IMG/VR virus record: IMGVR_UViG_3300021978_000001
Coordinates: 128,001 to 192,000 of that record
Reading direction: 5' to 3' (one strand)
Source: a virus
Taxonomy: Duplodnaviria > Caudoviricetes
DNA: 64,000 nucleotides
Shown: piece by piece, positions 1 to 64,000 of the stretch
Layout: every line of letters starts with the position of its first letter
Position numbering within the stretch: the stretch's first letter is position 1
Translations under genes and position numbers: made by a program
The notes under the pieces: generated by a model
What the model was told of the DNA's origin: nothing
What the model saw: only the letters and a program-made list of their open reading frames with translations
Databases searched by the model: none

Positions 1-9
1 CCGATCCAG

Positions 10-86
10 AGCAGCCAGTGGGAATCGAACCCACAACCTCCTCGGGACCATCACCACAGATGTGGTGAAAATTGAGCCATGGCTGC
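10..86 (-). ncRNA. tRNA-like RNA without anticodon arm; 25-nt hairpin motif inserted in the D region
   Basis: Perfect acceptor stem GCAGCCA/TGGCTGC, T-arm GTGGG-TTCGATT-CCCAC, D 5' strand GCTC; centre replaced by TTCACCACATCTGTGGTGATGGTCC. Confidence 0.7.
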
Positions 87-165
87 TTGCTCGTGAAGGG
101 CGTTGCCGTTCACGAGAGACACAACTAGGTGACGTGGAGAGTTATTCCACACCACCACGCGCGTG

Positions 166-771
166 TCAAACGTTCTGTGGGAATTGAGCCAGGAGATCCT
201 GATCCTGACCTGCAACACGCTGAACAGGGATGGCCGTAAACGTGGACCGCAGGCTCGCCGCGTAAGGCGTCTCGACCAGGAATTGGTATGCAGGCGCACA
301 CTTGATCGACTTCTGATCGCCCACACGTTGGCATTCGATCACGATGTCCTTTCCGACGCGGTTGGTGACCGAGGCGACACGCTCGACCTTCCCGACCTGC
401 AACCCCGCACCCATCACGCGATCATCCGTCACGACCTTGCGCGCGATCTTGGTGACGTAGAACAACCCTTCAGCGTCGAGGAAGAGCGCCGCCATGCGGT
501 CCTCGAAAGCGCTCTTACAGGAACTCTTGCGGTGATGGGAAAACGCACATTCGAGCTTGCGCAAACCATACACCACACCAAAGCCATCACCTTGGTGCGC
601 GTACTTGACGAGGATGGCGCACGCTTCCTGAATAGCCTTGCGGGTCTCTCCCGCCGAAGAGGAGACCCACGCGTCTACTTGCGTGGCAAGGGTATGTGCC
701 TGGAGAAAGTAGGAGAGCGCGGTTTGGGGAACGATGATCGCGGACATGATAGACACCTCGTGGTCAGTCAA
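166..771 (-). CDS. hypothetical protein
   Basis: 201-aa ORF on the coding strand, downstream of a sigma70-like promoter. Confidence 0.7.
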   Translation of the reverse strand: MTDHEVSIMSAIIVPQTALSYFLQAHTLATQVDAWVSSSAGETRKAIQEACAILVKYAHQGDGFGVVYGLRKLECAFSHHRKSSCKSAFEDRMAALFLDAEGLFYVTKIARKVVTDDRVMGAGLQVGKVERVASVTNRVGKDIVIECQRVGDQKSIKCAPAYQFLVETPYAASLRSTFTAIPVQRVAGQDQDLLAQFPQNV

Positions 772-804
772 AGATTGAGTGCGCGTTGCTCGCGCCGACA
801 GATC

Positions 805-833
805 TGTATACCACGAAGTAGGGTAGGCGTAAA
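805..833 (-). promoter_or_regulatory. sigma70-like promoter
   Basis: TTTACG-N17-TATACA with TGG before -10. Confidence 0.55.
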
Positions 834-841
834 AGGGAAAA

Positions 842-1342
842 TCAATTCAAGTGCGCAGATACCGCAAAAAGGTCCACGTGGAAAAACGAACGAAGATTTT
901 CCGTGAACGCTTCGAGTTCGGCCTCGACCCCCGCCAGGGTCGCCTCGCTCGGTGTCATGATCGGAATGCGCAAGTGGATGTGCACATGCGGCATCTCACG
1001 CAGCTCGTCCCACACCAGGCTCTCGATGTAGGGTAGACCACGCCCGAGGAAATCCCCGTGAGCCTGGCAAAACGAGCGCAAGGTTTGCTCCAGCTCCAAC
1101 ACCGAGATGTCCGGCTCCCAACACACAGGGCGCGTTGAAGGTTCGTCGAGGGAATGGTAAGGTGTGCCCTCGTAAGTCGTGCGTTTGACGCGAGGCTTGG
1201 AAGGGGCAGGAAGGTTTTCGTAATACTCTGGAGGGAAGGGAATCGGCTGCGGGAGCATGGGCGTGAAGGCTTCGTCAGCTTCCTCAAGCGCGTCGCTCTC
1301 CTCCGTTGAGAGAATAGGGGGCTGGTGATCATGCTCGGACAT
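842..1342 (-). CDS. hypothetical protein
   Basis: 166-aa ORF, SD-like spacing, fits operon. Confidence 0.7.
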   Translation of the reverse strand: MSEHDHQPPILSTEESDALEEADEAFTPMLPQPIPFPPEYYENLPAPSKPRVKRTTYEGTPYHSLDEPSTRPVCWEPDISVLELEQTLRSFCQAHGDFLGRGLPYIESLVWDELREMPHVHIHLRIPIMTPSEATLAGVEAELEAFTENLRSFFHVDLFAVSAHLN

Positions 1343-1357
1343 GAGGAAGCTCTATAG

Positions 1358-1654
1358 TCAATGCTCCTCAAGGAACTCCACGACATGCTCAAGGAGCTTT
1401 TCGCGACCACCAGGGGAGAGGTTCACATGATCGAGACGCCAGAGCCTTAGACGTTCCGTAGGCGTCAACAGCTCCTTGAGCGTCTCTTCCTGAAGGACAT
1501 GCTCCAGGGCAGCATCAAAGACTTTGGAGAGCCCACGGATGTCTTCATCATAGAGAGGCAACGTGCTCTCCCCGAAGAACTCCTTGAGCGTCTCTTTGTG
1601 GGCACACTGGAGCCGCTCACGCCACTGCTGATACAAACGCTCTCGATGACTCAT
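1358..1654 (-). CDS. hypothetical protein
   Basis: 98-aa ORF with GGAAG/AAGG upstream. Confidence 0.7.
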   Translation of the reverse strand: MSHRERLYQQWRERLQCAHKETLKEFFGESTLPLYDEDIRGLSKVFDAALEHVLQEETLKELLTPTERLRLWRLDHVNLSPGGREKLLEHVVEFLEEH

Positions 1655-1687
1655 CTTACTTCCTTGCCTTAGCGTCTTGCCTTGTCA

Positions 1688-2671
1688 TCAAGGCGTGACG
1701 GGATCTCCGAGGTCTGTTGCCCAGGGATGCAGGTAGCCCCGCAAAATGAACGTGAACACCTCTTCTGGCGCGCCTCCGAGGAACCGCCTACCATAAGGCG
1801 TCAGGAGGTTTGGCCACTCGCGCATGAACCGTTGATCGAAGTTGATGAACTGCCCATAGTCTGGTCCATCCTGTGGGATGACAATCGCAAGAGGCATCCT
1901 ACGCGAGCTGTAATCCCCTGCAATAGGGAAATGCGCATCATCAATGCCTGTGATCGCTCCGAAGAACCCGGGATACTGCTCGCCCTGGTAAGGACCATCC
2001 AGTTTCTCGGGAGCAAAGACCCACTGGTACGTCCTGCTCGCAGAAGGCACCCCGCTCGTGATCACGCCAGGATCGAACGCCGCGACACCTTGTGTTTGCC
2101 AGGTAAACTCGGGCGTCACCGCGAGCGGAGTCCTGGTCAAATCGAAGCAGTTCTCCGAGAACGCCCACATGCTCGGATAAACCGTACCTGAAGAGACCAT
2201 GAAGATCAACTCGGGGTAGTCATCATTCTCGATCAGATACAGGTTCAAGGTACCCGCGCCTGTATCGTAATCGTCGATGGTCTTCATGGGCGTCGAATCG
2301 GTCGGAAAGAACGCGGCATCAGCAGAGGGATCGAGCCCCCCGACAAACGAAGCAGCATATCCTCCGCCGTTGGCGTACCCGAAGCTAAGAGCGCCGTTCC
2401 CTTCGGTGTCATTGGTCACCCGAGCGCTCACCTCGATCTGGTCCGCGTAGCTTTGCTGGTAACCATTCGGAATCGCCACGAGGATCTCGTGAGCCCCTTG
2501 CGTCAACACGAAGTAGTTGTTCTCCGTGTTGCCTGTACCAAACGACTCCAGCGCGGAGACCGTCCATGTGGTGAGGTTCGTTGCAAAGAAGTTTTGCATG
2601 AACGTCCCCTCACCATTGGTGGTACCTGCGCCATACGGATCTCGCGTTGTCGTGTATCCAATACGTGGCAT
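1688..2671 (-). CDS. putative virion structural/tail-associated protein
   Basis: 327 aa, G/T/S/Y-rich beta-type composition, coupled (ATGA-like overlap) to the upstream gene. Confidence 0.55.
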   Translation of the reverse strand: MPRIGYTTTRDPYGAGTTNGEGTFMQNFFATNLTTWTVSALESFGTGNTENNYFVLTQGAHEILVAIPNGYQQSYADQIEVSARVTNDTEGNGALSFGYANGGGYAASFVGGLDPSADAAFFPTDSTPMKTIDDYDTGAGTLNLYLIENDDYPELIFMVSSGTVYPSMWAFSENCFDLTRTPLAVTPEFTWQTQGVAAFDPGVITSGVPSASRTYQWVFAPEKLDGPYQGEQYPGFFGAITGIDDAHFPIAGDYSSRRMPLAIVIPQDGPDYGQFINFDQRFMREWPNLLTPYGRRFLGGAPEEVFTFILRGYLHPWATDLGDPVTP

Positions 2672-3753
2672 CAGGGGAGTCCTGTAGGATCAGGGTAAGG
2701 GAACGACGGTTGATTGAGCGCATAGGGGAAGCAGAGCTGATCGTGGAGCTTGATGAACAAGCCACCATCGAACTGGGTATAGAGCTGACGCTCCGTCGCA
2801 CCCATCACGCGCACCACATCCGAATCCAGGTAACCCTTGTAGTACGTCGCGGAAGCGAGCGTCACGACATCCCAGGGGTAGCGTCCGTCCTCGAAGGGCA
2901 CGTTGAATTGCGTGAAATCCTGGTCGAAGTTGTCTTCCATGAGAAGCACCACACCGCCGTCATCCATCACGTAGTGCGTATCCGCGATAAGAGCAGCCGA
3001 AGTATTAAACCCGATACCAAACGACCCTGTGGTGAAGGTGTCTCCAGCACGATAAGGCACGACCACCTCACCGAGACCCATGATCCCACCGATCACATTC
3101 ACCTCTCCGAGCGACATGTAGGCAACCACGAAAGGCTTCACATCATCGAAGATGTACACCATACGTGAGCCCAAAACCTGGTTCGATGTACCCCCATATG
3201 CACCATCCGCGACGTAGCCATACACCGACCCTGCCGAGATAAACGCTGCGATGCCCGAAACCCATGGGTTTACCGCAGGCGTATCGAGGTCCCCACCAGG
3301 GAGCGAGCCATCAGCGTTCAAGCCTGCGCCATAAGGACTGACCGTGCCCCCTGTGGGGTGATAATGGATCGACACACCACCATCGGTGCCGAAGGTCGTA
3401 CCTCCGTCGATGTTGCGGTAGAAATCAGAGATCGTACCCGAGAACATATCCTCGTGCTCGGTCTCCGAGGTGCTGATCGCATACCCAGGGTAGGTGAACA
3501 ACCAGGCTGGACCCACGCGTGACGAAGGCGCGCCCCCATCCATCAGGAACACGATGAAGCCATATCCCTTATAGTTGGAACGACCCGGCCAACGGAACAC
3601 ATCCGAGACTTGCCAGTTGGTCTGGTTGGTATCAGGATCGAGCACATCACGGAAACGATCACGAATACGCACGACCTCGACGTCTGCGTCCGCATCACTC
3701 GAACAACGGCTGTTCGGGTCCCAAAGTCCAATGTCCACAAGATAACGCGCCAT
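2671..3753 (-). CDS. putative virion structural/tail-associated protein
   Basis: 360 aa, G/D/Y-rich; follows Ig-domain genes. Confidence 0.55.
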   Translation of the reverse strand: MARYLVDIGLWDPNSRCSSDADADVEVVRIRDRFRDVLDPDTNQTNWQVSDVFRWPGRSNYKGYGFIVFLMDGGAPSSRVGPAWLFTYPGYAISTSETEHEDMFSGTISDFYRNIDGGTTFGTDGGVSIHYHPTGGTVSPYGAGLNADGSLPGGDLDTPAVNPWVSGIAAFISAGSVYGYVADGAYGGTSNQVLGSRMVYIFDDVKPFVVAYMSLGEVNVIGGIMGLGEVVVPYRAGDTFTTGSFGIGFNTSAALIADTHYVMDDGGVVLLMEDNFDQDFTQFNVPFEDGRYPWDVVTLASATYYKGYLDSDVVRVMGATERQLYTQFDGGLFIKLHDQLCFPYALNQPSFPYPDPTGLP

Positions 3754-3809
3754 GGTATCCTCATCTTTGATGTGACAACGTTTGCCAAAGACACCAGGCT
3801 ACAAACAGA

Positions 3810-4325
3810 TTACGGGATCAACGTTACCGTAAGCTCATCCCGAAGCTCGAACGCGTTCGAGTCTGGAGAACCATCAGGCGTTACCTCCTCCACAGGTGTC
3901 AACACCACCGTATCGCGAGGCGAAAAGAACCTCGGATGGGACAGCGTATCGGTGTTCGCAGGGGTGCTCTCCAGGTACACGATCGGGAGGGAGTTGAACC
4001 CATAAAGCACGTTCAGATCTCCCTGAATCGTGATCGGGCCATCAGGGGAGTTATCCGCGAACAGGTTGAAGTTATCCGCCTTGTTGTCGAGCACCAGAAA
4101 CGAAGCCTCACCATTGACCAGGGTCTTCTGGTTGTCGATCAAGGTAAACGTCCCATCCTCGTCCGCGTCGAACAGGAGATCGAGATCTGCGCTGGTCAGC
4201 TCGACCACGGTCGTGTTGTCATCCGTGATCACGTTCCCGAGCGCATCGAGCGCGCGCACGATCACCGTGAAGGTCTCTCCTACTTGCACCGAGGAGGGCA
4301 CCAGGACTTGAAAGCTGTCAATCAT
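3810..4325 (-). CDS. Ig-like domain protein with conserved C-terminal HPRFF...PDGSPDSNAFELRDELTVT motif
   Basis: N-half aligns with the C-terminus of the 4670 protein; C-half aligns with the 4337 protein. Confidence 0.7.
   Translation of the reverse strand: MIDSFQVLVPSSVQVGETFTVIVRALDALGNVITDDNTTVVELTSADLDLLFDADEDGTFTLIDNQKTLVNGEASFLVLDNKADNFNLFADNSPDGPITIQGDLNVLYGFNSLPIVYLESTPANTDTLSHPRFFSPRDTVVLTPVEEVTPDGSPDSNAFELRDELTVTLIP
3813..3950. repeat. duplicated C-terminal coding module, copy 1 (copy 2 at 4340-4471)
   Basis: Near-identical peptide TLxHPRFFxxRDTVVxTPVxExTPDGSPDSNAFELRDELTVT; 28-nt identical DNA core catcccgaagctcgaacgcgttcgagtc. Confidence 0.85.
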
Positions 4326-4336
4326 GGTCGTGTCTC

Positions 4337-4660
4337 TTAGATGATGGTCACGGTGAGTTCATCCCGAAGCTCGAACGCGTTCGAGTCCGGGGAACCATCA
4401 GGCGTCGCTTCATCGACAGGCGTGAACACCACCGTATCTCTCGCCTCGAAGAACCTTGGGTGGTCGAGCGTCTCGGTGTCGATCGGCGTACTGTCCTCAT
4501 ACCGCAACGCGGCCCCTGCGACTCGCTGGAAGGTCCTGGAGTCTGTGGAGGGGGTACCCCCGGGGGCAACCGCTGCGGTGACCACCAGGTTGCCGTTGGA
4601 GGCATCACGCGCGCGAATCGTTACCTCCCCCTGAACCAATGTCTTTACATTATCAGGCAT
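4337..4660 (-). CDS. second half of a split Ig-like domain plus conserved C-terminal motif
   Basis: In frame with 4670-8494 after TGA-GAG-GTA-GTT; PDNVKTLVQG aligns with IDNQKTLVNG of the 3810 protein. Confidence 0.75.
   Translation of the reverse strand: MPDNVKTLVQGEVTIRARDASNGNLVVTAAVAPGGTPSTDSRTFQRVAGAALRYEDSTPIDTETLDHPRFFEARDTVVFTPVDEATPDGSPDSNAFELRDELTVTII
4340..4471. repeat. duplicated C-terminal coding module, copy 2
   Basis: See copy 1; same 16-bp palindrome CTCGAACGCGTTCGAG. Confidence 0.85.
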
Positions 4661-4669
4661 AACTACCTC

Positions 4670-7600
4670 TCAAGGTTCATCGAAGATGCCGTCATTGTCC
4701 CCATCGAACTCGATGTCATCATCCGAGGTCAGGAGCACCTGCGTCGTATTATCCGTCTTGACCGTCTTCCCGGTCACATCACGCGCCTGCACGCGGACAT
4801 CAAACTCATCCCCCGCCTGAATCCCCTCGGGGGCTGAAAGCTCGAAGTAAGAGACCGGCCCGAGCGCTTCGAGATAATGAGATTGAATCGTCACGGGGTC
4901 GAGCGCGCGGTCATAAATCGCGAGGTTCGCCACCGCGCCCTGCATCCCCTGCCCCACGCCGATCGAGAAGGGAAGCTGGACATCACCTGTGTAGGGCGTC
5001 GAAGCCACGACCTCACTGTCAATGTAAGCGCGCATCCAGGAGCCGTCATACGTGAGCACGATGTGGTAGAACTCTCCGATCTCACGATCAGGCAAGAGCA
5101 AGGTCTTCTGTCCCGTGCCCGTGGTCAAGGTCCACTGATACACCGTCGCATTGTTTGCTACCGTGAGGATGTCCGGGATGATCGCGGTCGCGGTATCAAA
5201 CCTCACGCGCGCCCACAGCTCAAGGGTAAATCCATTTGTGATCAAACCCGCGAGCGCATTGGTCGGTACGCGGACGTACCCCGCATCCACGTTAGCAGCA
5301 TTCTCCAGGTCCTTGGCGAGCGGTCCCAGGATATTGCGTGGTGCGTTCCCGAGGTAGGTGCCGTTGATCTGGAGCGGTCGCACATCATACGCCACCACAC
5401 CGCTCGCCTCGTTGAGCGGGTAGTACACCAACGGGGTATCATCGTAGACAAGCGCGGGATAGAACTGCCCGAAGACGCTCACGGTCACTTGTGAGGTGTC
5501 AGGGTTCGCGAAGGTATCCTCGATCGTATAATCGAACGTCGAGACTCCCAGGAAGGAAGTCGCGGGGGTAAACTGCAAGACGTTGTTTGGCCCTGCCCCC
5601 ACGATCGTGACCGCGCCTTCTGTGGGATTCGGCGCCACGAAACTCACCACCGTGAGGTCATCACCCTCGGGGTCTGTCGCATCTGCCAGGACATCGACCA
5701 CGGTCGCGCGCTCGAAGACGGTAGGCTGAAACACCGCCGCCGCTTGAGGAGGCTGGTTTGCCTCGATCGTCACTGTGACCGTGGCGGTGTCCTTGAGACC
5801 AAACTCATCCGAGATCTCATAGTCGAACGTGTCCACGAAAGGCGTGGGCAACAAGGGGTGCACGTAGGTGATGAAATCGTCGTAGACATCACCCGGGGTA
5901 CCCGCGTTGTTGATCGCGACCGTGCCCCCAAACTGACTCGTAGCATCCGCGTCCGAGATGAAGATCTGATCCCCATCCGGGTCACTGTCATTGACCCTCG
6001 GGTCCACGTTCAAGACCTGACCTTCTGCGACCGTCGCGGCGAAGTTATTCGCCACAGGGCGTTGGTTGGCGCCTACCTGGACACTGACTTGCGCGGACTC
6101 CACCTGGCCATACGAATCACGCGTGGTGCATGTCACGAGGAATGTCCCCACCCCTGTGAATTGATATACTCCAGACGCCGCCGTCGAGGTACCATCACCG
6201 CCAAAGTCCCAGAAGTATTCGTAGGACTTGTCAAAGCCGCTCTGCGCCGTGACCGTCGCAGAATACGAGATCTGCTCCGTGACGGGCAACACGAGGGGCG
6301 TCACCGAGATCGCCAGCTCGTAGCTCACCGCGACCTGAATCGTGTAGTCCCGTTGATTGCCGAAGGTGTCCTCGATCGTATACGAGAACGATGCAATGCC
6401 CACAAAGCCCGGCGAAGGCGTGAAGAGCAACGTATCATCCGTGAGATCACCAGGCGTGCCATTCTCGACGCGCGTAACCGTTCCGCCCGATGCGGGTTGA
6501 GTAAACGACACCAGCGAGATGGCCTCGCCTTCGGGATCACTCGCGAGTGCCAGCGGGTCCACCTCACGCGGTGTATCGAGCGGGGTCGAGACACGAAGGT
6601 TCGCGGCGCTCGGGCCAAAGTTGTTCACCGTGACGGTCACGGTACCTGTGTCAGTGCGCGTCCCGTCTTCGAGCGTGTACGTGAACGAAGTCGTCCCGGC
6701 AAAGCCTACATCCGCCGTGTACGTGATCGTGTTGTCTGCTTCGAGCACGACCGTCCCTTCTCCCACGGGCGGTTGTGTCACCGCTGTCACATCAAGGGGA
6801 TCAGGAAACGGCGTGGTGTCATTGGCGAGGACATTGATGTTGGTTGTCCCCTCGAACGGACATACCGCGTTGTCTGCGATGGCCGCGAACGCTTCCTGTT
6901 GCACGAGGATCGAGATCGACGCAGACGCGAAGAGACCATCCTCATCCTGGACCTGGTAAACGAACGTATCGGTCCCCAGGAAATCCGTGGGAGGAGTATA
7001 CTGCACCTGATTTGCGATAATAACCGCAGAGCCTCCCTGGTCCGTAGGCGTCTGCACATCGGTCAAGGTGAGCAGTTGGCTTGGGGGATCGGGGCGGTCA
7101 TTGGCTTGCGGAGAAAACGTCAGTGGCGTATTCGGCTCTGTCGTTCTGAAATCATTGACGGCCTGGATAGGCTGCTTGGGCGCGACCACCACCGTGACCA
7201 GAGCTTCATCCGTGGCTCCCGCGCCGTTGGTGATCTCGTAGGTGAAGGTGTCTTCGGCATCCTGAAAGTCATCGTCAGGCGTGTAGAGAAACGTCGCTGC
7301 CTCTCCTGCACCCTGAATCACCACAGTACCATTCGCAGGCTGCGTGAACGCACTGATCGACCCTGAGCCCCCAGGAGGGAAGCTGTCGTTGGCCAGCACT
7401 GTCAACGTTCGTGGGGTCTGGTAGGTCGTGGTATACAGATCATTGAACGCCACGAGATCCGGCACAGGGTCCACATTCACCGTCGCGAACGGCGTCGAGC
7501 GATTCGCAGTTCCATCAGTCACGAAGCCCACCGGCTGGAAGATGCCAACCTCGGTGTACTGATAGGTCGTACTGTTCGCGAGCTGCGGGCCAATCGAGGG

Positions 7601-8494
7601 GATGAACCCATCCGGGCTGAACGAATACTGGAGCGTGTCGTTATCGGGATCGGTGGCCGTGATCTCGAAGGTCACCGTCTCACCCTCGAAGATATTCAGG
7701 GTGCTCGACGGGCCGATGCCATTGGCGGTCGCGTTCTGAATCTCGGGGGGACGATTGTTGTTGGTGTTGAACGTCGAGCGCTGCTCACCATCAACCTCCA
7801 CGCCGTCCCCATACAATGCCACCTCGTCGATCAAACCATCGAAGCGCTGTGCGTTGTTGTACGCACCAACCTGAACATTCTCTGTACCGAGCGCGGGCGC
7901 AGGTGCGTTCGCGACCACAACCCCTTGCTCCCCGTTCAAGAAGACCGCGTTGGTCGTACCATCCCAGTTCCCCAGGACGTAGTAGTACGTGTTGGGCGTG
8001 ATCACCGAGGGACTGAAGGCGAGCTTGGCAGCAGCGGAGTCATTGTACCAGAATTTGATGCGACCATCAGGCAACAGGGAGAGCTGGAAGTTGTTAGCGC
8101 CCACGTTGTCTCCGCGCGACACCAACGTCTCCTCAGAGACGGGGAGCGCATCGACCTTGATCCAACATTCGACCGCGAATTGACTGAATGCCTGGTTGAG
8201 TGCGGCATTCGCGGTCACGTTAACAAAGCCATCGACACCATCGAGTTCGATCGCCGTGTCGAGCTGATCATTGGTCAGCGGGCTCTCGGCTTCGAGCGTG
8301 ATCCCTTGAGCAGTGAAGGTTCCGTTCGTTCCGTTCGGGGAGGAATCGAACGCCGTCAGCCCCTCAGTTTCCTGGAAACGAAGGTACATCAACGGATTGT
8401 CCCGCAACACAAAGGACGAGTAACGCAACCCACCCGGAACGAGTCGGTTGAAGTCAAACACCAGGTTGGGGTTCAGGTTGTTGAAATCGGCCAT
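4670..8494 (-). CDS. large adhesin/tail-fibre-like protein: LamG - cadherin-like/Ig (Big_9-type) repeats - PKD - LamG - half Ig
   Basis: Two LamG-type regions (F(S/T)vE.W, HIVLTYDG, FDGLIDEVALY), repeated A.ND...V..LAND...D...TFTYTI.D units, PKD WDFGGDG; start placed at MADFNN. Confidence 0.8.
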   Translation of the reverse strand: MADFNNLNPNLVFDFNRLVPGGLRYSSFVLRDNPLMYLRFQETEGLTAFDSSPNGTNGTFTAQGITLEAESPLTNDQLDTAIELDGVDGFVNVTANAALNQAFSQFAVECWIKVDALPVSEETLVSRGDNVGANNFQLSLLPDGRIKFWYNDSAAAKLAFSPSVITPNTYYYVLGNWDGTTNAVFLNGEQGVVVANAPAPALGTENVQVGAYNNAQRFDGLIDEVALYGDGVEVDGEQRSTFNTNNNRPPEIQNATANGIGPSSTLNIFEGETVTFEITATDPDNDTLQYSFSPDGFIPSIGPQLANSTTYQYTEVGIFQPVGFVTDGTANRSTPFATVNVDPVPDLVAFNDLYTTTYQTPRTLTVLANDSFPPGGSGSISAFTQPANGTVVIQGAGEAATFLYTPDDDFQDAEDTFTYEITNGAGATDEALVTVVVAPKQPIQAVNDFRTTEPNTPLTFSPQANDRPDPPSQLLTLTDVQTPTDQGGSAVIIANQVQYTPPTDFLGTDTFVYQVQDEDGLFASASISILVQQEAFAAIADNAVCPFEGTTNINVLANDTTPFPDPLDVTAVTQPPVGEGTVVLEADNTITYTADVGFAGTTSFTYTLEDGTRTDTGTVTVTVNNFGPSAANLRVSTPLDTPREVDPLALASDPEGEAISLVSFTQPASGGTVTRVENGTPGDLTDDTLLFTPSPGFVGIASFSYTIEDTFGNQRDYTIQVAVSYELAISVTPLVLPVTEQISYSATVTAQSGFDKSYEYFWDFGGDGTSTAASGVYQFTGVGTFLVTCTTRDSYGQVESAQVSVQVGANQRPVANNFAATVAEGQVLNVDPRVNDSDPDGDQIFISDADATSQFGGTVAINNAGTPGDVYDDFITYVHPLLPTPFVDTFDYEISDEFGLKDTATVTVTIEANQPPQAAAVFQPTVFERATVVDVLADATDPEGDDLTVVSFVAPNPTEGAVTIVGAGPNNVLQFTPATSFLGVSTFDYTIEDTFANPDTSQVTVSVFGQFYPALVYDDTPLVYYPLNEASGVVAYDVRPLQINGTYLGNAPRNILGPLAKDLENAANVDAGYVRVPTNALAGLITNGFTLELWARVRFDTATAIIPDILTVANNATVYQWTLTTGTGQKTLLLPDREIGEFYHIVLTYDGSWMRAYIDSEVVASTPYTGDVQLPFSIGVGQGMQGAVANLAIYDRALDPVTIQSHYLEALGPVSYFELSAPEGIQAGDEFDVRVQARDVTGKTVKTDNTTQVLLTSDDDIEFDGDNDGIFDEP

Positions 8495-8519
8495 GGCACC
8501 ATCTCGGGTGGAAAGGGTC

Positions 8520-9029
8520 TCACGCCCCTGTGAATATAGATGCACTATGGAGCGCGAGCACTACCGAAGCGAGGACAATCGAGAAGCCCATGAGCCGGAA
8601 CCACCACACTGACCAACCAAGCGTCTCCGAGGCTCGCATGAGGTCTGACCGAGGGGTGATAGCAATAGAGTTCGTGATCATATCCACCACACCACCCCCC
8701 ATAAGCACGAGCCACAACAAGAGCAGGTAACCCTGCAACCCGAGCACAACACCCACCGGCAAGAGCACACAAGCAAGGAGGCTCGGAAGGCGTGGTGCGC
8801 ACAGGATCGCGACGCGTTGCCACTTCGTGGGTGGGCGGATCATGTAGTAGCGCGTATGCGCCCACTGGAACCCGCCAGGGATACGGCGAGGGCGCAAGTC
8901 AATCGTGTAATGCACCACACCGACCAGACGGTCTGCGGTCCACACATGCGAATACTCGTGCACGAAAGCCCACAACAAGTAGACCAACGGTGCGAGATAG
9001 AAAAGATGCAAGAGAAGCCAGGGGGACAT
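8520..9029 (-). CDS. membrane zinc metalloprotease-like protein (M50/zincin-like)
   Basis: HEYSH motif in a TM helix, several hydrophobic segments, later D-containing motif (GVVDM..SDL); SD AGGAGG. Confidence 0.6.
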   Translation of the reverse strand: MSPWLLLHLFYLAPLVYLLWAFVHEYSHVWTADRLVGVVHYTIDLRPRRIPGGFQWAHTRYYMIRPPTKWQRVAILCAPRLPSLLACVLLPVGVVLGLQGYLLLLWLVLMGGGVVDMITNSIAITPRSDLMRASETLGWSVWWFRLMGFSIVLASVVLALHSASIFTGA

Positions 9030-9087
9030 ACGCGCCTCCTTGTAAGGTCGTCCATAGGACAAGGTTTACAAGGAGGCTATGCGAGAG

Positions 9088-9312
9088 TCACTGGAGCGTG
9101 ACCTCATCGACCAGCGTGATTTGCATGGTCAGACGGTAGGGGATCGTGAGCGCGATATGGCAATGGGCACACAAGCAGTAAAACTCGTTGGTCTCGTTGA
9201 TCTCGGGGTACGAAAGATGTTGCTCGCTGAAATCAATCTCGAAGTCTTGTTTGCACACAGGACACGTCACTGTGCGCTGCTCATCGAGGTATACGCGTTT
9301 GCCAAGTTCCAT
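9088..9312 (-). CDS. small zinc-ribbon protein
   Basis: CPVC ... CLCAHC; SD AAGGAG before MELGK. Confidence 0.6.
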   Translation of the reverse strand: MELGKRVYLDEQRTVTCPVCKQDFEIDFSEQHLSYPEINETNEFYCLCAHCHIALTIPYRLTMQITLVDEVTLQ

Positions 9313-9389
9313 GAGGTTCTCCTTGTGATACAGGTGAAGTGAACGAACCATTCACACTTCCTATACCACAAGAAAGACTTGACGTAAAC

Positions 9390-9908
9390 TCAAAGTCGGC
9401 ATACCTGCCAGTGCAAGGGAGATGCCTCGAACAAACGCGCGGCGCCTTCCTCATCGTAAACAGGGTCCCGCTCCCAACCCAACCCACCGAGACCACACCC
9501 TACAGGGACCGTCACGTAATGATCGTATTCGAGACCATCCTTGACCAGGAGGCGCTGGAGCTGCAAGAGCGCCTTTTCGATCGCCTCATACGACGCATGC
9601 TGTGTCCCTGGCATACTAGCACGTGTCGCGTAGCGGTGTTGCGTGATCGCATTGACCACCGTGAGCTGTGGTGTCACTGGCACGAGTTGCACATCCCCGA
9701 CAAACATCTCGCGGAGCTTTTGGTTGGTGACCCCATCGAAGAGCTGTTGGTAGACGCGAAAGGCTTTCGGCCAGCGCTGCTTGACGATCTTTGCCACGCC
9801 CGCGCCCATAACACCTTGGGCGTTGCAGCCATGCATGAAGAGGATGTTCCCCTCCAATCCATTCATGTACTCGAAGACATCGGTGTTCTCGTGCAGCGTA
9901 AAAGGCAT
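9390..9908 (-). CDS. macrodomain protein (ADP-ribose/O-acetyl-ADPr hydrolase-like)
   Basis: HGCNAQGVMGAGVAK and GCGLGG macro motifs; SD GAGGAG before MPFTL. Confidence 0.9.
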   Translation of the reverse strand: MPFTLHENTDVFEYMNGLEGNILFMHGCNAQGVMGAGVAKIVKQRWPKAFRVYQQLFDGVTNQKLREMFVGDVQLVPVTPQLTVVNAITQHRYATRASMPGTQHASYEAIEKALLQLQRLLVKDGLEYDHYVTVPVGCGLGGLGWERDPVYDEEGAARLFEASPLHWQVCRL

Positions 9909-9964
9909 GGCCTCTCCTCTCCGTATGTAAGCCGGGGCTTTCTGTGTAGTAAGACAGCTCAAAG

Positions 9965-10012
9965 CAAAATATCCTATCCTATATCAGTGATGACAAGGGA
10001 TAGGATATTTTG
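9965..10012. terminator. 15-bp perfect inverted repeat, bidirectional terminator-like
   Basis: caaaatatcctatcc / ggataggatattttg with T-rich flanks on both strands. Confidence 0.6.
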
Positions 10013-10070
10013 TTGTGTACGATGGAAGTTGTGTACCACACGAACCTCGCAACGCCCATATATCGTGCAC

Positions 10071-10100
10071 AGATTACAGTTGTGATGCATAGGTTGTCAA
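10071..10100 (-). promoter_or_regulatory. sigma70-like promoter
   Basis: TTGACA-N18-TAATCT. Confidence 0.55.
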
Positions 10101-10109
10101 GAAGAAAAA

Positions 10110-10185
10110 TCGTGGTGGTGGGGGTCGAACCCACGACGGACCGGCTTTATGAGAGCCGCGCTCTAGCCATCTGAGCTACACCACG
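10110..10185 (-). tRNA. tRNA with CAT anticodon (elongator Met or Ile2)
   Basis: Cloverleaf, loop CTCATAA; C1-G72 paired so not initiator; 7-nt variable loop. Confidence 0.85.
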
Positions 10186-10199
10186 TCGGGAACTGGGGT

Positions 10200-10751
10200 T
10201 CAAGAAGAGAGCTTCCTGAGTCGTCTTACGAACGACCCCCAGGGTGCCCATAATTCCCTCGGTGCCACATAAAAATCAGTCGTGAACCCGCGCAAGCGAT
10301 CATGTCGCTTCTCGATACCCCAATGCTCCTGGGTCCCGCTGGACAAAACCATGACCTGGTGTGTGAACTGACTGACGCAGATCACAGCAGCAGGGCGCGG
10401 GTTCTTCGCATCCCAACCGGACACTGTATCGACGAAGATATGCTCGTAGGGAAAGTCACGAGGCGTGCGGAACATCACCTTGCGTGATTTGACCTCGAAG
10501 CTCAATTCGCGCTCCCAGGGATTCCCCTGATCATCCACGCTAGGGAGCTTCACGATCACATCCGAGTCTTCGAGGTATTCAGGAGCTTCGCTGACATGCT
10601 CGCGGAGCGTTTGCTTGGGCGTGTCCGCGTCAAAGCCCTCACGCCGCAAAAGCCCTGCAATGTAGCGCTCCCAGCGATGCCCCTCCGCGCATTCACGCAA
10701 GAACAGCTCATCGTTCTCGAACCAATCAGGTTGTTCCGCTGAATCCGACAT
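10200..10751 (-). CDS. PD-(D/E)xK nuclease-like protein
   Basis: E..GH.WE helix, DSDV and FEVKSR catalytic-type motifs. Confidence 0.6.
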   Translation of the reverse strand: MSDSAEQPDWFENDELFLRECAEGHRWERYIAGLLRREGFDADTPKQTLREHVSEAPEYLEDSDVIVKLPSVDDQGNPWERELSFEVKSRKVMFRTPRDFPYEHIFVDTVSGWDAKNPRPAAVICVSQFTHQVMVLSSGTQEHWGIEKRHDRLRGFTTDFYVAPRELWAPWGSFVRRLRKLSS

Positions 10752-11140
10752 CAGGACTCCCCGTCCTGTTGGCCCGATTGACCAGAGGACGCGCGACGAC
10801 CGAGGAGATCACGCTCGCGAATCAAGAGGTACTTGGCGCCCTCAAGTTCGATTTCGGTGCCGGAGCGCGGGCGGAACAGCACCACATCCCCAGCCTTGGT
10901 CATGAGCGGATCGTACTTGGGACCACAAGGCACCTCGATGACCGTCGAAGCGGACTCTTCGTAACGGATCTTCTGGCCTTCACGCTGGTGACCAGGACCC
11001 ACGGCGAGCACTTCCCCGAAGTACGCGGCGTTGGGGTCTTCCGTGATATTCACGACGAGACCTGAAGCAGTAGAGGTCTCGGGATCAGGGCGTTCGACCA
11101 GGACGTAATCGTGCATCGGCTCGAAGTTCAACTCAGACAT
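10751..11140 (-). CDS. groES: co-chaperonin GroES (Cpn10) with insertion
   Basis: PMHDYVLVE, TASGLV, GEVLAVGPG, GDVVLF...G.E.....YLLIRE.D. Confidence 0.9.
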   Translation of the reverse strand: MSELNFEPMHDYVLVERPDPETSTASGLVVNITEDPNAAYFGEVLAVGPGHQREGQKIRYEESASTVIEVPCGPKYDPLMTKAGDVVLFRPRSGTEIELEGAKYLLIRERDLLGRRASSGQSGQQDGES

Positions 11141-11155
11141 CTCTTCCTTCCTTTG

Positions 11156-11467
11156 TTAGTTCTGTTGGTTCTTGCGAGCGAGCGCGCTAGACAGGGCGCA
11201 CGCCGTTTCAGGGTAAGTCCCACCAAGCGTTTCCTGCATCACAAACAGGTCCTCGCGTCGGATACCAACACCGTTGTCCTGTCCTGCACAGGTGTCACGA
11301 GCGCGAGCCTTTTCCAACTCGACCTGGAGAGCTTTCGCATGATCACGAATACCAGGACTGATCGCGTCCCCGAGCATGAAAAACACATCCTCGAACGCGT
11401 TGGGATCATCGACGATGATATTGACAAGCGTCTGGAGCTGATTGTGCGTTTTGGAATCCATCATCAA
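11156..11467 (-). CDS. hypothetical protein
   Basis: 103-aa ORF in operon. Confidence 0.65.
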   Translation of the reverse strand: MMMDSKTHNQLQTLVNIIVDDPNAFEDVFFMLGDAISPGIRDHAKALQVELEKARARDTCAGQDNGVGIRREDLFVMQETLGGTYPETACALSSALARKNQQN

Positions 11468-11488
11468 AGCCTCTTGGTGGGTGTCGGA

Positions 11489-11743
11489 CTATAACAGCTC
11501 GACCTCTTCAGGTAAACACATCGAAGCGGTACCTGTCAAGTCAAAGCGTATGGTAGGCAAGATCGCACCATCATGGTAGTGCCCCACGTATACCACCGTA
11601 CCCGTATCCCCGGCCAACGCATGTACCCACCCCGACTCTCCAGGGGAGGCCAGGGGGTCAATAGGCACATCCTGCTCTACAATCGCACAGACAGCACGCA
11701 CACGCTGTCCCTCTTCCCACGCTCGCATATTCGTCTCTCTCAT
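11489..11743 (-). CDS. hypothetical SH3-like small protein
   Basis: GQRVRA...GDTGTVV...IRFD pattern. Confidence 0.6.
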   Translation of the reverse strand: MRETNMRAWEEGQRVRAVCAIVEQDVPIDPLASPGESGWVHALAGDTGTVVYVGHYHDGAILPTIRFDLTGTASMCLPEEVELL

Positions 11744-11806
11744 CCGTTGGGTAAATCTATAAGACCAGGATAAGAATAATGCGAAAAGCCGTCAAGAAAG
11801 AAGTGG

Positions 11807-12283
11807 TCATACCAGGCGCCATTTCTGAAGAAACAGAAGATCGTCTTGCCTCATCAAGACCACAAACGGGTCCCGCATATAGCACATCATAACATGCGTC
11901 TCCCAGCACTGCACCTCGTGACCACAGTGCAGCTCCATGGATTGCCCATGGGTATCCATCCAGGTATTCACCACGTAGGGCATAAACGAGTTGATGATGG
12001 ACTGGGACTCCGCGTAAGGGCACAGGATATGCGTGACCGCGAGATCCTCAAGCATCTTCACCGTGTCAGGAGCATACGTGAGGAAATCACCCATGCAAGG
12101 CGCCTCGCCTTGTGTCCGGTATAGAGCATCGACAACTTGAGACAGGGGCGAGATCTCGGGGTCCAACCCATGTTGCATCTTGAGACGACACTCGAAGGTC
12201 CCGAAGTAATTCTCGATGGCCACTACAAGGCCCTCCAACGTAGCAAGAACTGAGGCTCCTCTTTCGTACCCGTGCGCTGGCAA
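11807..12283 (-). CDS. hypothetical protein (start uncertain)
   Basis: ORF fills the gap; overlaps the next gene by 60 nt. Confidence 0.5.
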   Translation of the reverse strand: MPAHGYERGASVLATLEGLVVAIENYFGTFECRLKMQHGLDPEISPLSQVVDALYRTQGEAPCMGDFLTYAPDTVKMLEDLAVTHILCPYAESQSIINSFMPYVVNTWMDTHGQSMELHCGHEVQCWETHVMMCYMRDPFVVLMRQDDLLFLQKWRLV

Positions 12284-12732
12284 TAGCTGCGCCAGACCTT
12301 TTCTTTCCAGGAAGCGATCTCGATGTCATCGAGGTCGCCCTCATGCTGTCCCACGCACCCGATGGCGGTTCCGAAGAAGACAGTGTTCTCATCGTCGGGA
12401 TACAAGAAGCGGAGCTTCATACCAGGAAAGAGTTCTTCATCCTGTGCATTATCAAGGAAGTTGTCCTTGTACACCCTGCCATCAGGAACTCCGAGGTTTT
12501 CACGCAGGCTTGTCTGTAGGAGGGAGGGGAAAGGAGCCAGATCGAGGTAGATCTTGACCTTGGCGATCGACATTCCACAGAAGGAACAGAAACGTTCGGC
12601 GTCAGTGGGTGTCCGCTCGGGGAGCACACAGACGGCCTTACCACATCGCTTGATGTGGTGGTGTACTTCCTCACACCAGTGCAGTTTCAGGGGGATGCCT
12701 GCATAGACCAGGGCGCTGTATCGGGTACTCAT
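12223..12732 (-). CDS. hypothetical zinc-binding protein
   Basis: C..C and FCSFCG motifs. Confidence 0.65.
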   Translation of the reverse strand: MSTRYSALVYAGIPLKLHWCEEVHHHIKRCGKAVCVLPERTPTDAERFCSFCGMSIAKVKIYLDLAPFPSLLQTSLRENLGVPDGRVYKDNFLDNAQDEELFPGMKLRFLYPDDENTVFFGTAIGCVGQHEGDLDDIEIASWKEKVWRSYCQRTGTKEEPQFLLRWRAL

Positions 12733-12750
12733 GATCGACTCTACGGGAAG

Positions 12751-12823
12751 CCGGGGCGACAGGACTCGAACCTGCGACCTCTTGATTCGGAATCAAGTGC
12801 TCATCCAACTGAGCTACGCCCCG
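12751..12823 (-). tRNA. trnR: tRNA-Arg(CCG)
   Basis: Cloverleaf, loop TTCCGAA. Confidence 0.95.
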
Positions 12824-12826
12824 AAG

Positions 12827-12900
12827 CGAGGGTGGCAGGACTCGAACCCGCACCGCCGTGGTTAGAAGCCACGCATCCTATCCGGTTGGACCACACCCTC
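12827..12900 (-). tRNA. trnR: tRNA-Arg(TCT)
   Basis: Cloverleaf, loop CTTCTAA. Confidence 0.95.
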
Positions 12901-12925
12901 GGGATAGAAACGCGGCGCGATTGCT

Positions 12926-13657
12926 TTACATTTCCCCGCTGCCACCACACGCGCGACAGGGGCTTACTTCGACGAGACCAACATACTTGCCACTGCCCTT
13001 GCAATCCCCACATCGCTGGTAAGTGGAGGGGATGAGTTCGGAAGTCTCCGGGAGAGAGGGAAACACCACCTTATTCACCAACCCATAAGGGTCAACCGCC
13101 AAAGCGTAGCGTCCCGTTCTACCTAGCGCGTGAGAGGCATACATCCAACCCATAGCCCTGGAGCCTAGATCATTGCCAAAAGGTGTACCGTTGAGATGCA
13201 CCACATACGCTACATTGTGAGGACACTCGATGGCCAGATGTCGTTCCACATCGAGCGAGATGCCCTGAGCTTCCAATTCAGAGCGCAACCCTTCGGACAA
13301 GATGATCGCATGGTCAGCATGAGCCGTCAGGTGTGCGAGGATATTGTCAGGTTCCCACTCCCATGCATCTCGTCCACGTTGGTTAGCCACCACTTGAAAG
13401 CACCCTTCCATCACTCCCTCAGAGAGAAGCGACTTCAGCATATGCGGTCTTTCTCTAAATGGGCGGTCACGGTCCGGCGCCAGGTAGGGCGCGTCACGCA
13501 AGGTCAACTGCAACTCCTGGATACCATTACAATCCATGTGAAGGTGGCAACCATTGGCATCACATGTCACCAACGCCTCGGGATAAGGCGACTTCACAGA
13601 AACGATGATGTCAGCGGACAGAGTGAAACACGTTTTTCCGTTAAGCAAAGAACCCAT
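12926..13657 (-). CDS. hypothetical protein with C-terminal DnaJ-type CxxCxGxG zinc finger
   Basis: CGDCKGSGKYVGLV...CRACGGSG. Confidence 0.75.
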   Translation of the reverse strand: MGSLLNGKTCFTLSADIIVSVKSPYPEALVTCDANGCHLHMDCNGIQELQLTLRDAPYLAPDRDRPFRERPHMLKSLLSEGVMEGCFQVVANQRGRDAWEWEPDNILAHLTAHADHAIILSEGLRSELEAQGISLDVERHLAIECPHNVAYVVHLNGTPFGNDLGSRAMGWMYASHALGRTGRYALAVDPYGLVNKVVFPSLPETSELIPSTYQRCGDCKGSGKYVGLVEVSPCRACGGSGEM

Positions 13658-13697
13658 ACCAGAACCTCTCGTGTGGTTTGTTCATGAGACACAAGAG

Positions 13698-13727
13698 GCT
13701 ATAACACTAGGTAGGATCATTCGTCAA
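13698..13727 (-). promoter_or_regulatory. sigma70-like promoter overlapping an SD-pairing inverted repeat
   Basis: TTGACG-N18-TATAGC; IR cctctcgtgt/acacaagagg at 13665-13698. Confidence 0.5.
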
Positions 13728-14235
13728 GTAAATAAAGGATAGAAGACTGCTGCGGCGCGGTGAGGTCTCGGTTTTTTGTACAGACAAGAGCAAACCCACG
13801 AAGAGGTGTGGGGAGGTCCACCTTGACCAGCCACAAGGCGGCGCCCCACCATGTACCCTCGGTATATCGAGAAGCAGGCGCTTGGGAGGCGTGGAGGCTC
13901 TCAAGACAGGGAGCGGCAGCGCCTATGTGCACACCAATCGTGCTCTCCTCACACCAGGAACAGCTCATAATGACATGAGTAACGCGCTGGTCATGTTGCT
14001 CCACATCGGAAAAGAGGTCCGCCAGCATGCCCAGACCGGCTGTATAACGGAAGCGGTCTGCTGAACGAATATGAGAAGGAAGGTTAGGAGTGAAAGAGAA
14101 GGGACGCGCGCGCGTCTCCCGGGTCTGGTTGAGCGCATGCACACAGTCTGTCAGCACAGAAGGGAGCCAGGTGTCCAAGGCTTGTCCGAGGCGAATGATC
14201 TTCGCCTCCTCTTCGGTCACCCAATACAAGGGCAT
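13717..14235 (-). CDS. hypothetical protein
   Basis: 172-aa ORF, SD GGAG. Confidence 0.65.
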   Translation of the reverse strand: MPLYWVTEEEAKIIRLGQALDTWLPSVLTDCVHALNQTRETRARPFSFTPNLPSHIRSADRFRYTAGLGMLADLFSDVEQHDQRVTHVIMSCSWCEESTIGVHIGAAAPCLESLHASQAPASRYTEGTWWGAALWLVKVDLPTPLRGFALVCTKNRDLTAPQQSSILYLLDE

Positions 14236-14266
14236 AACTCTACTCCTGTACGTTACTCAGGAAAAG

Positions 14267-14341
14267 GGTGACTGACGGGGATCGAACCCGCGACCTCTGG
14301 TACCACAAACCAGCGCTCTAACCAACTGAGCTACAGCCACC
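14267..14341 (-). tRNA. trnH: tRNA-His(GTG)
   Basis: Cloverleaf with G-1:C73, loop TTGTGGT. Confidence 0.95.
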
Positions 14342-14372
14342 ATGTGATCAGACAATACCGACCATCGAGACT

Positions 14373-14828
14373 TTATGCCTCATCTTCGAGAGCCGGACCT
14401 TCGAGAAGTTGAACAAAAGCGTCCCAATCATTCACGTCGCGCTTGTGCTTCTGGATAAGCGTGGCGGTCCTGGCCCGCTCACGCGGCGACACAAGAGACG
14501 CAGGGTGAGCACCTCTCCATTTCCTCACGACCAGATGCATGGGGATCGTGAACCACAGATACTCTTCCGAGTCCTGCGAGAATTGAACAGAGAATCCAAT
14601 TCTGTTCCAACCAGGGTGATCAGCCGACAGGAGGATATAAGGTGCAGTCGGATGACAAGTGTAGATACCCTCGAATAGCTCTAATACCGAAGTGCATAAC
14701 ACCTCATGAGCGTCCATGAACGGAAGACCCAGGCCCGGATCAATGGACAACCCTTCCCTGGCCGCCCGACACCGTACCTGCACGTCAGATGCATCTGCAT
14801 CCCAATAGCGAAACGCGTTGATAAGCAT
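14373..14828 (-). CDS. hypothetical protein, MLINAF paralog 1
   Basis: Shares N-terminus and G.YTC..RIGF.VQ motifs with the next gene. Confidence 0.75.
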   Translation of the reverse strand: MLINAFRYWDADASDVQVRCRAAREGLSIDPGLGLPFMDAHEVLCTSVLELFEGIYTCHPTAPYILLSADHPGWNRIGFSVQFSQDSEEYLWFTIPMHLVVRKWRGAHPASLVSPRERARTATLIQKHKRDVNDWDAFVQLLEGPALEDEA

Positions 14829-15271
14829 CAGGTAGTCTCCTCTGGGTTCTCCAACCCCAACATCCTCGCGAACAGCACCCAGGAGTTGTGATTCTTCTTA
14901 TGCTCCAAGATCATCTGCGCAAACTGTTGACGTCCATCTGCCGTGCGAAACTGCACCGCGCGTCCATGACCCCAAGCCTTGAGCACGGTGAGAGGCACCT
15001 GAAACGTCATCTCGTGATCTTGTGTATGAGAGAGCTGTACGTGAAAACCGATGCGACGTGCGCGCGGATCATCACGCGACTCGACACTCACAAAGTGCCC
15101 ATCCTGGCACGTATAGACGCCCTGGAACAACTCGTGCATCGCCTGACAAACGATAGTGACGCCTGATCCTTCACGATTCAGGGCAAAGTAATCCGGGTGC
15201 CAGCGATGCGGAGTGTTTTCGTGAGCATACTCTTCGGGGTAGCCCCACCGACGAAACGCGTTGATAAGCAT
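14828..15271 (-). CDS. hypothetical protein, MLINAF paralog 2
   Basis: Start placed at MLINAFRR (the longer ORF runs through tRNA-Cys). Confidence 0.75.
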   Translation of the reverse strand: MLINAFRRWGYPEEYAHENTPHRWHPDYFALNREGSGVTIVCQAMHELFQGVYTCQDGHFVSVESRDDPRARRIGFHVQLSHTQDHEMTFQVPLTVLKAWGHGRAVQFRTADGRQQFAQMILEHKKNHNSWVLFARMLGLENPEETT

Positions 15272-15330
15272 GCAGGAACCCTGTGCTATTGGACCTTGTA
15301 ATACTGGACCGTGTGATCTGTGATTTAGAG

Positions 15331-15404
15331 AGGTGAAGGTGGGAGTCGAACCCACAACAAACCAGGGTTGCAATCTGGCGCCCCGCCACCGGGACATCTT
15401 CACC
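15331..15404 (-). tRNA. trnC: tRNA-Cys(GCA)
   Basis: Cloverleaf, loop TTGCAAC, U73. Confidence 0.9.
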
Positions 15405-15437
15405 TCAGCATGGCGTGATCAGGAAAACCAGCCAAAG

Positions 15438-15510
15438 TATCGCCACGGGGACTCGAACCCCGACCTTGAACGTGAAAGGCTCATGTCCTGACCAGTTAGA
15501 CGATGGCGAC
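15438..15510 (-). tRNA. trnE: tRNA-Glu(TTC)
   Basis: Cloverleaf, loop CTTTCAC. Confidence 0.9.
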
Positions 15511-15541
15511 GTCGAGGTCTACAACACGAGCAAAGCCACCC

Positions 15542-15949
15542 TCATTCCCCCGCGTCGGGGGATGTGCCCTTGATCTTGACGGGGCGAAGCTCCAAGGTCG
15601 TATGCACATAGGGTCTGTAATCGAAAGGCGCAAGGCTCGTGTTCGGAGTCTGCACCATGAGACGCAGGGTAGGTGTCTTTCCAGGGTCCGATAAAGCATG
15701 ATCACACAGCTCGCGCAACTTCCTTGCATCAAACCCTACCTCATCCCAGGCAGAAGAGTCTGTCCTGGATACAAACGCGTTCGCGGTAAAGAACACCCGC
15801 ACGTCTTTCCCTTCCATTTCAGGAATCGCACAACGATCTCGGAGTCGATTGAGATACGCTTCGAGCGCCTCGAACGCAGACCACCACACCTCACAGGGAT
15901 ATGCAGGGTGTTTGGGTTGAATAAACGCTTCGACGAGCCAGGCCATCAT
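15542..15949 (-). CDS. hypothetical protein
   Basis: Start at MMAWL with ATGA overlap to the upstream gene. Confidence 0.65.
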   Translation of the reverse strand: MMAWLVEAFIQPKHPAYPCEVWWSAFEALEAYLNRLRDRCAIPEMEGKDVRVFFTANAFVSRTDSSAWDEVGFDARKLRELCDHALSDPGKTPTLRLMVQTPNTSLAPFDYRPYVHTTLELRPVKIKGTSPDAGE

Positions 15950-16257
15950 GCTTTTCCCCGATCGTCTGTGTCTTCTGTATGGAGCGTGCGACTCGTGCGG
16001 CCCTGGTACCAATCCTCAAGGATCATGTATGTGAACCCACCGACCAGCATGGGCATCGTCAAGGTGACCGCACATGCCGTAGCAACGCTCTCGCCCGCAT
16101 CGAGACACTTGGCCTTGATATGAGGGCGCAAGGGCTTGGGAGAAATCGCTGCGGCGCCTATGGCCATGAGCTTCGAGGTCTCCTGGATGAGGTAGGGGAC
16201 CGTGGTGTAGAACTTCTCCGAGAAGGCCGTATCATCGAAGGGTGACCTGAACTTCAT
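15946..16257 (-). CDS. small membrane protein
   Basis: C-terminal hydrophobic helix; coupled overlaps. Confidence 0.6.
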   Translation of the reverse strand: MKFRSPFDDTAFSEKFYTTVPYLIQETSKLMAIGAAAISPKPLRPHIKAKCLDAGESVATACAVTLTMPMLVGGFTYMILEDWYQGRTSRTLHTEDTDDRGKA

Positions 16258-16616
16258 AATTCTTCCTGATTTGCAGGGTTAGGGTTGCGAGGGCTTCGGA
16301 TACGATCACGCTCGCGTCTATGACGGTTGCCGATCTTGTCAAGCACTGTAGCATACCCGTACATCCCGACCCCCACAGGGATCATCGTGGCACAGTACAC
16401 CGACAAGGCCAGTCCCGTCCCTAGACCGAGCGCCGCGAAATCCACGACATACCCGAACTCATCTTTGGTGGCCTTGTTGAAACCATAAGCGGCCATCGCA
16501 AAACCGCGTTGGATGCAGAAGGGTACAAACGAAGTGACCGCATCGAGCGGTCCGTTCGCCTCTTTGGGAGAAGGAAAGAAGACAAGCATGAACACCTCTC
16601 GTGATGAACAGTTCAA
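16254..16616 (-). CDS. small membrane protein
   Basis: Gly-rich hydrophobic hairpin. Confidence 0.6.
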   Translation of the reverse strand: MNCSSREVFMLVFFPSPKEANGPLDAVTSFVPFCIQRGFAMAAYGFNKATKDEFGYVVDFAALGLGTGLALSVYCATMIPVGVGMYGYATVLDKIGNRHRRERDRIRSPRNPNPANQEEL

Positions 16617-16867
16617 TCACGTACTGCGTCATACACCATCACTGCGGTCATCGCAGGAAAGGCACAGACACCGTATGCTATCACAGAGAGGGTACCTCCC
16701 ACAAACGAAACCGTAAAGCCCAGTGCCTCTCCTACGATAGGCACTGGGTCGAGCTGTTTGGCAGCGGCCTTGCTCACGCTCCCGATCACCCAGGAAGGCG
16801 CAGGTGCAATGTGATCGAGATAGAAACGCAGACCTGCATCCACGCAATCGTCCAACTTCTCTGCCAT
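16613..16867 (-). CDS. small membrane protein
   Basis: Gly-rich hydrophobic hairpin; SD AGGAG. Confidence 0.65.
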   Translation of the reverse strand: MAEKLDDCVDAGLRFYLDHIAPAPSWVIGSVSKAAAKQLDPVPIVGEALGFTVSFVGGTLSVIAYGVCAFPAMTAVMVYDAVRD

Positions 16868-16895
16868 AGCTCTTTACTCCTCATGGATATGCTGC

Positions 16896-18431
16896 TTACG
16901 CGCCCGCATCACGAGTGATGGTCGCGCCACCAAGCGAGTTATCTACCGTGCCACCATACACCGTACCACCCAGGACGTTGACCGTCGCGGCGCCGTTGAC
17001 GATGAGCCCTCCCATGATCTCACAACCACGGAAGTTTACGGTGCCATCGGTATCCAGGGTCACCGATCCCACAAAGACGACCCCGTTGAAGTCCGCGTTC
17101 CCATCTGTGATGACTGTATCACCGCGCACGGTGCCCCCGTTCACAGTAAGGGTCGTCCCTTCCTTGGTGAGATCATTACACTGCAAGGTATCGACAACGA
17201 AGCGGTTACCCCCAAAGATCGTGAGGTTGCCCCCAACGTTCAAGTGCTGGAAGCGCACGGGATAGTTGGGGCTATCCATCTTGAAGTAACGGAAGAACGC
17301 ATCACGATGAACATCAAGTCGCTGCGGGCTGAACAACGCAGTGCTGTTCCCCGCGTGCCCATCAAAAGCAAGGGTACCTGGAATCACACGAGGGCCTGAA
17401 TCCAGCAACCCCCAACCCGAATTTGACGATGCAGGTCCGAGAGTTGCGTCGTTTTTATTTGCAATCACCCAAACATCACGATCGCTGGCATCTACCGTCG
17501 AAGCGATCTGGCACTCAGCATCCCAATCCACACGAGACTCTGCAAAGGCAAAGCCCTTGGCCTGAGGAATCACCGTCACATCCTTCCCAAAGTAAGCGGA
17601 ATCCACGCTCTGGAACCAGACGTTACGCAAGAGGCACGCATCGATCTCCAGATCTTCTACATCCTCCCCGAGCACGCCAAAGGCATACAGCTCGTTCGGG
17701 TAAAGGTTGCGCAGATAAACCTCTTCTACTGGAGACAGCGAATCATCGGTGAACACCGTGAAGTCTTCTCCCGTGTACGTGTAAACGCCATCTCCATCCA
17801 CATCCCAAGTAGGCCCGCCTGCGGTATACCAGGCAAAGGCTTCTGCCTGTGTTGCGTTGGTGATCAGTATCGCCGTAAACAGGTTGAAGGTGCTCTTGTG
17901 TACGGGAAGCTCGGCACCGATCACGCGGGTATTGGAGCGGTTTACCACCAAAACCGAATCCTCCAGCGTATCTCCGTAAACAGGTGACCACCCATTGTTC
18001 ACACTGAGAGGGGGACCCACATCGACGACCTGCTTACCAATCACCACTTCAAGCGTGATCACAGGGTCGAGCACCTCTCTACCCCAGTCGATTGCAGCTT
18101 GCGGGTGAGCAAACAGGGTATTCAAGGGGTCGAGGACCGCAGCTTCGTTATCCCCCAACATCTTGTCCACGTTCACGCGGACCACATTGTACATGTTGGA
18201 GTCTTGCTCCTGGACGGTCAGGAAGCCCGCTTCGAGGAAGCCACGCAGGGTACCCTGAGAGTAGGAGTAGTACACCACAGGATCGTTGAGGTCGAACGCG
18301 ACGCTCTCACCAGGTGCAATATAACGCGGCGTCTCAGGGTTCGCGTCCTTTTGCTCGTCATCGCGATCGAGATCATTGACATAGAGAGTAGAATCAACCG
18401 TGGACGTGTGCTTTACAAGAATCATCGACAT
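16896..18431 (-). CDS. putative virion protein with C-terminal beta-helix
   Basis: 511 aa; C-terminal repeating G/V/T/N strands (GGTVRGDTVITDG...GGTVYGGTV). Confidence 0.65.
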   Translation of the reverse strand: MSMILVKHTSTVDSTLYVNDLDRDDEQKDANPETPRYIAPGESVAFDLNDPVVYYSYSQGTLRGFLEAGFLTVQEQDSNMYNVVRVNVDKMLGDNEAAVLDPLNTLFAHPQAAIDWGREVLDPVITLEVVIGKQVVDVGPPLSVNNGWSPVYGDTLEDSVLVVNRSNTRVIGAELPVHKSTFNLFTAILITNATQAEAFAWYTAGGPTWDVDGDGVYTYTGEDFTVFTDDSLSPVEEVYLRNLYPNELYAFGVLGEDVEDLEIDACLLRNVWFQSVDSAYFGKDVTVIPQAKGFAFAESRVDWDAECQIASTVDASDRDVWVIANKNDATLGPASSNSGWGLLDSGPRVIPGTLAFDGHAGNSTALFSPQRLDVHRDAFFRYFKMDSPNYPVRFQHLNVGGNLTIFGGNRFVVDTLQCNDLTKEGTTLTVNGGTVRGDTVITDGNADFNGVVFVGSVTLDTDGTVNFRGCEIMGGLIVNGAATVNVLGGTVYGGTVDNSLGGATITRDAGA

Positions 18432-18500
18432 GATGGTGCCTCATTTGGGAAGTAGGAAGGACATCAACTCCCACCTTTACACCACTGCGACTATATAAAT

Positions 18501-18562
18501 AAAAAAAGCCCGGCGAAGCGTGTAGCTTCAGTGCAAGACCAAAACCAAACGCATCACCGGGC
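18501..18562 (-). terminator. long-stem intrinsic terminator after tRNA-Pro
   Basis: GCCCGGTGA/TCGCCGGGC plus GCGT/ACGC, followed by T7. Confidence 0.65.
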
Positions 18563-18571
18563 GGGTTAGAA

Positions 18572-18643
18572 TCTGGATGGCAGGAATCGAACCTGCGTGG
18601 ACGTGCTCCCAAAGCACGTGGACAACCATTATCCCACATCCAG
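18572..18643 (-). tRNA. trnP: tRNA-Pro(TGG)
   Basis: Cloverleaf, loop TTTGGGA. Confidence 0.9.
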
Positions 18644-18648
18644 TTATG

Positions 18649-18799
18649 TGGTCGCGGACACTGCCTGTTGATTCAGGTGCTCGACCAGGTTCGATCGCAG
18701 TGAGGTTAGAAGCCTGTGCGCGTCGTCTTTGCCAAGAGTTGAAGAGTGATGAAGTCCTCAACGTGGCCCCGGTCATCACTCCGGGACTCCAGATCCGCG
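18649..18799 (-). ncRNA. candidate structured tRNA/tmRNA-like ncRNA
   Basis: Terminal stem CGCGGAT/GTCCGCG + ACCA; pseudoknot CCCGG/CCGGG with AGTGATGA/TCATCACT; AGG-CTTCTAA-CCT hairpin; CCTG/CAGG hairpin. Confidence 0.55.
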
Positions 18800-18801
18800 A
18801 G

Positions 18802-18875
18802 TCGGGATAACAGGATTTGAACCTGCGACCTCTGGTCCCCCAGACCAGCGCGCTGCCAAGCTGCGCCATATCCCG
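18802..18875 (-). tRNA. trnP: tRNA-Pro(GGG)
   Basis: Cloverleaf, loop CTGGGGG. Confidence 0.95.
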
Positions 18876-18906
18876 ATCGAGAGGTACAACCACCTCTCAT
18901 AGTCGT

Positions 18907-19584
18907 CTATTCCGCGTCCGCCGCAAGAAGTCCCAGCACGCGCGATAGCATGACAGCTTCAGGTATACGCACCTGATTGAACATCCTGAGCCAGAGGTGC
19001 ATGTATCCTTCGGCATGCAACGCGATAAGAAGTGCTGCCAGTGCCGCTTGCTTCGGGAGCTGATAACCTTCCTCATGCTCCACGAAGACTTCACGCAACC
19101 AGATCTCAGCGTCATGCATCGTCAAGTCACCTGATTGCAAGGCTTGACGAAGCTCAGACACATACTCAGAACGCTGGAGCGCCACCAGGATGCCGCGCGG
19201 CGAAGAAAGGTAGATGAAGGTGCTCGTGAGATCGTTGAGGCTCTCACAAGCCGCGTCAAGACGTTGCAAGCACTTTGGGGTCTCATAGCCGAGACGCCTT
19301 CGGTGCTGTGTGTTGATGGGAAAAGGCGTAAGCTCTTCCAAGGCTACGGAACGTCCGAGCCTCTCCTCGAAACATCCCAGGCAAATGATACCTCCCAGAC
19401 GGTCCGCAGGTTGCATGACTTCGAGCCACAGGTCATTGCGGACCATGAACTCGTCTTCGATCTCGGTATCTCGCTGACACACCTGACAACAGAACACATA
19501 CTCGTCATCCTCACCTGCATCACGTCGCCAAACACCAGGTCGGACGCGCTCCCAACCCTGAGCTTCTCTTTCTTCTGCACGCAT
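18907..19584 (-). CDS. hypothetical protein with N-terminal Zn-binding motif
   Basis: CQVC ... ICLGCFEERLGR; SD GGAGGT. Confidence 0.75.
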   Translation of the reverse strand: MRAEEREAQGWERVRPGVWRRDAGEDDEYVFCCQVCQRDTEIEDEFMVRNDLWLEVMQPADRLGGIICLGCFEERLGRSVALEELTPFPINTQHRRRLGYETPKCLQRLDAACESLNDLTSTFIYLSSPRGILVALQRSEYVSELRQALQSGDLTMHDAEIWLREVFVEHEEGYQLPKQAALAALLIALHAEGYMHLWLRMFNQVRIPEAVMLSRVLGLLAADAE

Positions 19585-19624
19585 CGCTTACCTCCGAGCG
19601 TCGGTTCCCTCATGTTATAGAGGA

Positions 19625-19653
19625 TGCATACCACAAAAGCAAGACCGTGTAAA
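19625..19653 (-). promoter_or_regulatory. sigma70-like promoter
   Basis: TTTACA-N17-TATGCA, TGG before -10. Confidence 0.5.
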
Positions 19654-19658
19654 AGGAG

Positions 19659-20102
19659 TTATTCGGTATCGAGATCTGGATTGAGATCAGTCTCGGGGAG
19701 GGACTCGACCGTGAAGAGGCGACGCCCGATAGAGTGATAGTCCATGCGCCTACGAAGGGGCTCGACCATGCGCTCTGCAATATGCTCACGTCCATGGTGA
19801 TTCGCGATCATGCGACTTAACCAGCTCTGCCATTCATGATCGCGACGCTCTGCTTGAGGCAATGTGCCGATGCCTTGCGCGAGCGCGTCTCCGAGCACGG
19901 TGCGCACGTACACATCCCGAACGTAATGCCTATGCCGTGACATCGCAGGAGAGTCGAAAGGCTCATCGCTGTCGAGCCAGATCGCCTCATCCAAAATACC
20001 CGCAAGCGTCAGAGCTTGATCCCACAAGCCTCGGTTCATCATCGAACGCAGATCCCCGAAAGTCAGCGCACGCACGTCTTCGGCTGACCAGAGGTCACTC
20101 AT
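19659..20102 (-). CDS. hypothetical protein
   Basis: Start placed at MSDLW. Confidence 0.65.
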   Translation of the reverse strand: MSDLWSAEDVRALTFGDLRSMMNRGLWDQALTLAGILDEAIWLDSDEPFDSPAMSRHRHYVRDVYVRTVLGDALAQGIGTLPQAERRDHEWQSWLSRMIANHHGREHIAERMVEPLRRRMDYHSIGRRLFTVESLPETDLNPDLDTE

Positions 20103-20775
20103 CGCTTCCGTCGCTTTCCGTAATCTCGAAGAGAGGAGCAAAGACGCGATGAAACTTAACTGGTTGCTCTTGTAGGGACTGCTTCGTGACTTGGCGTAGA
20201 CGATCGGCCTCCCTCATTTCAGCGTTGGCGCGAATGCGTTGCTGCACGGTGAGCACTTCTGAGGGAGCAGGGATGCAAACCGCGTCGGGATACCTCTCGG
20301 AGCGCCAACGTGCGAGCGCCTCGCGCAACCCAGTGACGTAATCCTCCATATCCTCGGGAGAAACGTTCGTCACGCAAGAGGTGCTTGGGATACGCGAAGT
20401 CGTCACGTTCTTACACGTCACGTTCTCAGCAAGCCAACACTTGCGCGCTTTCTGTTGCCTTTCCACGTAGGAAAGCTCCTTGCTTGCTTTCTCGCTGGTC
20501 TCATCGTTGACTTCCGCACACGTATCCGAGAGCTTCGCAGAGAAAGCCTTTGTGGCCTCGGTCGCACCCGAAAACGAAAAACCCCAGCATTCCATGGCAC
20601 GTGTTGCGATCTCTAGCGATAAACGCCTGACCGCTTCAGGGTTTGAGACCTTGCCCTCACCTTCGCAACCCGTGCAAGGATTCTCGACGGTCACCAAGCC
20701 CACATACTTACCCTGACCATCGCAACGGTCACAACGTTTATACAGATCCTCAAGCTCCCAACTACCCTTACCCAT
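20095..20775 (-). CDS. hypothetical protein with N-terminal DnaJ-type zinc finger
   Basis: CDRCDGQGKYVGLV...CTGCEGEG; SD GGAGG. Confidence 0.75.
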   Translation of the reverse strand: MGKGSWELEDLYKRCDRCDGQGKYVGLVTVENPCTGCEGEGKVSNPEAVRRLSLEIATRAMECWGFSFSGATEATKAFSAKLSDTCAEVNDETSEKASKELSYVERQQKARKCWLAENVTCKNVTTSRIPSTSCVTNVSPEDMEDYVTGLREALARWRSERYPDAVCIPAPSEVLTVQQRIRANAEMREADRLRQVTKQSLQEQPVKFHRVFAPLFEITESDGSDE

Positions 20776-20806
20776 AACTATCCTCCGCGTTTCATGTGAT
20801 CAAAAA

Positions 20807-20898
20807 GAGCCGGGTGGGACTCGAACCCACGACATACCGCTTAAAAGGCGGATAGGACCATCCCCGCATGTGCGAGGAACAATAGCCCCACCCGGCAG
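20807..20898 (-). ncRNA. tRNA-Lys(TTT)-like RNA with 25-nt hairpin motif inserted in the D-loop
   Basis: Anticodon arm CCGC-CTTTTAA-GCGG, T-arm GTGGG-TTCGAGT-CCCAC, D-stem GGGC/GTCC around an expanded loop, imperfect acceptor stem. Confidence 0.7.
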
Positions 20899-20922
20899 CG
20901 TGCCTCACAAAGAGGCACCACC

Positions 20923-21315
20923 TTAGATGCTCGTTTCTGTGCTTCGCTCAAGGCGCCAGGGGTGATTGTCCCTGCGCAACAGAGGATACCCTGTCCCCGC
21001 TTCATCCTGCAACCAGAAGTGAGCATAAGGCACAGACACCATGTCGAACGTCAACCAAAGCGGACCCGACACAGGTTCTTCGCCCGTTGCCTCGTGGCGT
21101 GAAATCCCGCATTCGAGATCCCGTCGCGCCTTGATGCCCATACGCCCGAGGTCTGTCGAGGCTGTGCGGGCCAGCCAGATCACTGCAAGATCCTGTGCGT
21201 CTTCGAGTGTGGCACATTCTCCCAGCGCGTGAACAGGACGATGCCGCTTGCGCTCGGAGCGCTTGGCGCCCTCGGTCGTGTCACGGCGGGAGAGATCGAC
21301 GATGTGATACTTCAT
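20923..21315 (-). CDS. hypothetical protein
   Basis: 130-aa ORF. Confidence 0.65.
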   Translation of the reverse strand: MKYHIVDLSRRDTTEGAKRSERKRHRPVHALGECATLEDAQDLAVIWLARTASTDLGRMGIKARRDLECGISRHEATGEEPVSGPLWLTFDMVSVPYAHFWLQDEAGTGYPLLRRDNHPWRLERSTETSI

Positions 21316-21367
21316 GGTGATGTTGTGCTAGAAGGTGAGAAAAGTGAGCGCGCTCCTCGCCGCAATT

Positions 21368-21586
21368 TCAAGGTGCATACACACCAGGAAACCTGTAGAC
21401 CGCTTCAAGGTCGTCGGAAGCCACACCGGCGTACTGTCGATCAAACAAGTAACGCAGGCTATCTAGGAGAACCAGGTTACTCACCTGGGGGCTTTCCCGA
21501 CGAGGAGCAAACGCTCGGTGTCTCCTGATCAATGGAGACACTACCTGTATACCAGAAGAGGCGCAGACCGTAAAAGGAAAGTTCAA
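21368..21586 (-). CDS. possible small hypothetical protein (true start likely downstream of the 21546 promoter)
   Basis: Only ORF filling the gap. Confidence 0.3.
   Translation of the reverse strand: MNFPFTVCASSGIQVVSPLIRRHRAFAPRRESPQVSNLVLLDSLRYLFDRQYAGVASDDLEAVYRFPGVYAP
21546..21574 (-). promoter_or_regulatory. sigma70-like promoter
   Basis: TTTACG-N17-TATACA, TGG before -10. Confidence 0.55.
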
Positions 21587-21909
21587 CCTTTCTTGAAAAA
21601 ACCTGCGAACATGCTCGCGTGTGCCAGGTTCTTCCCCACGAGCGTCACCTCGCGTGGATCTCCCCCACGGTCCACATCGCGATCATCGTAGAGACAGATC
21701 AGGGCCTCTTCCATGCTCTCGATCACACCGAGCTGGTCGAGCGTCTCGCGATCCTTGCCCGTGCGATACGCGAAGCTCACGAACATGCCGTCATCCTCGA
21801 ACTCACACGAGACCACAGCGGCGGGCCAGAGCGTGCGCACGAAGGCGACCCACTCGCGGACCGTGTAGTCTCTCGGGTCTGAGATGACGTAATCGAAGCC
21901 TCCGATCAT
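21583..21909 (-). CDS. hypothetical protein
   Basis: 108 aa, coupled overlap. Confidence 0.7.
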   Translation of the reverse strand: MIGGFDYVISDPRDYTVREWVAFVRTLWPAAVVSCEFEDDGMFVSFAYRTGKDRETLDQLGVIESMEEALICLYDDRDVDRGGDPREVTLVGKNLAHASMFAGFFKKG

Positions 21910-22475
21910 TCCTCTTCTCCGTGTAACTCATCCCATAACTCGGGGAGCTGTCGATTCAGTTCGTAATGCATGAGCGCCTCGCGCCCCGCCAGGGTGATGT
22001 ACTGGAAGTTGTCGTTTCGGATCTCACTCAACCCCGCCTGGAGCAGCTCACCCACCACATGGTGGATAGGCTTGAGCGGGAACCCCGCCGCCGCGTTGTA
22101 GAACGCCCACTGCCCATCCTCATAGACATGAACATGCTGCTTGTGCTCCGTCTCCTCGACGAGGGCACACAGCGTCTCGCTATCCAAGCCTCCATGCTGA
22201 TAAAGGAAGCCAAGGACCTTGTAATGTACAGGGAGAGGATCACGAAGCCCGTCTTGTCCCTCGGGTTTGGACTCGTCTTGAGGCTCGATCAAGGTCATAT
22301 CTCCCGCGTCCGCAGGAGGATCGTCATTGGGATCGAGCAGCGTGAGCTTACCCTTGTCCCAGTTGAGCTGGCGGACACGCTTCACGAAGCGCTGGCGCGT
22401 CCTGGGCATGTAAATCCCCATCCCCACCGCGACAAGGAAGATCAGCAATACGGCACATGCCAGGATAGGCGTCAC
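21906..22475 (-). CDS. membrane-anchored hypothetical protein, possible C-terminal wHTH
   Basis: N-terminal TM; ELLQAGL...YITLAGREAL wing-like motif. Confidence 0.7.
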   Translation of the reverse strand: MTPILACAVLLIFLVAVGMGIYMPRTRQRFVKRVRQLNWDKGKLTLLDPNDDPPADAGDMTLIEPQDESKPEGQDGLRDPLPVHYKVLGFLYQHGGLDSETLCALVEETEHKQHVHVYEDGQWAFYNAAAGFPLKPIHHVVGELLQAGLSEIRNDNFQYITLAGREALMHYELNRQLPELWDELHGEEE

Positions 22476-22490
22476 GATCGCACCTCTAAA

Positions 22491-22922
22491 TCAGAACGAG
22501 CACTCAAAGCGATAATGCTTGACCTCACCCTCATGACTGACAAAGGTACAGAACGTACCTGACGCTGCTTCAGCTCCGAAATACGCGAGGTATACCTCCG
22601 CATCACCGTAACCATCCTCCTCATAAAAGCGGTTCTTCAGTTCCACATAAGGGTCTCCGCTTTTGCGATCTGGGTCCGATGAGGGCACCAGGATCAAGGT
22701 GTTGCGCCCCAAACGCCTTATCCAAGCGTATTGCGCGACCGAAACCAGAATCAGATAAGGAGGACAGCTTCGGATTTCTTCGAGAAACCCAGAGAGCGTC
22801 ACCAACTCAGGAAGCGCCTCGGGATTTTCGGCAGTCATCAAAAGACGAGCAAACTCCAGATCGGAGTACACCCTCCCTTGCGCGTTCTCTACGTTGGACT
22901 TGTGTAGCTGAAAATGGTTCAT
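22491..22922 (-). CDS. hypothetical protein
   Basis: SD CAGGAG before MNHFQ. Confidence 0.7.
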   Translation of the reverse strand: MNHFQLHKSNVENAQGRVYSDLEFARLLMTAENPEALPELVTLSGFLEEIRSCPPYLILVSVAQYAWIRRLGRNTLILVPSSDPDRKSGDPYVELKNRFYEEDGYGDAEVYLAYFGAEAASGTFCTFVSHEGEVKHYRFECSF

Positions 22923-22965
22923 ATTGAACTCCTGTAATATGCCCACCCTTCCGAGGGGCGATGTA

Positions 22966-23040
22966 TGGGCTAGGTGGGAATCGAACCCACAACCTTCGGA
23001 TTAAGAATCCGCTGCTCTGACCTAATTGAGCTACCAGCCC
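22966..23040 (-). tRNA. trnK: tRNA-Lys(CTT)
   Basis: Cloverleaf, loop TTCTTAA. Confidence 0.95.
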
Positions 23041-23047
23041 TCGGGGA

Positions 23048-23077
23048 AATGTACCATACCAATCGGCATGGCGTCAA
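23048..23077 (-). promoter_or_regulatory. sigma70-like promoter for tRNA-Lys
   Basis: TTGACG-N18-TACATT. Confidence 0.6.
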
Positions 23078-23141
23078 GCGGTATCGAACTTATAAGCAAC
23101 CTCATTAACCAGCAAGGTTAACTCATAGTAAGAGGTTCGAG

Positions 23142-23762
23142 ATGCCAAGCAAAAACAATACACAACATGTCGCTGAATGGCGCCGTCGCACAAAAGAGAA
23201 AGCAACCATCTACAAAGGAGGCGCTTGTATCGTGTGCAACTACAATCGTTGCCCCGCAGCAATGGATTTTCACCATCTGGATGAGGCTCAAAAATCCTTT
23301 TCGATAAGTCGCTCCGGCTTGTGCCGGGCCTGGCTCACCACAAAGGCCGAACTCGACAAGTGCGTCTTGCTTTGTAACCGCTGTCACGCCGAACATCACC
23401 ATGGTGATTTAGACTTGAGCGAACACCTCCACAAATCACCAACCATCGAAGAGGGAGATCAGGCGCTCCGTGACGCAGGGTATGACCCTTATTATGCCCT
23501 TGGCATGAAAGTCAGCTTCCACGAAGGGACTCTTCATGTGGCCCCAAAAGGGCCGAACACCTGTGTGGACTGCTCGGTGAGCATCACGAAGGGTTCTACC
23601 CGATGTCGAACATGCGCAAGCTACAAGCAACCCACAAAGATCACCTGGCCTTCCATCAGCGAATTGAAAAGCCGCCTCGCTTCTACCTCTTACAGCGCGC
23701 TCGCGCGTGAGTTGGGAGTGAGTGACAATGCTATACGCAAGCGTCTCAAGAATCATCAGTAG
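23142..23762 (+). CDS. free-standing HNH homing endonuclease with Zn finger and C-terminal HTH
   Basis: GGACIVC..MDFHH..KCVLLCNRCHAEHH; CVDC..CRTC; SYSALARELGVSDNAIRKRL. Confidence 0.9.
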   Translation: MPSKNNTQHVAEWRRRTKEKATIYKGGACIVCNYNRCPAAMDFHHLDEAQKSFSISRSGLCRAWLTTKAELDKCVLLCNRCHAEHHHGDLDLSEHLHKSPTIEEGDQALRDAGYDPYYALGMKVSFHEGTLHVAPKGPNTCVDCSVSITKGSTRCRTCASYKQPTKITWPSISELKSRLASTSYSALARELGVSDNAIRKRLKNHQ

Positions 23763-23835
23763 CTCTGGGAGCAGGACTCGAACCTGCAACCTCTGTGTTA
23801 ACGGCACAGCACTCTACCAGTTGAGTTATCCCAGA
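23763..23835 (-). tRNA. trnN: tRNA-Asn(GTT), C33 variant
   Basis: Cloverleaf, loop CCGTTAA, G73. Confidence 0.9.
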
Positions 23836-23843
23836 ATAAAACA

Positions 23844-23926
23844 TGCGCCGGGCAGGACTCGAACCTGCACGCTCCTAAGAGACCTGATTTACAGTCAGGG
23901 GGGCCAGCCGATTGCCCAACCGACGC
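23844..23926 (-). tRNA. trnY: tRNA-Tyr(GTA)
   Basis: Class II cloverleaf, loop CTGTAAA. Confidence 0.9.
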
Positions 23927-24478
23927 TCAAGCGCTAACCACGTTGCTCGCGACGTTACCCGCGACCTCGCTCTCTTCCTGAGCAGGCGCCACATGTTGCC
24001 GAATGACCTCGATCAATCGAACCTGTGATGCCGTCAGGATGCGGTTGTCCTCCAGGTACTTGAGGATGACCCGCGTCGATTCCTTGTAGGACTCGGTGGG
24101 CGCATCCATCACATTGGAGAGACGATCTGCGAGCTTGATGGTTAACGCATACTTGCTCATCGCGGCCATCTTCTTGCAGAGATACGGCGTCTTGCCAATC
24201 TCCTTGATCTCCTCCGGGTCACTCGTCAACTCCGCCACGAGTTGCGCCACGAGGGGTGTAAACTCCCTCGCGAGTTCCTCGATCGTCGTATCCGTGTCCT
24301 CGACCGTATCGTGGAGCAGGCACGCGGCCATCAGCTCCTCGATGCGTTTCGAGGTCTTGTGCTCCTGGAGAAGAAACGCCACGGTGGTGGGATGCACGAC
24401 ATAGGGCAAGCCTGTGACCTTGCGTACCTGGCCATCGTGACGTTCTGCTGCGAATTGAAGCGCTTTGAGCAAGAGCAT
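23927..24478 (-). CDS. HD-domain (p)ppGpp hydrolase-like protein (small alarmone hydrolase/Mesh1-like)
   Basis: FAAERHDGQVRK..PYVVHP, LLHDTVEDT, IKLADRLSN RSH hydrolase motifs. Confidence 0.9.
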   Translation of the reverse strand: MLLLKALQFAAERHDGQVRKVTGLPYVVHPTTVAFLLQEHKTSKRIEELMAACLLHDTVEDTDTTIEELAREFTPLVAQLVAELTSDPEEIKEIGKTPYLCKKMAAMSKYALTIKLADRLSNVMDAPTESYKESTRVILKYLEDNRILTASQVRLIEVIRQHVAPAQEESEVAGNVASNVVSA

Positions 24479-24543
24479 GTCTTATCCTCCGTTGAAAGGG
24501 TTCAAGACCTGCTCTCGATGCGTCAGGTCCACCTACATTCATA

Positions 24544-24572
24544 GGTGTACCGTATTACTATTAACTTGTCAA
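24544..24572 (-). promoter_or_regulatory. sigma70-like promoter
   Basis: TTGACA-N17-TACACC. Confidence 0.45.
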
Positions 24573-24596
24573 AGAACATTCTTACAAAGAATGCAG

Positions 24597-24668
24597 TGCC
24601 CTCTCGGGGAGTCGAACCCCGTCCTCAAGCTCTTCAGGCAAGCGCTCTTCCAGTTAAGCTAAGAGGGC
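24597..24668 (-). tRNA. trnF: tRNA-Phe(GAA) with two U-U mismatches in the anticodon stem
   Basis: Cloverleaf, CTTGC-CTGAAGA-GCTTG. Confidence 0.85.
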
Positions 24669-24671
24669 ATG

Positions 24672-24726
24672 AAAAAACCCGGGCCACCTTGTTCCTCTTC
24701 TGTAGAGAGGTTGGGGTGGCCCGGGT
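24672..24726 (-). terminator. intrinsic terminator
   Basis: 12-bp stem acccgggccacc/ggtggcccgggt followed by T6. Confidence 0.7.
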
Positions 24727-24760
24727 CTAAACACGCTGTGCAACATCGTACAACAAGGCG

Positions 24761-24814
24761 TCAGGAGATCGGGCCTCCCGTAAAGTATACCTTATTGTAT
24801 TTATAGCTGCGCAT
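24761..24814 (-). CDS. possible 17-aa micropeptide MRSYKYNKVYFTGGPIS
   Basis: Strong purine-rich SD AAAGGAAGG upstream; sits before a terminator. Confidence 0.35.
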   Translation of the reverse strand: MRSYKYNKVYFTGGPIS

Positions 24815-24905
24815 GACTTGTGTTCCTTCCTTTGCAGGATACGTTCGTGAATCGAAAGGTATAACGCGCCCTACCCAGGGTCTATTCCGTGGACTCGAAC
24901 TTTTT

Positions 24906-25640
24906 TCAGTCTGTCGAATCTTCAGACGTATCTTCGGGCGTGTCTTCGGGTAAGGGCATGTCCGCGACCGCGTTGCAGTGCATGACGTAACCAAGCTCCC
25001 AACGCGCGGCATCTGCCGTGGCCCCGTGGCCCGACAACCAACCAGACTTCGCGACGTAGCACTGGTCTTCCTCGCTCCACCCGCACTCATGGTCGCCCAG
25101 CATCTCGATGTACTCGGGGCGGACCGAGGTTTTGGGGAAGCATTGCGAGTCACCACAGAAGTCGCAGGATTCCATCAGCTCGAACCACGCCACACGACGA
25201 CGCACCTCCCAGGCATCCGGTCCTGTGAGCGAGATGAGGCTTGCAGGGAAATTCTCCGCCTGCGCGCGGAACGCGATCTCTTCGCCGGGCACCTCAGAGA
25301 CATCGACACCGATCTCATCCGCCAGCGCGTCGAGGTAGTCATCGGAGACCATCTCACGGGTGAGCTGCGGACCGAGATACGTGAAGCGCCATCCCGTATA
25401 CAGCTCGCCGTTCTCCAGCTCCTTGTCTTCCAGGTGCTCGTACCACATGTGAACAGGGCGGACCCACAGCGTGTCCAGCTCATCGAAAGGGCGGTAAGCC
25501 ACCAGGGGCGTCTGGTCTTCGCTGTGCTTGCCTACCCCCTCGCTCCAGTAGAGCTGCCCCTTGAAGTGGCGGTAGTAACCGCGTGGGATATTCTCGGGAC
25601 ATTGCGGGGTCAACTCATCAAGTGCCTTGTACTCGGTCAT
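24906..25640 (-). CDS. DUF1653-domain protein with C-terminal extension
   Basis: YYRHFKG.LY...KHSED..LVAY..WVRP..MW; start at MTEYK. Confidence 0.8.
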   Translation of the reverse strand: MTEYKALDELTPQCPENIPRGYYRHFKGQLYWSEGVGKHSEDQTPLVAYRPFDELDTLWVRPVHMWYEHLEDKELENGELYTGWRFTYLGPQLTREMVSDDYLDALADEIGVDVSEVPGEEIAFRAQAENFPASLISLTGPDAWEVRRRVAWFELMESCDFCGDSQCFPKTSVRPEYIEMLGDHECGWSEEDQCYVAKSGWLSGHGATADAARWELGYVMHCNAVADMPLPEDTPEDTSEDSTD

Positions 25641-25669
25641 GATCTTCCTCTTTTCCTCTGTCAGGGTCG

Positions 25670-26092
25670 TCACTCTTTCCAATCGTCGTAGAACTCGAAC
25701 GTGTAGTACATGTTCCCTTCGGGGTCGTAGACGGGCGCCGGGTCGAAGATCACGCGATACAAGCCCGCGAGCTGTACCAGATCCTCCAGGGTGTTGATCT
25801 CCACGTAATGCGTCCCATGTGACTCGGGCCACTCGTGCAGTCTGCGTGGGTTTCCCGTGGCAGGATCAGGTGTCTCCTCGACATCACCCTTTTTGGCCCA
25901 CTGTTTGTAGTAGGTGCTGTTCGGCCTGTAGGGTCTGAAGTCCCCGAACTTGGAAACGCCATACACATCATAGTAGTAACACCCCGCAGGGAGCGCGTGA
26001 CGCTCCAGGGGCAGGCTGTCCAGATGCTCGAACGACGCTGCGGTGGGCGTGCCAGAGAGAATGAGACGGACGGGGGGCTTGGATGCAGACAT
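25670..26092 (-). CDS. hypothetical protein
   Basis: 140 aa, SD GAGGT. Confidence 0.7.
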   Translation of the reverse strand: MSASKPPVRLILSGTPTAASFEHLDSLPLERHALPAGCYYYDVYGVSKFGDFRPYRPNSTYYKQWAKKGDVEETPDPATGNPRRLHEWPESHGTHYVEINTLEDLVQLAGLYRVIFDPAPVYDPEGNMYYTFEFYDDWKE

Positions 26093-26101
26093 GGGGCCAC
26101 C

Positions 26102-26527
26102 TCACGTAAAGGGCGCAGAGAATGAAACAGGGTGGTAGACCTCTCCGTCTGGCCCATAAAGGCGCACGAACCAGAAGTCCACCGAAGTGTAAGGGGGCAT
26201 ATTGGACATGAAGGTCTCGAAGTCTTCGACCTTGCTATACAAAAAGCTATGCCGAGAGGAGGGTGAGGCAATCACATAAGGAATCCCCCACTGCTCACAG
26301 ATCTCGATCTTGCGACCTTCCTTTTCCGCCTCTTCAACCCAACGACGGTAAAGGCGTACCGACTTCGCATCGGCATCTTCGCGATAACCCGAACCCGCAT
26401 GATAGTCCTTGCGGGTCAGCGTCGAAAGGTCCAGCTTCTCGACCGGGAACGGCCAGGGCACATCCCCTGCATAGTCCTTCCAATATTCGGGTCCTTCCTC
26501 GGAATCAAAGTACACGTAAAACATCAC
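26102..26527 (-). CDS. hypothetical protein
   Basis: 141 aa, aromatic-rich. Confidence 0.7.
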   Translation of the reverse strand: MMFYVYFDSEEGPEYWKDYAGDVPWPFPVEKLDLSTLTRKDYHAGSGYREDADAKSVRLYRRWVEEAEKEGRKIEICEQWGIPYVIASPSSRHSFLYSKVEDFETFMSNMPPYTSVDFWFVRLYGPDGEVYHPVSFSAPFT

Positions 26528-26569
26528 TGCCTCTTGTTCGTTATGCGGATTCGTTATGCGGGGTGCGGC

Positions 26570-27052
26570 TTATTCACCGGGTTCCTTGACCCTACCGAGG
26601 GGGCGATCGACAACGCGTCGGATTGCACGTGTCTCCTCATTCTCGGCTTTGTTCGCCTGGATCTCAGGGCTGAAATCCAGGGCACGGTTCCCGCCCGCGA
26701 GGAACGCCTCCAGAGGGTCCCATCCCAGGACCTCGATCGAGTAGGGTCCTCCCGGTTCACCCTTGGTCACATCGAAGACGTGCAAATCAGGGTCTTGTTG
26801 AGGGGTCACCTGAACCTCGGTCCCGTCCTCATCAGAGGTCCAGATGTGCGTCCCTGGCGTGGGTCCAGGCGCCCATGTCGCGCCCGGGAAACCGAAGTCG
26901 ATCTCGGGAGGAAGGGGCTTGCACTGGTCGATCGCGCGCATCAAGGATACGAACTTGGCATCATCCCAGTCAATGTCAGGGTTGGTGAATGCCACGAAGC
27001 GTTTGAAGTGATCGAACTGCTCGGGCGTGGGGAGCTTGGCTTGTTTGGTCAT
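26570..27052 (-). CDS. hypothetical protein
   Basis: SD AAAGAGGT before MTKQA. Confidence 0.7.
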   Translation of the reverse strand: MTKQAKLPTPEQFDHFKRFVAFTNPDIDWDDAKFVSLMRAIDQCKPLPPEIDFGFPGATWAPGPTPGTHIWTSDEDGTEVQVTPQQDPDLHVFDVTKGEPGGPYSIEVLGWDPLEAFLAGGNRALDFSPEIQANKAENEETRAIRRVVDRPLGRVKEPGE

Positions 27053-27055
27053 GAT

Positions 27056-27118
27056 GTACCTCTTTGGGGTCAATGTAGGTCACAGGGGACCCTACCCCAA
27101 AGAGGTACAAGGTGTCAA
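27056..27118 (-). promoter_or_regulatory. promoter plus 15-bp inverted repeat covering the promoter spacer and the SD
   Basis: TTGACA-N18-TAGGGT; gtacctctttggggt / accccaaagaggtac. Confidence 0.65.
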
Positions 27119-27423
27119 GTGAGCGGGAAGTATTTTGCCGAGTCGCGAAGTGTCCCCAGCAAATCCAGGAAGCAAGCGAACAGCGTCACCTGAAACACAC
27201 AGGTCTGCATCGCCTTCCCCGCCTCCGTCTCCAGGTCTTCGCGCTCGAACGTGACACCATAGAGAAGATGCGTGACCTCGGTGGCACCCGAATCGAAGGC
27301 TTCCTCGGGGCTGCTGTAGAGACCATTCTCGCACAGATAGTAACGATGCAAGCCGTGGCTCGTCCCCGTAAGAAGGAACACTTGCTGGGGGGTGTAGCGA
27401 TCGAGGTTTGCTTGCTTGAACAT
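27115..27423 (-). CDS. hypothetical protein
   Basis: 102 aa, SD GGAG. Confidence 0.6.
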   Translation of the reverse strand: MFKQANLDRYTPQQVFLLTGTSHGLHRYYLCENGLYSSPEEAFDSGATEVTHLLYGVTFEREDLETEAGKAMQTCVFQVTLFACFLDLLGTLRDSAKYFPLT

Positions 27424-27507
27424 GAGACTCTCCTTCCCATAGGGGGTTTAAAGGTTGCCTCTTTGTCTACCACAAGCCTGGTGGGGTGTAAAAGGAAAGT
27501 GCGTTTT

Positions 27508-27843
27508 TTACTCGAAAAGATCAGGATCGAACGACGGGACATCACGCTCTACGGGGCCGATCCTGCGCCAGCCCAGGCCCGCGCGCGAGGTAGGAGGGAG
27601 GCGTTGATCACCGGGTTCCATGGTTACTTGACGGTAGGGCATCGAAGCGAACCCATCCGAGGTGACTTCGGCGTACTCACCAGGAAGGCGCGGGACTTCA
27701 CCAGGCTTTTGCACGAGCCATACATTCTCTTCAGTCATGATCGCTTCGAGCGCATCATTCTCCATATGTTCGAGCCATGCCCAACGCGCGACATAGACGC
27801 ACACGAGCGCGAGAATCATCAACAAAAAGATCAAGCCTGTCAT
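27508..27843 (-). CDS. membrane-anchored hypothetical protein
   Basis: N-terminal TM helix. Confidence 0.65.
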   Translation of the reverse strand: MTGLIFLLMILALVCVYVARWAWLEHMENDALEAIMTEENVWLVQKPGEVPRLPGEYAEVTSDGFASMPYRQVTMEPGDQRLPPTSRAGLGWRRIGPVERDVPSFDPDLFE

Positions 27844-28925
27844 GAGAGCACCTCGTGCGCCTCGGAGATTTGACGAAAGGCTTGCGCTTCGAGCTTGTCT
27901 TGCGATACTGCTTCCAGCTCATACGCGCATGCCAGCAACTCCTCACTCCCAATACCCTGCTCATCGGTCAACAATTCCAGAACCTTGAGAGGCATTTGAG
28001 CGCTCCCATTGTGGATACCGCTCAGGGCACCTGCAAGCGCCGCGATGGAATCCACATCACCCCCAGGCAGGAGCGCGCACTGAATCGTTGCCCAGAAGTT
28101 GTACGGCGTCTTCAGGAAAGCATACAATGCCCACAAGGTACTCGATACACAGTACGGACTGATACCAGGCCAACCCTCTGTATCCGATTGGACCTCTTCC
28201 AGGAGATACTGCATGCACCTGTGATCACTGTCGAGCATCTCCCTGACGTCCTTGCGAAGATACCCTGCCACTTTACGCAAATGTGCAGCCATCTCCTCGT
28301 CCTCATCCTCGATGTGCACCGAGAGACGCTGCATAAATTGATACGCGCTCATGTCCACGTCGAGCAGCACACGCGAAGCGTAAAAGCTCGCAAGCCCCAC
28401 GACCACAGAGCATATTTGAGACACATGGGAAGCATGCGTAATCACCGATTGCAGCTTCGACGCCGCAGCAACCTCTTCACTCGACCCGTACACGAGGCCC
28501 ATCCAGGTCGCGCGTGTACATGCGCCGTTCCCTGCCGAGTACAGATCTCCCGAGTCTCGCCACGAGCTACCCGCAGAGAGACGACCCAACGCAGTATGCG
28601 TGGTACCACCCATGCCCGAAAGCTGATCACGTCGGTACAAGTCCAGGAGACGGTCGGCATAGTCCTGTACGTCGAAATGAGCACCCGTCGAAACCAGAGA
28701 CAGCGCGAGCTGGTACATGAACTGTGTGTCGTCCGTGTAATGCCCAAAAGGTCTCTCACCGTAGAAGGTAGGTGGTGCGTCATCGAACTCCAGTGGACGC
28801 ACATAAGCCTCGACATATGCGCGCGCAACATGGGCAGGTTGCTTCTCGACAGGAGCACCTACAGCGTCTCCCACCGCACAACCCAACATGCACCCCTGGT
28901 AAGTGCCTGGTTTCTTGTCGGTCAT
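27840..28925 (-). CDS. ADP-ribosylglycohydrolase (DraG/ARH family)
   Basis: GCAVGDAVG, YTDDTQ, GNGACTR, GGDVDSIAALAGALSG. Confidence 0.92.
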   Translation of the reverse strand: MTDKKPGTYQGCMLGCAVGDAVGAPVEKQPAHVARAYVEAYVRPLEFDDAPPTFYGERPFGHYTDDTQFMYQLALSLVSTGAHFDVQDYADRLLDLYRRDQLSGMGGTTHTALGRLSAGSSWRDSGDLYSAGNGACTRATWMGLVYGSSEEVAAASKLQSVITHASHVSQICSVVVGLASFYASRVLLDVDMSAYQFMQRLSVHIEDEDEEMAAHLRKVAGYLRKDVREMLDSDHRCMQYLLEEVQSDTEGWPGISPYCVSSTLWALYAFLKTPYNFWATIQCALLPGGDVDSIAALAGALSGIHNGSAQMPLKVLELLTDEQGIGSEELLACAYELEAVSQDKLEAQAFRQISEAHEVLS

Positions 28926-29254
28926 GAACATGACTCTTTGTCCGAAAGAAGTGCAGCCAGAGACATGCGCATGACCTCCTGGAGAGCTTTCTCGAAGGCG
29001 CGCCAATCATAGGTGATGTCAAGCTCCCCGTCCGAATCTTCCGACACCTCCACGACGATCTCAGGGAAGTACGGGATCATGGTCAAGGCGAGGTGGTGCG
29101 CCCACTCGACACCTCCAACACGATCGGGCAAGCGCTTCGCACCCAGGCCCGCGCCAAAAATCTGGATAAGCCACTCCTGTGCAGAAGCAGGCAACCCCTC
29201 GTCCTCGAAGGATGCCCGAAGCCAGGCATGGATCTGTTCTTTTCGAGAAGACAT
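28922..29254 (-). CDS. hypothetical protein
   Basis: SD GAGGT before MSSRK. Confidence 0.65.
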   Translation of the reverse strand: MSSRKEQIHAWLRASFEDEGLPASAQEWLIQIFGAGLGAKRLPDRVGGVEWAHHLALTMIPYFPEIVVEVSEDSDGELDITYDWRAFEKALQEVMRMSLAALLSDKESCS

Positions 29255-29264
29255 GGTTTTGACC

Positions 29265-29594
29265 TCAAGGTTGGAGCTGTTGTACGAGGACCACGGCGCC
29301 ACGCGTTGCATTCGACCAACGCATCATCGGAGACGCGTGATCAGACAACAGATGTTCTCCGTGTTGAAAGGACCACGCGTACACCTGGTGCCCTTCTACA
29401 CGCAACATAAGTCCATATGCACGCAAGTAGTTTTCCAACTCCCGACGCGTTCGCCACACAAACCTCGAATCCTCGGGCCAGGCAAGATCTCTCAAGCGCC
29501 AATGCCTCTCGCGGCCCCACGCTCCCATACGCCAAAACATCCACGATGTCACATAATACAACAACCGCCATGACCAGAGTTTCACGCATTGCAT
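29265..29594 (-). CDS. hypothetical protein
   Basis: 109 aa, SD GGAGGT. Confidence 0.55.
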   Translation of the reverse strand: MQCVKLWSWRLLYYVTSWMFWRMGAWGRERHWRLRDLAWPEDSRFVWRTRRELENYLRAYGLMLRVEGHQVYAWSFQHGEHLLSDHASPMMRWSNATRGAVVLVQQLQP

Positions 29595-29644
29595 GACCTC
29601 CCCCTGGGCACCTAGACACTCTGTCTGCTATATCAATGAAGTAT

Positions 29645-30382
29645 TCAAGGAGCGAGCAAGTTCAAGGGCTCCCCTGGTGATTCGATGTCGTAAGCGTCGG
29701 TATCAATGATGTGACAAAGGAGATCCTGGTACCCCCCGAGAGCATGCTCTTTCGTGAGGCCCATCCTGCGCAGGGTTGCCCAGACGTGCTTCTCCTCCCT
29801 CGAATAGGGATTCACGCTGCCTCGCGTGATGAGACCTTGCTCGGCATAGTGGCGCGCCGCTAACAGCGTCAGATACACGTAGATCACGAGGTCCTGCGGG
29901 CTTAGATGCTCACTGAAGGTGTCCGAGTAATAGTCCGTATACGCATAACCAACGAGCGTCGCACGGGTGCGTTGATACTCATCTATCATGCGTGGGTTGA
30001 AGTGGAAGTAAGTGTCGATAGCCTCGCGAATCTCCTCCTCGGTTAATGCCATACGCTGCTTGTGAGACATGTTCAAGAACCGAGGAAAGTACCTGTAGAC
30101 CTGGTGGAAGATCTCGACCTCGCTCATCTCGCTCGGGTCAGTGACGCACCACCCACGCGTGGCTTTGTAGTGCAAGACCGTCGAATTGTACCGCTCCCAT
30201 GACTCCTCAGTCACGAAGCTCATTTTGAGCTTGTAGCGCATGGTGGAGGGAGAGCCATCGTAGCGAGTACCCCTGTGCATGTACAACGTCTCAGTCTGGT
30301 AGCCCTTGTTCCAACCCAGGGAATCGACCCCCACAGGGTCCCAGCAGAAGACATGATCACGAGGCGCTTCGATAAGCATCAA
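29645..30382 (-). CDS. hypothetical protein
   Basis: 245 aa, coupled overlap. Confidence 0.7.
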   Translation of the reverse strand: MMLIEAPRDHVFCWDPVGVDSLGWNKGYQTETLYMHRGTRYDGSPSTMRYKLKMSFVTEESWERYNSTVLHYKATRGWCVTDPSEMSEVEIFHQVYRYFPRFLNMSHKQRMALTEEEIREAIDTYFHFNPRMIDEYQRTRATLVGYAYTDYYSDTFSEHLSPQDLVIYVYLTLLAARHYAEQGLITRGSVNPYSREEKHVWATLRRMGLTKEHALGGYQDLLCHIIDTDAYDIESPGEPLNLLAP

Positions 30383-30861
30383 GAGTCCCCCTGAGAGTTG
30401 AGAGTCCAGGACACCTGTATATCACGCTGCACCCACTCCCCTGAAGGGTCCTCGAACTCCACCAGCCCGACCCGACGCCCCTGCGCGCAATCGGGGTCCT
30501 CATGCGCCTCCTCCCTGATCCAGTTGTTCACGATATGCGCGCCCTCTTTCCAGCAAGGGAAAGACTTTCCGGGGAAATACGCGAAGAACCACCACCCGCC
30601 CGCCAACTTGCGAAAGGGTGCGCTCAATGCGAGGATTTCCGCGAGGCACTCAAACACCACCGACAGCATAAACAAAGGGAGTACGACAATCAACCCCACC
30701 AACACCCCCAGTGCATACCGAATAACCTGTGGCAGCACGCGCGAATCGGTCATCCAATCCATGAGCGCAGACGCTAGGTTTACTGGGATGTACTCCATAT
30801 ACCTCAAACCATGATACAGCTTGAGATACATGTTCCGGGATTCTTTCTTCTCCTCTGCCAT
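30379..30861 (-). CDS. membrane protein
   Basis: Long hydrophobic segment. Confidence 0.7.
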   Translation of the reverse strand: MAEEKKESRNMYLKLYHGLRYMEYIPVNLASALMDWMTDSRVLPQVIRYALGVLVGLIVVLPLFMLSVVFECLAEILALSAPFRKLAGGWWFFAYFPGKSFPCWKEGAHIVNNWIREEAHEDPDCAQGRRVGLVEFEDPSGEWVQRDIQVSWTLNSQGDS

Positions 30862-30863
30862 GC

Positions 30864-31136
30864 TTATTCGTGCTCCCGGGCTGTTTTGTGTTGGAGGCGT
30901 ACTTGCGACAACAACACGCGCTTGCGTTGTGACACCACATGCGTTCGGACCATGTAGTGTCCCTCACGCATGCGCTGCTGCGCGCGTAAGAAGCGCTGGT
31001 AAACATCCTCGGGAGCTTGAGACTCTTGGTCGGGCGCCGGTACTATCGTCGTGTTCATTAGACTTCCTCGTATTCGTTCGTACCACGTTCGGTTGTGCAG
31101 GCTACCACAGGGAAAGGGTTGCGTCCAGAAGGTCAT
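30864..31136 (-). CDS. hypothetical protein
   Basis: 90 aa, coupled to orn. Confidence 0.5.
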   Translation of the reverse strand: MTFWTQPFPCGSLHNRTWYERIRGSLMNTTIVPAPDQESQAPEDVYQRFLRAQQRMREGHYMVRTHVVSQRKRVLLSQVRLQHKTAREHE

Positions 31137-31687
31137 ACCTTGAAATAGTGATCTCGGAAAAAAGACAGCTCTCGTATGGTGTTACGCAAGTCCCCCAACA
31201 CCCTGTGATCTGGGTCTTTCTCGTGTTCGAGGATAGGCAGTCCCCACACCTTGCACGTCTCTCGCATCGAAGAGACGTCGATGTTCCTGAAATGGAAGAG
31301 GCTGTTGAGCCTGGGCATCTTCTCCTGGATGAACTGGCGATCGAAATGCACCGAGGACCCTCCCATGCAATACAACCCTAGCCTCGCCTCGGGGTCAGGC
31401 TTGAGCAAGGGTTGGTAGAGCGTACAGATCTCTTCCTCCACTTCCGCCATCGTCTGCGTCGCTTCGAGGCTTGCCTGAGTCAAGCCGCTCTCTGCATGCA
31501 CCCGGATACACCATTCATCCATGGCGTCCAGCACCTCTTTCGGGTGGTGAATCACCCAGGAACGCGCGGATTGCTCCTGGAGATCATCGTCTGTGATCAC
31601 GATCCCAATCTCCAGGATCGGGATCTCATGAATGGGGCGGTTGGTCGGGAGATCCCCCGTCTCAATATCCACGAAGACAAACATCAC
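31133..31687 (-). CDS. orn: oligoribonuclease
   Basis: VDIETG..ILEIGIVITD, MDEWC...H..SGL, GSSVHFDR.F, HFRNIDVSS, HRVLGD. Confidence 0.92.
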   Translation of the reverse strand: MMFVFVDIETGDLPTNRPIHEIPILEIGIVITDDDLQEQSARSWVIHHPKEVLDAMDEWCIRVHAESGLTQASLEATQTMAEVEEEICTLYQPLLKPDPEARLGLYCMGGSSVHFDRQFIQEKMPRLNSLFHFRNIDVSSMRETCKVWGLPILEHEKDPDHRVLGDLRNTIRELSFFRDHYFKV

Positions 31688-32388
31688 GCCTCCTCTTCAG
31701 GTAGAGCGGAAACGTAAGCCATCTCCTCCAGCTTGTGATCGACCAGAGAGATGAGCTGCGCGCGCGCGTGATCCAGATTGTCGTTGACAATGATGGCGTC
31801 GAAAGCGTCCCACGTCGAATACATCTCCTCCTGCGCAGTCTCGATGCGCTTGAGCGCTTCCTCCTGTGTACGGTCTTTGAGCAAGCGATCCTGGAGCGTC
31901 TGCTTATTGGGGGGCAACAAGAGCACCGCGAAGATCTCGACCCCTGCATACTTCCCTCGTGGGAAGCTGCGTGTGGTAGGGAAACGATACTTGCGAAACT
32001 GTTCGAGGCCGTGTCTCTCGATCACCGCGACCGCGTGCTTTCCCTGATCGAAGATGTCGTAGATGGTGCGGTTGTGGAACCCGTAGAGGTTCCCATGATA
32101 CTGCACATACTCGATATACTGACCCAGGGCCATGTCACCGCGCATCTTCGTTACATCAGTCTCGAAGTGATAATGCACACCATCAATCTCGCCTTCACGT
32201 GGGGCGCGTGAGGTGGTCGAGACAGCAGGAAGCAGGCGATCATCTTCCGTCAACGCAGCCGCCAATGTCGTCTTACCTACTCCAGAAGGCCCAACAAGGG
32301 CCACGATGAGGCGTTTGGGGGGAGTGCCACGTAGCACCCGCGTCTCTTGACCTGGCCTTCGAGGATTTAGCTTTTTCTCTTGCGTCAT
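31684..32388 (-). CDS. gmk: guanylate kinase
   Basis: GPSGVGKTT, STTSRAPREGEIDGVHYHF, EYVQYHGNLYG. Confidence 0.9.
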   Translation of the reverse strand: MTQEKKLNPRRPGQETRVLRGTPPKRLIVALVGPSGVGKTTLAAALTEDDRLLPAVSTTSRAPREGEIDGVHYHFETDVTKMRGDMALGQYIEYVQYHGNLYGFHNRTIYDIFDQGKHAVAVIERHGLEQFRKYRFPTTRSFPRGKYAGVEIFAVLLLPPNKQTLQDRLLKDRTQEEALKRIETAQEEMYSTWDAFDAIIVNDNLDHARAQLISLVDHKLEEMAYVSALPEEEA

Positions 32389-32434
32389 AATTCACACGCT
32401 CCGAGAGGCACCTTTGGGGAGGGTTCTCGGTGTG

Positions 32435-32463
32435 ATCTTACGTCGAAGCGAAGAGAGCGTCAA
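32435..32463 (-). promoter_or_regulatory. sigma70-like promoter
   Basis: TTGACG-N17-TAAGAT. Confidence 0.6.
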
Positions 32464-32488
32464 CCAGATGAGATGATCGCATGGCGAT

Positions 32489-32522
32489 AAAAAAGCCCGC
32501 AGATACGCCATCTGCGGGCTTC
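32489..32522 (-). terminator. intrinsic terminator
   Basis: aagcccgcagat/atctgcgggctt stem with T6. Confidence 0.75.
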
Positions 32523-32541
32523 AAGGCGTAAATAAAAGAAC

Positions 32542-32934
32542 TCAGGGAATCCAGATCGCGCCGTCTACAAACATCACGAAAAGCGCTTCGTGGACAGGTT
32601 GCTCGGTCTCTGCGTCGATAAAGAGCCCCTCGGTCTCGAACGCGTTGTAGCGCACGCGACGCTCACAAATCACGTCCTCCGGGAGCGCTTCGATCAGCTC
32701 ACCATAGACCCTGGCATGAACATTACGGCGTTTCTGCGCTACCGCACGCTTCCACCCCTTCTGGCCCACGCGAAACTCTGCTCCCTTGAGATACACCTGG
32801 GAAACGTGCGCCTTCACCAAGCCCTTGTGCGTCACAGAAAAGCACTTCTTGGTCAGGTGCCAGTGCACGCTAACACGCTCACCCACGAGAGCAGTCGTGT
32901 GTGCTGCCTTGGGGATCTTTCTTCGAGTTGTCAT
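32542..32934 (-). CDS. conserved phage-type hypothetical protein
   Basis: VHWHL.K.CFSV...RRNVHA motif; start at MTTRR. Confidence 0.7.
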   Translation of the reverse strand: MTTRRKIPKAAHTTALVGERVSVHWHLTKKCFSVTHKGLVKAHVSQVYLKGAEFRVGQKGWKRAVAQKRRNVHARVYGELIEALPEDVICERRVRYNAFETEGLFIDAETEQPVHEALFVMFVDGAIWIP

Positions 32935-32947
32935 GGTTACTCTTGTA

Positions 32948-33030
32948 TGCACGAGGAGGGGGTCGAACCCTCACGGCCTTTCGCCACCGGATTCTTAGTC
33001 CGGCCCGTCTACCAATTCCAGCACTCGCGC
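32948..33030 (-). tRNA. trnL: tRNA-Leu(AAG)
   Basis: Class II Leu-type cloverleaf, CCGGA-CTAAGAA-TCCGG. Confidence 0.9.
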
Positions 33031-33075
33031 GTGCGGTAAGGATAGCAACCGTGAGGGCGCTCTTATTCCTGGGAT

Positions 33076-33513
33076 TTAGTTGAGCTGCGTGACGTCGAGC
33101 GTCTGGATGAGCCAGGACAACTGCTCGAACTGCTCCTCAGTAAGATCCGAATCCGACAGACCCATGCGCGCGCTCTTCACGAGGTTGCCCATCAGATGCT
33201 CGGGCGTGAGATTCATGTGCGACACGACCGTCTCGATGTTCTCAGGGACCTCCGCGCCCGCCTCCTCAAGATGTGACGAGAGCAGGTCCTTCATCATGGG
33301 GTTGGTGAGCAGGGTGGTCATCATCGAACGTGCCATGGATAACGAGTTCTCGAAGAACTGGCGCGGCTCCTTCCCAGAGGAAGCACAAGCCGCCCTCACC
33401 ATCTGCGCGAGCGAGGTCAACAACTCGACCTCGATCTTCCCTTCCTCTGCACCTTCCACCATCGCACCCGACTCTTGAAGAGCCCCCAACAGCGCGAACA
33501 TATTCGAGTCCAT
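33076..33513 (-). CDS. hypothetical protein
   Basis: 145 aa, SD AAGGAGG. Confidence 0.75.
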   Translation of the reverse strand: MDSNMFALLGALQESGAMVEGAEEGKIEVELLTSLAQMVRAACASSGKEPRQFFENSLSMARSMMTTLLTNPMMKDLLSSHLEEAGAEVPENIETVVSHMNLTPEHLMGNLVKSARMGLSDSDLTEEQFEQLSWLIQTLDVTQLN

Positions 33514-33554
33514 GTTTTGCCTCCTTTATGGCGTTTGGACAAGTACCTCACCAG

Positions 33555-33583
33555 GGTTTACCGCAAAACAAGAGAGCTGTCAA
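33555..33583 (-). promoter_or_regulatory. sigma70-like promoter
   Basis: TTGACA-N17-TAAACC. Confidence 0.45.
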
Positions 33584-33597
33584 GAGTATATCGTCAA

Positions 33598-33625
33598 GCA
33601 CTCACGTCAGGCACTCACGTCAGGC
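33598..33625. repeat. 13-bp tandem direct repeat
   Basis: gcactcacgtcag x2, next to two TTGAC boxes. Confidence 0.8.
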
Positions 33626-34023
33626 GCGCGTCCCTGGTGCAGGTCAACCACCTCCTCAGAAGAGTGTTCGATATAATCATCGAACGAGAAGGTGTGATGA
33701 AAGCGGGTAACATCCGCGCCCCTACAGAAGCGCACCTCCTGATCGTAGGGATCGACCAGGATCAAAGCGTTGTTCAGATCCCCCGCGAGATCACCAGGGA
33801 AGACCCCGAGACCATAACCCGTCTCTGCCATGACGTCCTTCTTGATGAACTCGGAAAACAGCATGCGCGCGAGATAAGAAGGATCACGCCAACGCGCCTT
33901 CCTACTCAGGCATGCGTGAACAGTCGCCGCCATCTGATCACCATACCAATGGGTATACAACAGCACACCACTCACGTCCTCAGAACGATTCGTGCGCACC
34001 AACACCTGTCCACGATCTCCCAT
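33607..34023 (-). CDS. conserved phage-type hypothetical protein
   Basis: MGDRGQV..LYTHWYG..RWRDPSYLARMLF; SD AGGAG. Confidence 0.75.
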   Translation of the reverse strand: MGDRGQVLVRTNRSEDVSGVLLYTHWYGDQMAATVHACLSRKARWRDPSYLARMLFSEFIKKDVMAETGYGLGVFPGDLAGDLNNALILVDPYDQEVRFCRGADVTRFHHTFSFDDYIEHSSEEVVDLHQGRAPDVSA

Positions 34024-34062
34024 ACGAGACTCCTGATCACAACCCGGGGAGGGGTGCGCAGA

Positions 34063-34091
34063 AGCATAGCACAAGAGCTGTAGCAGGTAAA
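34063..34091 (-). promoter_or_regulatory. sigma70-like promoter
   Basis: TTTACC-N17-TATGCT, TG extension. Confidence 0.5.
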
Positions 34092-34108
34092 ACAAATTGT
34101 GAATGGAA

Positions 34109-34197
34109 AGGAGGGTAGGGGGATCGAACCCCTGTATCACACTCAAGTGATGCCTCAGATTAGCAGTCTGGCCGTTTACCAACTCACGCAACCCTCC
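34109..34197 (-). tRNA. trnS: tRNA-Ser(GCT)
   Basis: Class II cloverleaf, loop CTGCTAA, U73. Confidence 0.9.
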
Positions 34198-34227
34198 GGG
34201 GAGAGAAGAACCCCCGAGGAGACGGCG

Positions 34228-34587
34228 CTATTCCAGGACAAGGCGAGAGAGGAGGTGATGCAACGTGAGCTGGAGATCACCACGCGGAATGTCAACCCAA
34301 CGGGGCTCCAAGCATCGCAAGACCCCCCGTTGCGTCAAGCAAAACTCAGTGAGGTCGTCGAGTTCATTGAAGTCGAGCGCCATGACCGTGTTGTAGAACC
34401 GGATCACTTCGGCTGCGATCTCCTTAGAAGACGTCCCCGGGAACGCGCGCTGAATCCTGCGTACCGGGCGCGTTACGATGAACCTGAACGCTCGATCTCG
34501 CGTATCCAACAGCAACACTCCCACATTGACTGCTTCGGCGCGCTCTGGGTCAGGCATGTACTGTACCAGGGAGTAATAGCCGCTCAT
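34228..34587 (-). CDS. DUF3037-domain protein
   Basis: YSLVQYMPDPERAEAVNVGVLL signature. Confidence 0.8.
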   Translation of the reverse strand: MSGYYSLVQYMPDPERAEAVNVGVLLLDTRDRAFRFIVTRPVRRIQRAFPGTSSKEIAAEVIRFYNTVMALDFNELDDLTEFCLTQRGVLRCLEPRWVDIPRGDLQLTLHHLLSRLVLE

Positions 34588-34811
34588 GTGTCTTGCTCCT
34601 GATTCCTGGCAAACGTATCCAGGTTTGCCAGGCGCCACGCCGCACACAAGCACGCCACAATCATGAGCACTGCATACAAGCCAGAGAACTGCTCAAGCTG
34701 ACCCCACAAAGTTTTATCAGGGAGGCGCGCGGTCCATCCCAACACGAGCGTGATCCCCAAAGACAACACACCCGCCTCACGGAAGGTCACAACGATAGCA
34801 TCCCATGCCAT
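34584..34811 (-). CDS. small two-TM membrane protein
   Basis: Two hydrophobic helices; SD AAGGAG. Confidence 0.65.
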   Translation of the reverse strand: MAWDAIVVTFREAGVLSLGITLVLGWTARLPDKTLWGQLEQFSGLYAVLMIVACLCAAWRLANLDTFARNQEQDT

Positions 34812-34824
34812 ATCCTACTCCTTG

Positions 34825-34851
34825 AAAAAGTCCTGTGGTTTGTCCACAGGA
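34825..34851 (-). terminator. intrinsic terminator after tRNA-Ser
   Basis: tcctgtgg/ccacagga plus T5. Confidence 0.65.
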
Positions 34852-34884
34852 TCTACCAAAGGTAGGGAATCACAAATGAATTAG

Positions 34885-34972
34885 AAGAGCAGGTGGGAGT
34901 CGAACCCACAGACCGCTTACACAGCGACCCACCGTTTTCGAGACGGTTTGCCTTGCCAATGACGACTGCTCC
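34885..34972 (-). tRNA. trnS: tRNA-Ser(CGA)
   Basis: Class II cloverleaf, loop CTCGAAA, U73. Confidence 0.9.
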
Positions 34973-35012
34973 TGGCAGGGAACTCAACATCCCCTGTCAC
35001 GTGCGCATTCCC

Positions 35013-35585
35013 TCAGAGATTGCTGGGAGGTAGTACGAGCTTACGTCCGCCGATGTGTGCCTGGAGCTTTGCCCACAACACCCAGGCGAGACCGTCCACG
35101 CATGCCATGAGCATATCACACCACACCGAGCGTGCATAAGGCTCGAAGGGGCCGCCATCTCCCGGGGGCTCCTCCGAGGACATGCCCGTGACATCGACCG
35201 CATACAGGAACACCTTACCTTCGAGCACTTTCGAGACGCGGACGTAACCCAGAGGGATCATATCCTGGTCATCGACCTGGTACCCCGCCTCTTCGTACAG
35301 CTCACGCACCGCAGCCTTAAAGGGGCTCTCCCCTGCATCGACCATCCCTGTCAATGAGGAGAGCACGCGTTCGTGTGGGTCCAGGGACTCCGTGAGCCAT
35401 GGCGGGGTGATTTCCTCACGCAAGAGCACACGAATCGTCCCATCACCCTGGCGCTGAAACGGCAAGACCGCGATCGACGCGCCCGACCCATCAAGGACCG
35501 AGGTGTATTTGGCTTCCTCGCCTCCAGGCAAGGTCACATCGAGTTCGCGCACATGCAGCCATCTGTTCTTGAAAAGCGTCTTCAT
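35013..35585 (-). CDS. Nudix hydrolase (ADP-ribose pyrophosphatase-like)
   Basis: Nudix box GMVDAGESPFKAAVRELYEEAGY. Confidence 0.9.
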   Translation of the reverse strand: MKTLFKNRWLHVRELDVTLPGGEEAKYTSVLDGSGASIAVLPFQRQGDGTIRVLLREEITPPWLTESLDPHERVLSSLTGMVDAGESPFKAAVRELYEEAGYQVDDQDMIPLGYVRVSKVLEGKVFLYAVDVTGMSSEEPPGDGGPFEPYARSVWCDMLMACVDGLAWVLWAKLQAHIGGRKLVLPPSNL

Positions 35586-36622
35586 TCCTTCCTCTTGTTT
35601 GCATACTGCCCCCAGGTAAACGTGACCGTAGCCTCCACTGCGTGGTGGTCACTCAAATAAGGGACACCTGTTACCGGCTCAGAGTAAGACAAATGACGAA
35701 CTGCGTCAAGCTGCCAGGAAGGTAAGGAGCGCACAAAGATGTAATCCAGGCGTTCCGCGAGATACAAGGTTGTGTTGGGGGAGTGCTCGCACCAGATCGT
35801 CGTGTCGCAGTTTAGAGTGTTGCGAGGATCAGAAGAACGCAGACCCGCGTCCCAATACCCAGGCAAAACACGCGCGAGGGTTCGGTACTCGCGTGCATCG
35901 AGACGCATCCCATCCACGTTGGTATCTCCACCAAAGATCACGGGCGCCTGTGGAGGAAAAGAAGTCAGCAACCCTTCGAGCTGTTCGAGCTGGCGCGCGC
36001 GTGCCCGCTCGTTAGCCGCGCCCCGACCTGAGTCCATATGCGTGTTCACGACCCACACGAAGCCCTGGGGCGTGTTGAGCTTGAGCCACAGCAACCCCTT
36101 GTTCGCGAGGCAGTCCACGCGCGCGCACGCATCAAACTCGATCACCCCCCAATCGACGATGGGGTGACGACTGAACACAGAAAGACCTCCGTTGATCCGC
36201 CAGGAGGTTCTGGGAGGCATACTGACGCGCTGGTAAGGGTGCGTATGGCGTAGCCCCTCTCCGAGCTGTGCGGCAATCGTGGGATCGAAAGTCTCCGAGA
36301 GCATCACCACATCCACGCCACGCCGCTGCACCTGTTCTACTAGCACACGCGCTCGCGCGCTTGCATGAGAGCCCCAGTGCGCGGGCGCGGGAAGAAAGAA
36401 GCTATTGAGCACGAACACTTTGAGCTTGCGTCGCTCGAAGGGCTCCACAGCAAAACGCCCCGGCTCACCAAAAGAAAGCCGGGGCGCGCTGTGACTGTGC
36501 AACCACATTTGCCATGTCCCTACGAGGACGACGCAGAGGCAGAGCAGGAAAAGCAGGAAAGCGAGAGCACGTTTCATGATGATGTGGGGGCAAGAGGTGG
36601 ACAAACTCTCCAACGCACCCAC
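35582..36622 (-). CDS. membrane-anchored EEP-family phosphodiesterase (sphingomyelinase C-like)
   Basis: N-terminal TM; SETFD, GGL..FSRHPI, DCLANKG, NTHMD, GGDTN, LDYIF, SDH. Confidence 0.85.
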   Translation of the reverse strand: MGALESLSTSCPHIIMKRALAFLLFLLCLCVVLVGTWQMWLHSHSAPRLSFGEPGRFAVEPFERRKLKVFVLNSFFLPAPAHWGSHASARARVLVEQVQRRGVDVVMLSETFDPTIAAQLGEGLRHTHPYQRVSMPPRTSWRINGGLSVFSRHPIVDWGVIEFDACARVDCLANKGLLWLKLNTPQGFVWVVNTHMDSGRGAANERARARQLEQLEGLLTSFPPQAPVIFGGDTNVDGMRLDAREYRTLARVLPGYWDAGLRSSDPRNTLNCDTTIWCEHSPNTTLYLAERLDYIFVRSLPSWQLDAVRHLSYSEPVTGVPYLSDHHAVEATVTFTWGQYANKRKE

Positions 36623-36634
36623 GCCACAAACACA

Positions 36635-37765
36635 TTACAGGGTGAGCATCATACCTTTTCGCCCCGTGATGCTCAACGCATACACACGATAACCTGCCAC
36701 GGAGTCTGTGGTCAGGTCGAAGCATTCACTCGCAAACTTGACCTCTTCTCTGTAATAGTTCTTCTCGGTGAACGTCCTGTAAGTGAAACAGGATGCACCT
36801 TCCTCGGGGGTTTCGATCCCCATCATGTACAGGGTAAGACCCCCCGTGGTGTTTAGCAACCACCACTTCCCCGCATACGCTACCAGGTAGTGCCTCTGCT
36901 CGGGAGTACCATCGACCTTCCACCGAAGCCATTCCTCTCTCGGGATCAAATCCCAATGCAAGACCAGATCTTGTAGAGGCTGCTTATCGAGCATGAAACG
37001 CTGGATAGTGCGCATACTGCGCTCTTCACGATAAGTGTGGTAGGGTGCCTCATTTACGAGGGCCAGCGCCTCCTCATCCGTGAGTAGGGGGTCCGCTTCC
37101 TCGATGCGTCCGCTCACATGAAGCGACGACGACACAGAGTAGATCACGCGGTCACCCCCGCGTTCTTTAGAGACCACATAACGGCGCTTGTCCCAGCAGA
37201 CAGACCAATCCAGGTCATCCTCGTTCACGCGTTTGAAGCGATGCTTTGCTGTTGTCTCGCGCACATAAAACCCCCCGTAGTACGTGACCTCGGAGCCGTC
37301 TTTCAACTGGACGAGATCCCCCCGGTTCAATTCACGCAAGCCTACACGAGTCAAGCGACGTTCCGTGGCCTTGAGCGCGCGCTTATACAGGTCAGACCCC
37401 TCGACCGCCAGGTAGTTGTTGCCATCACCGCCACGAAGCCAGATACACCGCTCCTGGATCATACCCTGGACCACGGTGCAGTGGGTAAGGATGTGATTGA
37501 CCACAGAAGGGTCAACACTTTGCCAGAATCCTCGGGGGTCCTTGACCGAAGCAGCGCGCAACTCGAACCCTGAGACCAACTCGTTATCCAAGATGAACGC
37601 CTCGTCCTGGTTTGCCCACCGATCAGCGGTCGCCTTCGTGCTGGCGAAGTTGGGGACCTCCTTGTGCTCGCCCTCCTGGTAGGGGACGGCATAACCCCAA
37701 CACCCCGCCGAATTATGTTCCTTGAACTTCACGTAATACGTTTTGGGTATGTAATGCATGTTCAC
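36635..37765 (-). CDS. hypothetical phage protein, paralog A
   Basis: Shares IPKTYYV, TERRLTRV.LRELNRGD, LHVSGRIEEADP blocks with the next gene. Confidence 0.8.
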   Translation of the reverse strand: MNMHYIPKTYYVKFKEHNSAGCWGYAVPYQEGEHKEVPNFASTKATADRWANQDEAFILDNELVSGFELRAASVKDPRGFWQSVDPSVVNHILTHCTVVQGMIQERCIWLRGGDGNNYLAVEGSDLYKRALKATERRLTRVGLRELNRGDLVQLKDGSEVTYYGGFYVRETTAKHRFKRVNEDDLDWSVCWDKRRYVVSKERGGDRVIYSVSSSLHVSGRIEEADPLLTDEEALALVNEAPYHTYREERSMRTIQRFMLDKQPLQDLVLHWDLIPREEWLRWKVDGTPEQRHYLVAYAGKWWLLNTTGGLTLYMMGIETPEEGASCFTYRTFTEKNYYREEVKFASECFDLTTDSVAGYRVYALSITGRKGMMLTL

Positions 37766-38979
37766 CTGTAGTTAGAAGCGACGCGCAACATGGCGCCCTT
37801 GCGTCCCTTGAAACGTACTCGATAGAACGTCAGTTTTCCAGGGTCCTGCACGACTTGACGCCATGAAATGTCGCGCGTGGACAGCTCCATACGAGGAGAG
37901 TAGCCCCAACGGTAACCCCCCGCCCGTTCTACCAGGGTGCGGACATACTTGAAGCTGCTATGAGGCGTGGTCCTGGGGTCCTCGATCCGAACACAATGCG
38001 CGCTCATGTCTTCCCAATCACGCTCACGAAGCGTCAAGACCCACCACTTTTGTTGGCCACGATCATGCATCACCCACAGATCGGGCGCCTCGGGCAAGTC
38101 CGAAAAATCTCCAAACTCTTCTGCGAGATCGAGAGGTTCGAGGACCTTTTCGAGTTGATCCCAGGTGTTCTTGACCAGAGTATACACATCGCGACCTTTG
38201 GGGTCCCAGGCATACCTCTCCGCAGGGAGCGCGAGCACTTCTCGGACCGCTGCGAGCGCTTCCTCGTCAGTGAGCGCGGGATCGGCCTCTTCGATACGTC
38301 CGCTCACATGCAGGGTCGAAATCTCACTCACACGACGCTCTGGAGGTACGTTCCCGTCTGCATCGAGGACGACCTCATACACGTAGCGACGCTTGGCCCA
38401 TTCGTAAGCATGAAGATCGTTGTTATCCGAAGGCGTGGTCGAATCAAAACGGTAGAAGCCCCCATAGTAGATAACCTCTGCACCCTCCTTGAGAAGCACT
38501 CTGTCGCCCCTGTTCAGCTCTCGCAGGCTCACGCGGGTCAGACGTCGCTCCGTGTAAGAGAGCGCCTCCTCGTACTCAGGAGAGCCTTCTGAGATGAGGT
38601 AGTTCTGACCATCATCCCCACGCGCCCATAAACAACGCTCCTGAATCACACCCTTGTCGATGCAGCACTGAGCCAAAAGTGTGGCGAGGTTGTGACTGGG
38701 CACCTCCAGCTCGAACCCTCGCGGGTCCGTGATGCGCCACACTTTGTTGGAGGTTCGCCACCGGGAGATCACATCTCCAATGCTGTAGCCAGACGCGAGT
38801 TCATTATCGAGAATGAAACCCTCCTCAGACGTGCTCCAATGCTCCAACGTGCTGCGTGTGGTCTGGAAGTTCTTGGCTTCCTTGTGCTCGCTATCCTGGT
38901 AGGGGATCGCAAACCCCAGGACAGTATCACCGCGCTCCTGGAACCTCACATAATAAGTTTTCGGGATATGCAACTTCAT
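37762..38979 (-). CDS. hypothetical phage protein, paralog B
   Basis: As above; WRITDPRGFELEV. Confidence 0.8.
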   Translation of the reverse strand: MKLHIPKTYYVRFQERGDTVLGFAIPYQDSEHKEAKNFQTTRSTLEHWSTSEEGFILDNELASGYSIGDVISRWRTSNKVWRITDPRGFELEVPSHNLATLLAQCCIDKGVIQERCLWARGDDGQNYLISEGSPEYEEALSYTERRLTRVSLRELNRGDRVLLKEGAEVIYYGGFYRFDSTTPSDNNDLHAYEWAKRRYVYEVVLDADGNVPPERRVSEISTLHVSGRIEEADPALTDEEALAAVREVLALPAERYAWDPKGRDVYTLVKNTWDQLEKVLEPLDLAEEFGDFSDLPEAPDLWVMHDRGQQKWWVLTLRERDWEDMSAHCVRIEDPRTTPHSSFKYVRTLVERAGGYRWGYSPRMELSTRDISWRQVVQDPGKLTFYRVRFKGRKGAMLRVASNYR

Positions 38980-39009
38980 GACAGTACCTCTTATACTCGT
39001 GGCTCAGGC

Positions 39010-39921
39010 TCAAACTTCAAACAGTTCGTTGCCCTGACGCTTCTTGTTATCCTTGACGATTTGAGCGAAGCGAATAGCCTGCAAGGGGTACAAGATCTCC
39101 TCTCCTGATTCGATCGCCTCCTCGTACCACGCTCGATGCATATCGACCGCTCGATCGACGTCACCCCCATCCACCAACGCATGCATCTCTTGCATGTGCT
39201 CCTCGACCTCGCGCCAACACTCCGACCAGATGTTGAACCACTGAACGTTCTGCTCCGCGTAGTATTTGATTTGCAAACCACACAGGTCGAAGGGAGAAGG
39301 CGCCTTCATGGTCTGGACACGATTCGCGAGCAAGAAAAGGAAGACCTGATCGCGGCGCTGGATATGCCGAGTATCACGTCCCAAGTTGAACGAGGTATCA
39401 TGCATCTGAATATCAGGACGTTCGAGCAGCGTCATGATCTCATAATTCGGCACGGTCGTTCCGTCCTCTTGACGGCGCAGGTACCGATCGACCCAGATGT
39501 CAAAGGGGAAGGACTGCGTGCGCAGTTCAGGGAACACGAAGTACACGAAAGATTCCGAGTGTAGAGAGGCGAGCGTCTCGTTCTCCGTCATCTTGCGGAA
39601 CCAGGTCGCAGACGACACCTTCGCATCATACTTCATCGTGGCGGCATGCCAGAACTCGTGCAGATAATACAGATCGTGGATGACGGGGTTATCGTAGCTC
39701 TCCTCTCGGAGCGCGATACCGCCCATCCATGTCGTGAAGTGGCTCCACTCGACCTCGGGTGCGCTCATCTCGAACACAGCCAGGGGATACTTGGCGAGCT
39801 TCTGGATCAGGTGGTAGATATACCCCTTCTTGCTCTGTGAATCCCGGAACGTCTCCGTCTTCCATAACCCCAACACCCATTCCTCGACCTCGGAGGGCGC
39901 GAGCACCTTTACGTTTTGCAT
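39010..39921 (-). CDS. putative zincin-like metalloprotein
   Basis: HEFWH followed by ENE about 20 aa later. Confidence 0.6.
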   Translation of the reverse strand: MQNVKVLAPSEVEEWVLGLWKTETFRDSQSKKGYIYHLIQKLAKYPLAVFEMSAPEVEWSHFTTWMGGIALREESYDNPVIHDLYYLHEFWHAATMKYDAKVSSATWFRKMTENETLASLHSESFVYFVFPELRTQSFPFDIWVDRYLRRQEDGTTVPNYEIMTLLERPDIQMHDTSFNLGRDTRHIQRRDQVFLFLLANRVQTMKAPSPFDLCGLQIKYYAEQNVQWFNIWSECWREVEEHMQEMHALVDGGDVDRAVDMHRAWYEEAIESGEEILYPLQAIRFAQIVKDNKKRQGNELFEV

Positions 39922-39956
39922 GAACTACCTCTACTCTCTTGACTCATACCGTGGAA

Positions 39957-39985
39957 TCTATACCATAAACTACAGGAAGCGTCAA
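39957..39985 (-). promoter_or_regulatory. sigma70-like promoter
   Basis: TTGACG-N17-TATAGA, TGG. Confidence 0.5.
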
Positions 39986-39990
39986 GCTCT

Positions 39991-40197
39991 TTAGTCTTTA
40001 CTCGACGCGACGATCGTCCCCGTCACCTCGACCACCACAGGAACTCCCTTGTACTGCTCAGGGAACATATCGAGAAGAGCAGCACTCTCCACGTAAACCC
40101 GCAGGGTATCCTCCCCGAGCCCAAAACCGACCACACCAGGTTGCTGTAAGTCTACCTTGGCTTGTTTCTTGACGGCGCGTAATTCGTCTCGTGTCAT
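39991..40197 (-). CDS. small protein resembling a protease N-terminal pro-domain
   Basis: PGVVGFG..LRVYV..FPEQYKGVPVVVEVTG.I.A. Confidence 0.55.
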   Translation of the reverse strand: MTRDELRAVKKQAKVDLQQPGVVGFGLGEDTLRVYVESAALLDMFPEQYKGVPVVVEVTGTIVASSKD

Positions 40198-40221
40198 GTG
40201 TAGTACCTCTCAGTCCTGTTC

Positions 40222-40440
40222 TCAGTCCAGCGAAAACGGCCAGGGGTGATAATTCGCCATCCAGTCCGCATACGCTGCGTTCGTTTCCTCTTCCCTGGCC
40301 TGCGTGTAACGCGTAGCCTCCAGATCACGGTCTGTGATCGTATCGGGCACCTCGCCCTCACCCTCACATGTCGCGCAGGGGTCTTCGATCGTAACCAGAA
40401 GCAAGATGTGTCCTTTCCCTTTGCAATCAGGGCATATCAT
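40222..40440 (-). CDS. small DnaJ-type zinc-finger protein
   Basis: CPDCKGKG...CATCEGEG. Confidence 0.7.
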   Translation of the reverse strand: MICPDCKGKGHILLLVTIEDPCATCEGEGEVPDTITDRDLEATRYTQAREEETNAAYADWMANYHPWPFSLD

Positions 40441-41509
40441 AGAGTCCTCGTTTCCGAGCCTCCTCATCCATAAGCTGTGTCAAGCAGTAACGCGCGATCC
40501 CTTTCGTGCGTTGGTAAGACGAGCAGTACACCGGGTTCCGGGCATGGGGAAGTTGGTTCGCGAGCAAGAATACATCTGCACAATGGAAAGACAGATTATT
40601 CGGTATACCCTGGTGCAGCGTGGACGTCACTGTTTGTTGCAACTCACGATAGCGATCCGGCAACTCGAATACGCCATGAGCGGACATGAGCTGCTGACCC
40701 AGATACAACGAACGCAAGTTCTTGAACCACCGATTGCCCCAGAGACCTGGCATCGGACGCGAGGAGAACACCCCACCAATGCGGTGGTAGTACACCCCGA
40801 ACACCTTGGAGAGCGAGAAAAAGATCATGTCCACGTCTTCTGGGACCGTGCGCGCCGCGAGGAAAGGCAGGGTTCCCGAAGACACGCAACCTACATAACA
40901 CAGATCCAAGCGAAGACGCATCGGGTGACGAGACAGGTAGGCGACGAAATCATCGAACTCACCCCACCACTCTCCATCAATGCTCGACGGTTGTGACAGG
41001 TAGAACACATGCCCAGCTCCGAGGTCCCCTTCATAGGGCTTGAGAGACTCTCGCCACTGTGCGCGATCATGTTTGATCACACGCAAGCCCATGGGACGCC
41101 CCAACGCCTCGTAGCCCTCATACTCGCCCTCGAAGATGTGGATGGTAGGAGGACCCACCGTCAAGCTGTAGGATGAGATCTGAGCCAGCTCGTGCAAGGA
41201 CTCACGGATCGCTTCGCTCGATCCTGCGGTGGGATAGAAGTGCCAGGGGGTCGTGGGTACCGTCAAGTCACATTCGAGCAAGGACATGGGCAAGTTGATC
41301 GCGGGTGAAACCCACTCACGCCATTGTTCAGCAAAGGCGTAGTGCACCGGGTCCTGTCTTTTGGTCCAGGCGGCGCGCTCCAACTCCCGCATGGCGGTTT
41401 GGTGCTCGGGACTTGTCGCAAGCTCAGTCAAGAGCCTCTCGGTCTCGGGCATCACCCAGGAGTACACGGTGGTCGAGGTTTTGGAAATGGGCGGGGTGGT
41501 CTCTGACAT
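40427..41509 (-). CDS. PLP-dependent fold-type-I (aminotransferase class I/II-like) enzyme
   Basis: TAGSSEAI, SQPSSIDG, DLCY, FSLSKVFG..RIG. Confidence 0.75.
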   Translation of the reverse strand: MSETTPPISKTSTTVYSWVMPETERLLTELATSPEHQTAMRELERAAWTKRQDPVHYAFAEQWREWVSPAINLPMSLLECDLTVPTTPWHFYPTAGSSEAIRESLHELAQISSYSLTVGPPTIHIFEGEYEGYEALGRPMGLRVIKHDRAQWRESLKPYEGDLGAGHVFYLSQPSSIDGEWWGEFDDFVAYLSRHPMRLRLDLCYVGCVSSGTLPFLAARTVPEDVDMIFFSLSKVFGVYYHRIGGVFSSRPMPGLWGNRWFKNLRSLYLGQQLMSAHGVFELPDRYRELQQTVTSTLHQGIPNNLSFHCADVFLLANQLPHARNPVYCSSYQRTKGIARYCLTQLMDEEARKRGLYDMP

Positions 41510-41853
41510 AACTTCCTCATTTTCAAGGGGGGTGTTAACCCCGGGCACGTTCGTACAGGTAGAACAGAAGCGCGCTACAACTCACCGCGCTGATACGGTA
41601 AAGGGTGGCCAGGGGTTCTCCGCTGTACAGCTCGTAACCCCCAATGAGAAAAATGGCACATGCCAGAATCCCCAAGCCCCGCGACATCTTGACTGTGTTC
41701 CCTGAAATCATTGCACGTCTCTTCTGTGATAGAATGGTTACCTTAACTGCTGTCTCACGTCAAGCACCTAAGCGTAGGGTACCCCCATCACCAAAATCTA
41801 TCAATACTTCATTTGTGTTTGACGTGGTAAGAGCTTCCCGGAGTGAGACAGGT

Positions 41854-42474
41854 ATGGACCTCGACAGCTTGACATACGGTGCGCTTGATCGGAAGCAGCT
41901 CGAACTGCTCAAGAAACCCACACACTTTTTTACCTGTGATGTGGGTGATCTTCCTTTGGTCAAGCCCATGCGCAACAGCGACCCCAGGGTAGCGCAGGAG
42001 ATCCGTTTCCTTATGCACCTCATGGAACGCGCGCCCCTGGCCGAACACTTCATCGAGATGGCAGACCGTGATCTGCTCCAACCATTCGAGCAGCGCTTGC
42101 AACAGATTGGAGCCCCGAAGCCTGTGTGGCTGGCGCCGTTGGTCAAGCAAGTCTCGACGTATGTCCTGTATCTCAAGGATCACTACCAGCGTCCTCGACC
42201 CAACCAGCTCGCGCCGCACCTGGGGCTCGAACTTCACCCTTATCCCACGATCACGGGGCACTCCCCCGCGTACCCCTCGGGACATTCAGCACAGGCTATC
42301 GTGGTGGGGCTCGCGTTGCGTCAAACCTTTGGCAAGCACGGGTTCATGGCGATTGCAAAGGGCATCTCACTGTCCAGGCTTCAGCTCGGGGTACACTACC
42401 CATCCGACAAGAAGTATGGGGAGTATCTCGGGTACTGGCTCTTCCAACGCTGTCAGATTGCGTTCAAGCCTTGA
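41854..42474 (+). CDS. PAP2 / acid phosphatase-haloperoxidase superfamily protein (ORF open from 41644)
   Basis: K...QRPRP, PAYPSGHS, SRLQLGVHYPSD. Confidence 0.88.
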   Translation: MDLDSLTYGALDRKQLELLKKPTHFFTCDVGDLPLVKPMRNSDPRVAQEIRFLMHLMERAPLAEHFIEMADRDLLQPFEQRLQQIGAPKPVWLAPLVKQVSTYVLYLKDHYQRPRPNQLAPHLGLELHPYPTITGHSPAYPSGHSAQAIVVGLALRQTFGKHGFMAIAKGISLSRLQLGVHYPSDKKYGEYLGYWLFQRCQIAFKP

Positions 42475-42490
42475 ATACCTTCGAGTACCC

Positions 42491-43183
42491 TCACAGGTAG
42501 TTGGTCGGATCTTCCCACCACAAGCGATCGTACTCCTCATCTTCGTCAATCGAAACGCGGTCACGTTCGCTAATCTTGGCTGCGAACTCGGCCAAGATGA
42601 CCATCATCTCTTCTTCTCCCCTGGAGAAGCTATGCTCTTCAGCATCGGAGAGGCTCTGGTCTTCGTCCTCCTCTCCGGGACCCTCCAACAAGGATTGAGG
42701 CTCGAACTCCTCATCCCACACCAACGAGAGCACAAGTTTCTGCTCTCGCGCATGTCCATCAAGGTAACGAGCCAGCTCACGCAAGCCTTCATCAATATCC
42801 CGCTCCAGAAGCGGGAAGTGGTCACGCACACCCTTCACGTAACGTGCAAGGCGTACTTTCCACACGCGAAGCGCCAACACGCGCAGCTTCGCGTCGTCAC
42901 TACCAGGTAAGGGGACATCGGGTCCCAGATCCCGAACCACATCCAACTGCGTGGGTACCCAGGTCAAATAGTGCTCGAAGATACGTGTGGCGCGCGCCTC
43001 CAACTCGAAACCGCGTTCCAGGTGCGAGGGTGGAAAATGATTGCGCAAGAGGCGACGCACATCCTCCCACGCATACCGCATCTGCGTCCCATAAGCCTTC
43101 GCGTTCACACCCTCATCGCGGCTCTTGAGAGATACCACCCAGAGGAGAAGCGATAGCACGACCAATAGGATAACAAAACTCAT
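42491..43183 (-). CDS. membrane-anchored hypothetical protein
   Basis: N-terminal TM, acidic C-terminus. Confidence 0.7.
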   Translation of the reverse strand: MSFVILLVVLSLLLWVVSLKSRDEGVNAKAYGTQMRYAWEDVRRLLRNHFPPSHLERGFELEARATRIFEHYLTWVPTQLDVVRDLGPDVPLPGSDDAKLRVLALRVWKVRLARYVKGVRDHFPLLERDIDEGLRELARYLDGHAREQKLVLSLVWDEEFEPQSLLEGPGEEDEDQSLSDAEEHSFSRGEEEMMVILAEFAAKISERDRVSIDEDEEYDRLWWEDPTNYL

Positions 43184-43371
43184 GGTTCCACCTCCCCGTC
43201 ACAACCATCATGAGGTAACATGGGCTTGATATGACGAGACAAAAAAAGAGCGCGACGAAGATCCCAGAACCCCACCCGCCCGTAAGTCAGTGCCCAACCC
43301 ACTGCCGATAACGAAAGAAAGGCATAAAGTGGACCGGCAATCCATACAAGGGCTGCGGTTTCCGTGACCAT
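43180..43371 (-). CDS. small membrane protein
   Basis: TM helix, coupled overlap. Confidence 0.55.
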   Translation of the reverse strand: MVTETAALVWIAGPLYAFLSLSAVGWALTYGRVGFWDLRRALFLSRHIKPMLPHDGCDGEVEP

Positions 43372-43408
43372 CGCGCGCTCCTAGAGTACGCTCCTGTGTA
43401 AGTGAGAC

Positions 43409-45286
43409 TCAGCCCTCCAGCTCGTCGGGAGCAACAACGAAGCTGACGGTACGCGTGCCGTCGAGGCCCACATTGATGCTGATCTTTCCGTCATCCAGGG
43501 CTTGTTGTACCACAGCAGCCAGGGCCGTGTCCACTACACGCCGCACAATAACCTCTTGCTTGCCAGGTGCCAGATCTTGCGGCACCTCTTGCGTAGTCTC
43601 GTCAGAAACATCGGAGACATCCGCAGCAGCGACTTCCTGGACTTCTTGCTGACCCGCATCCTGAGTCTGTACCTCTTCCTTGGTTTTCACCTCTTGAGGC
43701 TGTTCGGTCGAGCCCGACTGAACCGTTCCCTTGGAAGCGCGGCTCCCGCGCGCGCCCATGGCGGCTTCTGCCCAGAAGCGGTTCAACTGCTCCCCTTCCG
43801 AAAGCGGCTGCTCATCTTCGGACGTCTCAGTAACCTGCGGCTCAGAGGCAAGGGGTGCGGACAGGGGAATCTCCTGTTGCGCCGATTCCAACTCGGACTC
43901 ATCCAGAGTCTCCGCCTGTTCAAGCAACCAAGAAGGCTCAGGCATAAATACATCATCTGCGCCGGGCTGACGCGAAACCACGCGACGGATCAACGGGCGC
44001 GCCGTTTCACTCGCCTCATCGAACGCCGTGGTGAGGTCGAAGCCATCATCGACGATGCGGTACCCGTAAGGCCGCATGTCCTTCGAGATCTCGATCACGC
44101 CACGCGCTTCGAGCGCATGCAACGGCGTCGCCACGAGCGCACCCGAGGTGGACTGGTAGATCCCACGGAACGCAGGCGCTACGAGCTGTGCTTGCGTAAC
44201 CTGGACCGTGCCCTCGCGCGCGCCATAGTGATCGAGCACCGCGAGCAAGAGCAAGGACTGCGCCTCAAGCTCTCCCCCTTCGAGCGGCTCGTTGTTCAAG
44301 TAGGACTGCTCCCACTCTTCCAGCTCTTCCTGACCGACCTCCGGGAAGAGGCGCAGCCCCTCACGGATCGAGGCGTAGTTGTTGTTCTTGCGGCGCAAGA
44401 TCGCACGGTCCACCATGGAGTTCACCGTAGTCGCGATGTCCGAGTAGGAGAGGCCCGTCAATGCGTGCAGCTTGCGGATGCTCAGGGAGTCGTTCGAGCC
44501 TTGCAACCCGCGCATGTTGTACAGCGCGAAGAAGTTGTACAACGCGCGCTCATCCTCAGAAAGGTCGAGGTACACGCGCTTGTCCTTGGCCTGCCTCACT
44601 GCGTCTTCCAAGCGGTACGTGACCTCGAACTCGGTCTGAATCTGCTTGAGGCGCGAGCGCACGAGCGCGTTGAACGCAGCCTTGAATTTCCACTGCCCGG
44701 TGAGCGTTGTACTATGACGCTCGTTGTAGAGCTTCGTCAGGTGATCGACGCCTTTCCTGTAGGCTTCTACCTCCTGATATGCCTCCAGAGCCTCGTCTAC
44801 CGTCTCCATGATGCGAAGGAAGACTTCCTTGCACGCCTTGAGCTGATCGACGTACACGTTGGCCGTGCGGATCTTGAGCGAGGGCTTCTTGAGCGTCGTG
44901 TACAGTTCCTCGATCGAGAAACCTGCAAGCTCGTAGGGCGTGAGGTACTGATTCTCCGCTTGTTGGATGTTGGTGTGATCATAGTCCCAACCAAACATCT
45001 TCTCCCCGAGCAACGGCACCTTCGCATGCGCGAAGAACCGCACCTCGAAGTTATGCACGATCACCGCAGCATACGCGACGAGATCGAGGAGGATATGACT
45101 GTGCAATCCCTCGTCGATGCGTTTCACAGCATCGGGGCCGAACATCTCGGCAAACGCAGACTGGTGTGGGACAGGATGTGCAGACAGCAGGCGCGCTGCG
45201 GGAATCTCGGGCGCCTCCGAGGTGGAGATGAGATTGGGCGTGATGTCGGGCGTGTTGGAGGTCGTGTCGGTCGTACTCGTGGTCAT
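43409..45286 (-). CDS. large coiled-coil protein with two wHTH-like regions and an acidic linker
   Basis: IRKLHALTGLSYSDIATTVNSMVDRAIL; LHALEARGVIEI..RPYGYRI; SD AGGAG. Confidence 0.75.
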   Translation of the reverse strand: MTTSTTDTTSNTPDITPNLISTSEAPEIPAARLLSAHPVPHQSAFAEMFGPDAVKRIDEGLHSHILLDLVAYAAVIVHNFEVRFFAHAKVPLLGEKMFGWDYDHTNIQQAENQYLTPYELAGFSIEELYTTLKKPSLKIRTANVYVDQLKACKEVFLRIMETVDEALEAYQEVEAYRKGVDHLTKLYNERHSTTLTGQWKFKAAFNALVRSRLKQIQTEFEVTYRLEDAVRQAKDKRVYLDLSEDERALYNFFALYNMRGLQGSNDSLSIRKLHALTGLSYSDIATTVNSMVDRAILRRKNNNYASIREGLRLFPEVGQEELEEWEQSYLNNEPLEGGELEAQSLLLLAVLDHYGAREGTVQVTQAQLVAPAFRGIYQSTSGALVATPLHALEARGVIEISKDMRPYGYRIVDDGFDLTTAFDEASETARPLIRRVVSRQPGADDVFMPEPSWLLEQAETLDESELESAQQEIPLSAPLASEPQVTETSEDEQPLSEGEQLNRFWAEAAMGARGSRASKGTVQSGSTEQPQEVKTKEEVQTQDAGQQEVQEVAAADVSDVSDETTQEVPQDLAPGKQEVIVRRVVDTALAAVVQQALDDGKISINVGLDGTRTVSFVVAPDELEG

Positions 45287-45335
45287 GTTTCTACTCCTAT
45301 ACTGGAAGGATTCACCACTGAACCCTTGACCAGAA

Positions 45336-45364
45336 ATAATAGAGCAGACCTGGGATCACGTCAA
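45336..45364 (-). promoter_or_regulatory. sigma70-like promoter
   Basis: TTGACG-N17-TATTAT. Confidence 0.65.
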
Positions 45365-45411
45365 GAAGACTTGAGGTTTTGCGTGATCGTATCACGATCA
45401 TTGAAATGAAA

Positions 45412-45493
45412 TGCGGATGGAGGGAGTCGAACCCTCACGGCTTTTCGCCACAGGTATCTGAAACCTGCGTGTCTACCATTCCACCACATCCGC
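45412..45493 (-). tRNA. trnL: tRNA-Leu(CAG)
   Basis: Class II cloverleaf, loop TTCAGAT. Confidence 0.95.
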
Positions 45494-45514
45494 GTCGTAT
45501 TGTACTCTTGAACA

Positions 45515-45587
45515 TGCCCGCAGAGGGACTTGAACCCCCAACCCCTCGCTTACAAAACGAGTGCTCTACCAGTTGAGCTATACGGGC
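45515..45587 (-). tRNA. trnT: tRNA-Thr(TGT)
   Basis: Cloverleaf, loop TTTGTAA. Confidence 0.95.
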
Positions 45588-45596
45588 TTGGTGTAC

Positions 45597-46232
45597 TCAC
45601 CACTGTGCAGCTTGAAGCGCTGCGATCACGTCCGCTTCCGCGACGTTGGGAGAAGGCGTGATACCCTGGTAGAGCTTGCGCGCGATGGCTTCATATAAGC
45701 GGTGCAAGCTCTCTTCGCGCGTACCTGCCTCTCCTCGAACCTTCTGCGTCGTCGAAAGCGTGTACAACCAATCGGGAGCCAGGCTTACCCAGCGCTCACC
45801 TTCCTTGAGGGTGAGCGTTGCATACTCTCGCGCTTGCTCAAGGTGTTCGGGGTCATACATGAACACCTCGACCACAGTGGCCAGAGGTCCCATGTAATCG
45901 AGAGGCATTTCTGCGTCGGTATCATACAAGAAGACCGCGAGGGGGCGCTCGTGTCCAAAAGCAAGGACACGAGCCGTACCCACAAAAGGCTCACCCGAGC
46001 TGTTGTAGGACACTCGCGTCTTCCATTCAGGATAAAAACGATCATGAACCTGCGTCGAGAGCAACAAGCGTCCGACAGGTAAGCCTGACGCTGCATGGAG
46101 ATCGACAACATCGACCAGCGATTGCAAGGAGAAAACACCCTGGAGCGCATCCATGCGTAGAATCTGCTCGTCCGCAGGAGCCGTCCCGAGCAATGAAGCC
46201 AAAAGTTCTCGCGTATCTGTCAAGCTCAACAT
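45597..46232 (-). CDS. hypothetical protein
   Basis: 211-aa ORF between Thr tRNAs. Confidence 0.7.
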   Translation of the reverse strand: MLSLTDTRELLASLLGTAPADEQILRMDALQGVFSLQSLVDVVDLHAASGLPVGRLLLSTQVHDRFYPEWKTRVSYNSSGEPFVGTARVLAFGHERPLAVFLYDTDAEMPLDYMGPLATVVEVFMYDPEHLEQAREYATLTLKEGERWVSLAPDWLYTLSTTQKVRGEAGTREESLHRLYEAIARKLYQGITPSPNVAEADVIAALQAAQW

Positions 46233-46251
46233 TCCTGAAACCTCACAATGA

Positions 46252-46324
46252 AGCCATCGGCGGGAATCGAACCCGCGATTTCTTTCTTACCAAGAAAGTA
46301 TCGTAACCACTAGACCACGATGGC
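46252..46324 (-). tRNA. trnT: tRNA-Thr(GGT)
   Basis: Cloverleaf, CTTTC-TTGGTAA-GAAAG. Confidence 0.9.
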
Positions 46325-46327
46325 ACA

Positions 46328-46399
46328 AGCCCCACGGGAGACTCGAACTCCCCTCTCAGCATTACGAGCGCTGCGCGTCGCCATCTACGCTTGCAGGGC
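46328..46399 (-). tRNA. trnT: tRNA-Thr(CGT)
   Basis: Cloverleaf, loop CTCGTAA; A at position 8. Confidence 0.85.
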
Positions 46400-46481
46400 A
46401 TGCACGTGTACAAGCATCTCTAGCGTGATGCCTATTCCCCGTCCAAGCACCCATACACTCAAGAGCACACGTTCGAGCCCG

Positions 46482-47045
46482 TCAAGGGGCAGCGAGGCGC
46501 ATCTTCAAGATGATGTGCCGCACGTCCCTCTTCGTGGTCACCGCCACCATACCCCTGTGACGCATACGCGTCAAGCATGCCGACAGCGCTGACGAGTTCA
46601 AACCAGGGATCTGAGCCTCGAACTGTTCAACCAGTTCCGTGTTGGAACCCTCGATGCTCAACACACGCGCCTTTCTCGGGTGCGCGTGTCCCTGATCACG
46701 GAGCGTCTTCTCTGCGGTGAGTTGCATCACGCGCAGGATAGAGAGTTCTCTTGGAGGCAACGAGGCAGGGTCCACCCAAAGCACGCCTTCCTGTTCTTCT
46801 GCATCAGGAAGGCGGTAACACGCTGCGGTATCACCCTGGAGCAGATCAGCGCCCATACGCTCCAATTCATCCATGAACAGAGCTACTTCACGCTCGCGCG
46901 CTTCCAATAAAGCCTCGCGCTCATCCAACTCCCGAGCAATAGCATCCAGGGCTTGATACGCAGGCGCCAGGGTATCCGACAATTCCTCGTCCAACACCCT
47001 GGCGACTGCGAGCCTCAAGCGTTCTTGGGCCTTGTCTTCCATCAC
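46482..47045 (-). CDS. coiled-coil plus wHTH-like protein
   Basis: N-terminal E/R coiled coil; LSACLTRMRHRGMV. Confidence 0.7.
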   Translation of the reverse strand: MMEDKAQERLRLAVARVLDEELSDTLAPAYQALDAIARELDEREALLEAREREVALFMDELERMGADLLQGDTAACYRLPDAEEQEGVLWVDPASLPPRELSILRVMQLTAEKTLRDQGHAHPRKARVLSIEGSNTELVEQFEAQIPGLNSSALSACLTRMRHRGMVAVTTKRDVRHIILKMRLAAP

Positions 47046-47914
47046 CCGCGCTCGTCCTGGGGGACTGCGCGCAACGCAGCGCGACGCTTGGGACCGGGCT
47101 TCGCGTACACCAGGAACGTCTCGGGATTCGAGACGCGCGTGGTCAGGCGCACACGATACGGGCGCGCGCCGGGGTTGACTTCTTCGAGAAAGCCCTCCAG
47201 CGCCAACTGCGACAGGGCCGCGTAATAACTGCCATAGGGGTACGCGGTGGCGTTGACTTCAGGGTACAACTCATCCACCTTGAGCAAGATGGTATCGAAA
47301 TCATCGCGCGAAGACGTGACCTCGAAAACATCACAATCGCGCGCGAGAACGCACAGGATGCCCAGGAGTTGGGAGGTGCGGTTGAACGTATGCACCGCCT
47401 CGGTGGAGACCGGCAAGGCTTGGTACGAGGTCTCCGTAGGCGGACCAGACGAGAAAGCTCCCGCAGGGGGCGTGCCACGCTCGCCGTAGAGCGGCGAAGT
47501 GTCCTGCACACGCGCGTCGAGGGAGGCGAGGCGCTTCGTAATGATCGAAGCGTCTGCATCGCTCTCGCTCGTGAGCGTCGCCAGGACTTCAGCGAGCTTG
47601 TTGTCGAGATGCAGGCGGCGCTTGCGAATATCCTGTTCGTTGCGGATCAGGACCTCACGCTCCTCCTGGATCGCCTGGACCGTGGTCACCAGCGCGTTGA
47701 ACTGTTCAGCGTCTTGCTGGAGACGCGCTTCGCGGCGCTGGACTTCCTGCTCACGCTGGGAGACCTCGCGGAGCTTCTCCTGAACAAAGAGGTTCTGCTC
47801 CTCCTCTTGCGCCTTGATACGCTCCGTCTCTTCGGCCACCAATCCCATCACGCTTTCGAGAATCCGCTCTCGAAGCTCGGGGTGGATGTTGGGGGTGGAT
47901 TGATTCTCTGCCAT
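47042..47914 (-). CDS. coiled-coil plus wHTH-like protein
   Basis: Q/E coiled coil; YAALSQLALEGFLEEV..RPYRVRL; SD GAGGA. Confidence 0.72.
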   Translation of the reverse strand: MAENQSTPNIHPELRERILESVMGLVAEETERIKAQEEEQNLFVQEKLREVSQREQEVQRREARLQQDAEQFNALVTTVQAIQEEREVLIRNEQDIRKRRLHLDNKLAEVLATLTSESDADASIITKRLASLDARVQDTSPLYGERGTPPAGAFSSGPPTETSYQALPVSTEAVHTFNRTSQLLGILCVLARDCDVFEVTSSRDDFDTILLKVDELYPEVNATAYPYGSYYAALSQLALEGFLEEVNPGARPYRVRLTTRVSNPETFLVYAKPGPKRRAALRAVPQDERG

Positions 47915-48023
47915 AACTTCCTCGTTTGTACTCGTTGACTGTACTCGTTGATCTTTGTTCGTAGGTATCTGATCTGCCACACACATCAACCCAAGCAAGG
48001 CATGTATCCCGGCAGTGGTGTAT

Positions 48024-48053
48024 GTGATACCTTATGTGAAGCCTTTACGTCAA
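48024..48053 (-). promoter_or_regulatory. sigma70-like promoter
   Basis: TTGACG-N18-TATCAC. Confidence 0.45.
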
Positions 48054-48078
48054 GGCATTTTTTGTGGAAAGGATAACA

Positions 48079-48393
48079 TCAGGGGTGGACATCATCGTAC
48101 CAGGGATGAGGCACCCAACCTGTGCCGCGACATTCCTCACAGCGTGGGTGATACTCTCGTGTGCCTTGCCCTTGACACACGCCACACTCGACGTCATAGA
48201 TCACGCCTTCATGCATACAGTAGTCACAACCCTGTGTCCCTCTTTCGAGGCACGCGGGGCACGGCACCTCATCGAGAATACCGTGCCCCTCACAGGAAGA
48301 GCACGGCTCCTCGATAAGCCTGGCGAAATCGAGCCCTTCCATCTTACAGACGGGACACTCGACCATCATAACAGGGGGCATGCGATGCTTCAT
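48079..48393 (-). CDS. Cys-rich DnaJ-type zinc-finger protein (six CxxCxxxG repeats)
   Basis: CPVC, CSSC, CPAC, CDYC, CGVC, CEEC, each followed by xxxG. Confidence 0.8.
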   Translation of the reverse strand: MKHRMPPVMMVECPVCKMEGLDFARLIEEPCSSCEGHGILDEVPCPACLERGTQGCDYCMHEGVIYDVECGVCQGQGTREYHPRCEECRGTGWVPHPWYDDVHP

Positions 48394-50810
48394 GCCGTAG
48401 CATCCGGGGCCACATCACCCTCTCCCACAGAAGCAGAAGGCGCTTCCCATCCCCGGAACACCAGGGGCGGGATCTCTTCAACGCGCTTGACCGGATAAAA
48501 CGTCATCTCCTCGCGCACGGAATCCTCCACATCCACGAGATCCTTGACACACAGCGCAGGCAAGACCACCTCACGGATACCCGCACGGTGCGCAGCGATG
48601 ACCTTCTCCTTGATGCCGCCCACAGGAAGGACATGACCTGAAAGGGTGATTTCACCTGTCATGGCCACGTCCTTCTTGATGGCGATGCCCGCCAGACGCG
48701 ACAGAATCGCGCTGAACATCGTGATGCCCGCAGACGGACCATCCTTGGGGATGGCGCCCGCAGGGACGTGAATGTGCAGGTCATACTTCTTGATGTCTGC
48801 ACCGTCGATACCATACGCCTTCGCGTGCGCACGGATATAACTCAGAGCCGCACGCACCGACTCTTTCATGACATCACCGAGTTGGCCAGTGAGCGTGACC
48901 TCACCCTTGCCGCCCTCCATGGCCTGGACTTCGATAAAGAGGATGTCCCCACCCACCGAAGTCCACGCGAGTCCTGTCGCCACGCCTTCCTGGTCTTCAC
49001 GTTGCGCGACCTCGGACACATAACGAATAGGACCGAGCGCTTTCTTGACGCGCTCCTCATCCACCGTAATCGAGGCTTCTGCGCGCTCTTCTGGCGTCAT
49101 CTTGACCACCTCGACCGCGACCGAACGGCAGAGGTCCCCGAGGCGACGGTTCAAGTTACGCACGCCCGCTTCACGAGTGTAGTTGCCGATGATGTAGGGC
49201 ACCACGTCATCTGCCAGGAGCGCTTGCGTTTCCAACAAGCCGTGGTCTTCGATTTGCTTGGGGAAGAGGTAGCGTCGGGCAATCTCGGACTTCTCGAAGA
49301 TCGTGTAGCTCGGCACATCGAGCACCTCCATACGATCCTTGAGCGGCGGAGACAGCGTATCCATCCGGTTGGCGGTCGCGATGAAGAGCACATTCGAGAG
49401 GTCGAGGTCCACTTCGAGGTAGTGGTCGTTGAAGGTGTGGTTCTGGTTGGGGTCCAGCACTTCGAGCAAGGCCGCAGAGGGGTCCCCACGGAAGTCTGCA
49501 CCCACCTTGTCAATCTCATCGAGCAGGATCACGGGGTTCATTGTCCCTGCTTTCTGCAACGCGCGAACGAGACGACCAGGGAGCGCGCCCACATACGTGC
49601 GGCGGTGCCCACGGATCTCGGATTCATCACGCACACCCCCGAGGGAGATGCGGACAAACTTGCGCCCCAGAGCGCGAGCCAGAGACTTCGCGATCGAGGT
49701 CTTCCCGACTCCGGGAGGTCCGTGCAGGCACAGGATGGGACTCTTCATATCCTCCTTGAGCGAACGCACCGCGAGGAACTCGATGATGCGGTCCTTGACC
49801 TTATCGAGTCCGTAGTGGTCTGCGTCGAGGATCTCTTGCGCACGGTCGAGGTCGAGGTTATCCTCGCTCAACACAGCCCAGGGCACGTCAAGCATTTGCT
49901 GAATGTAGGTGAGCGTCACCGAGAACTCGGAACTCGACGGCTGCATCATCGAGAGGCGACCGTGTTGCTTGATACAAGCATCATAGGCTTCCTCGGGCAT
50001 ATCCGACTCCTCGATCTGTTCGAGAAGCTCGTCCAGCTCACTGTTCTCCTCTCCCAACTGATCGCGAATCACACGGAGCTGTTGACGCAGCAAATACTCA
50101 CGTTGTTGGTTGTCGTTCTGCTCGCGCATCCGTTGCTTGATGTCATCCGCGAGGTTTGCCTGGAGGCGTTGGTTGTTGAGCCACTGCATCAACAGCATGG
50201 CACGCTTGACAACATCATGCTCGTTGCTCAACGCCAGGAGATCTTCCGGGTCAGGAGACAGCTCGACCGCCAAACGATCCACAAGCTCTCCCAGGTCGCG
50301 TGACCTCTTGAGCATCTCCGAGGCTTCGGTAGGAGCATCGACCATGGTCTCCAGGAAGGTCAGTGCCTCTTCCAGCAGAGCTTGTTGTTGTGCCTTGAGC
50401 GTGGTGGCATCCCCCTCGAAGGTTTCCTCGAAAGGCTCGAAGATACCGACCAAAGGGGCGTCTGCATCCTCGGGCACCTGAAGCTCGACCAACACGAGGC
50501 GCTCGATGCCCTCGATCATCGCGACCTTCCCTTCCTTCCCCTCTCGCATCTGGGAGATGAGCTTGACGCAGCGCACACGCGTCGCGACCACATGCACATC
50601 ATCCATGCCCTGAATTTGATCGAGACTCAGGCTGTCCTCGACTTGCGTCACAGTCGCGAAAGTAAACTCGGGATCTTCGACATCGAACGCGTCGAACATC
50701 GCGAGGGACTGAGGACGACCGATACCCACAGGCAACAGTTGGTAGGGGAAGATGATGTGCTCACGGAGCGCGAGCACAGGGAGTTCGATTCGAGTAGGCG
50801 AATCTGCCAT
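48390..50810 (-). CDS. lon: ATP-dependent Lon protease
   Basis: N-domain, [24 protein letters not shown] catalytic Ser, GGIKEK catalytic Lys. Confidence 0.97.
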
Positions 50811-50937
50811 GTTTTCCTCACTTTACTTCAAGAGCTTGTTTTTCAAGCCCTGTTCTGGTCTCTGTTCTGTTTGTACGATAGGTCCATGTGATACATTTAC
50901 CCGAGGTGTTCTCTTTACCCGAACGGGGGCGAATCTC

Positions 50938-51489
50938 ATGACCCTATTGGTGCTTGACCTGGAGTATAACCAACCCACCCGGCGCATCATCCAGGTGGGT
51001 GTTGTACGCGTGGATACAACACAAGGCAACATTGAACCATTGTTCGATTCTCTTGTCAACCCGGAAGAACCGCTTGACGCCTATATCACAAGGCTAACAG
51101 GGATCTCCCAGGAAGACGTAGATGCCGCGCCTACACAGGGTACCGTACTTGACGCCTTCTGGCAAGTAGTAAAAGATCTACCAGGACCCGTGACCTTGGG
51201 AGGATGGGGAGACGACACCGCCAAGTTGCTCAGGGAAACCCAGAGAAGCAAGGTCACACCGCTACCCATCATCGAAGCCAATTTCATGACCATGTGGGAC
51301 GTCTTCAGACTTCAGGGAGAGCACAAGACATCACCCAAAACACGTGGACTGAAAGCCGTCATGAAGCATTATGGCGTTACGTTCCGGGGCAACCACCACC
51401 ACGCCTTGACAGATGCTTGGGCCACCGCAGAGGTCTTGCTCAAGATGCGCCAGGAGATGCTGGCACTTCTTGGGATCGAGCAAGGTTGA
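50938..51489 (+). CDS. DEDDh 3'-5' exonuclease
   Basis: VLDLEYN, IQVGVV, WGDD, HHALTDA; start at MTLLV. Confidence 0.85.
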   Translation: MTLLVLDLEYNQPTRRIIQVGVVRVDTTQGNIEPLFDSLVNPEEPLDAYITRLTGISQEDVDAAPTQGTVLDAFWQVVKDLPGPVTLGGWGDDTAKLLRETQRSKVTPLPIIEANFMTMWDVFRLQGEHKTSPKTRGLKAVMKHYGVTFRGNHHHALTDAWATAEVLLKMRQEMLALLGIEQG

Positions 51490-52015
51490 TGTTGTAGTAG
51501 CGCGCATCACGCGACACCTCCTCGACCACCCAGGGCGGGAGCTGGACAATCTCTCCCGTGTGTTCCAGCTCCACTTCGGCAAGCACCAGCCCTTCGAGCG
51601 CCCCCTCGAACACATCGACAGACCAGACCTTTCCTGCATAGGAGAAGTTGTATCGCATCTTCACCAGGGTCGCGTCACAATCTGCCCAGAGCTTCTCGAA
51701 CAGCTCCAGGGGTATGTCATGCTCGATCTCTGCGCGCGAGAGCTTCGCATCCGCAGGCCCCTTGATAGTGAGAAGGCAGCGATCATGGTACGCATGATTC
51801 ATCAGCTCTTTGCCGACCTCGTTCACATGAGACGGCACCTCGCGCACCTGGCTGTAGCGCACTCGAACCGTCTTCTCGGGACATACCGAGGCAAGGATAT
51901 ACCCCTGCTCGAACTTGAGTGCAAACACCGACCCCGCTTGAAAATCACTGGAGGCTTTCCACATTTCGACGTCCACGAGAAACTTGCGCTCGATCTCGAC
52001 CTTGGAGTCACCCAT
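51440..52015 (-). CDS. CYTH-domain (triphosphate tunnel) protein
   Basis: EIERKFLV, EQGY, VRVR, LTIKG, EIEHDI, WSVDVF..LAEVEL. Confidence 0.9.
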   Translation of the reverse strand: MGDSKVEIERKFLVDVEMWKASSDFQAGSVFALKFEQGYILASVCPEKTVRVRYSQVREVPSHVNEVGKELMNHAYHDRCLLTIKGPADAKLSRAEIEHDIPLELFEKLWADCDATLVKMRYNFSYAGKVWSVDVFEGALEGLVLAEVELEHTGEIVQLPPWVVEEVSRDARYYNINLARSQEVPASPGAS

Positions 52016-53911
52016 TCACTTCTCCTTTGCCATGTGTTGTACGATCATCTCTTTGCGCACAGTCGCAGACCGCCCCATAACGTCCTCGACGACCTGGTTT
52101 GCCTTATCCTCATCAGGGACCCCGATCGGTAGAAGCGTGCGTGAGGAAGGCGTCAGCGCGGTCTGACGCAACTCATCACGCTGCATCTCCCCCAATCCCT
52201 TGAAACGTGCAATCTCGGGCGTCCTCTTCGTTTTCTTGAGGAACGCGGCGAGCGCTTTGTCATCTTCGAGCCACTGTGAACGCGAGCCCACCGTGACTTT
52301 ATACAGAGGCGGCTTGGCCATGTAGACATGCCCCTGACGAATCAGCTCGGGCATATAGCGCCAGAAAAACGTCAAGAGCAAGGTCGCGATGTGCGCGCCG
52401 TCACTATCCGCATCCATCAGGAGGATGACCTTGTGATAACGCAGCGAAGAGATGTCGAAGTGCTCTCCGACACCACACCCGAGCGCTTCCACGATGTCCC
52501 CGAGTTCCTTGTTCTTCAAGACTTGCTTGGCGGTCGCGCTCTCCGCGTTCAGCACCTTACCACGCAAGGGAAGAATCGCCTGTGTGCGTCGCTCACGCGC
52601 TTGCTTGGCGTTACCTCCAGCAGAGTCTCCCTCCACAATGAACAGCTCACATTCGGCAGGGTTGGTCGAGGTACAATCCGCGAGCTTTCCAGGCAATGCG
52701 AGCTTCTTGCTCGTGGGTTTCTTGCGCTTGACCAGCTTCGATGCCGAACGCGAGGCTTGACGCGCCTTGGCCGCCTGGATGATGCGCTGTGCGATAGCCG
52801 TGGCCGTTTCTGAATGTGCCAGCAAGAAGCTCTCCATGCCTGACCGCACGATCGAAGCGACCGCCGCCTGCACATCACTCGTGAGCTTGTCCTTTGTCTG
52901 GCTCTGGAAAGACAGGTCTCCACCCCAGAACACGCTCACGATGGCTTTGGTGCCCTCATGGATGTCTTCCGAGGTGATTTGCAAACTCTTGGGCACGAGC
53001 CCGGACGCATCGAGGTAGGCACGAATAGCCTGACGAATCCCCTGCTTCAAGCCATTCGCGTGAGTGCCACCAAATGCATTGGGGATCGTGTTGGCGAACG
53101 CGAACAACTCCTCGTTAGTATCCTCGGTCCACTTGAGCGCCCAACGCACCAAGAGGTCAGGCGCTTCGCCTTCCCCGAGGATGGTTTGCGTATGCACCGG
53201 AACCGAGCACGCCGCGCGTTCAATCGCATCCATGTAGTCCGACAGGCCACCCTCATGCTCGAAGACCTCTTCCTTCCCTTCTGCGCGAAAGACGAGCTTG
53301 AGACCCGGGTTGAGATAGGTCTTGATCTCCAGGCGCTCTCGCAACAGATCAATGTCGAAGGTCCTCGCCCCGAAGATCTCCTCATCCGGCGTGAACACGA
53401 TCCGCGTCCCTGTCTGACGCTTGGGCACGGTACCCACAGCCTTGACTGCTGCTTCCGGGATACCCCGAACATACACCTGGTGGTGTTCCTTACCCTCGCG
53501 CCATACCGTCGCTTCTAACCGGGAAGAGAGAAAGTTGACCACCGACGCGCCGACGCCGTGCAGTCCGCCCGAGGTCTTGTACGAGCCCCCCTCCTGGAAC
53601 TTTGCTCCCGAGTGAAGAATGGTCAAAACCACCTGAAGCGTGGACACCTTCCGCTTGGAGTGCTTGCTCACAGGAATGCCACGGCCATTGTCTGCCACGG
53701 TCACGGTCTTCCCGTCCGCAGACAGCTCGACCTCGATCAAGGAAGCATGACCGTTCATCGCTTCATCGACCGCGTTATCGACCACTTCCCATACGAGGTG
53801 GTGATAACCTGCCTTCCCCGTATCTCCAATATACATCCCGGGACGCTTACGCACAGCCTCGCGATCATCGAGCACTTCAATCGCGTCGCCATCATATTCG
53901 TTCTTGCTCAA
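52016..53911 (-). CDS. gyrB: type IIA topoisomerase B subunit (GyrB/ParE-like)
   Basis: VRKRPGMYIG, EVVDNAVDE, DNGRGIP, GGLHGVG, EGDSAGG, PLRGKVLN, DADSDG, RFKGLGEM; TTG start with SD GGAGGT. Confidence 0.93.
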   Translation of the reverse strand: MSKNEYDGDAIEVLDDREAVRKRPGMYIGDTGKAGYHHLVWEVVDNAVDEAMNGHASLIEVELSADGKTVTVADNGRGIPVSKHSKRKVSTLQVVLTILHSGAKFQEGGSYKTSGGLHGVGASVVNFLSSRLEATVWREGKEHHQVYVRGIPEAAVKAVGTVPKRQTGTRIVFTPDEEIFGARTFDIDLLRERLEIKTYLNPGLKLVFRAEGKEEVFEHEGGLSDYMDAIERAACSVPVHTQTILGEGEAPDLLVRWALKWTEDTNEELFAFANTIPNAFGGTHANGLKQGIRQAIRAYLDASGLVPKSLQITSEDIHEGTKAIVSVFWGGDLSFQSQTKDKLTSDVQAAVASIVRSGMESFLLAHSETATAIAQRIIQAAKARQASRSASKLVKRKKPTSKKLALPGKLADCTSTNPAECELFIVEGDSAGGNAKQARERRTQAILPLRGKVLNAESATAKQVLKNKELGDIVEALGCGVGEHFDISSLRYHKVILLMDADSDGAHIATLLLTFFWRYMPELIRQGHVYMAKPPLYKVTVGSRSQWLEDDKALAAFLKKTKRTPEIARFKGLGEMQRDELRQTALTPSSRTLLPIGVPDEDKANQVVEDVMGRSATVRKEMIVQHMAKEK

Positions 53912-53941
53912 AGCCTTACCTCCACGTTGAGTGTGCGAGAG

Positions 53942-53970
53942 TTTGTAGCACAAAACCTCTTTTCCGTCAA
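53942..53970 (-). promoter_or_regulatory. sigma70-like promoter for gyrB
   Basis: TTGACG-N17-TACAAA, TG extension. Confidence 0.5.
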
Positions 53971-54023
53971 CAATCCTTTTATATCACGTCGTCATGACCC
54001 CGCGTGTAAAAGGGGTACACCCC

Positions 54024-54119
54024 TTAGAGAAGAGTGATCAGTGCAACAAGCCACGACCAAAACCCAAACAACCTACCAGGGCGCCGCCCTTGGATGGTTG
54101 GGTTGCGCCGTGTCGCCAT
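54024..54119 (-). CDS. possible 31-aa membrane peptide
   Basis: Basic N-terminus plus hydrophobic C-terminus (LFGFWSWLVALITLL). Confidence 0.3.
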   Translation of the reverse strand: MATRRNPTIQGRRPGRLFGFWSWLVALITLL

Positions 54120-54266
54120 CTGCTCTGACCTTTGTCCTCGTGCGTCGTCGCGCAGATATTGCGAGCAACCCCGAAGGACACATGTAAGCTCTCTCAAGGC
54201 CCACATACACGCCAACCAAGGGAAGAGAGCTTTTCACCAAAGAAGCCTCTTCCCTTTTTTATTTGC

Positions 54267-54296
54267 TTGACGCTGTGCCTTACTTCAAGGTACACT
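54267..54296 (+). promoter_or_regulatory. sigma70-like promoter for the sigma gene
   Basis: TTGACG-N18-TACACT with upstream T-tract. Confidence 0.65.
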
Positions 54297-54325
54297 TGGT
54301 CGAGTAAACAAGGAGGAGATACGCC

Positions 54326-54874
54326 ATGACCGAAGTGACTCAAGACAATCTCAGCTTTGATGATGAACTCTGCATGTTGGTTCCCGCGCTCCAGAGCAAC
54401 GCGCGACGTTACTGCAAGAGCGATGCGGACCTGCAAGACCTCGTACAGCAGACGGTCGAGAAGGCGTTGGTGTATCGGACCAGTTACACCCCTGGTACCA
54501 ACATGAAGGCGTGGCTCAGTACGATCATGCGCAACCTCTATATCAACAAGTACCGTAGCATCCAACGCCGGTACGCGTTGATGGAAAAGATCGAAATGGA
54601 GCCCGAGCGTCCCGTCGCTGTCCAACCCGACCACCGCGACGGCTTGAACGATGCCAACACCATCCTGGAGACCCTCAAGGAGGGCTTGTCGGAGTGTTAC
54701 TTCGAGACGCTCAAGCAGTGCGACTATGATGACAAGAGCTATCGCGAGATCGCAGAAGACATGGATGTCCCTATCGGAACCGTGATGTCGCGCCTGTTCC
54801 GCGCGCGCCGCGCAGCTCGAAACCTCATCCTCGAACACTACACGCAAGAGGCTCTCGACTACGTTGGGGAATGA
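54326..54874 (+). CDS. ECF-type sigma-70 factor
   Basis: DLQDLVQQTVEKA, AWLSTIMRNLYIN (region 2); SYREIAEDMDVPIGTVMSRLFRAR (region 4). Confidence 0.93.
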   Translation: MTEVTQDNLSFDDELCMLVPALQSNARRYCKSDADLQDLVQQTVEKALVYRTSYTPGTNMKAWLSTIMRNLYINKYRSIQRRYALMEKIEMEPERPVAVQPDHRDGLNDANTILETLKEGLSECYFETLKQCDYDDKSYREIAEDMDVPIGTVMSRLFRARRAARNLILEHYTQEALDYVGE

Positions 54875-54897
54875 TCTGCGAACAGTCGGAAAACAAC

Positions 54898-54935
54898 TTG
54901 ACGGCGGTCTAGCTTTACGCTAAGATCGCCGTCAA
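54898..54935. promoter_or_regulatory. palindromic bidirectional promoter candidate
   Basis: ttgacggcg/cgccgtcaa IR; + strand TTGACG-N17-TAAGAT, - strand TTGACG-N18-TAGACC. Confidence 0.55.
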
Positions 54936-55071
54936 TGCTTCGAGAGACAAGCCGTGTCCCCCTGCCCATCTAACTTTTGAGGATTCAAGAGGAACGGTGG
55001 GTGTCCCACAGGACAGAAAATCAGAGCTGCTCAAGCGCTGATCCGAGGTTCTCCTACCTCATATCTCCCAA

Positions 55072-55815
55072 TCACTTTCCGGTACTACCATACCCCCCAC
55101 GGCTGGTCTCTCGGAGCAGGTCTTGTGTGACCTGAATCAGTGAAGGTCTCGCGGCGGGCAAGAAGAGCATCTGCACCATCTTCTCCCCTTCGGCATACAA
55201 GAGATCCGGTTCTTCTACCGAAGTAAAGACATCGTACACCCCATACCCGTCATCAGACACCTTGACGTGGCGAGTCGAACTCGCGTCCATGGGTGTCCCA
55301 AAAGCATCGAAGCACTGAGCCGACAGAGGCTTGTGCCCGAGCGGTGCATCGAGCGCGAGGCGGCCTACAAACTCCATCTTGGGTAGGCTACGTTCCAACC
55401 ACACGCTCATCGTATCCTCACGACCACAATATCTCGGGTCGATCACGCCTACCGTGTTGCAGATGCGCACGCTCTTGGCGTACTTGGTCCCAAAGCTCGA
55501 CCGGGGTGTCAAGAGCACGAAGAGAGGCTCGGGTGTCTCGATCACAACCTGCATATCGACTTCACGACGGCAACCATGAGGGAGCCACACGTCTTGGGGT
55601 GCGCAAAGATCATAACCCACATCTCCTGGCTTGGGAGAGATGGGCGCGTGATCATGCCCGACACATGCGAAGCGAATCTCACAAGACACGTCCATGGCAA
55701 GCAACGAGAGCGCCTCGCTGACTTCTTCGGATGTGGCGTCCTGGGGTTGCGCGGCTAACTCCTGTAGGCGCGCTTCGACCTCGTTCATGCGTTGGGTCAG
55801 GGTCTTCTTACTCAT
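55072..55815 (-). CDS. dut: trimeric dUTPase with N-terminal extension and internal insertion
   Basis: GDVGYDL, PRSS, NTVGVIDPRY.G, GEKMVQ, RGGYGSTG. Confidence 0.9.
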   Translation of the reverse strand: MSKKTLTQRMNEVEARLQELAAQPQDATSEEVSEALSLLAMDVSCEIRFACVGHDHAPISPKPGDVGYDLCAPQDVWLPHGCRREVDMQVVIETPEPLFVLLTPRSSFGTKYAKSVRICNTVGVIDPRYCGREDTMSVWLERSLPKMEFVGRLALDAPLGHKPLSAQCFDAFGTPMDASSTRHVKVSDDGYGVYDVFTSVEEPDLLYAEGEKMVQMLFLPAARPSLIQVTQDLLRETSRGGYGSTGK

Positions 55816-56243
55816 GAAAATTTCTCCAATACCTGAGCAGCGATCACTTCCGCTACCTGTTGATAATACGATGAGGGGGATGGCACGGGCTCATCCTCTC
55901 CCCAATCCTTGATGTACTCGTAATAAGGGGTGTAGTCGATCGAGAGTGTGTGCTCATCACACGCACCTTCGGTACCCACATACACCACTCCCTTGTACAT
56001 GTGCGCCTGGTAACCATGCCGCAAGTTACGATGCATGGTGGCCAGTCCTTCATGAGATACCATACGAGCGGCGCGAGCAGAAGCAGCTTCCGAATGATCG
56101 TTGCACACAAAGAGGATCGTCTTCACAAACGAAGGCATACCCTCGTGAGAACTTCCAGGACCACCAGGCCGCATCACCCTACGGCGGGCGCGTCGCTTGG
56201 CCACCCGAGCCTTACGTGCCCTGAGAATCTTATGCTGTGTCAT
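55812..56243 (-). CDS. hypothetical protein with basic N-terminus
   Basis: 143 aa, coupled overlaps. Confidence 0.65.
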   Translation of the reverse strand: MTQHKILRARKARVAKRRARRRVMRPGGPGSSHEGMPSFVKTILFVCNDHSEAASARAARMVSHEGLATMHRNLRHGYQAHMYKGVVYVGTEGACDEHTLSIDYTPYYEYIKDWGEDEPVPSPSSYYQQVAEVIAAQVLEKFS

Positions 56244-56581
56244 TCTTCCTCCGCAAAGAGATCGTCATCGTAGACACCACGTAGCTTCGCAGGTATATCC
56301 AACGCTTCACCCTCGTAACCAGAAAGCACCATCACCCTGTCCAACACCCCATCCCGGGTGTAAGAAGCCAGCGTCACACAACGCTCCGGCCCCAGGAAAC
56401 CTCCCAGGGTCCACTGATCAACTGTGAAGTAATCGCAATGGACACGTTGGATGCCCATATCTTCGAGGCGGGTACTCAACTCATGCTTGACACACCGTTC
56501 CGCGCGGTCGCGCGTACCAAACGCTGCAACCGGGGTACGGGTTCCATCGAGCCAGACTTGTACTACAAAAACATGGGTCAT
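56240..56581 (-). CDS. hypothetical protein
   Basis: 113 aa, coupled. Confidence 0.7.
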   Translation of the reverse strand: MTHVFVVQVWLDGTRTPVAAFGTRDRAERCVKHELSTRLEDMGIQRVHCDYFTVDQWTLGGFLGPERCVTLASYTRDGVLDRVMVLSGYEGEALDIPAKLRGVYDDDLFAEEE

Positions 56582-56832
56582 TTAAGCCACTCCTGATATG
56601 CCTCTTCCACCAAGGACGCCGCCCTCATGCGATCAGACCAGTGGTAGATCACGCTGAATATGTAAGCCATGGCGGGATAGAGAGATGCGAGCAAGCGCGA
56701 AAGCATGACGTCACACAATTCCCCTACAGGGTTCGCGTGGACTTCGACCCGGATACCCTCCGGGGCTTGCGCAAATTCAACCCTCCAGACAGAGGGGAAC
56801 GCTTGCTGAATATCAGGGGTCGGGTCCTTCAC
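56578..56832 (-). CDS. hypothetical protein
   Basis: 84 aa, coupled. Confidence 0.65.
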   Translation of the reverse strand: MKDPTPDIQQAFPSVWRVEFAQAPEGIRVEVHANPVGELCDVMLSRLLASLYPAMAYIFSVIYHWSDRMRAASLVEEAYQEWLK

Positions 56833-57056
56833 GCGCTTCCCTCCAAAGCAGGGGGAAATTCGCGGTCGAGATCAACACGGGTCAAGATACTGAGACGACG
56901 CAACGCCGTCTCGGGGTCTTTGGACCAATGCCTGAGATCACGGAGTCTCGGGTCTTTGCTCGCGCGTGCGCGCGCCAGAGCATCCTTGTACAGGAGGTCC
57001 CAGCGGCTCTGAGACTTCTTGCGTTGCTTGACATGATGTGCGAGTGGCTTGGGCAT
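56829..57056 (-). CDS. hypothetical basic protein
   Basis: SD GAGGA before MPKPL. Confidence 0.6.
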   Translation of the reverse strand: MPKPLAHHVKQRKKSQSRWDLLYKDALARARASKDPRLRDLRHWSKDPETALRRLSILTRVDLDREFPPALEGSA

Positions 57057-57057
57057 G

Positions 57058-57492
57058 TTATTCCTCGGACAGTACGTCTCCGTTGCGAATAGACATGACC
57101 TCCTTGCCTTTGACACCTGGCATGATCAGGCGTTGGAACTCCGGGCTGATCGAAGCCAGGGCAATATCCCAGATCAGGTCGATCACCGTCCCCGCTGTGA
57201 TCATCAAGGGTTTCCAGTTTTGATAGGTAGACTTGACATCTCGAAAGATCTCACGCCCCTCCCTGGTCTTTAGCACCAGGGTGAACGAAGAGACAGGCAC
57301 ATACACGCCCTCGGGCTTCGTGAACTTCATGGGGAAGCGCACCTGCACGCGCTTGTCTCCTGCCGTGATCTCAGGAGAGGTATGGTAGCCCCAACCCTCG
57401 ATCTCGACATAAACGTTCTGACCCTCGATCATCCTGAGCAAGACTTCCTGCTCGTTATCCTTCAAGGGTTTGTACTTGATATTGGCAGACAC
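57058..57492 (-). CDS. hypothetical protein
   Basis: 144 aa, SD GAGGTG. Confidence 0.7.
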   Translation of the reverse strand: MSANIKYKPLKDNEQEVLLRMIEGQNVYVEIEGWGYHTSPEITAGDKRVQVRFPMKFTKPEGVYVPVSSFTLVLKTREGREIFRDVKSTYQNWKPLMITAGTVIDLIWDIALASISPEFQRLIMPGVKGKEVMSIRNGDVLSEE

Positions 57493-57545
57493 TTACACAC
57501 CTCTTACTTTTCTACGACGAAACCTTTGCCTGAACCACACGGGTA

Positions 57546-57971
57546 TCAGGGAGTCTCCAGCACGTGAATCTTGTACGCGCGGGCTCGACCCCCGCGACCT
57601 GATCTCACCTGGAAGCGGACGACCATACCTTGCACGAGGAGATCGTGATCTGCATCCACAATATCCGTAAAGTGTGCAAACGCATCGGCCTTTCCTTGAC
57701 GCTCAATAAAGCCGTAGCCTTTCTCCGCGTTGAAGAATTTGACCGCGCCTTCCTCCTCATCCAGGGAAGGGGGGCTCACACGCTCTACCTCGATTGCCTG
57801 CCACCCACGACGACCTTCTACAGGTTTGAACTCGACCTCTTCCCCTTCCAGGAGAAGATCGCCATCATTGAGATCAGTGACGTGGACAAAATAATCCACC
57901 TCATCACGCTCGATGAAGCCAAACCCTTTGGTGTAATTGAAAAACTTGACCTTGCCTCGAATCATTTCCAC
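57546..57971 (-). CDS. tandem cold-shock-domain protein
   Basis: Two copies of G.VKFFN..KG(F/Y)GFIER ... F(V/A)H. Confidence 0.92.
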   Translation of the reverse strand: MEMIRGKVKFFNYTKGFGFIERDEVDYFVHVTDLNDGDLLLEGEEVEFKPVEGRRGWQAIEVERVSPPSLDEEEGAVKFFNAEKGYGFIERQGKADAFAHFTDIVDADHDLLVQGMVVRFQVRSGRGGRARAYKIHVLETP

Positions 57972-58090
57972 AACAGCACCTCACTCCTCCATTGGCTGGC
58001 GCCCTTTCAACTGTTCCGAGGACCCACAATATAAACGCGTAATCATGACATCTCGAAAAGCATCAAGGGATTGGTATCAGAGGGTTGGCA

Positions 58091-58441
58091 TCAAGCATCC
58101 CGAGGGTCAGGAGGGGTATCAGGCTCCCACGCTCCGAGGCCGGACAGGAACGCTTCGATCGCCACACAAGCCAGGAACTCCTCACGCAGCCCTCGCAGGT
58201 GCTCGGAATATGCATCCCAATCCCCGAGATGGTCGTTCAGCTCTCGCGTGCGCGCCAGGCGACGCTCGATCCAGAAATTCATCTCGACCGCTGTCTCCAG
58301 CACGGCAATAGCCTCGAACACTCGCTCCGACTGCTCACCGATCTCTCGGGCTGCCTGGGTGATCGCGCTCAGGGCCTTGAGCCCCTCGAAGGTAGCCTGC
58401 TCCACAGGTTCGGCATTGGCACGGCGTCTACGGCGCTTCAT
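58091..58441 (-). CDS. hypothetical coiled-coil protein
   Basis: 116 aa, coupled. Confidence 0.65.
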   Translation of the reverse strand: MKRRRRRANAEPVEQATFEGLKALSAITQAAREIGEQSERVFEAIAVLETAVEMNFWIERRLARTRELNDHLGDWDAYSEHLRGLREEFLACVAIEAFLSGLGAWEPDTPPDPRDA

Positions 58442-58746
58442 GTGTTATCTCCCGGTGGGATCACAGGCAGTTGAGGCTGCTGGCGATTGGCCTGCTCGGT
58501 ACGGTCTGTATACTTGTTCACGAGAGACATGAACGCCTCATTCTGTTCGATGAGATCTTGTACCAGCGTCTCATCGCGCAAGGCAAAATCAATGTACTCC
58601 TGGGGAATGTTATCACATTGCCCTCCCGCAGCACATTTGAGCAACCCTGTCCTTGCATCAGGCACCCTGGCCAGGATGTCGAAGACAAGCTCCGCGTAGA
58701 AGTGCTCGAAGGCGCAACGCCCCTGTTGGAACCAATAGCAGCTCAT
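58438..58746 (-). CDS. hypothetical protein (CCCH-like N-terminus)
   Basis: CYWFQQGRCAFEH. Confidence 0.65.
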   Translation of the reverse strand: MSCYWFQQGRCAFEHFYAELVFDILARVPDARTGLLKCAAGGQCDNIPQEYIDFALRDETLVQDLIEQNEAFMSLVNKYTDRTEQANRQQPQLPVIPPGDNT

Positions 58747-60284
58747 GCTTCCTCCAATTCACCGTCGTACTCGAAATCGTCCTCGAAATCATCCTCGAAG
58801 TCATCATCCTCGAAGTCAATGACGTCCGGTTCATTCTCGAAATCAATGACGTCGGGTACGAGGTCTTGCTTCGATTCAGGTTTATCCCCGAACACCGCGA
58901 CACCCGTGGGCTTGTAGCCTCGTGGACGCCACTTCTCACTGAAAGTAATATCCCGTTCATCGAACTTCAAGTCTTCCCGGGACCAGTCCTTGGGCAAGTT
59001 GTCGAGCTTGATGCGTCGAATCAACTCACGCACATGCGCTCCCGAGAGGCTCGCCTCGACCGCAAAGTGCGAAATGGCAAGGATCTGGTCCTTGGTCACC
59101 GGGAGTCCTTCGAGCGTCGCGAGGTAGCCGATCACGCGCCCCATAACATGAGGGGGTGGCGGCTTGATGCGCCAGATCTCATCGAAGCGGCCAGGGCGCT
59201 TGAGCGCGTCCGGGAGCTTGTCGAGTTCGTTGGTTGTCGCCAGGAGCAACGGGATCTTGGTCTCGGTCTCCTCGAACAACGCCAACAGATCGTTGAGCTT
59301 GCTGCCCATGCGGTCGATGTCATCCATGATCACGATGTCAGGCGCACACAGCAAGAGCGTATCCATGAAATACTTGATGCTGTTGGCCTTCATGATCACG
59401 TCTGTGGGGACATACAAGACCCTGCACCCGGTCGCGACCATACCGAGGTGACGCGCGAGCGTGCTCTTGCCCATCCCGGGATCACCATCGAGGATGATGA
59501 AACGGCGCATCTGAATTTCGAGCGCGCGTAGCCACCGTTGGATGAGCTTGAGACCGAACTCCCCTTCATACATCCAGAGGGGTTCTTCCTTGGTACGGAA
59601 AGCAAACTCGCGGTTCACGCCCCATTCCATCTCGATCTGGCGACCCTTGTGATCCCACAAAAGCGCGCTCAAGGCACGACGTACTTCCTGTACATCATGT
59701 CCTTGCTCACACACCAGCTCGGAGTAATCGAAGTTCTCTCGAAACCAGTAGACCTTGACAGGGCTACCATCACGAAGCGTCAACATGTAGGAGTAGAGTG
59801 TTGGCCCCTTGCGCTTGCCATCCGAAGATGCAGAGGTCTCCTCTTCTTTGATGCGCTCCTGGTCCAACAAGCTCACAAACAGGTGGGTGACGCTATCCTG
59901 CGTCAGTTCCACCCCTGCTTCCTTGATGGCTTTGAACATGGCGAGCGCGGGAGCGACCGAGACCCTATCGAAGTCATAGAGTGTCTCTGCGGTCTTGAAT
60001 GCCGCGTGGACCCAGGTCAAGGGGTTCTCTTTCTTGATGCCTGCGCCGATCTTGAACAGACGCTCACCCTTGCGAACGGTCTCACGCACCTCTCGCCTGT
60101 TATAAAAATCACGCGCCTCCTTGACCCCCTGGCGCACCTGATCACGCGTTTTCTGCACCGCTTGAGCCAGGGGACTCGAAGGGAAAGTCGCGTCGGGAGG
60201 AGTGAAAGACCGAGAGGACTCTTCCTCGGGGGATGAATCCGCTTCCGGCCCAATCTCCTCAAACCCGTTTTTCTTTTGCGTCAT
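58743..60284 (-). CDS. AAA+ ATPase with acidic repeat tail
   Basis: GDPGMGKS, IVIMDDIDR, TTNELDKLPDALKRPGRFD; start at MTQKK. Confidence 0.9.
   Translation of the reverse strand: MTQKKNGFEEIGPEADSSPEEESSRSFTPPDATFPSSPLAQAVQKTRDQVRQGVKEARDFYNRREVRETVRKGERLFKIGAGIKKENPLTWVHAAFKTAETLYDFDRVSVAPALAMFKAIKEAGVELTQDSVTHLFVSLLDQERIKEEETSASSDGKRKGPTLYSYMLTLRDGSPVKVYWFRENFDYSELVCEQGHDVQEVRRALSALLWDHKGRQIEMEWGVNREFAFRTKEEPLWMYEGEFGLKLIQRWLRALEIQMRRFIILDGDPGMGKSTLARHLGMVATGCRVLYVPTDVIMKANSIKYFMDTLLLCAPDIVIMDDIDRMGSKLNDLLALFEETETKIPLLLATTNELDKLPDALKRPGRFDEIWRIKPPPPHVMGRVIGYLATLEGLPVTKDQILAISHFAVEASLSGAHVRELIRRIKLDNLPKDWSREDLKFDERDITFSEKWRPRGYKPTGVAVFGDKPESKQDLVPDVIDFENEPDVIDFEDDDFEDDFEDDFEYDGELEEA
58770..58860. 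repeat. coding tandem repeats (PDVIDFE x2; EDDF x3)
   Basis: tcgaaatcgtcc/tcgaaatcatcc/tcgaagtcatcatcc; caatgacgtc x2. Confidence 0.7.
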
Positions 60285-60298
60285 AAAGAACCTGTCGC

Positions 60299-61162
60299 TT
60301 ACTTGGGAATTTTGGTGAACGGAACGTAACAGTACCGACAAGCCGATGCACAACCAAACTGCTGACCCTGACATGGATCAATCGAAAGCTGACATGTACA
60401 CCCATGTTCGGGGACACCTGCGGTATCCAGTTGGAATACACGATCCAGCCTAGCACGGTCAACACATGAAGTCGAGAAACAATCCTGTGCCTCCTCGGAG
60501 GCCAGCGCATGCATCAAAGCCAGATCATCCGCACATACCCCCACGCGCACGCCACAAGAGGAAGCAATGCGCACGAGCGCTGCCAGAACCTCGATGCGCG
60601 TGGCTTTCTCACCAGGGAGGTCACTGTCCGGGTTCTGGTAGCCTTCCTTCCAGTGAGGAGAAGGCTGCAACAGGCTCACATCGACCTCATCGTAACCCAC
60701 CTGCGCCATGGTATGACACAGGCGCTCGAAATGCTCTTGACGTGCCGTGTTGTAGTGGAAATCGTTGGGAACAGGGGAGTAGCGCCACCGGGTCTTCTCG
60801 ATACCCAGGACATCGACCAAAGCCTTGGCCGCGTCGAGCTGCTTGTCTAGGGAGGGCACGCGCGTCTCGACCTCTTCCCAACCCGTAATGGTCAGCGCCA
60901 CGAAGACACGCCAATCCGCGATCCAGCCTTCCTTGAGCGCGGTCGTGAGGTGTTCGGGATACTTGGTCCAGAAATACAAGCTGTGTACATGCTCGGGGCG
61001 CGCGTCCCACATACTGAGCGTGAGAGACTCAGGGTCAGTGGCGAAGATGATCTTCTTGTTGAGCAGCACATCCTTGAGCCACGGCATATACCAGTGCGCG
61101 ACATCTGTCCAACGTGACAGGGAAACAGGGAGCCCGCGCTCCAGGGTACTCTTGATTTTCAT
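60299..61162 (-). CDS. DUF1848 family (radical-SAM-like) protein
   Basis: SLSRWTD..WYMPW, FWTKYP, LTITG, VPSL, RWRYSP, C-terminal GCTC..SID..C...CRYCY. Confidence 0.8.
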   Translation of the reverse strand: MKIKSTLERGLPVSLSRWTDVAHWYMPWLKDVLLNKKIIFATDPESLTLSMWDARPEHVHSLYFWTKYPEHLTTALKEGWIADWRVFVALTITGWEEVETRVPSLDKQLDAAKALVDVLGIEKTRWRYSPVPNDFHYNTARQEHFERLCHTMAQVGYDEVDVSLLQPSPHWKEGYQNPDSDLPGEKATRIEVLAALVRIASSCGVRVGVCADDLALMHALASEEAQDCFSTSCVDRARLDRVFQLDTAGVPEHGCTCQLSIDPCQGQQFGCASACRYCYVPFTKIPK

Positions 61163-61198
61163 TCCATAACCTCTTTCACTTCGAGTGATACCTGATAA

Positions 61199-61227
61199 CA
61201 GGTACCACAAGATTGACAAGGCGTCAA
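61199..61227 (-). promoter_or_regulatory. sigma70-like promoter
   Basis: TTGACG-N17-TACCTG, TGG. Confidence 0.45.
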
Positions 61228-62696
61228 CCTCGACCGCGCTGTTTCCGCCTCTTTCTCTGAAGCTGACGCTTGCGCTTGGTCCCGGGCAAGCGCTCGTAGC
61301 GCTTCTGGGTACGTCGCTTGTCCCTACGATAACTCGGGTTCTGACGGTACTTGCGACGGCGCTCACGGTTCTTGCGACGGTTATTCGGGTTGACGGGACG
61401 CGGACCGTAGTAACGGTACTTGTCACGCCCTGCATCCACCTCGCCATCATCCTCCCAGGAACTATCCCGGTCTGCCATATCATCCTCATACCCGGGCACC
61501 GGCGTGATCGGTTCGTACAGGAGCCGTTCTTCGTACCCACGCTGATACAGCGCGCTCGGGTCATTCAAGGGGCCTTCATAATAGGCATCAAGATAGTTGT
61601 CTTCGACATCAGGGTCATCAGGAATGATGTAAGGTTCGTCGAGGGGGATATACCTGTCCTTGGCAACGCGAGCCTCCAGCGCATCCACCAGATAAGCCAC
61701 ACGCTCCATTGTATACCCGAGGATCGCGGGACGATCGAAGGTACGGTCCCTGTCCAGGTAAGGAATGAACTCACACTGTCCAGGTGATGGACGCGGGGTC
61801 TTTGGCGCATCTGTCCACCAACAGGATACGAGGCGCGCTTCCTTGCGACGCTGATCGACCGCGAACACGATCGTGAGCCCGATGCGGTTGGCAGAGAAGC
61901 GTACAGGATCACCATAAGCGAGATCCATCAGGAGCTTCTGATCCTGGGGCTTCAAGTTGTCCGAGCGCTTGCGAGCCAAATACCACCGCTCGAACTCATC
62001 GAACGCCGATTGAAGCTCCGTGGTGGTCACCGACCGCAGGTTCATACGATACTGTGCATGCGAAGTCAAAAAGATGGATCGAAAGAGGTCGATCTTTTTG
62101 GCGGGGATACGCTGTGGCTTGTAGATCTTATCCGCGTCTGCGTTGGAGAGATCACGCCCCTTCTCGATGTCCTCGACGAGTTCTGCTTTTAGCTTGTCCG
62201 GGAGTCCTTCCATTTCGATGTCACGGATGATGTGACACGGACCACCAGGCAACCCAAGCGATTGAGGCCGTGCAGCGTTCACAGCGCGCTGTACAGGCGA
62301 TGTAGGAGAGAGCCCCCACCTGGCCCTCGCGTCACGCCCAAACGTGGCATACGCGACCATGTGCGCGTCCGTATGCGAAGGAAGCTCGACGCACGTAGTG
62401 GGAACATTGCGCGCGTAGACCTCGCGCAGGTTTGCCTGAATCGAACGGTACATGTCCGTCTTTACAGGACCGAGAGGCTCTTCCGGCAAGTAGACGTGAA
62501 GATGGTGATGGCTCGTGCGCTCCACCACAGATGCACAAACCCCGACCGCCTCCCAGTTTGGCGCGTACCGATGTTTTGTCTCCAGGACAGGCATGCATAC
62601 GTCGTCGAGCGCCAACCTCTCCGCGCTGCGCTGCAAGAGAGAAACCTCCCCGTCCATGATCAGGAAGTAATAATACGTCTTGTCACCAAAGTACAT
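61224..62696 (-). CDS. hypothetical protein with acidic region and extremely basic C-terminal tail
   Basis: 490 aa; tail RRKNRERRRKY...KRKRQLQRKRRKQRGRG. Confidence 0.75.
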   Translation of the reverse strand: MYFGDKTYYYFLIMDGEVSLLQRSAERLALDDVCMPVLETKHRYAPNWEAVGVCASVVERTSHHHLHVYLPEEPLGPVKTDMYRSIQANLREVYARNVPTTCVELPSHTDAHMVAYATFGRDARARWGLSPTSPVQRAVNAARPQSLGLPGGPCHIIRDIEMEGLPDKLKAELVEDIEKGRDLSNADADKIYKPQRIPAKKIDLFRSIFLTSHAQYRMNLRSVTTTELQSAFDEFERWYLARKRSDNLKPQDQKLLMDLAYGDPVRFSANRIGLTIVFAVDQRRKEARLVSCWWTDAPKTPRPSPGQCEFIPYLDRDRTFDRPAILGYTMERVAYLVDALEARVAKDRYIPLDEPYIIPDDPDVEDNYLDAYYEGPLNDPSALYQRGYEERLLYEPITPVPGYEDDMADRDSSWEDDGEVDAGRDKYRYYGPRPVNPNNRRKNRERRRKYRQNPSYRRDKRRTQKRYERLPGTKRKRQLQRKRRKQRGRG

Positions 62697-62712
62697 GCTG
62701 TTGCCCCAAAGT

Positions 62713-62749
62713 AAAAGTCCCAGGAAGCCTCCATAGAAGCACCTGGGAC
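62713..62749 (-). terminator. intrinsic terminator candidate
   Basis: gtcccagg/cctgggac followed by TTTTACTTT. Confidence 0.5.
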
Positions 62750-62773
62750 AAATAGATTAGAGATGTAAAGACT

Positions 62774-63292
62774 TCAGACCGTGACGTAGTTGCTCCACGA
62801 CTCCGGGAACTGACGTCCCTTCAAGCGGAGCAGAACCGGGTTGCCATACCGAGGAACCCGAGGAGTCTTGCGCAAAGGCATCCCCGCCTGCTCGGGGGAA
62901 CGATCCGCCTTGAACCTGTTGCACCGACCGCATGAGGTGACGATGTTGGTCCAGCTCGTGGCGCCACCGTGCGAGCGAGGCACCACGTGGTCGAATGTCA
63001 GATCACGCAAGCTCACTTCACCCTTGAGCATCGACACGCCACAATACTGACACTCGAAGCCATCACGAGAGTACACGTTGGCGCGCGAAAAGCGAATGGT
63101 AGGCTTGTGCTTTTGGTAACGATTCAACACCATGACCGATGGTACCTTGATCGTAAGCGAAGGCGAGGACACCTCACGGTCCTCATACTCCGCTTCGACA
63201 CGGGCCTTGTCACGGAAAAGCAGCGACAAAGCGTCAGTCCAGCTCAGGATGTCCAGGGGTTGATAATCGGCATTCAACAGTAGCGTATCCAT
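62774..63292 (-). CDS. HNH endonuclease (McrA-like)
   Basis: LLLNADYQPL, RDGFECQYCG, TFDHVVPRSHGG..W.NIVTSC..CN..K. Confidence 0.92.
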   Translation of the reverse strand: MDTLLLNADYQPLDILSWTDALSLLFRDKARVEAEYEDREVSSPSLTIKVPSVMVLNRYQKHKPTIRFSRANVYSRDGFECQYCGVSMLKGEVSLRDLTFDHVVPRSHGGATSWTNIVTSCGRCNRFKADRSPEQAGMPLRKTPRVPRYGNPVLLRLKGRQFPESWSNYVTV

Positions 63293-63406
63293 GTCGCTCC
63301 TCACATGGTTAATACGAGATGACCTACCAGTAACACAGCACACGGGCAAAAAACTTCCCAGTCGCGCTTTGCTCTACTACACACCGTATAAGAGCATCCT
63401 CCAGCG

Positions 63407-63982
63407 CTACTCCTCGAAGCAACAATCATAGAGCATACGTTCGAGCACCTCGGAGAGATCCCTGGCGCGGTTGAATCCAGGCGCCACTTCTCCCGCCAAT
63501 CCGAGCTTATGGACCGCAAGAGCCGTGCGTGAGAAAGGTCTGTCCTTGCGGGTAGGATCAGGTGCCCAAATCCGATTGGTCGCACAACAAAACGTCCACG
63601 CCTTACGTGGCCAAACATCACCCACATACCAGGTCACGCCATTTTCGAGGCGCGTGTAAATCAACTCGCGCACCCCAACTTGCTGATAAGCAAGACCCTC
63701 CACACCTTCGAGACGCAGGTACGCATTATGCTCGAAGTCTTCGGGGCGGTCCACGTAACTACCGAACCATGGCCAATCGAAAAGATCCAGCACATGCCCG
63801 AGCATCGCCCAACGCATGTGCGTATCTGCTACAGGGATCGCAACCTGGAGAAAGTGGTGCGTCTTTCCCAAATGACCCGGGCGACCGCACTGCAAATAAT
63901 GCAAAGGACGATGGGAGGTAAACCCCGCATCCTTGAGCGTGGCATCCAACAAGTCCTGATAGAAGGCGTTGACCAACATCAC
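63407..63982 (-). CDS. hypothetical protein with MLVNAF N-terminus
   Basis: 191-aa ORF; N-terminus matches the 14.4-15.3 kb pair. Confidence 0.7.
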   Translation of the reverse strand: MMLVNAFYQDLLDATLKDAGFTSHRPLHYLQCGRPGHLGKTHHFLQVAIPVADTHMRWAMLGHVLDLFDWPWFGSYVDRPEDFEHNAYLRLEGVEGLAYQQVGVRELIYTRLENGVTWYVGDVWPRKAWTFCCATNRIWAPDPTRKDRPFSRTALAVHKLGLAGEVAPGFNRARDLSEVLERMLYDCCFEE

Positions 63983-64000
63983 TCAATCCAGGTGCAAGAT

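Follow-up and report, generated by a model that had tools for sequence, protein, structure and literature searches.

The window analysed here is a stretch of 64 000 nt, bases 128001–192000 of a 437 490-bp IMG/VR phage record with direct terminal repeats. ARAGORN lists 33 tRNA-type genes in this genome, every one on the minus strand, and the window holds 20 of them. The leftmost of these 20 is the element studied here, which we call the hybrid; its parts and the signals around it are collected in Table 1. Read from its 5′ end, the order is acceptor, UG, GCUC, AA, a 7-bp hairpin, 16 bases, T arm, acceptor 3′ strand and U. A discriminator U is usual in bacterial tRNA-Gly.

The initial annotation, made from the letters alone, had described a perfect acceptor stem and T arm, and the minus strand at 86..10 matches that description. 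The hairpin insert that it reported is found at 69..45, with a perfect 7-bp stem and a 4-nt loop, and the second hairpin that it placed just upstream is likewise present (116..90, 3 nt before the 5′ end).

Table 1. Features of the hybrid locus, in window coordinates unless another contig is named
Feature	Position	Strand	Description or basis
Promoter-like site (TTGACA, 17 nt, AATAAC)	141..169	minus	ends ~55 nt upstream of the tRNA-like 5′ end
Leader hairpin (CTCGTGAA/TTCACGAG)	90..116	minus	8-bp stem, 11-nt loop, 3 nt before the tRNA-like 5′ end
Hybrid gene, 77 nt	86..10	minus	tRNA-Gly(GCC) shell with a CRISPR repeat as core; four-way alignment and Rfam tRNA
Acceptor stem	GCAGCCA 86–80 with TGGCTGC 17–11	minus	7 Watson–Crick pairs
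5′ shell (GCAGCCATGGCTCAA)	72..86	minus	acceptor 5′ strand, U8/G9, D-stem 5′ strand, first D-loop bases
CRISPR repeat unit, 29 positions	44..72	minus	stem 68..62 with 57..51, loop 61..58
Predicted Cas6e cut	G21 (52) / A22 (51)	minus	by analogy with E. coli and Thermus Cas6e
Putative crRNA 5′ handle, AUGGUCC + position 29 (C)	44..51	minus	7/7 conserved handle positions equal the consensus
Native tRNA-Gly 3′ half	10..43	minus	anticodon-stem 3′ remnant, variable loop, T arm, acceptor 3′ strand, discriminator
T arm (GTGGG-TTCGATT-CCCAC)	34–18	minus	TTCGA-type loop
Discriminator U	10	minus	
Terminator-like hairpin (GATCGGA/TCCGATC, then GAACTTTTTG)	1..6, continuing to L001:1488 (L001 1506..1488)	minus	reaches 13 nt past the left edge of the window

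The hybrid scores 30.0 bits against the Rfam tRNA model (RF00005), a marginal pass of the gathering score of 29, and the Infernal alignment places a 36-nt insert in the D region and 0 nt in the anticodon arm. Only the 5′ strand of a D arm, GCTC, is present; the 3′ strand has been replaced, as judged by the ortholog on contig L199 of a related phage. The anticodon arm with its 7-nt loop is also missing, since the loop TTGCCAA and the 5′ strand of its stem are gone relative to L199. The hybrid is incapable of decoding. Its minimum free energy fold has three helices (−32.8 kcal/mol, z = −2.5).

A working tRNA-Gln(CUG) has virtually no chance of being the right reading. ARAGORN lists that call and the Rfam tRNA threshold is narrowly passed, but the fit is forced: the anticodon falls at position 28, the D stem has 3 bp and is mismatched, the anticodon stem includes a C.A mismatch, and position 37 is a pyrimidine. 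Nor is the fold in register with the perfect 7-bp hairpin, and comparison with the ortholog reveals the removal of a tRNA-Gly anticodon loop. The call is also unstable, becoming Gln(UUG) in the related contig L208 and an undetermined 2-base anticodon in L204, because the hairpin-loop bases differ among the hybrids. Taking the hairpin for an 8-nt anticodon loop would place C at position 33, and the anticodon loop of the ortholog is gone. A tRNA intron was sought with the intron mode of ARAGORN, which returned the same forced call.

The CRISPR repeats of the phage and the core of the hybrid

The phage carries dozens of CRISPR repeats at 61-nt spacing (at 13–31, 110 and 405–408 kb of the genome), all on the minus strand, with spacers of 33 nt. 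The consensus of 57 array copies is GTGTTCCCCGCGCaTGCGGGGATGGTCC followed by a variable 29th base, and positions 5–11 pair with 16–22. Cas6e is encoded at genome positions 17075–17713 (PF08798, 94.2 bits), and Cas7e (170 bits) and Cse1 (55 bits) are also phage-encoded. In the phage genome Cas1 was sought and is absent, no CCA-adding enzyme (PF01743) is encoded, and terminase Pfam probes found no match. The same repeat family, ending GGGGATGGTCC, is arrayed in Kiritimatiellia, Lentisphaerae, Akkermansia and other bacteria. A word-index search for homologs of the Cas6e returned only the query's own cluster.

We built a covariance model, R1, solely from the 57 array repeats. On the window it matches the hybrid at 72..44 over its full length (positions 1–29) with 30.3 bits and an E-value of 2e-7, the best non-repeat background match being 13.7 bits; at the scale of the whole genome the E-value of the hybrid match is 1.4e-6. 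A sequence-only profile gives the same site just 8.7 bits; it is the paired changes that carry the match. The hybrid has A-U at pair 7:20, where 56 of the 57 array repeats have C-G and the remaining one U-A, and pair 10:17 is A-U both in the hybrid and in 8/57 array repeats. The repeat of the hybrid lies on the same strand as every array. It is solitary, with the next repeat 287 nt downstream, against the array period of 61 nt.

We read the hybrid, at a probability of about 0.97, as a tRNA-Gly gene in which a CRISPR repeat has replaced the core. The initial annotation had proposed a tRNA scaffold that is kept without decoding; the shell, its lack of decoding capacity and its exact anatomy bear this part out, and the CRISPR identity of the hairpin had been missed. 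That the hairpin is a repeat of the Cas6e type changes the likely function of the hybrid. The accompanying idea, that the scaffold is there for RNase P and 3′ trimming of a non-translating RNA, is plausible as judged from the sequence.

The orthologous tRNA-Gly gene and the distribution of the hybrid

A 360-aa protein encoded 2.6 kb upstream on the minus strand has relatives at 96, 83, 53, 52, 50, 49 and 45% identity. L199 is the contig of the 83% relative and is colinear with the phage of the window. At the orthologous site (L199:3841–3913) it has an intact tRNA-Gly(GCC), with an Rfam score of 67.2 bits over 3841–3912, flanked by the same TTGACA/AATAAC site, the same leader hairpin with one loop change, and the terminator-like hairpin. 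The first 15 and the last 35 bases of the hybrid are identical to this gene. Between them 22 nt of the tRNA, from the D loop through the anticodon loop, have given way to 27 nt of the repeat (71..45), which are all the bases in which the hybrid differs from the intact tRNA. Lost with the 22 nt are the 3′ part of the D loop, the 3′ strand of the D stem, nt 26, and the 5′ strand and loop of the anticodon arm; the annotated loss of the D 3′ strand, anticodon 5′ strand and anticodon loop is thus exact. An R1 search of L199, covering 11 kb, found no repeat.

At the syntenic place in more distant relatives, tRNA-Trp and tRNA-Val are preceded by an intact tRNA-Gly, whose anticodon is GCC in L203 and UCC in L200–L202. 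It follows that the ancestor had a working tRNA-Gly here and that the hybrid arose from it. By ARAGORN, the whole genome of the window's phage is now without tRNA-Gly(GCC) and without tRNA-Trp.

The same hybrid was found at L208:2442–2515 and at L204:11257–11333 (L205–L207 are near-identical copies of L204), these contigs having been reached through cluster members of neighbouring proteins. The 5′ shell (72..86) is the same in the window's phage, L208, L204 and the intact L199 gene in a four-way alignment. Both further hybrids include the rare A7:U20 pair, which implies one ancestral event. The hybrid is thus common to three related phage genomes from different samples, and the intact tRNA is retained in other relatives. 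Over 3–5 kb, L199, L204 and L208 are 87–89% identical to the window's phage. The initial annotation had argued that this is not random decay, and the relatives agree: they have either an intact tRNA-Gly or the same hybrid with its hairpin kept, and when homologous loci in related phages were checked for decay with loss of the hairpin, none was of that kind. The samples of L199, L204 and L208 contain Cas6e genes 93–100% identical to that of the phage, with flanking arrays, although the cas and tRNA contigs of a sample may come from different genomes; judged by these sequences, the three phages appear to share the CRISPR system.

Other routes to related loci gave little. A similarity search with window 1–400 against GenBank phages had no match. 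An exact search with a 24-mer from the T arm and acceptor found nothing in viral contigs and 185 579 species genomes, so no tRNA of a host or another virus with this 3′ half was found there. The junction pattern (handle, 12 N, T arm) does not occur in the metagenome contigs searched, and neither the 201-aa neighbour nor Cas6e led to related loci in viral contigs. Repeat-pattern scans of the viral contigs returned unrelated small contigs only, and tblastn found no proteins in common with L007, L049, L050, L059 and L066.

Six changes in total separate the three hybrids. One is at repeat position 3, two are in the hairpin loop and one turns the otherwise invariant handle base U23 into G in L204; the other two fall in the anticodon-stem remnant, a 3-nt deletion in L208 and a G-to-A change in L204. 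The deletion removes one unit of a GAGGAG tandem adjoining the junction, and in L204 one base at the 5′ end of the would-be guide differs from L199. All six are confined to 24 positions that belong to neither the stems nor the shell, and none is in the 53 that make up the acceptor stem, bases 8–14, CRISPR stem, T arm and discriminator (P = 5.7e-4 if changes were evenly spread, with categories picked post hoc and small numbers). The consensus fold of the three hybrids retains all three helices. Conservation of the shell is only moderately informative, since identity near the element is already 91–100% in 60-nt windows, and the intact shell could in part reflect a fairly recent, clean replacement.

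The 18 solitary repeats from the tRNA regions of the phage, L204, L208 and L200 also keep their hairpins: 98.4% of their stem cells are paired, three pairs have changed on both sides, and 0 of 500 shuffles reach such values. DNA palindromes are correctable by templated repair without selection on an RNA, so the paired changes are not proof of RNA selection.

Transcription and possible roles of the hybrid

The repeat of the hybrid starts 69 nt downstream of the end of the promoter-like site. In the 437-kb genome the motif TTGACA-N16-18-[ACT]ATAA[CT] has four copies, where shuffles predict 0.2, and all four lie on the minus strand at 126.6–128.2 kb, within the tRNA/repeat cluster. A generic promoter scan had missed the site because the last base of its second hexamer is C, not T. 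Both hexamers are kept in L199, L204 and L208, where changes occur in the spacer only. The leader hairpin is unique in the genome and is the same in these three contigs save for one loop base; since it also precedes the intact tRNA-Gly of L199, it is part of the tRNA-Gly unit and not specific to the hybrid. The terminator-like hairpin begins 3 nt after the hybrid. Its stem and T run are kept in L199 and survive a loop insertion of ~28 nt in L208 and L204. From these motifs the hybrid looks like a transcription unit of its own.

The reading we favour, at somewhat under even odds, is that the hybrid yields an expressed small RNA that is trimmed by tRNA enzymes and cut by Cas6e to leave a crRNA-like piece matching the intact tRNA-Gly of sibling phages. 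The unit would be transcribed as a short RNA. A minihelix of acceptor stem and T arm suffices for RNase P and for 3′-end maturation, and through that of the hybrid the host RNase P and 3′-end enzymes would trim the RNA to ~77 nt. Cas6e of E. coli and of Thermus cuts at the 3′ base of the repeat stem; the phage Cas6e, by the same rule, would bind the repeat hairpin and cut after repeat G21. The 5′ product would be 35 nt long and end in the Cas6e-bound hairpin. The 3′ product would be 42 nt, composed of the handle AUGGUCC(C) and 34 nt of the native tRNA-Gly 3′ half, and so would have the anatomy of a crRNA minus its 3′ hairpin. If loaded into the Cascade of the phage, this RNA would be directed against the tRNA-Gly(GCC) gene that sibling phages carry without interruption. 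The hybrid locus itself would escape, its repeat standing in the place of a PAM.

The candidate guide together with position 29 is identical to the tRNA-Gly(GCC) of L199 at 35/35 positions. Directly before this match stand the anticodon-loop bases CAA; with the 29th base assigned to the repeat, the preceding triplet reads AAC. After its 3-nt deletion the guide of L208 stays colinear with the L199 target, behind GAG. Elsewhere in the phage's own genome similarity to the guide is limited to 22 nt of the T arm of tRNA-Lys(CUU), with mismatches at the 5′ end of the guide. The distance from the end of the repeat to the 3′ end of the tRNA is 34–35 nt, to be set beside the spacer length in the arrays.

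Further observations concern the guide itself. The stable T-arm hairpin lies within it, and it forms pairs with the 5′ piece; both speak against its use, as does the altered handle base of L204. In other hybrids of repeat and tRNA the repeat lies 15–49 nt from the tRNA 3′ end, so that no fixed spacer length is seen, which again counts against a guide. Also on the negative side, the would-be protospacer flanks of neighbouring solitary repeats, read in L199, vary (CAA/AAC, GTA/TAG, ATC), and the 3′ hairpin by which a normal type I-E Cascade holds Cas6e is missing. No repeat follows the guide on its 3′ side, hence there is no 3′ repeat hairpin, and a terminator-like hairpin is found there instead. 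Precedents speak in favour: in type I-B, crRNAs that RNase P and tRNase Z mature from tRNA-like elements need neither Cas6 nor a 3′ handle to be active (PMC4326828), and type I-E interference without Cas6e is possible if a unit-sized crRNA is supplied (PMC4499155).

A serious rival, though in our estimate somewhat less likely, is a neutral scar. Here a patch of tRNA-Gly would have been lost when gene conversion or illegitimate recombination brought in sequence from a CRISPR array, for instance in the repair of damage that CRISPR had done through self-targeting or on behalf of a sibling phage, and the product would have no function. The shell would look intact because the replacement was clean and happened not very long ago, and templated repair would have maintained the palindrome. 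Relative to L199, five native patches within 1.1 kb of the phage have been replaced by repeats, which suggests a recurrent recombination process and could come about without any function. One of these neighbours, a tRNA-Trp hybrid just left of the window, has its repeat preceded by 14–18 nt that look foreign and spacer-like, for which no source was found in the sequences examined. Its T arm, kept in L208, is gone from the window's phage, where wobble pairs have also appeared; at least one sister element is therefore decaying, which weighs against the guide reading as well. The high local identity, there in any case, also suits a scar. So does the right junction of the tRNA-Gly hybrid, which lies exactly where a protospacer behind AAC would begin: this position fits an array spacer that served as repair template, the adjoining repeat being copied over the PAM side. 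Repair of a CRISPR-damaged tRNA gene from an array spacer is a plausible origin of the clean right junction.

Several facts sit poorly with a scar that has no function. The six changes avoid the 53 stem and shell positions despite 11–13% divergence in the flanks, and the promoter hexamers, leader hairpin and terminator stem are kept. The insert is exactly one complete repeat and includes no leftover of a spacer, and the solitary repeats retain their hairpins through two-sided pair changes. Nor did the spacers in the arrays of the phage and in the relatives' arrays examined (L209, L211, L212) have a protospacer in the tRNA region or in the relatives' loci, and no spacer that could have been the repair donor was found among them.

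Instead of a guide, the hybrid might supply a small RNA that binds Cas6e, with the repeat on a stable tRNA scaffold titrating or regulating Cas proteins in the manner of Racr; we hold this improbable. Such an RNA could act on Cas6e and other Cas proteins of the phage itself, on those of a sibling infecting the same cell, or on a host type I-E system whose repeats belong to this family; the last is conceivable because that family is arrayed in several bacteria. In favour of this reading, the hairpin is better preserved than any other part in hybrids and solitary copies alike, variation being seen in the handle and the downstream bases, and the hybrid has its own promoter-like site, like the solitary repeat units of viruses (PMC10651486). 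A decoy would, however, also strike the phage's own system, as matching cas genes are carried, and the handle is fully intact in the phage and in L208. Such a role also leaves unexplained why the repeats sit in tRNA genes in particular.

More doubtful still is a natural CRISPR-based homing element, in which the repeat turns the adjoining native sequence into a guide against the uninterrupted allele. Cascade-Cas3 would damage the intact tRNA-Gly of a co-infecting sibling, which would then acquire the repeat when the immune hybrid served as repair template; repeats would spread in this way through conserved loci such as tRNA genes without Cas1-Cas2. Homing would account for the five patch replacements in 1.1 kb and for the stepwise states among relatives, with no repeats in L199, the Gly hybrid and others but not Trp in L204, and both Gly and Trp hybrids in L208 and the window's phage. 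It would also account for near-identical hybrid flanks in genomes otherwise 11–13% diverged.

Relation to known elements

Solitary CRISPR repeats of viruses and tRNA-like processing signals are each known separately. In the literature searched we found no description of a natural CRISPR repeat inside a tRNA gene.

Solitary viral repeat units, Racr, were described by Camara-Wilpert et al. 2023 (PMC10651486), in whose main text the word 'tRNA' is absent. The hybrid resembles them in being a single repeat in a phage, outside arrays and behind a promoter-like site, and in probably giving a Cas6-bound small RNA. It differs in that the cognate Cas6e and Cascade come from the phage itself, whose own arrays the repeat matches, and in that the repeat stands within a tRNA shell, where the native DNA after the handle matches sibling phages. 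Viral mini-arrays are likewise minimal CRISPR elements with a guide part that matches close relatives, which suggests conflict between viruses. They consist of two repeats and an acquired spacer and use host Cas proteins, whereas the hybrid has one repeat and no acquired spacer; its guide would be its own adjacent gene, with a 3′ end set by tRNA processing.

The Haloferax type I-B icrRNAs of Maier et al. 2015 (PMC4326828) are engineered crRNAs flanked by t-elements, and there too a tRNA-like structure without an anticodon arm is the signal by which RNase P and tRNase Z release a crRNA. Those constructs are man-made, archaeal and of type I-B, and their t-elements flank the crRNA; the hybrid is natural and of type I-E, its repeat lies inside the tRNA shell, and its guide would be the 3′ half of the tRNA. 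In E. coli, unit-sized type I-E crRNAs (Semenova et al. 2015, PMC4499155) likewise need no Cas6e processing, but they kept the 3′ repeat hairpin as a terminator, and the RNA proposed for the hybrid would be without one. Pseudogenes in phage tRNA clusters share with the hybrid the loss of the anticodon arm and of decoding. The hybrid stands apart from them in its clean replacement by a defined functional motif, its presence in three diverged genomes and the way in which later changes spare the remaining helices.

If the RNA is made and cut as proposed, the hybrid would be a natural counterpart of engineered fusions of tRNA and guide. A CRISPR system without Cas1-Cas2 would then gain guides by moving repeats rather than by acquiring spacers, and a conflict between sibling phages would be fought over tRNA genes. 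If the hybrid is only a scar, it would be a record of recombination between CRISPR array and tRNA that cost the phage its tRNA-Gly(GCC) and tRNA-Trp. The hybrid and intact alleles are both in public data, and both circulate among sibling phages.

Repeats in place of native patches

Within 1.1 kb at the left of the window (L001:400-1700, a locus of this phage reaching past the window edge, compared with L199:3700-5100 from the related phage that has an intact tRNA-Gly(GCC) at the orthologous site), five native patches of L199 are CRISPR repeats in our phage. The replaced patches include tRNA cores, one tRNA-like element and a conserved segment containing GGGTTATC that sits downstream of tRNA-Trp. 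No repeat was found in L199 over the compared region. The same stretch holds a tRNA-Trp hybrid, in which 14 foreign nucleotides and a degenerate repeat sit inside the acceptor shell (AGAGCGC...GCGCTCT) and from which the T arm has been deleted. The same hybrid occurs with its T arm intact in L208, a relative sharing the tRNA-Gly(GCC) hybrid, while tRNA-Trp(CCA) is intact in L199 and in L204, another relative with the tRNA-Gly(GCC) hybrid.

A second repeat-in-tRNA hybrid was detected in the window with Rfam tRNA (30.5 bits) and with R1, a covariance model built from 57 array repeats of this phage (40.9 bits for the repeat at 20882..20854). Downstream of the repeat come an anticodon arm whose loop is CTTTTAA (anticodon UUU, Lys), then a T arm, an acceptor 3′ strand and finally a run of T. 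Replacement is limited to the D arm in this case, and acceptor pairing is ambiguous. A hairpin, GTGCCTC/GAGGCAC, lies immediately upstream.

A promoter-like motif, TTGACA-N17/18-(A/C)ATAAC, has just four copies in the whole 437-kb genome, all of them on the minus strand within the tRNA/repeat cluster.

Coordinates of hybrids, solitary and weakly matching repeats, and promoter-like motifs
Feature	Location	Strand	Remarks
Second repeat-in-tRNA hybrid	window 20806-20882	minus	R1 and Rfam tRNA
tRNA-Trp hybrid	L001:1230-1290 (genome about 127730-127790)		a short way left of the window
Promoter-like motif	window 141-169	minus	
Promoter-like motif	L001 about 1455, 1376, 102 (genome 127956, 127876, 126602)	minus	
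tRNA-Gly(UCC) repeat hybrid	L204:15006-15034		
tRNA-Gly(UCC) repeat hybrid	L208:6135-6163		
Solitary repeat	L200:15164-15192		tRNA region of a 373-kb, deeply diverged relative
Weak repeat-like match	window 4391-4429	minus	GTGTTC...GATGGTTCC, 13.7 bits (R1)
Weak repeat-like match	window 1991-2016	minus	TTGCTCC...GGATGGTCCT, 12.1 bits (R1)

Hybrids and solitary repeats in relatives

Both L204 and L208 have a repeat hybrid at the tRNA-Gly(UCC) locus, which is intact in our phage and L199; the two hybrids carry different repeat variants, 17 nt from the T arm in one and 3 nt in the other. The solitary repeat of L200 has the same handle as in our phage, ATTCCCCACGCACATGGGGATGGTCCC, and is flanked by tRNA-Val and tRNA-Ala amid T-arm-like remnants; a neighbouring protein is 50% identical to its counterpart in our phage. 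Outside the window, at genome 120038-120110, our phage has a tRNA of the amber suppressor type (anticodon CUA) that the distantly related L200 (18658-18730), L202 and L203 (20010-20083) conserve.

Arrays and other repeat matches

CRISPR arrays flank the cas6e genes of relatives (loci L209, L211 and L212); these genes are 93-100% identical to that of our phage. Spacers of these arrays gave no match of at least 22 nt to its whole genome, although Cas1 is not encoded. The two weak repeat-like matches, both within coding regions, are probably due to chance.

Long arrays of the repeat family ending GGGGATGGTCC were seen in genomes of Kiritimatiellia, Lentisphaerae and Akkermansia/Verrucomicrobiota, and also of Terriglobia, Deinococcus and Corynebacterium (genome-contig loci L080, L095, L111, L134, L135, L150 and others). 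These occurrences may bear on the host of the phage or on the source of its CRISPR system.

Follow-up and report, generated by a model that had tools for sequence, protein, structure and literature searches.

Engineered polycistronic tRNA-gRNA arrays (reportedly Xie et al. 2015) and tRNA scaffolds for RNA expression (reportedly Ponchon and Dardel 2007) are said to place a tRNA beside or around a guide or hairpin, with RNase P and 3' processing defining the ends of the RNA and stabilizing it, and virus-borne mini-arrays in inter-viral conflict are said to have been described by Medvedeva et al. 2019. Al-Shayeb et al. 2020 (PMC7162821) documented huge phages whose CRISPR-Cas systems lack Cas1 and have compact arrays, with spacers directed at rival phages. 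Two kinds of repeat-derived phage RNA are also relevant, namely, viral solitary repeat units that act as RNA anti-CRISPRs (Racr; Camara-Wilpert et al. 2023, PMC10651486) and phage crRNA-like regulatory RNAs (Cracr), which consist of one repeat-like unit, a spacer-like stretch, and a terminator (bioRxiv 10.1101/2024.10.29.618823).

The window, by which we mean the whole stretch of 64,000 nucleotides analyzed (positions 128,001 to 192,000 of IMGVR_UViG_3300021978_000001; coordinates below refer to the window unless marked as genome positions), comes from the 437-kb genome of a marine giant phage. This genome carries about 65 copies of a 29-nt type I-E repeat, spread over at least 12 mini-arrays. 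Each repeat comprises 5 nt, a 6-bp G+C-rich stem with a 4-nt loop, and an 8-nt 3' part, AUGGUCCN, that gives rise to the 5' handle of the crRNA; the modal guide length of the arrays is 32 nt, and the ordinary arrays terminate in a truncated, hairpin-only repeat. The cas genes, located 110 to 130 kb from the loci described below, encode Cascade (a Cse1-Cse2 fusion, Cas5e, Cas6e, and Cas7e) and Cas3, and no Cas1 gene was found in the genome. Cas6e is intact, matching TIGR01907 at 4.5e-27, and its catalytic His motif (Y-x-L-H-Q) and Gly-rich loop align with those of E. coli CasE. The phage thus resembles the huge phages and the viral mini-arrays in its Cascade-Cas3 without Cas1, its many short arrays, and their plausible use against competitors, but here arrays, cas genes, and a tRNA operon are interspersed, and two units are fused into tRNA genes. 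Six of the seven solitary or mini units of the tRNA region lie inside a tRNA gene or within 45 nt of one. Among the other single-repeat units, that at genome position 127051 (repeat, 32 nt, and tRNA-Met) is a natural look-alike of the tRNA-gRNA constructs, and that at genome position 405003 (repeat, 32 nt, and terminator, with an array-type promoter upstream) has the same design as Cracr. None of the approximately 55 ordinary spacers matched the ~80 kb of relatives' sequence.

The two fused units, L1 and L3, are best read as lysine tRNA genes in which a single copy of the type I-E repeat of this phage stands in for part of the sequence. A weight matrix trained on 63 array repeats, with which approximately 875,000 genome windows were scanned, gave 37.7 bits for the L3 repeat and 22.6 bits for the L1 repeat, against 28 to 48 bits for the array repeats. 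The 67 windows that reach 22.6 bits are all CRISPR repeats, and no nonrepeat window in the 437 kb scores above 12 bits; the structure common to L1 and L3 far exceeds chance. The sequence-only reading had recognized new structure in the D region of three tRNA-like loci and regarded it as an undescribed motif; the structure is real in L1 and L3, but it is a type I-E CRISPR repeat, and the third locus, L2, has no repeat. All three loci are on the minus strand of the window, with L1 and L3 on the coding strand within tRNA/gene operons. Repeat and hairpin scans detected no second repeat or hairpin about 32 nt downstream of L1 or L3, and a generic promoter and terminator scan returned nothing at either locus; the one promoter candidate of L1 is a loose TTGACA-N19-TAACTC match, and L3 has no array-type promoter or leader. 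Sampled sequence words of the region had no occurrence in the one metatranscriptome of the source sample. As in Racr, a lone repeat in a phage genome keeps the Cas6-binding hairpin and the handle. In contrast to Racr, the repeat is embedded in a tRNA-derived gene, the promoter directly upstream is a loose match or missing, and the phage encodes an entire I-E interference module of its own and has many arrays built on that repeat, whereas Racr are not cas associated. Racr are inhibitors of CRISPR-Cas, an activity that is putative for L1 and L3. The tRNA-gRNA constructs differ from L1 and L3 in that the latter are natural, belong to type I-E, have a truncated tRNA with the repeat inside it, and are processed only putatively.

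L1 (positions 9 to 86, minus strand) was delimited with ARAGORN, the Rfam tRNA model, folding, and comparison with tRNA-Lys(CUU). In RNA order, it consists of the acceptor 5' strand (86-80), UGGCUCA (79-73), the CRISPR repeat (72-44), 26 nt of variable loop and T arm (43-18), and the acceptor 3' strand (17-11). The repeat (44 to 72, minus strand), which was also recovered by a hairpin-plus-ATGG scan, is divergent but has a 6-bp stem, a 4-nt loop, and an intact 8-nt 5' handle, AUGGUCCC, at 51-44. Compared with the array repeats, its stem carries a compensatory change of the C7-G20 pair to A-U, and its hairpin matches that of the repeat at genome position 408260 at 14 of 16 bases. The hairpin occupies the D loop of a tRNA-Lys(CUU)-like shell in which a 7-bp acceptor helix, the D stem, and a perfect T arm are present and the anticodon arm is missing. 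ARAGORN calls the gene an aberrant tRNA-Gln with the anticodon at position 28, and its Rfam tRNA score is 30.0 bits (cutoff, 29), compared with 45 to 70 bits for neighboring tRNAs. The closest paralogue of the tRNA parts is tRNA-Lys(CUU) at positions 22966 to 23040 (minus strand; ARAGORN, Rfam tRNA, and comparison): the two genes agree at every position of GCTCAATT and of a 22-nt stretch of variable loop plus T arm, and the acceptor helix differs in sequence with all seven pairs kept. The closing helix begins at nucleotide 27 after the repeat, not at nucleotide 33, and the guide region is nearly all folded into T arm and acceptor. We found no target for this guide in the genome or the relatives searched, and it has mismatches at seed positions 1, 2, and 4 to every tRNA gene examined.

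The L3 tRNA-like locus (20806-20898, minus strand) belongs to a unit that spans positions 20801 to 20918 on the same strand. The unit contains, in RNA order, an upstream hairpin (~20918-20900), a 13-nt 5' strand (20896-20884), an A (20883), the CRISPR repeat (20882-20854, minus strand; handle AUGGUCCU at 20861-20854), 32 nt of tRNA-Lys(UUU) at the guide position (20853-20822, minus strand; anticodon arm, variable loop, and 5' part of the T arm), a 13-nt 3' strand (20821-20809), and a U-run (20808-20802). By BLAST, the repeat matches 28 other repeats of the genome. The 5' third of the tRNA is replaced, with the repeat joined directly to tRNA nucleotide 26. A 13-bp helix starts exactly at nucleotide 33 after the repeat and is the minimum-free-energy fold (z = -4.3); this outer helix is shifted by 2 nt from the register of the original acceptor, its pairing is in competition with that of the T stem, and the Rfam tRNA match (30.5 bits) is confined to 20806-20864. 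An inverted duplication could have produced the 13-nt 5' strand as a side effect. Two syntenic relatives, L158 and L159, have a normal tRNA-Lys(UUU) in place of L3, and L3 is evidently derived from the orthologous intact gene. Its 32 nt are identical to L158 at 32 of 32 positions (preceded there by AAC) and to L159 at 30 of 32 by manual count from the alignment (28 of 29 by BLAST); because the match to L158 reflects orthology, it is not independent evidence of targeting. No second tRNA-Lys(UUU), or its 5' third, occurs elsewhere in the genome. L3 is close to the Cracr design in its order of repeat, 32 nt, 13-bp helix, and U-run, but its helix pairs with a strand upstream of the repeat, which makes the layout circularly permuted, and its guide is a former tRNA, whereas that of Cracr partially matches a cas or toxin promoter; a search of the phage genome for a regulatory target of the L3 guide found none.

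L2 (18644 to 18800, minus strand) is a conserved structured RNA of about 150 nt, with an 11-bp closing stem and four internal helices, that fits exactly between tRNA-Pro(GGG) and tRNA-Pro(UGG) (18572-18643 and 18801-18875, minus strand; ARAGORN and Rfam tRNA). It is conserved in both L158 and L159, and the consensus fold has 43 pairs, five of them with compensatory changes among three sequences only. It has no T arm, no CRISPR repeat by the matrix, no paralogue in the genome, and no match in an Rfam search; its putative UCU loop (CUUCUAA) is GAAAA in L159, and its putative CCA is CCUUUU in both relatives. With neither T arm, repeat, conserved loop, nor CCA, L2 is not tRNA scaffolded and is unrelated to L1 and L3. 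It is probably released through processing of its two flanking tRNAs and is known from this phage group only. The T4 tRNA cluster is said to encode small stable RNAs, species 1 and 2 or RNA C and D, and L2 is like them in being a structured, non-tRNA RNA of about 150 nt between tRNA genes that is probably freed by tRNA processing; it differs in having no sequence or Rfam relation to them.

These results recast the proposed family of tRNA-scaffolded RNAs. All three loci are present, and L1 and L3 do share a tRNA-derived shell around a foreign hairpin, but as repeat-tRNA chimeras to which L2 does not belong. The tRNA-like outer helices hold for the 7-bp acceptor and T arm of L1; the outer helix of L3 is new, and L2 falls outside. 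As for the anticodon-type loops, L3 retains the Lys UUU loop, but the UCU loop of L2 is not conserved. The 19 interspersed canonical tRNAs are a count over the whole window, with only 8 inside 10-20898. Binding to a phage protein, also suggested earlier, is plausible for L1 and L3, the hairpin being the predicted recognition site of the phage's own Cas6e. A canonical tRNA, with a full cloverleaf of D, anticodon, and T arms and a 7-bp acceptor, was rejected for each of L1, L2, and L3.

L1 and L3 carry the phage's own type I-E repeat and are therefore probably cut by its Cas6e and guide-like rather than toxin decoys. Our leading explanation, held tentatively and at somewhat less than even confidence, is that Cas6e cuts both into single-repeat crRNA-like RNAs and that L3 could guide Cascade against related phages. 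Cas6e would bind the repeat hairpin and cut at its 3' base, leaving the 8-nt AUGGUCC(N) handle followed by tRNA-derived sequence. In L3, the handle would be followed by exactly 32 nt and then by the 13-bp helix, tying the 3' end back to the strand that bears the Cas6e-bound hairpin through a 6-nt linker (5 nt in a normal crRNA), so that a single repeat could be the source of the 5' handle and of the 3' hairpin alike. The ends of L1 could be trimmed by RNase P and the 3' processing machinery, attracted by what is still a genuine tRNA shell (acceptor helix, D stem, and T arm). More speculatively, the L3 guide in the phage Cascade-Cas3 would recognize the intact tRNA-Lys(UUU) of related phages, and the phage's own copy would be protected because the repeat occupies the PAM side. 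Such a guide, in contrast to those of the huge-phage systems, would stem from the phage's own gene and not from acquired foreign DNA; lacking Cas1, the phage may generate or maintain guides through insertion of a repeat beside its own copy of a conserved sequence.

A doubtful but serious alternative is that both loci are neutral scars, formed by recombination between a tRNA gene and an array belonging to the phage or to a host that shares its repeat family, either at a tRNA-matching spacer or through microhomology of the D loop (A/UAGGUCA) with the handle (AUGGUCC); the RNAs would then be made, and perhaps cut, but useless. Private solitary repeats replace ancestral sequence beside conserved sequence in each of three lineages (in L158 at 6010 and in L159 at 9324), a sign of rapid turnover. 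The kin sequences in question have AAC, AGT, and TTT where a PAM would lie and thus share no consistent PAM. The origin of L3 deprived the phage of its sole tRNA-Lys(UUU), and L1, found in no other sample or relative examined, is absent from L216 and L217. Against scars, the L3 repeat has an intact handle and a score typical of functional array repeats, L1 has preserved its hairpin, acceptor helix, D stem, and T arm, in part through compensatory changes, and the 13-bp helix begins precisely where a 32-nt guide would end. The L3 allele also recurs in three studies, being gap-free on contigs from two others (seawater and sediment).

It is unlikely, though conceivable, that the RNAs are Racr-like sponges or regulators of Cas6e and Cascade, i.e., stable tRNA-scaffolded repeat RNAs that bind Cas6e and on which Cas5/Cas7 assembly starts and is then blocked by the folded tRNA part. 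Their effect would be either to tune the phage's own system or to sequester the I-E machinery of a rival phage or host whose repeats belong to the same family. Viral solitary repeats can be RNA anti-CRISPRs, with I-E examples included (PMC10651486). Cross-talk is possible because the repeat family also occurs in large arrays of Kiritimatiellia, Lentisphaeria, Akkermansia, Terriglobia, and Deinococcus genomes; the guide region of L1 is nearly wholly folded, the stem change near its cleavage site might alter cutting, and a tRNA shell would confer stability and defined ends. However, the phage needs the same repeat for its more than 55 guides and encodes its own Cascade-Cas3, and a sponge would therefore inhibit the phage itself. 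None of the 737 spacers from those bacterial arrays matches the phage, and Racr units typically lie directly behind a promoter, which neither locus clearly does.

The earlier proposal of tRNA-like decoys or aptamers for anticodon nucleases (PrrC, RloC, and PARIS AriB for Lys; colicin D for Arg) is very improbable: the anticodon stem-loop of tRNA-Lys(UUU) in L3 is complete and unchanged relative to its relatives, but it is there by descent and the relatives retain a functional tRNA, L1 has no anticodon arm, the L2 loop is not conserved, the phage genome encodes no RtcB, and the feature common to L1 and L3 is the Cas6e site rather than an anticodon loop. The counterdefense enzymes said to lie among the loci (HD_4, ADP-ribosylglycohydrolase, RNase T-like exonuclease, and guanylate kinase) are nearby, which would suit decoys, but at 23.9 to 32.4 kb they are beyond 10-20898, where only a subthreshold Macro match occurs; they are neighbors of the three loci, and any link would be hypothetical.

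For annotation, the two loci illustrate that tRNA finders report such chimeras as odd tRNAs, as ARAGORN did for L1. Even if they are only scars, they indicate that repeats and tRNA genes recombine repeatedly in phages, and L3 shows that a phage can lose a tRNA through repeat fusion. If L1 and L3 are processed and loaded, they would be a natural counterpart of the engineered tRNA-guide RNA constructs, would show that one repeat suffices to build a functional crRNA, and would reveal how phages without Cas1-Cas2 can gain guides against close relatives. In its boldest form, which we regard as a long shot, a Cas1-less giant phage would turn its own conserved genes into weapons: a repeat inside tRNA-Lys would yield a circularly permuted crRNA that staples itself, with one repeat serving as handle and Cas6e hairpin and with tRNA-type folding and processing setting the ends; this crRNA would direct Cascade-Cas3 against siblings that keep the intact gene, and each lineage would be evolving its own units.

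When L3, one of two tRNA-derived RNA genes that carry a single CRISPR repeat (20806-20898, minus strand; the other, L1, lies at 9-86, minus strand), was compared by BLAST with the genome of the phage itself, 27 nt of the L3 D region matched at 28 further sites with a spacing of ~61 nt. These sites are type I-E-style CRISPR arrays with 29-nt repeats (consensus GTGTTCCCCGCGCATGCGGGGATGGTCCG) and 32-nt spacers, and the genome holds ~65 minus-strand repeat copies, distributed over at least 12 mini-arrays and several solitary copies. Genes encoding a Cse1-Cse2 fusion, Cas5e, Cas6e, Cas7e, and Cas3 are found at genome 13.6-22.3 kb, and mini-arrays separate the cas genes (L011 and L012, two stretches outside the window at genome 13.1-31.2 kb and 405-408.7 kb). 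The Cas6e (genome 17051-17776) shares its catalytic Y-x-L-H-Q motif and its glycine-rich loop with E. coli CasE, and no Cas1 is encoded in the phage genome. Together, these data establish the identity of the repeat and the presence of a cognate Cas6e and Cascade-Cas3. Using a weight matrix built from 63 array repeats to score ~875,000 genome windows, we obtained 37.7 bits for L3, inside the array range of 28 to 48 bits, and 22.6 bits for L1; all 67 windows scoring at least 22.6 bits are repeats. Six array leaders have TTGACA-N18-TACCYT in common, a promoter type confined to array leaders, and normal arrays end economically in a truncated repeat with the hairpin present and the ATGGTCC handle absent.

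The phage record is complete (437,490 bp with direct terminal repeats, of which the window represents bases 128001-192000), and the genes and tRNAs of the window are on the minus strand. The same sequence is found in a hydrothermal-vent metagenome record, and seawater and sediment metagenomes contain pieces that are nearly identical. ARAGORN called 20 tRNAs in the window and 33 in the genome, and Rfam recovered 17 window tRNAs at 44 to 70 bits, with L1 (30.0 bits) and L3 (30.5 bits) as borderline extra matches. At the Rfam gathering and E-value thresholds, L1 and L3 matched only tRNA, at the borderline, L2 (a separate structured RNA at 18644-18800, minus strand) matched nothing, and YrlA/Y RNA gave no match. 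No close relatives were found in IMG/VR with a 511-aa neighboring protein and Cas7e as queries, and GenBank phages resemble this phage only at the level of tRNAs. Among GTDB genomes (L221, L277, L278, L292, and others), long arrays of the repeat family to which the phage repeat belongs, with the ending GGGGATGGTYC, are present in Kiritimatiellia, Lentisphaeria, Akkermansia, Terriglobia, and Deinococcus, which are possible host lineages; 737 spacers from those bacterial arrays gave 0 significant matches to the phage. The window also encodes a 1,291-aa protein with LamG, Big_9, and cadherin-like repeats (4670-8545, minus strand), adjoining a Cpn10 (GroES-like) gene and conserved in two further loci (L160 and L217), which is probably a virion surface or adhesion protein.

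Two syntenic relatives recovered from Logan assemblies, L158 (69% amino acid identity) and L159 (54%), both have a canonical tRNA-Lys(UUU) at the place orthologous to L3. In the alignment, everything from the upstream stop codon through tRNA nucleotide 25 has been replaced in the phage by, in order, a small hairpin, a 13-nt strand (GCCGGGUGGGGCU), one A, and the repeat, and the sequence from nucleotide 26 to the trailing U-run is unchanged, with the 48 nt 3' of the repeat 100% identical to L158. By this comparison, L3 is clearly a remodelled tRNA-Lys(UUU) in the derived state. It is the sole tRNA-Lys(UUU) locus in the phage genome. The chimera is not an assembly artefact, since it is spanned in other studies by a 525-nt seawater contig (11 differences, no gaps) and an identical 240-nt sediment contig. 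A split tRNA can be dismissed, as the missing 5' third is not encoded anywhere else in the genome, and so can religation of Cas6e products, as the genome has no RtcB.

The geometry of L3 is likewise evident. The new 13-nt strand differs from the old acceptor strand. It forms 13 bp, one of them G-U, that take up the end of the T loop, the 3' strand of the T stem, and a portion of the acceptor 3' strand, and is thus in competition with the T arm. This helix is the minimum-free-energy fold (z = -4.3) and begins at nucleotide 33 counted from the repeat, right after 32 nt, the modal spacer length. On the other side, its partner strand is followed by 6 nt and then the repeat hairpin, compared with 5 nt between spacer and hairpin in a normal crRNA.

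L1 is a tRNA-Lys(CUU)-like shell. Its D stem and the start of its D loop (GCTCAATT), as well as the 22 nt that make up its variable loop plus T arm, are identical to those of the phage's own tRNA-Lys(CUU), and its acceptor helix is wholly unlike in sequence yet keeps 7/7 pairs. The repeat hairpin is located in the D loop; CACCAC-AUCU-GUGGUG shares 14/16 bases with the repeat at genome 408260 and is set apart from every array repeat by the compensatory replacement of a C-G pair with A-U. The 8-nt handle (AUGGUCCC), the 3' part of the repeat that becomes the crRNA 5' handle, is intact, and AUGGUCC within it overlies the native UAGGUCA, which preserves the two G's responsible for the normal contact with the T loop. 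L1 lacks an anticodon arm and, at 78 nt in total, has a tRNA-like length. By eye, TTGACA lies ~60 nt upstream and a hairpin with a U-run lies downstream; a generic promoter and terminator scan around L1 returned nothing, and the array-type promoter is poorly matched. An L1 ortholog was not found: the gene upstream has no homolog, L216 and L217 have neither repeat nor L1 at the site, the L158 contig stops short of it, and the other runs do not cover L1. With this same coverage, no L1 was found in a second sample.

Solitary repeats recur in this phage and its relatives. The tRNA operon immediately upstream of the window is interspersed with repeats, singly or in pairs: one stands before 32 nt and tRNA-Met (genome 126944-127018), another before 35 nt and tRNA-Val, and further repeats lie 35 to 40 nt behind tRNA-Ala and tRNA-Ile. 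The unit at genome 405003 has one repeat, 32 nt, and a terminator, driven by a promoter and leader of the array type. L158 has a private solitary repeat at 6003-6031 before tRNA-Phe and L159 has one at 9324-9352, each replacing ancestral sequence next to conserved sequence; therefore, repeat grafts are recurrent and lineage specific. A closing helix in these units was not convincing, amounting by eye to a misplaced 7-bp complement in L159. Pattern searches for a handle with a T arm behind it, run on IMG/VR and JGI metagenome contigs that exclude the phage's own record, gave 88 and 53 matches; each was an ordinary long-arm tRNA or a tRNA-Sec, and no additional chimera emerged. An IMG/VR scan with the repeat itself found many phage I-E mini-arrays, none adjoining a T arm.

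Several other features of these regions were observed. The first acceptor pair of the tRNA-Met is a T-T mismatch, as in initiator tRNAs, and a tRNA with a CUA (amber-reading) anticodon at genome 120038-120110 has a degenerate solitary repeat ~100 nt upstream. The L158 repeat is in frame within a 17-codon mini-ORF upstream of tRNA-Phe, and the window equivalent (24,762-24,815) has none. A repeat-like hairpin with ATGG after it at 22414-22444 (minus strand) lies inside ORF 21906-22475. It is conserved in both L158 and L159 and most likely represents coding sequence with a chance resemblance to the repeat. A circularly permuted tRNA-like unit, ordered as T arm, acceptor 3' strand, short loop, acceptor 5' strand, and D arm, lies just before the window (L013:19330-19560; genome 127,330-127,560) and at L217:12190-12330. 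A conserved cassette (GGGTTATC ... TAAAACCC) and an outer stem surround this unit, which the phage has in common with a 397-kb distant relative.

L2 exactly fills the gap between two tRNA-Pro genes, a setting comparable to that of the small stable RNAs of the T4 tRNA cluster. It has no CRISPR repeat, no paralog in the genome, and no Rfam relative, and a homolog search with a 16-mer of its invariant hairpin gave chance matches only. It is conserved in L158 and L159, with a consensus fold of 43 pairs, 5 of them with compensatory changes among only three sequences. L2 is a real conserved structured RNA unrelated to L1 and L3. The new D-region structure that the sequence-only reading described in all three loci is a type I-E repeat within a tRNA-derived gene in L1 and L3 but not in L2, and that reading holds in part, both as observation and as interpretation. 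Its proposal of decoys for anticodon nucleases fails on conservation, given the missing anticodon arm of L1 and an L2 loop that varies among relatives: the supposed UCU anticodon loop is GAAAA in L159, and the supposed CCA is CCUUUU in both L158 and L159. The accompanying counterdefense genes do exist (HD_4, ADP-ribosylglycohydrolase, RNase T-like exonuclease, and guanylate kinase) but lie outside the range proposed for the system, and no link to the RNAs was seen.

As established for type I-E, Cas6e would bind L1 and L3 and cut at the stem base, presumably yielding the handle followed by tRNA-derived sequence. We speculate that the L3 product may be loaded into Cascade and target related phages that keep tRNA-Lys(UUU); Cas1-less systems that target rival phages have been described in huge phages (PMC7162821). 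The L3 guide, the stretch 3' of the handle, matches tRNA-Lys(UUU) of L158 at 32/32 positions, owing to orthology, with AAC preceding, and the presence of the repeat on the PAM side might protect the phage's own L3. The triplets at the PAM position in three kin pairs disagree (AAC, AGT, and TTT), and the L1 guide has no identifiable target. Ordinary phage spacers matched neither the recovered sequence of the relatives nor the phage's own genome, and a comparison with the foreign loci examined, made for PAM inference, gave only orthologous array flanks in L214. Rival explanations are that L1 and L3 act as Cas6e/Cascade sponges of the Racr type (PMC10651486) or that they are neutral recombination scars. 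The L3 junction would fit recombination between a spacer and its protospacer, but the PAM triplets are inconsistent. Phage crRNA-like regulators provide a precedent for a single repeat with a guide and a terminator (bioRxiv 10.1101/2024.10.29.618823). L1 and L3 are a variant of viral solitary CRISPR repeat units, one built into the tRNA genes of a CRISPR-armed giant phage.

Follow-up and report, generated by a model that had tools for sequence, protein, structure and literature searches.

An Ig-like domain divided between an adhesin-like protein and its neighbour in large marine phages, and its possible reassembly from two chains

What does a stop codon in the middle of a protein domain mean when the next gene begins with the rest of that domain? 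This question is raised by a locus of a 437-kb marine phage, where an adhesin-like protein ends partway through an Ig-like domain. Coordinates given below without a lineage name refer to the window, the whole stretch of 64,000 nucleotides that was analysed, and the junction DNA was compared in three lineages: the window and two relatives, L002 and L003. The locus is composed of the following features.

8520..9062, minus strand: small membrane protein with an HExxH motif, adjoining the adhesin upstream in the window and in L002
4670..8494, minus strand: adhesin-like protein of 1274 aa, with two LamG, five to six Big_9/cadherin-like and one PKD domain and a C-terminal half Ig-like domain (Pfam)
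4673..4858, minus strand: strands 1-4 of the split Ig-like domain, its first half of about 62 aa (paralog-profile match, AF2 strands)
4661..4672, minus strand: junction, comprising the TGA at 4672-4670 and the 9-nt spacer GAGGTAGTT (sequence)
4337..4660, minus strand: 107-aa protein, with the second Ig-like half (strands 5-8) in residues 1 to about 44 and a conserved tail in about 45-107 (profile match, AF2)
4347..4479, minus strand: tail-coding tract in the 107-aa gene, homogenised with the paralog (blastn)
3810..4325, minus strand: intact 171-aa paralog with an entire Ig-like domain and the same tail as the 107-aa protein (homologues of 161-172 aa)
3823..3955, minus strand: partner tail tract inside the intact paralog (blastn)
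2671..3753, minus strand: conserved 360-aa protein, function not assigned, syntenic in L002 and L003
1688..2671, minus strand: conserved 327-aa protein, function not assigned, syntenic in L002

The junction in the window

The adhesin ORF (4670..8545, minus strand) is open up to a GTG at 8545; homologues point to the ATG at 8494 as the probable start. Its C-terminus reads ...FDGDNDGIFDEP-TGA on the minus strand, with GAT GAA CCT as the last codons before the stop. The spacer GAG GTA GTT at 4669-4661 contains a GAGG Shine-Dalgarno sequence 5 nt before the ATG at 4660-4658, which lies nine bases past the stop in the adhesin frame and opens the 107-aa ORF ending at 4337. The read-through translation aligns end-to-end with the intact paralog over 175 columns (47% identity, E 3e-46), with a surplus of six residues at the junction. 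An earlier note on this DNA had described an adhesin stop followed by an in-frame ATG inside one Ig-like domain that is continuous in the paralog at 3810-4325, and both this alignment and the profile comparison bear the description out.

For that comparison a profile of 168 positions was built from 11 intact paralogs. Adhesin C-termini match it at positions 2-62 only, and in the window, L002 and L003 alike the downstream protein takes it up at position 63/64, beginning at its residue 1-2 (positions 64-167, from residue 2, in the 107-aa protein). By this profile measure, the complementary match of the two halves is far beyond chance.

The read-through product was modelled with AF2 as a single chain, using an alignment of intact paralogs, and is predicted to form an eight-strand Ig-like sandwich with a pLDDT of about 80-90 over residues 1-110; from the single sequence without the alignment the same domain reaches a pLDDT of 40. 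Strands are predicted at residues 4-8, 18-26, 40-45 and 49-52 in the first half and at model residues 71-73, 78-85, 91-98 and 103-110 in the second, which places the cut in the loop that links strand 4 to strand 5 of the eight. A Foldseek search with this model finds Ig-like domains among PDB structures as well as in phage proteins. The likeness to Big-1 is at the level of the fold only, as named bacterial Ig families including Big_1 did not reach their cut-offs, and Pfam gave no above-cut-off match for the 171-aa and 107-aa proteins or for 16-17-repeat relatives.

The intact paralog sits at the same position in L002 (14829-15338) and L003 (7330-7848). In the window its tail tract (3823-3955) shares 80% DNA identity with that of the 107-aa gene (4347-4479) by blastn, and the matching tract of L003 is 100% identical over 147 nt. 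Within a genome, the tails of the two genes are thus homogenised, and the C-terminal motif that the earlier note saw in both proteins is real; the adhesin might dock onto the virion through it, as that note proposed.

Database searches added little to these comparisons. Pfam and PHROGs gave no match for the 107-, 171-, 360-, 327-, 180-, 98- and 166-aa proteins, and the ESM Atlas matches of the 360-aa protein were viral hypothetical clusters only. No match was returned from GenBank phages by blastn with the locus or from IMG/VR with the 171-aa protein as query. IMG/VR searched with the adhesin alignments yielded a single contig, from the phage already represented by L002 and breaking off shortly past the junction, and the sole match in GTDB genomes was an unrelated LamG in a Myxococcales MAG.

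Conservation of the cut in related phages

A check of homologues for the stop, as the earlier note had proposed, gives a uniform answer: all ten homologous adhesins (48-96% identical, on contigs of up to 397 kb) have the same end point to within two residues, their C-termini reading ...FDxDxDGxF followed by 1-3 residues. The adhesin homologues all begin with MADFNNLNPN and are 1239-1279 aa long. The FDxDxDG loop closes the first half-domain, its F, three D and G being invariant or nearly so, and the half-domain as a whole is conserved as well as the rest of the adhesin, or better.

In both L002 and L003 the missing half opens the next gene (MADD.., MADN..). The ATG of this gene is separated from the stop by a spacer of 1 or 2 nt and lies in frame +1 or +2, and the gene carries a LamG cargo of 330 or 1016 aa. 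The three lineages thus use frames 0, +1 and +2, each with a separate start codon 1-9 nt from the stop. The stop itself is TAA at the same place in L003 and follows GTT as TGA in L002; a Shine-Dalgarno-like run before the second ATG is clear in the window and L002, with none obvious in L003. Given the frames and spacers of the relatives, the in-frame layout belongs to the window lineage only, and the conserved mechanism is not read-through.

The second-half proteins share an N-terminal M-[AP]-D-[ND]-x-K with a conserved Asp at position 3. The second halves of the relatives are 46% and 34% identical to that of the window, and the similarity of L002 to L003 is not significant. To judge from the conservation of the first half and the retained profile match of the second, both halves remain under selection.

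The split predates the divergence of these phages. The cassette described in the earlier note was therefore not inserted recently; its 18-nt insert stands for the window lineage but not for the relatives, with their spacers of 1 nt and 2 nt (L003 has no net extra residues compared with its own paralog).

Two chains sharing one domain, and other readings

We suggest that the two separately translated proteins probably dock by rebuilding the Ig-like domain, as the profile halves and the fold model indicate. The adhesin and the next protein would be separate chains made from adjacent, tightly coupled cistrons, each supplying four strands to a single eight-stranded Ig-like beta-sandwich. The half-domains would co-fold, with both sheets made of both chains, and the shared sandwich would tie the 1274-aa adhesin non-covalently to any protein bearing the second half. 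In the window this partner would be minimal, at 107 aa consisting of the half domain and the conserved tail. Since the partner in the relatives carries the 330- or 1016-aa LamG cargo, we propose that the split domain may act as a plug-and-socket joint for exchangeable modules.

Inter-protein complementation was one of two options offered in the earlier note, and it is the one that the comparison supports, in view of the cut within two residues in ten homologues, the missing half placed first in the next gene in 3/3 lineages with DNA, and the selection on both halves. Physical association of the halves would be expected from this arrangement, and their assembly may be aided by neighbouring translation on one mRNA. 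The complex may be a surface fibre of the virion. No PHROG match links the operon to the virion; a Baseplate_J gene lies ~100 kb from the operon, and a family search of the phage genome did not find Phage_sheath_1.

A bolder version, which we put forward only tentatively, would make the domain a connector that assembles by itself and is conserved among huge marine phages, with the DxDxDG loop and Asp 3 of the partner forming an inter-chain calcium site, docking being metal-dependent and co-translational, and the socket accepting cargo of 107, 330 or 1016 aa. Co-translational docking is proposed because the last-made part of the adhesin and the first-made part of the partner would emerge side by side from one mRNA.

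It may instead be that the halves no longer cooperate: after an old fission, the adhesin half would serve another role (e.g. self-association or binding of another partner), and the downstream protein would act alone via its tail. One homologue (P0020, 1501 aa) does keep the first half but follows it directly with a LamG-like domain, its chain having no second half, so that a half-domain may not always need a second-half partner, and the second halves have diverged far more than the first. However, a lone four-strand half-sandwich would leave its hydrophobic core exposed, both halves retain the intact-domain profile and are adjacent at 3/3 loci, and the cut point is constant within 2 residues despite deep divergence. 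We regard loss of cooperation as unlikely.

Programmed read-through of the UGA, the other option of the earlier note, could operate in the window lineage only or besides docking, some ribosomes making a 1385-aa fusion with a covalently whole Ig domain and thereby long and short forms. The stop and the ATG are in one frame and only three sense codons apart, the product is modelled as an intact domain with the surplus residues in a loop, and a C-terminal Glu-Pro ahead of the stop, as found here, slows termination in E. coli. Yet a shared frame is expected by chance in one third of cases, the three lineages between them use all three frames, and in L003 the stop is TAA. Neither is the TGA itself suited to the task: long ORFs of this genome end in it more often than in any other stop, it is followed directly by G, which is not a leaky context, and 0/33 tRNAs carry a TCA anticodon, the only suppressor of the genome reading UAG. 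No stimulatory RNA fold (z -0.24) is seen at the junction, and the downstream gene of the window has its own Shine-Dalgarno sequence and ATG. Read-through is not supported by these data, and we consider it quite unlikely.

A +1 or -1 frameshift fusing the genes in the relatives is more doubtful still. Other phage Ig-like extensions are appended by either -1 or +1 shifts (PMC5009743), so that differing frames alone do not exclude recoding. The frame of the second gene is open upstream of its ATG for 21 codons in L002 and 8 codons in L003, and the GGAGAGG just 5' of GTT TGA in L002 loosely resembles the prfB +1 site. Screening for the canonical X_XXY_YYZ heptamer, however, found none in the overlap of 59 nt (L002) or 19 nt (L003), GUU-to-UUU re-pairing would probably be poor, and the Shine-Dalgarno-like run of L002 is at normal spacing for the downstream ATG. 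That an ATG is kept exactly at the domain cut would be unexpected for a product made by frameshifting only. Such a fusion is very improbable.

An artefact of sequencing or assembly, or a recently formed pseudogene, for which only the oddity of a mid-domain stop speaks, can be dismissed almost entirely, as the 107-aa ORF recurs in three variants on five independently assembled contigs from different sources, and the adhesin end is identical in one further protein (P0010) and homologous in nine others.

Other candidates were also set aside. A TGA-recoding genetic code is out, with TGA the commonest stop, TAA at the same place in L003 and Lon and GyrB-like genes intact under table 11. Selenocysteine was dropped because the relatives use TAA or other frames. 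A split intein is excluded by size: the surplus over the intact paralog is only 6 residues, and intein halves need over 100 aa in total.

If docking by domain reassembly holds, the locus would provide a natural connector, a single small domain to which each of two polypeptides contributes one half. The joint would have been kept across a clade of 350-440-kb phages, hanging varied binding modules on one giant adhesin, and would explain the modularity of very large phage surface proteins; it could also yield a docking pair that is compact and can be encoded genetically. For annotation, a mid-domain stop in a phage fibre gene need not be put down to error, pseudogene formation or recoding.

Comparison with known systems

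In chaperone-usher pili (Fim, Pap, Caf1), a strand of the neighbouring subunit completes an Ig-like fold, giving a very stable non-covalent joint. However, a pilus subunit donates a single G strand by an N-terminal extension, whereas here four would be contributed, with the cut between strands 4 and 5 of 8. Pilus assembly also involves a periplasmic chaperone, an usher and polymerising subunits; here there is no sign of polymerisation, and inspection of the N-termini of these proteins by eye revealed no signal peptides. SpyTag/SpyCatcher, derived from CnaB2, consists of engineered Ig-like fragments that reassemble spontaneously, are sealed by an isopeptide bond and are used as a connector. Unlike that man-made pair, the split seen here is natural, and no isopeptide triad is seen.

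Our literature search found no direct report of a naturally split Ig domain in phages. Programmed frameshifting adds Ig-like domains to phage structural proteins (Fraser et al. 2006, related in the review PMC5009743), and there too a stop codon or frame boundary is spanned by a C-terminal Ig-like domain. In the cases as that review relates them, the domain lies entirely 3' of the shift site and lacks a start codon of its own, whereas at the present locus the boundary is mid-domain and an ATG stands at the cut in every lineage.

The nearest parallel is the adhesion device of phage Tuc2009, in which one sheet of the beta-sandwich of BppA is completed by a hairpin from the C-terminus of BppU, the composite resembling a titin Ig domain (Legrand et al. 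2016, PMC4742702). The adhesin pair has features of such an inter-chain joint, one chain being incomplete (profile positions 2-62 of 168) and the other holding the missing strands (from 63/64). BppU and BppA have no sequence relationship to the adhesin/107-aa pair. In both systems a chain ends in strands that complete the beta-sandwich of another, an association that is predicted here from the profile halves and the model, and the cargo borne by the partner in L002 and L003 is matched by the carbohydrate-binding module of BppA. In Tuc2009 two strands (25 residues) enter a nearly whole C-terminal domain; here the sharing would be half-and-half, with 4+4 strands, and the C-terminus of one protein is predicted to join the N-terminus of the next-encoded one. 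If true, this would be a second and more extreme case beside the single solved phage example.

Division of one Ig-like domain between two genes

The virus record, of which the window covers positions 128,001-192,000, comprises 437,490 bp with direct terminal repeats, is rated complete by CheckV and has a GC content of 57%; Lon protease and topoisomerase II genes are present, and TGA is the most frequent stop of its long ORFs, in keeping with the standard genetic code. Around the giant LamG/cadherin-Ig adhesin of the window, every gene is on the minus strand.

4670..8545, minus strand: adhesin ORF, with two Laminin_G_3, five to six Big_9/cadherin-like and one PKD domain
4337..4660, minus strand: 107-aa partner, an ORF opened by an ATG in the adhesin frame
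3810..4325, minus strand: intact paralog of 171 aa, beginning 11 bases beyond the 107-aa ORF

The adhesin gene finishes with GAT GAA CCT TGA, followed by GAGGTAGTT and then by the in-frame ATG. When translated hypothetically across the stop, the read-through product aligned with the intact paralog from end to end (47% identity, E 3e-46) and exceeded it by six residues, located at the junction; the earlier note was therefore correct in describing an Ig-like domain cut by the adhesin stop and resumed at an in-frame ATG. Only two copies of the domain are found in the genome, the split one and the intact paralog.

In its longest form the adhesin ORF, opening at GTG 8545, overlaps the gene upstream; this call is probably wrong. 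As all homologues (1239-1279 aa) open with MADFNNLNPN at an equivalent ATG, translation almost certainly begins at ATG 8494 and yields a protein of 1274 aa. Directly upstream of the adhesin, both in the window (8520-9062, minus strand) and in the related locus L002 (9462-9956, plus strand), lies the gene of a small protein that spans the membrane several times, carries an HExxH motif (HEYSH and HEHSH, respectively) and has no Pfam or PHROG match; it may be a metalloprotease-like membrane protein associated with the adhesin operon.

Conservation of the cut in relatives

A search with the last 252 adhesin residues retrieved 10 full-length homologues (48-96% overall identity, on contigs of up to 397 kb). 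All ten share one end point, ...FDxDxDGx[FY] followed by 1-3 residues. The F, three D and G of this terminal loop vary little or not at all, and in most comparisons conservation of the first half of the domain equals or exceeds that of the remaining adhesin. The 107-aa ORF recurs as three sequence variants, each of 107 aa, on five contigs from different sources. Because of this recurrence and the shared stop point in the 10 homologues, an assembly error or recent pseudogene is excluded.

Junction DNA was compared between the window and two further lineages, L002 and L003.

Junctions between adhesin and partner genes (locus; adhesin end, stop, spacer and partner start; spacer length; partner frame; partner)
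Window, 437-kb phage; ...DEP TGA gaggtagtt ATG; 9 nt; frame 0; 107 aa, MPDNVKTL...
L002, 366-kb contig; ...GEV TGA g ATG; 1 nt; frame +1; ~330 aa, MADDVKTLTGG...
L003, 10-kb contig; ...YGS TAA tt ATG; 2 nt; frame +2; 1016 aa with LamG, MADNSKNLTKGE...

L002 is identical over the shared junction to an IMG/VR contig of the same phage (L001/L006). Downstream in L002 and L003, as in the window, lie an intact paralog (169-172 aa) and then the same 360-aa protein; a 325-327-aa protein is also found in L002, and the L003 contig ends short of that position. The stop codon, spacer and frame vary across the three lineages, and each of them retains an ATG at the cut.

A profile of 11 intact paralogs was scored on the adhesin homologues P0010-P0020 (the window adhesin differs little from P0010) and on the three partners. 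Its positions 2-62 match the extreme C-terminus of P0010-P0020 (E 1e-12 to 3e-21), and the partners match from position 63/64 onward, at their own residue 1 or 2. Given this complementary coverage, all lineages are cut at one and the same structural point. Beyond the half-domain at its N-terminus, the L003 partner (4274-7324) weakly matches this Ig-like domain twice more, at residues ~357-455 and 602-681 (27% identity, E 2e-4 and 9e-3).

Probable production of two separate chains

The most economical reading is that of two separately initiated proteins with one domain rebuilt between them: adhesin and partner would be translated as separate chains that jointly form one Ig-like domain. Separate initiation is suggested by GAGG five bases ahead of the partner ATG in the window, by GGAGAGG six bases ahead of it in L002, and by the ATG exactly at the cut in all three lineages. 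Within the data, the main argument that the halves need not always pair is the homologue P0020 (1501 aa): over residues 1230-1501 it keeps the first half, which passes directly into a LamG-like domain of ~220 aa, and its chain contains no second half.

In the window lineage alone, UGA read-through might still occur at a low level and give a covalently whole domain. Frameshifting that joins the two genes deserves a mention, as a shift of -1 or +1, whichever the frame, is a known way of adding Ig-like extensions to phage proteins (PMC5009743); however, no canonical slippery heptamer occurs in the gene overlaps, and a product made by frameshifting alone would not need the conserved ATG. Evidence is against programmed read-through as a designed mechanism, by which the earlier note had envisaged long and short forms: an in-frame layout has a one-in-three chance of arising and each of the three lineages has a different frame, the L003 stop is TAA, the 33 tRNA genes of the record include one reading UAG (CTA anticodon, an amber suppressor at genome positions 120038-120110, outside the window) but no opal suppressor reading UGA, and no special RNA fold is seen at the window junction (z -0.24).

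The proposed rebuilt domain, its tail and known parallels

The read-through product was modelled with AlphaFold2 as a single chain, with W in place of the stop and 13 intact paralogs in the alignment. The model is an eight-strand sandwich over residues 1-110 (pLDDT ~80-90), followed by a 60-residue tail of low confidence; it depends on the intact paralogs in the alignment, and a single-sequence control, with a pLDDT of 40, was uninformative. Strands 1-4 belong to the adhesin and strands 5-8 to the 107-aa protein, and the stop falls within the loop that links strand 4 to strand 5 (pLDDT ~68). From the usual Ig-like topology, rather than from coordinates, each sheet is expected to contain strands of both chains after such a 4+4 cut. 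The DxDxDG loop immediately ahead of the cut looks like a calcium-binding loop, and the partner's conserved Asp at residue 3 occupies the place that the final ligand would take in the intact paralog; a calcium site here is only an idea.

Foldseek returned generic Ig-like sandwiches from the PDB (GH2 Ig domains, SbsC, the phage Chi neck protein; E ~2e-4) and several Big-1 proteins among viral models. The domain repeats 16-19 times in the giant metagenomic proteins P0030 (2236 aa) and P0031 (2157 aa), and this repeat family appears to be unnamed, since no Pfam model matches the Ig-like domain of the locus.

Beyond the Ig domain, the second-half protein and the intact paralog have a common tail (H-P-R-F-F..R-D..., ending E-L-R-D-x-L-x-V-T). 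In L003, its tract is 100% identical over 147 nt between the 1016-aa gene (4429-4575) and the intact paralog (7671-7817); in the window, 4347-4479 and 3823-3955 share 80% identity over 133 nt, and in L002 no DNA similarity is found between the two tails. The tail is homogenised within genomes, which may reflect gene conversion (recent in L003, as its identical tract indicates) or a shared binding partner. Because intact-type proteins also carry long LamG cargo (P0037, 623 aa; P0094, 1084 aa), the Ig-plus-tail unit looks like an adapter, with cargo possible in whole or split form. As to a place of the two proteins in the virion, the sole hint is a weak match to a PHROG 'virion structural protein' in the LamG part of the L003 partner; a Baseplate_J gene lies ~100 kb from the locus.

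The nearest solved case is the baseplate tripod of phage Tuc2009, in which 25 C-terminal residues of BppU form a hairpin that fills out a sheet in the C-terminal sandwich of BppA; the composite resembles a titin Ig domain (PMC4742702). The complex proposed here follows the same principle, but the present domain is cut half-and-half and divided over adjacent cistrons, and it has no sequence relationship to the Tuc2009 one. Pilus donor-strand complementation differs in that one strand is donated and both chaperone and usher are needed, while in frameshift-appended Ig domains the entire domain lies beyond the shift site, unlike the mid-domain cut described here.
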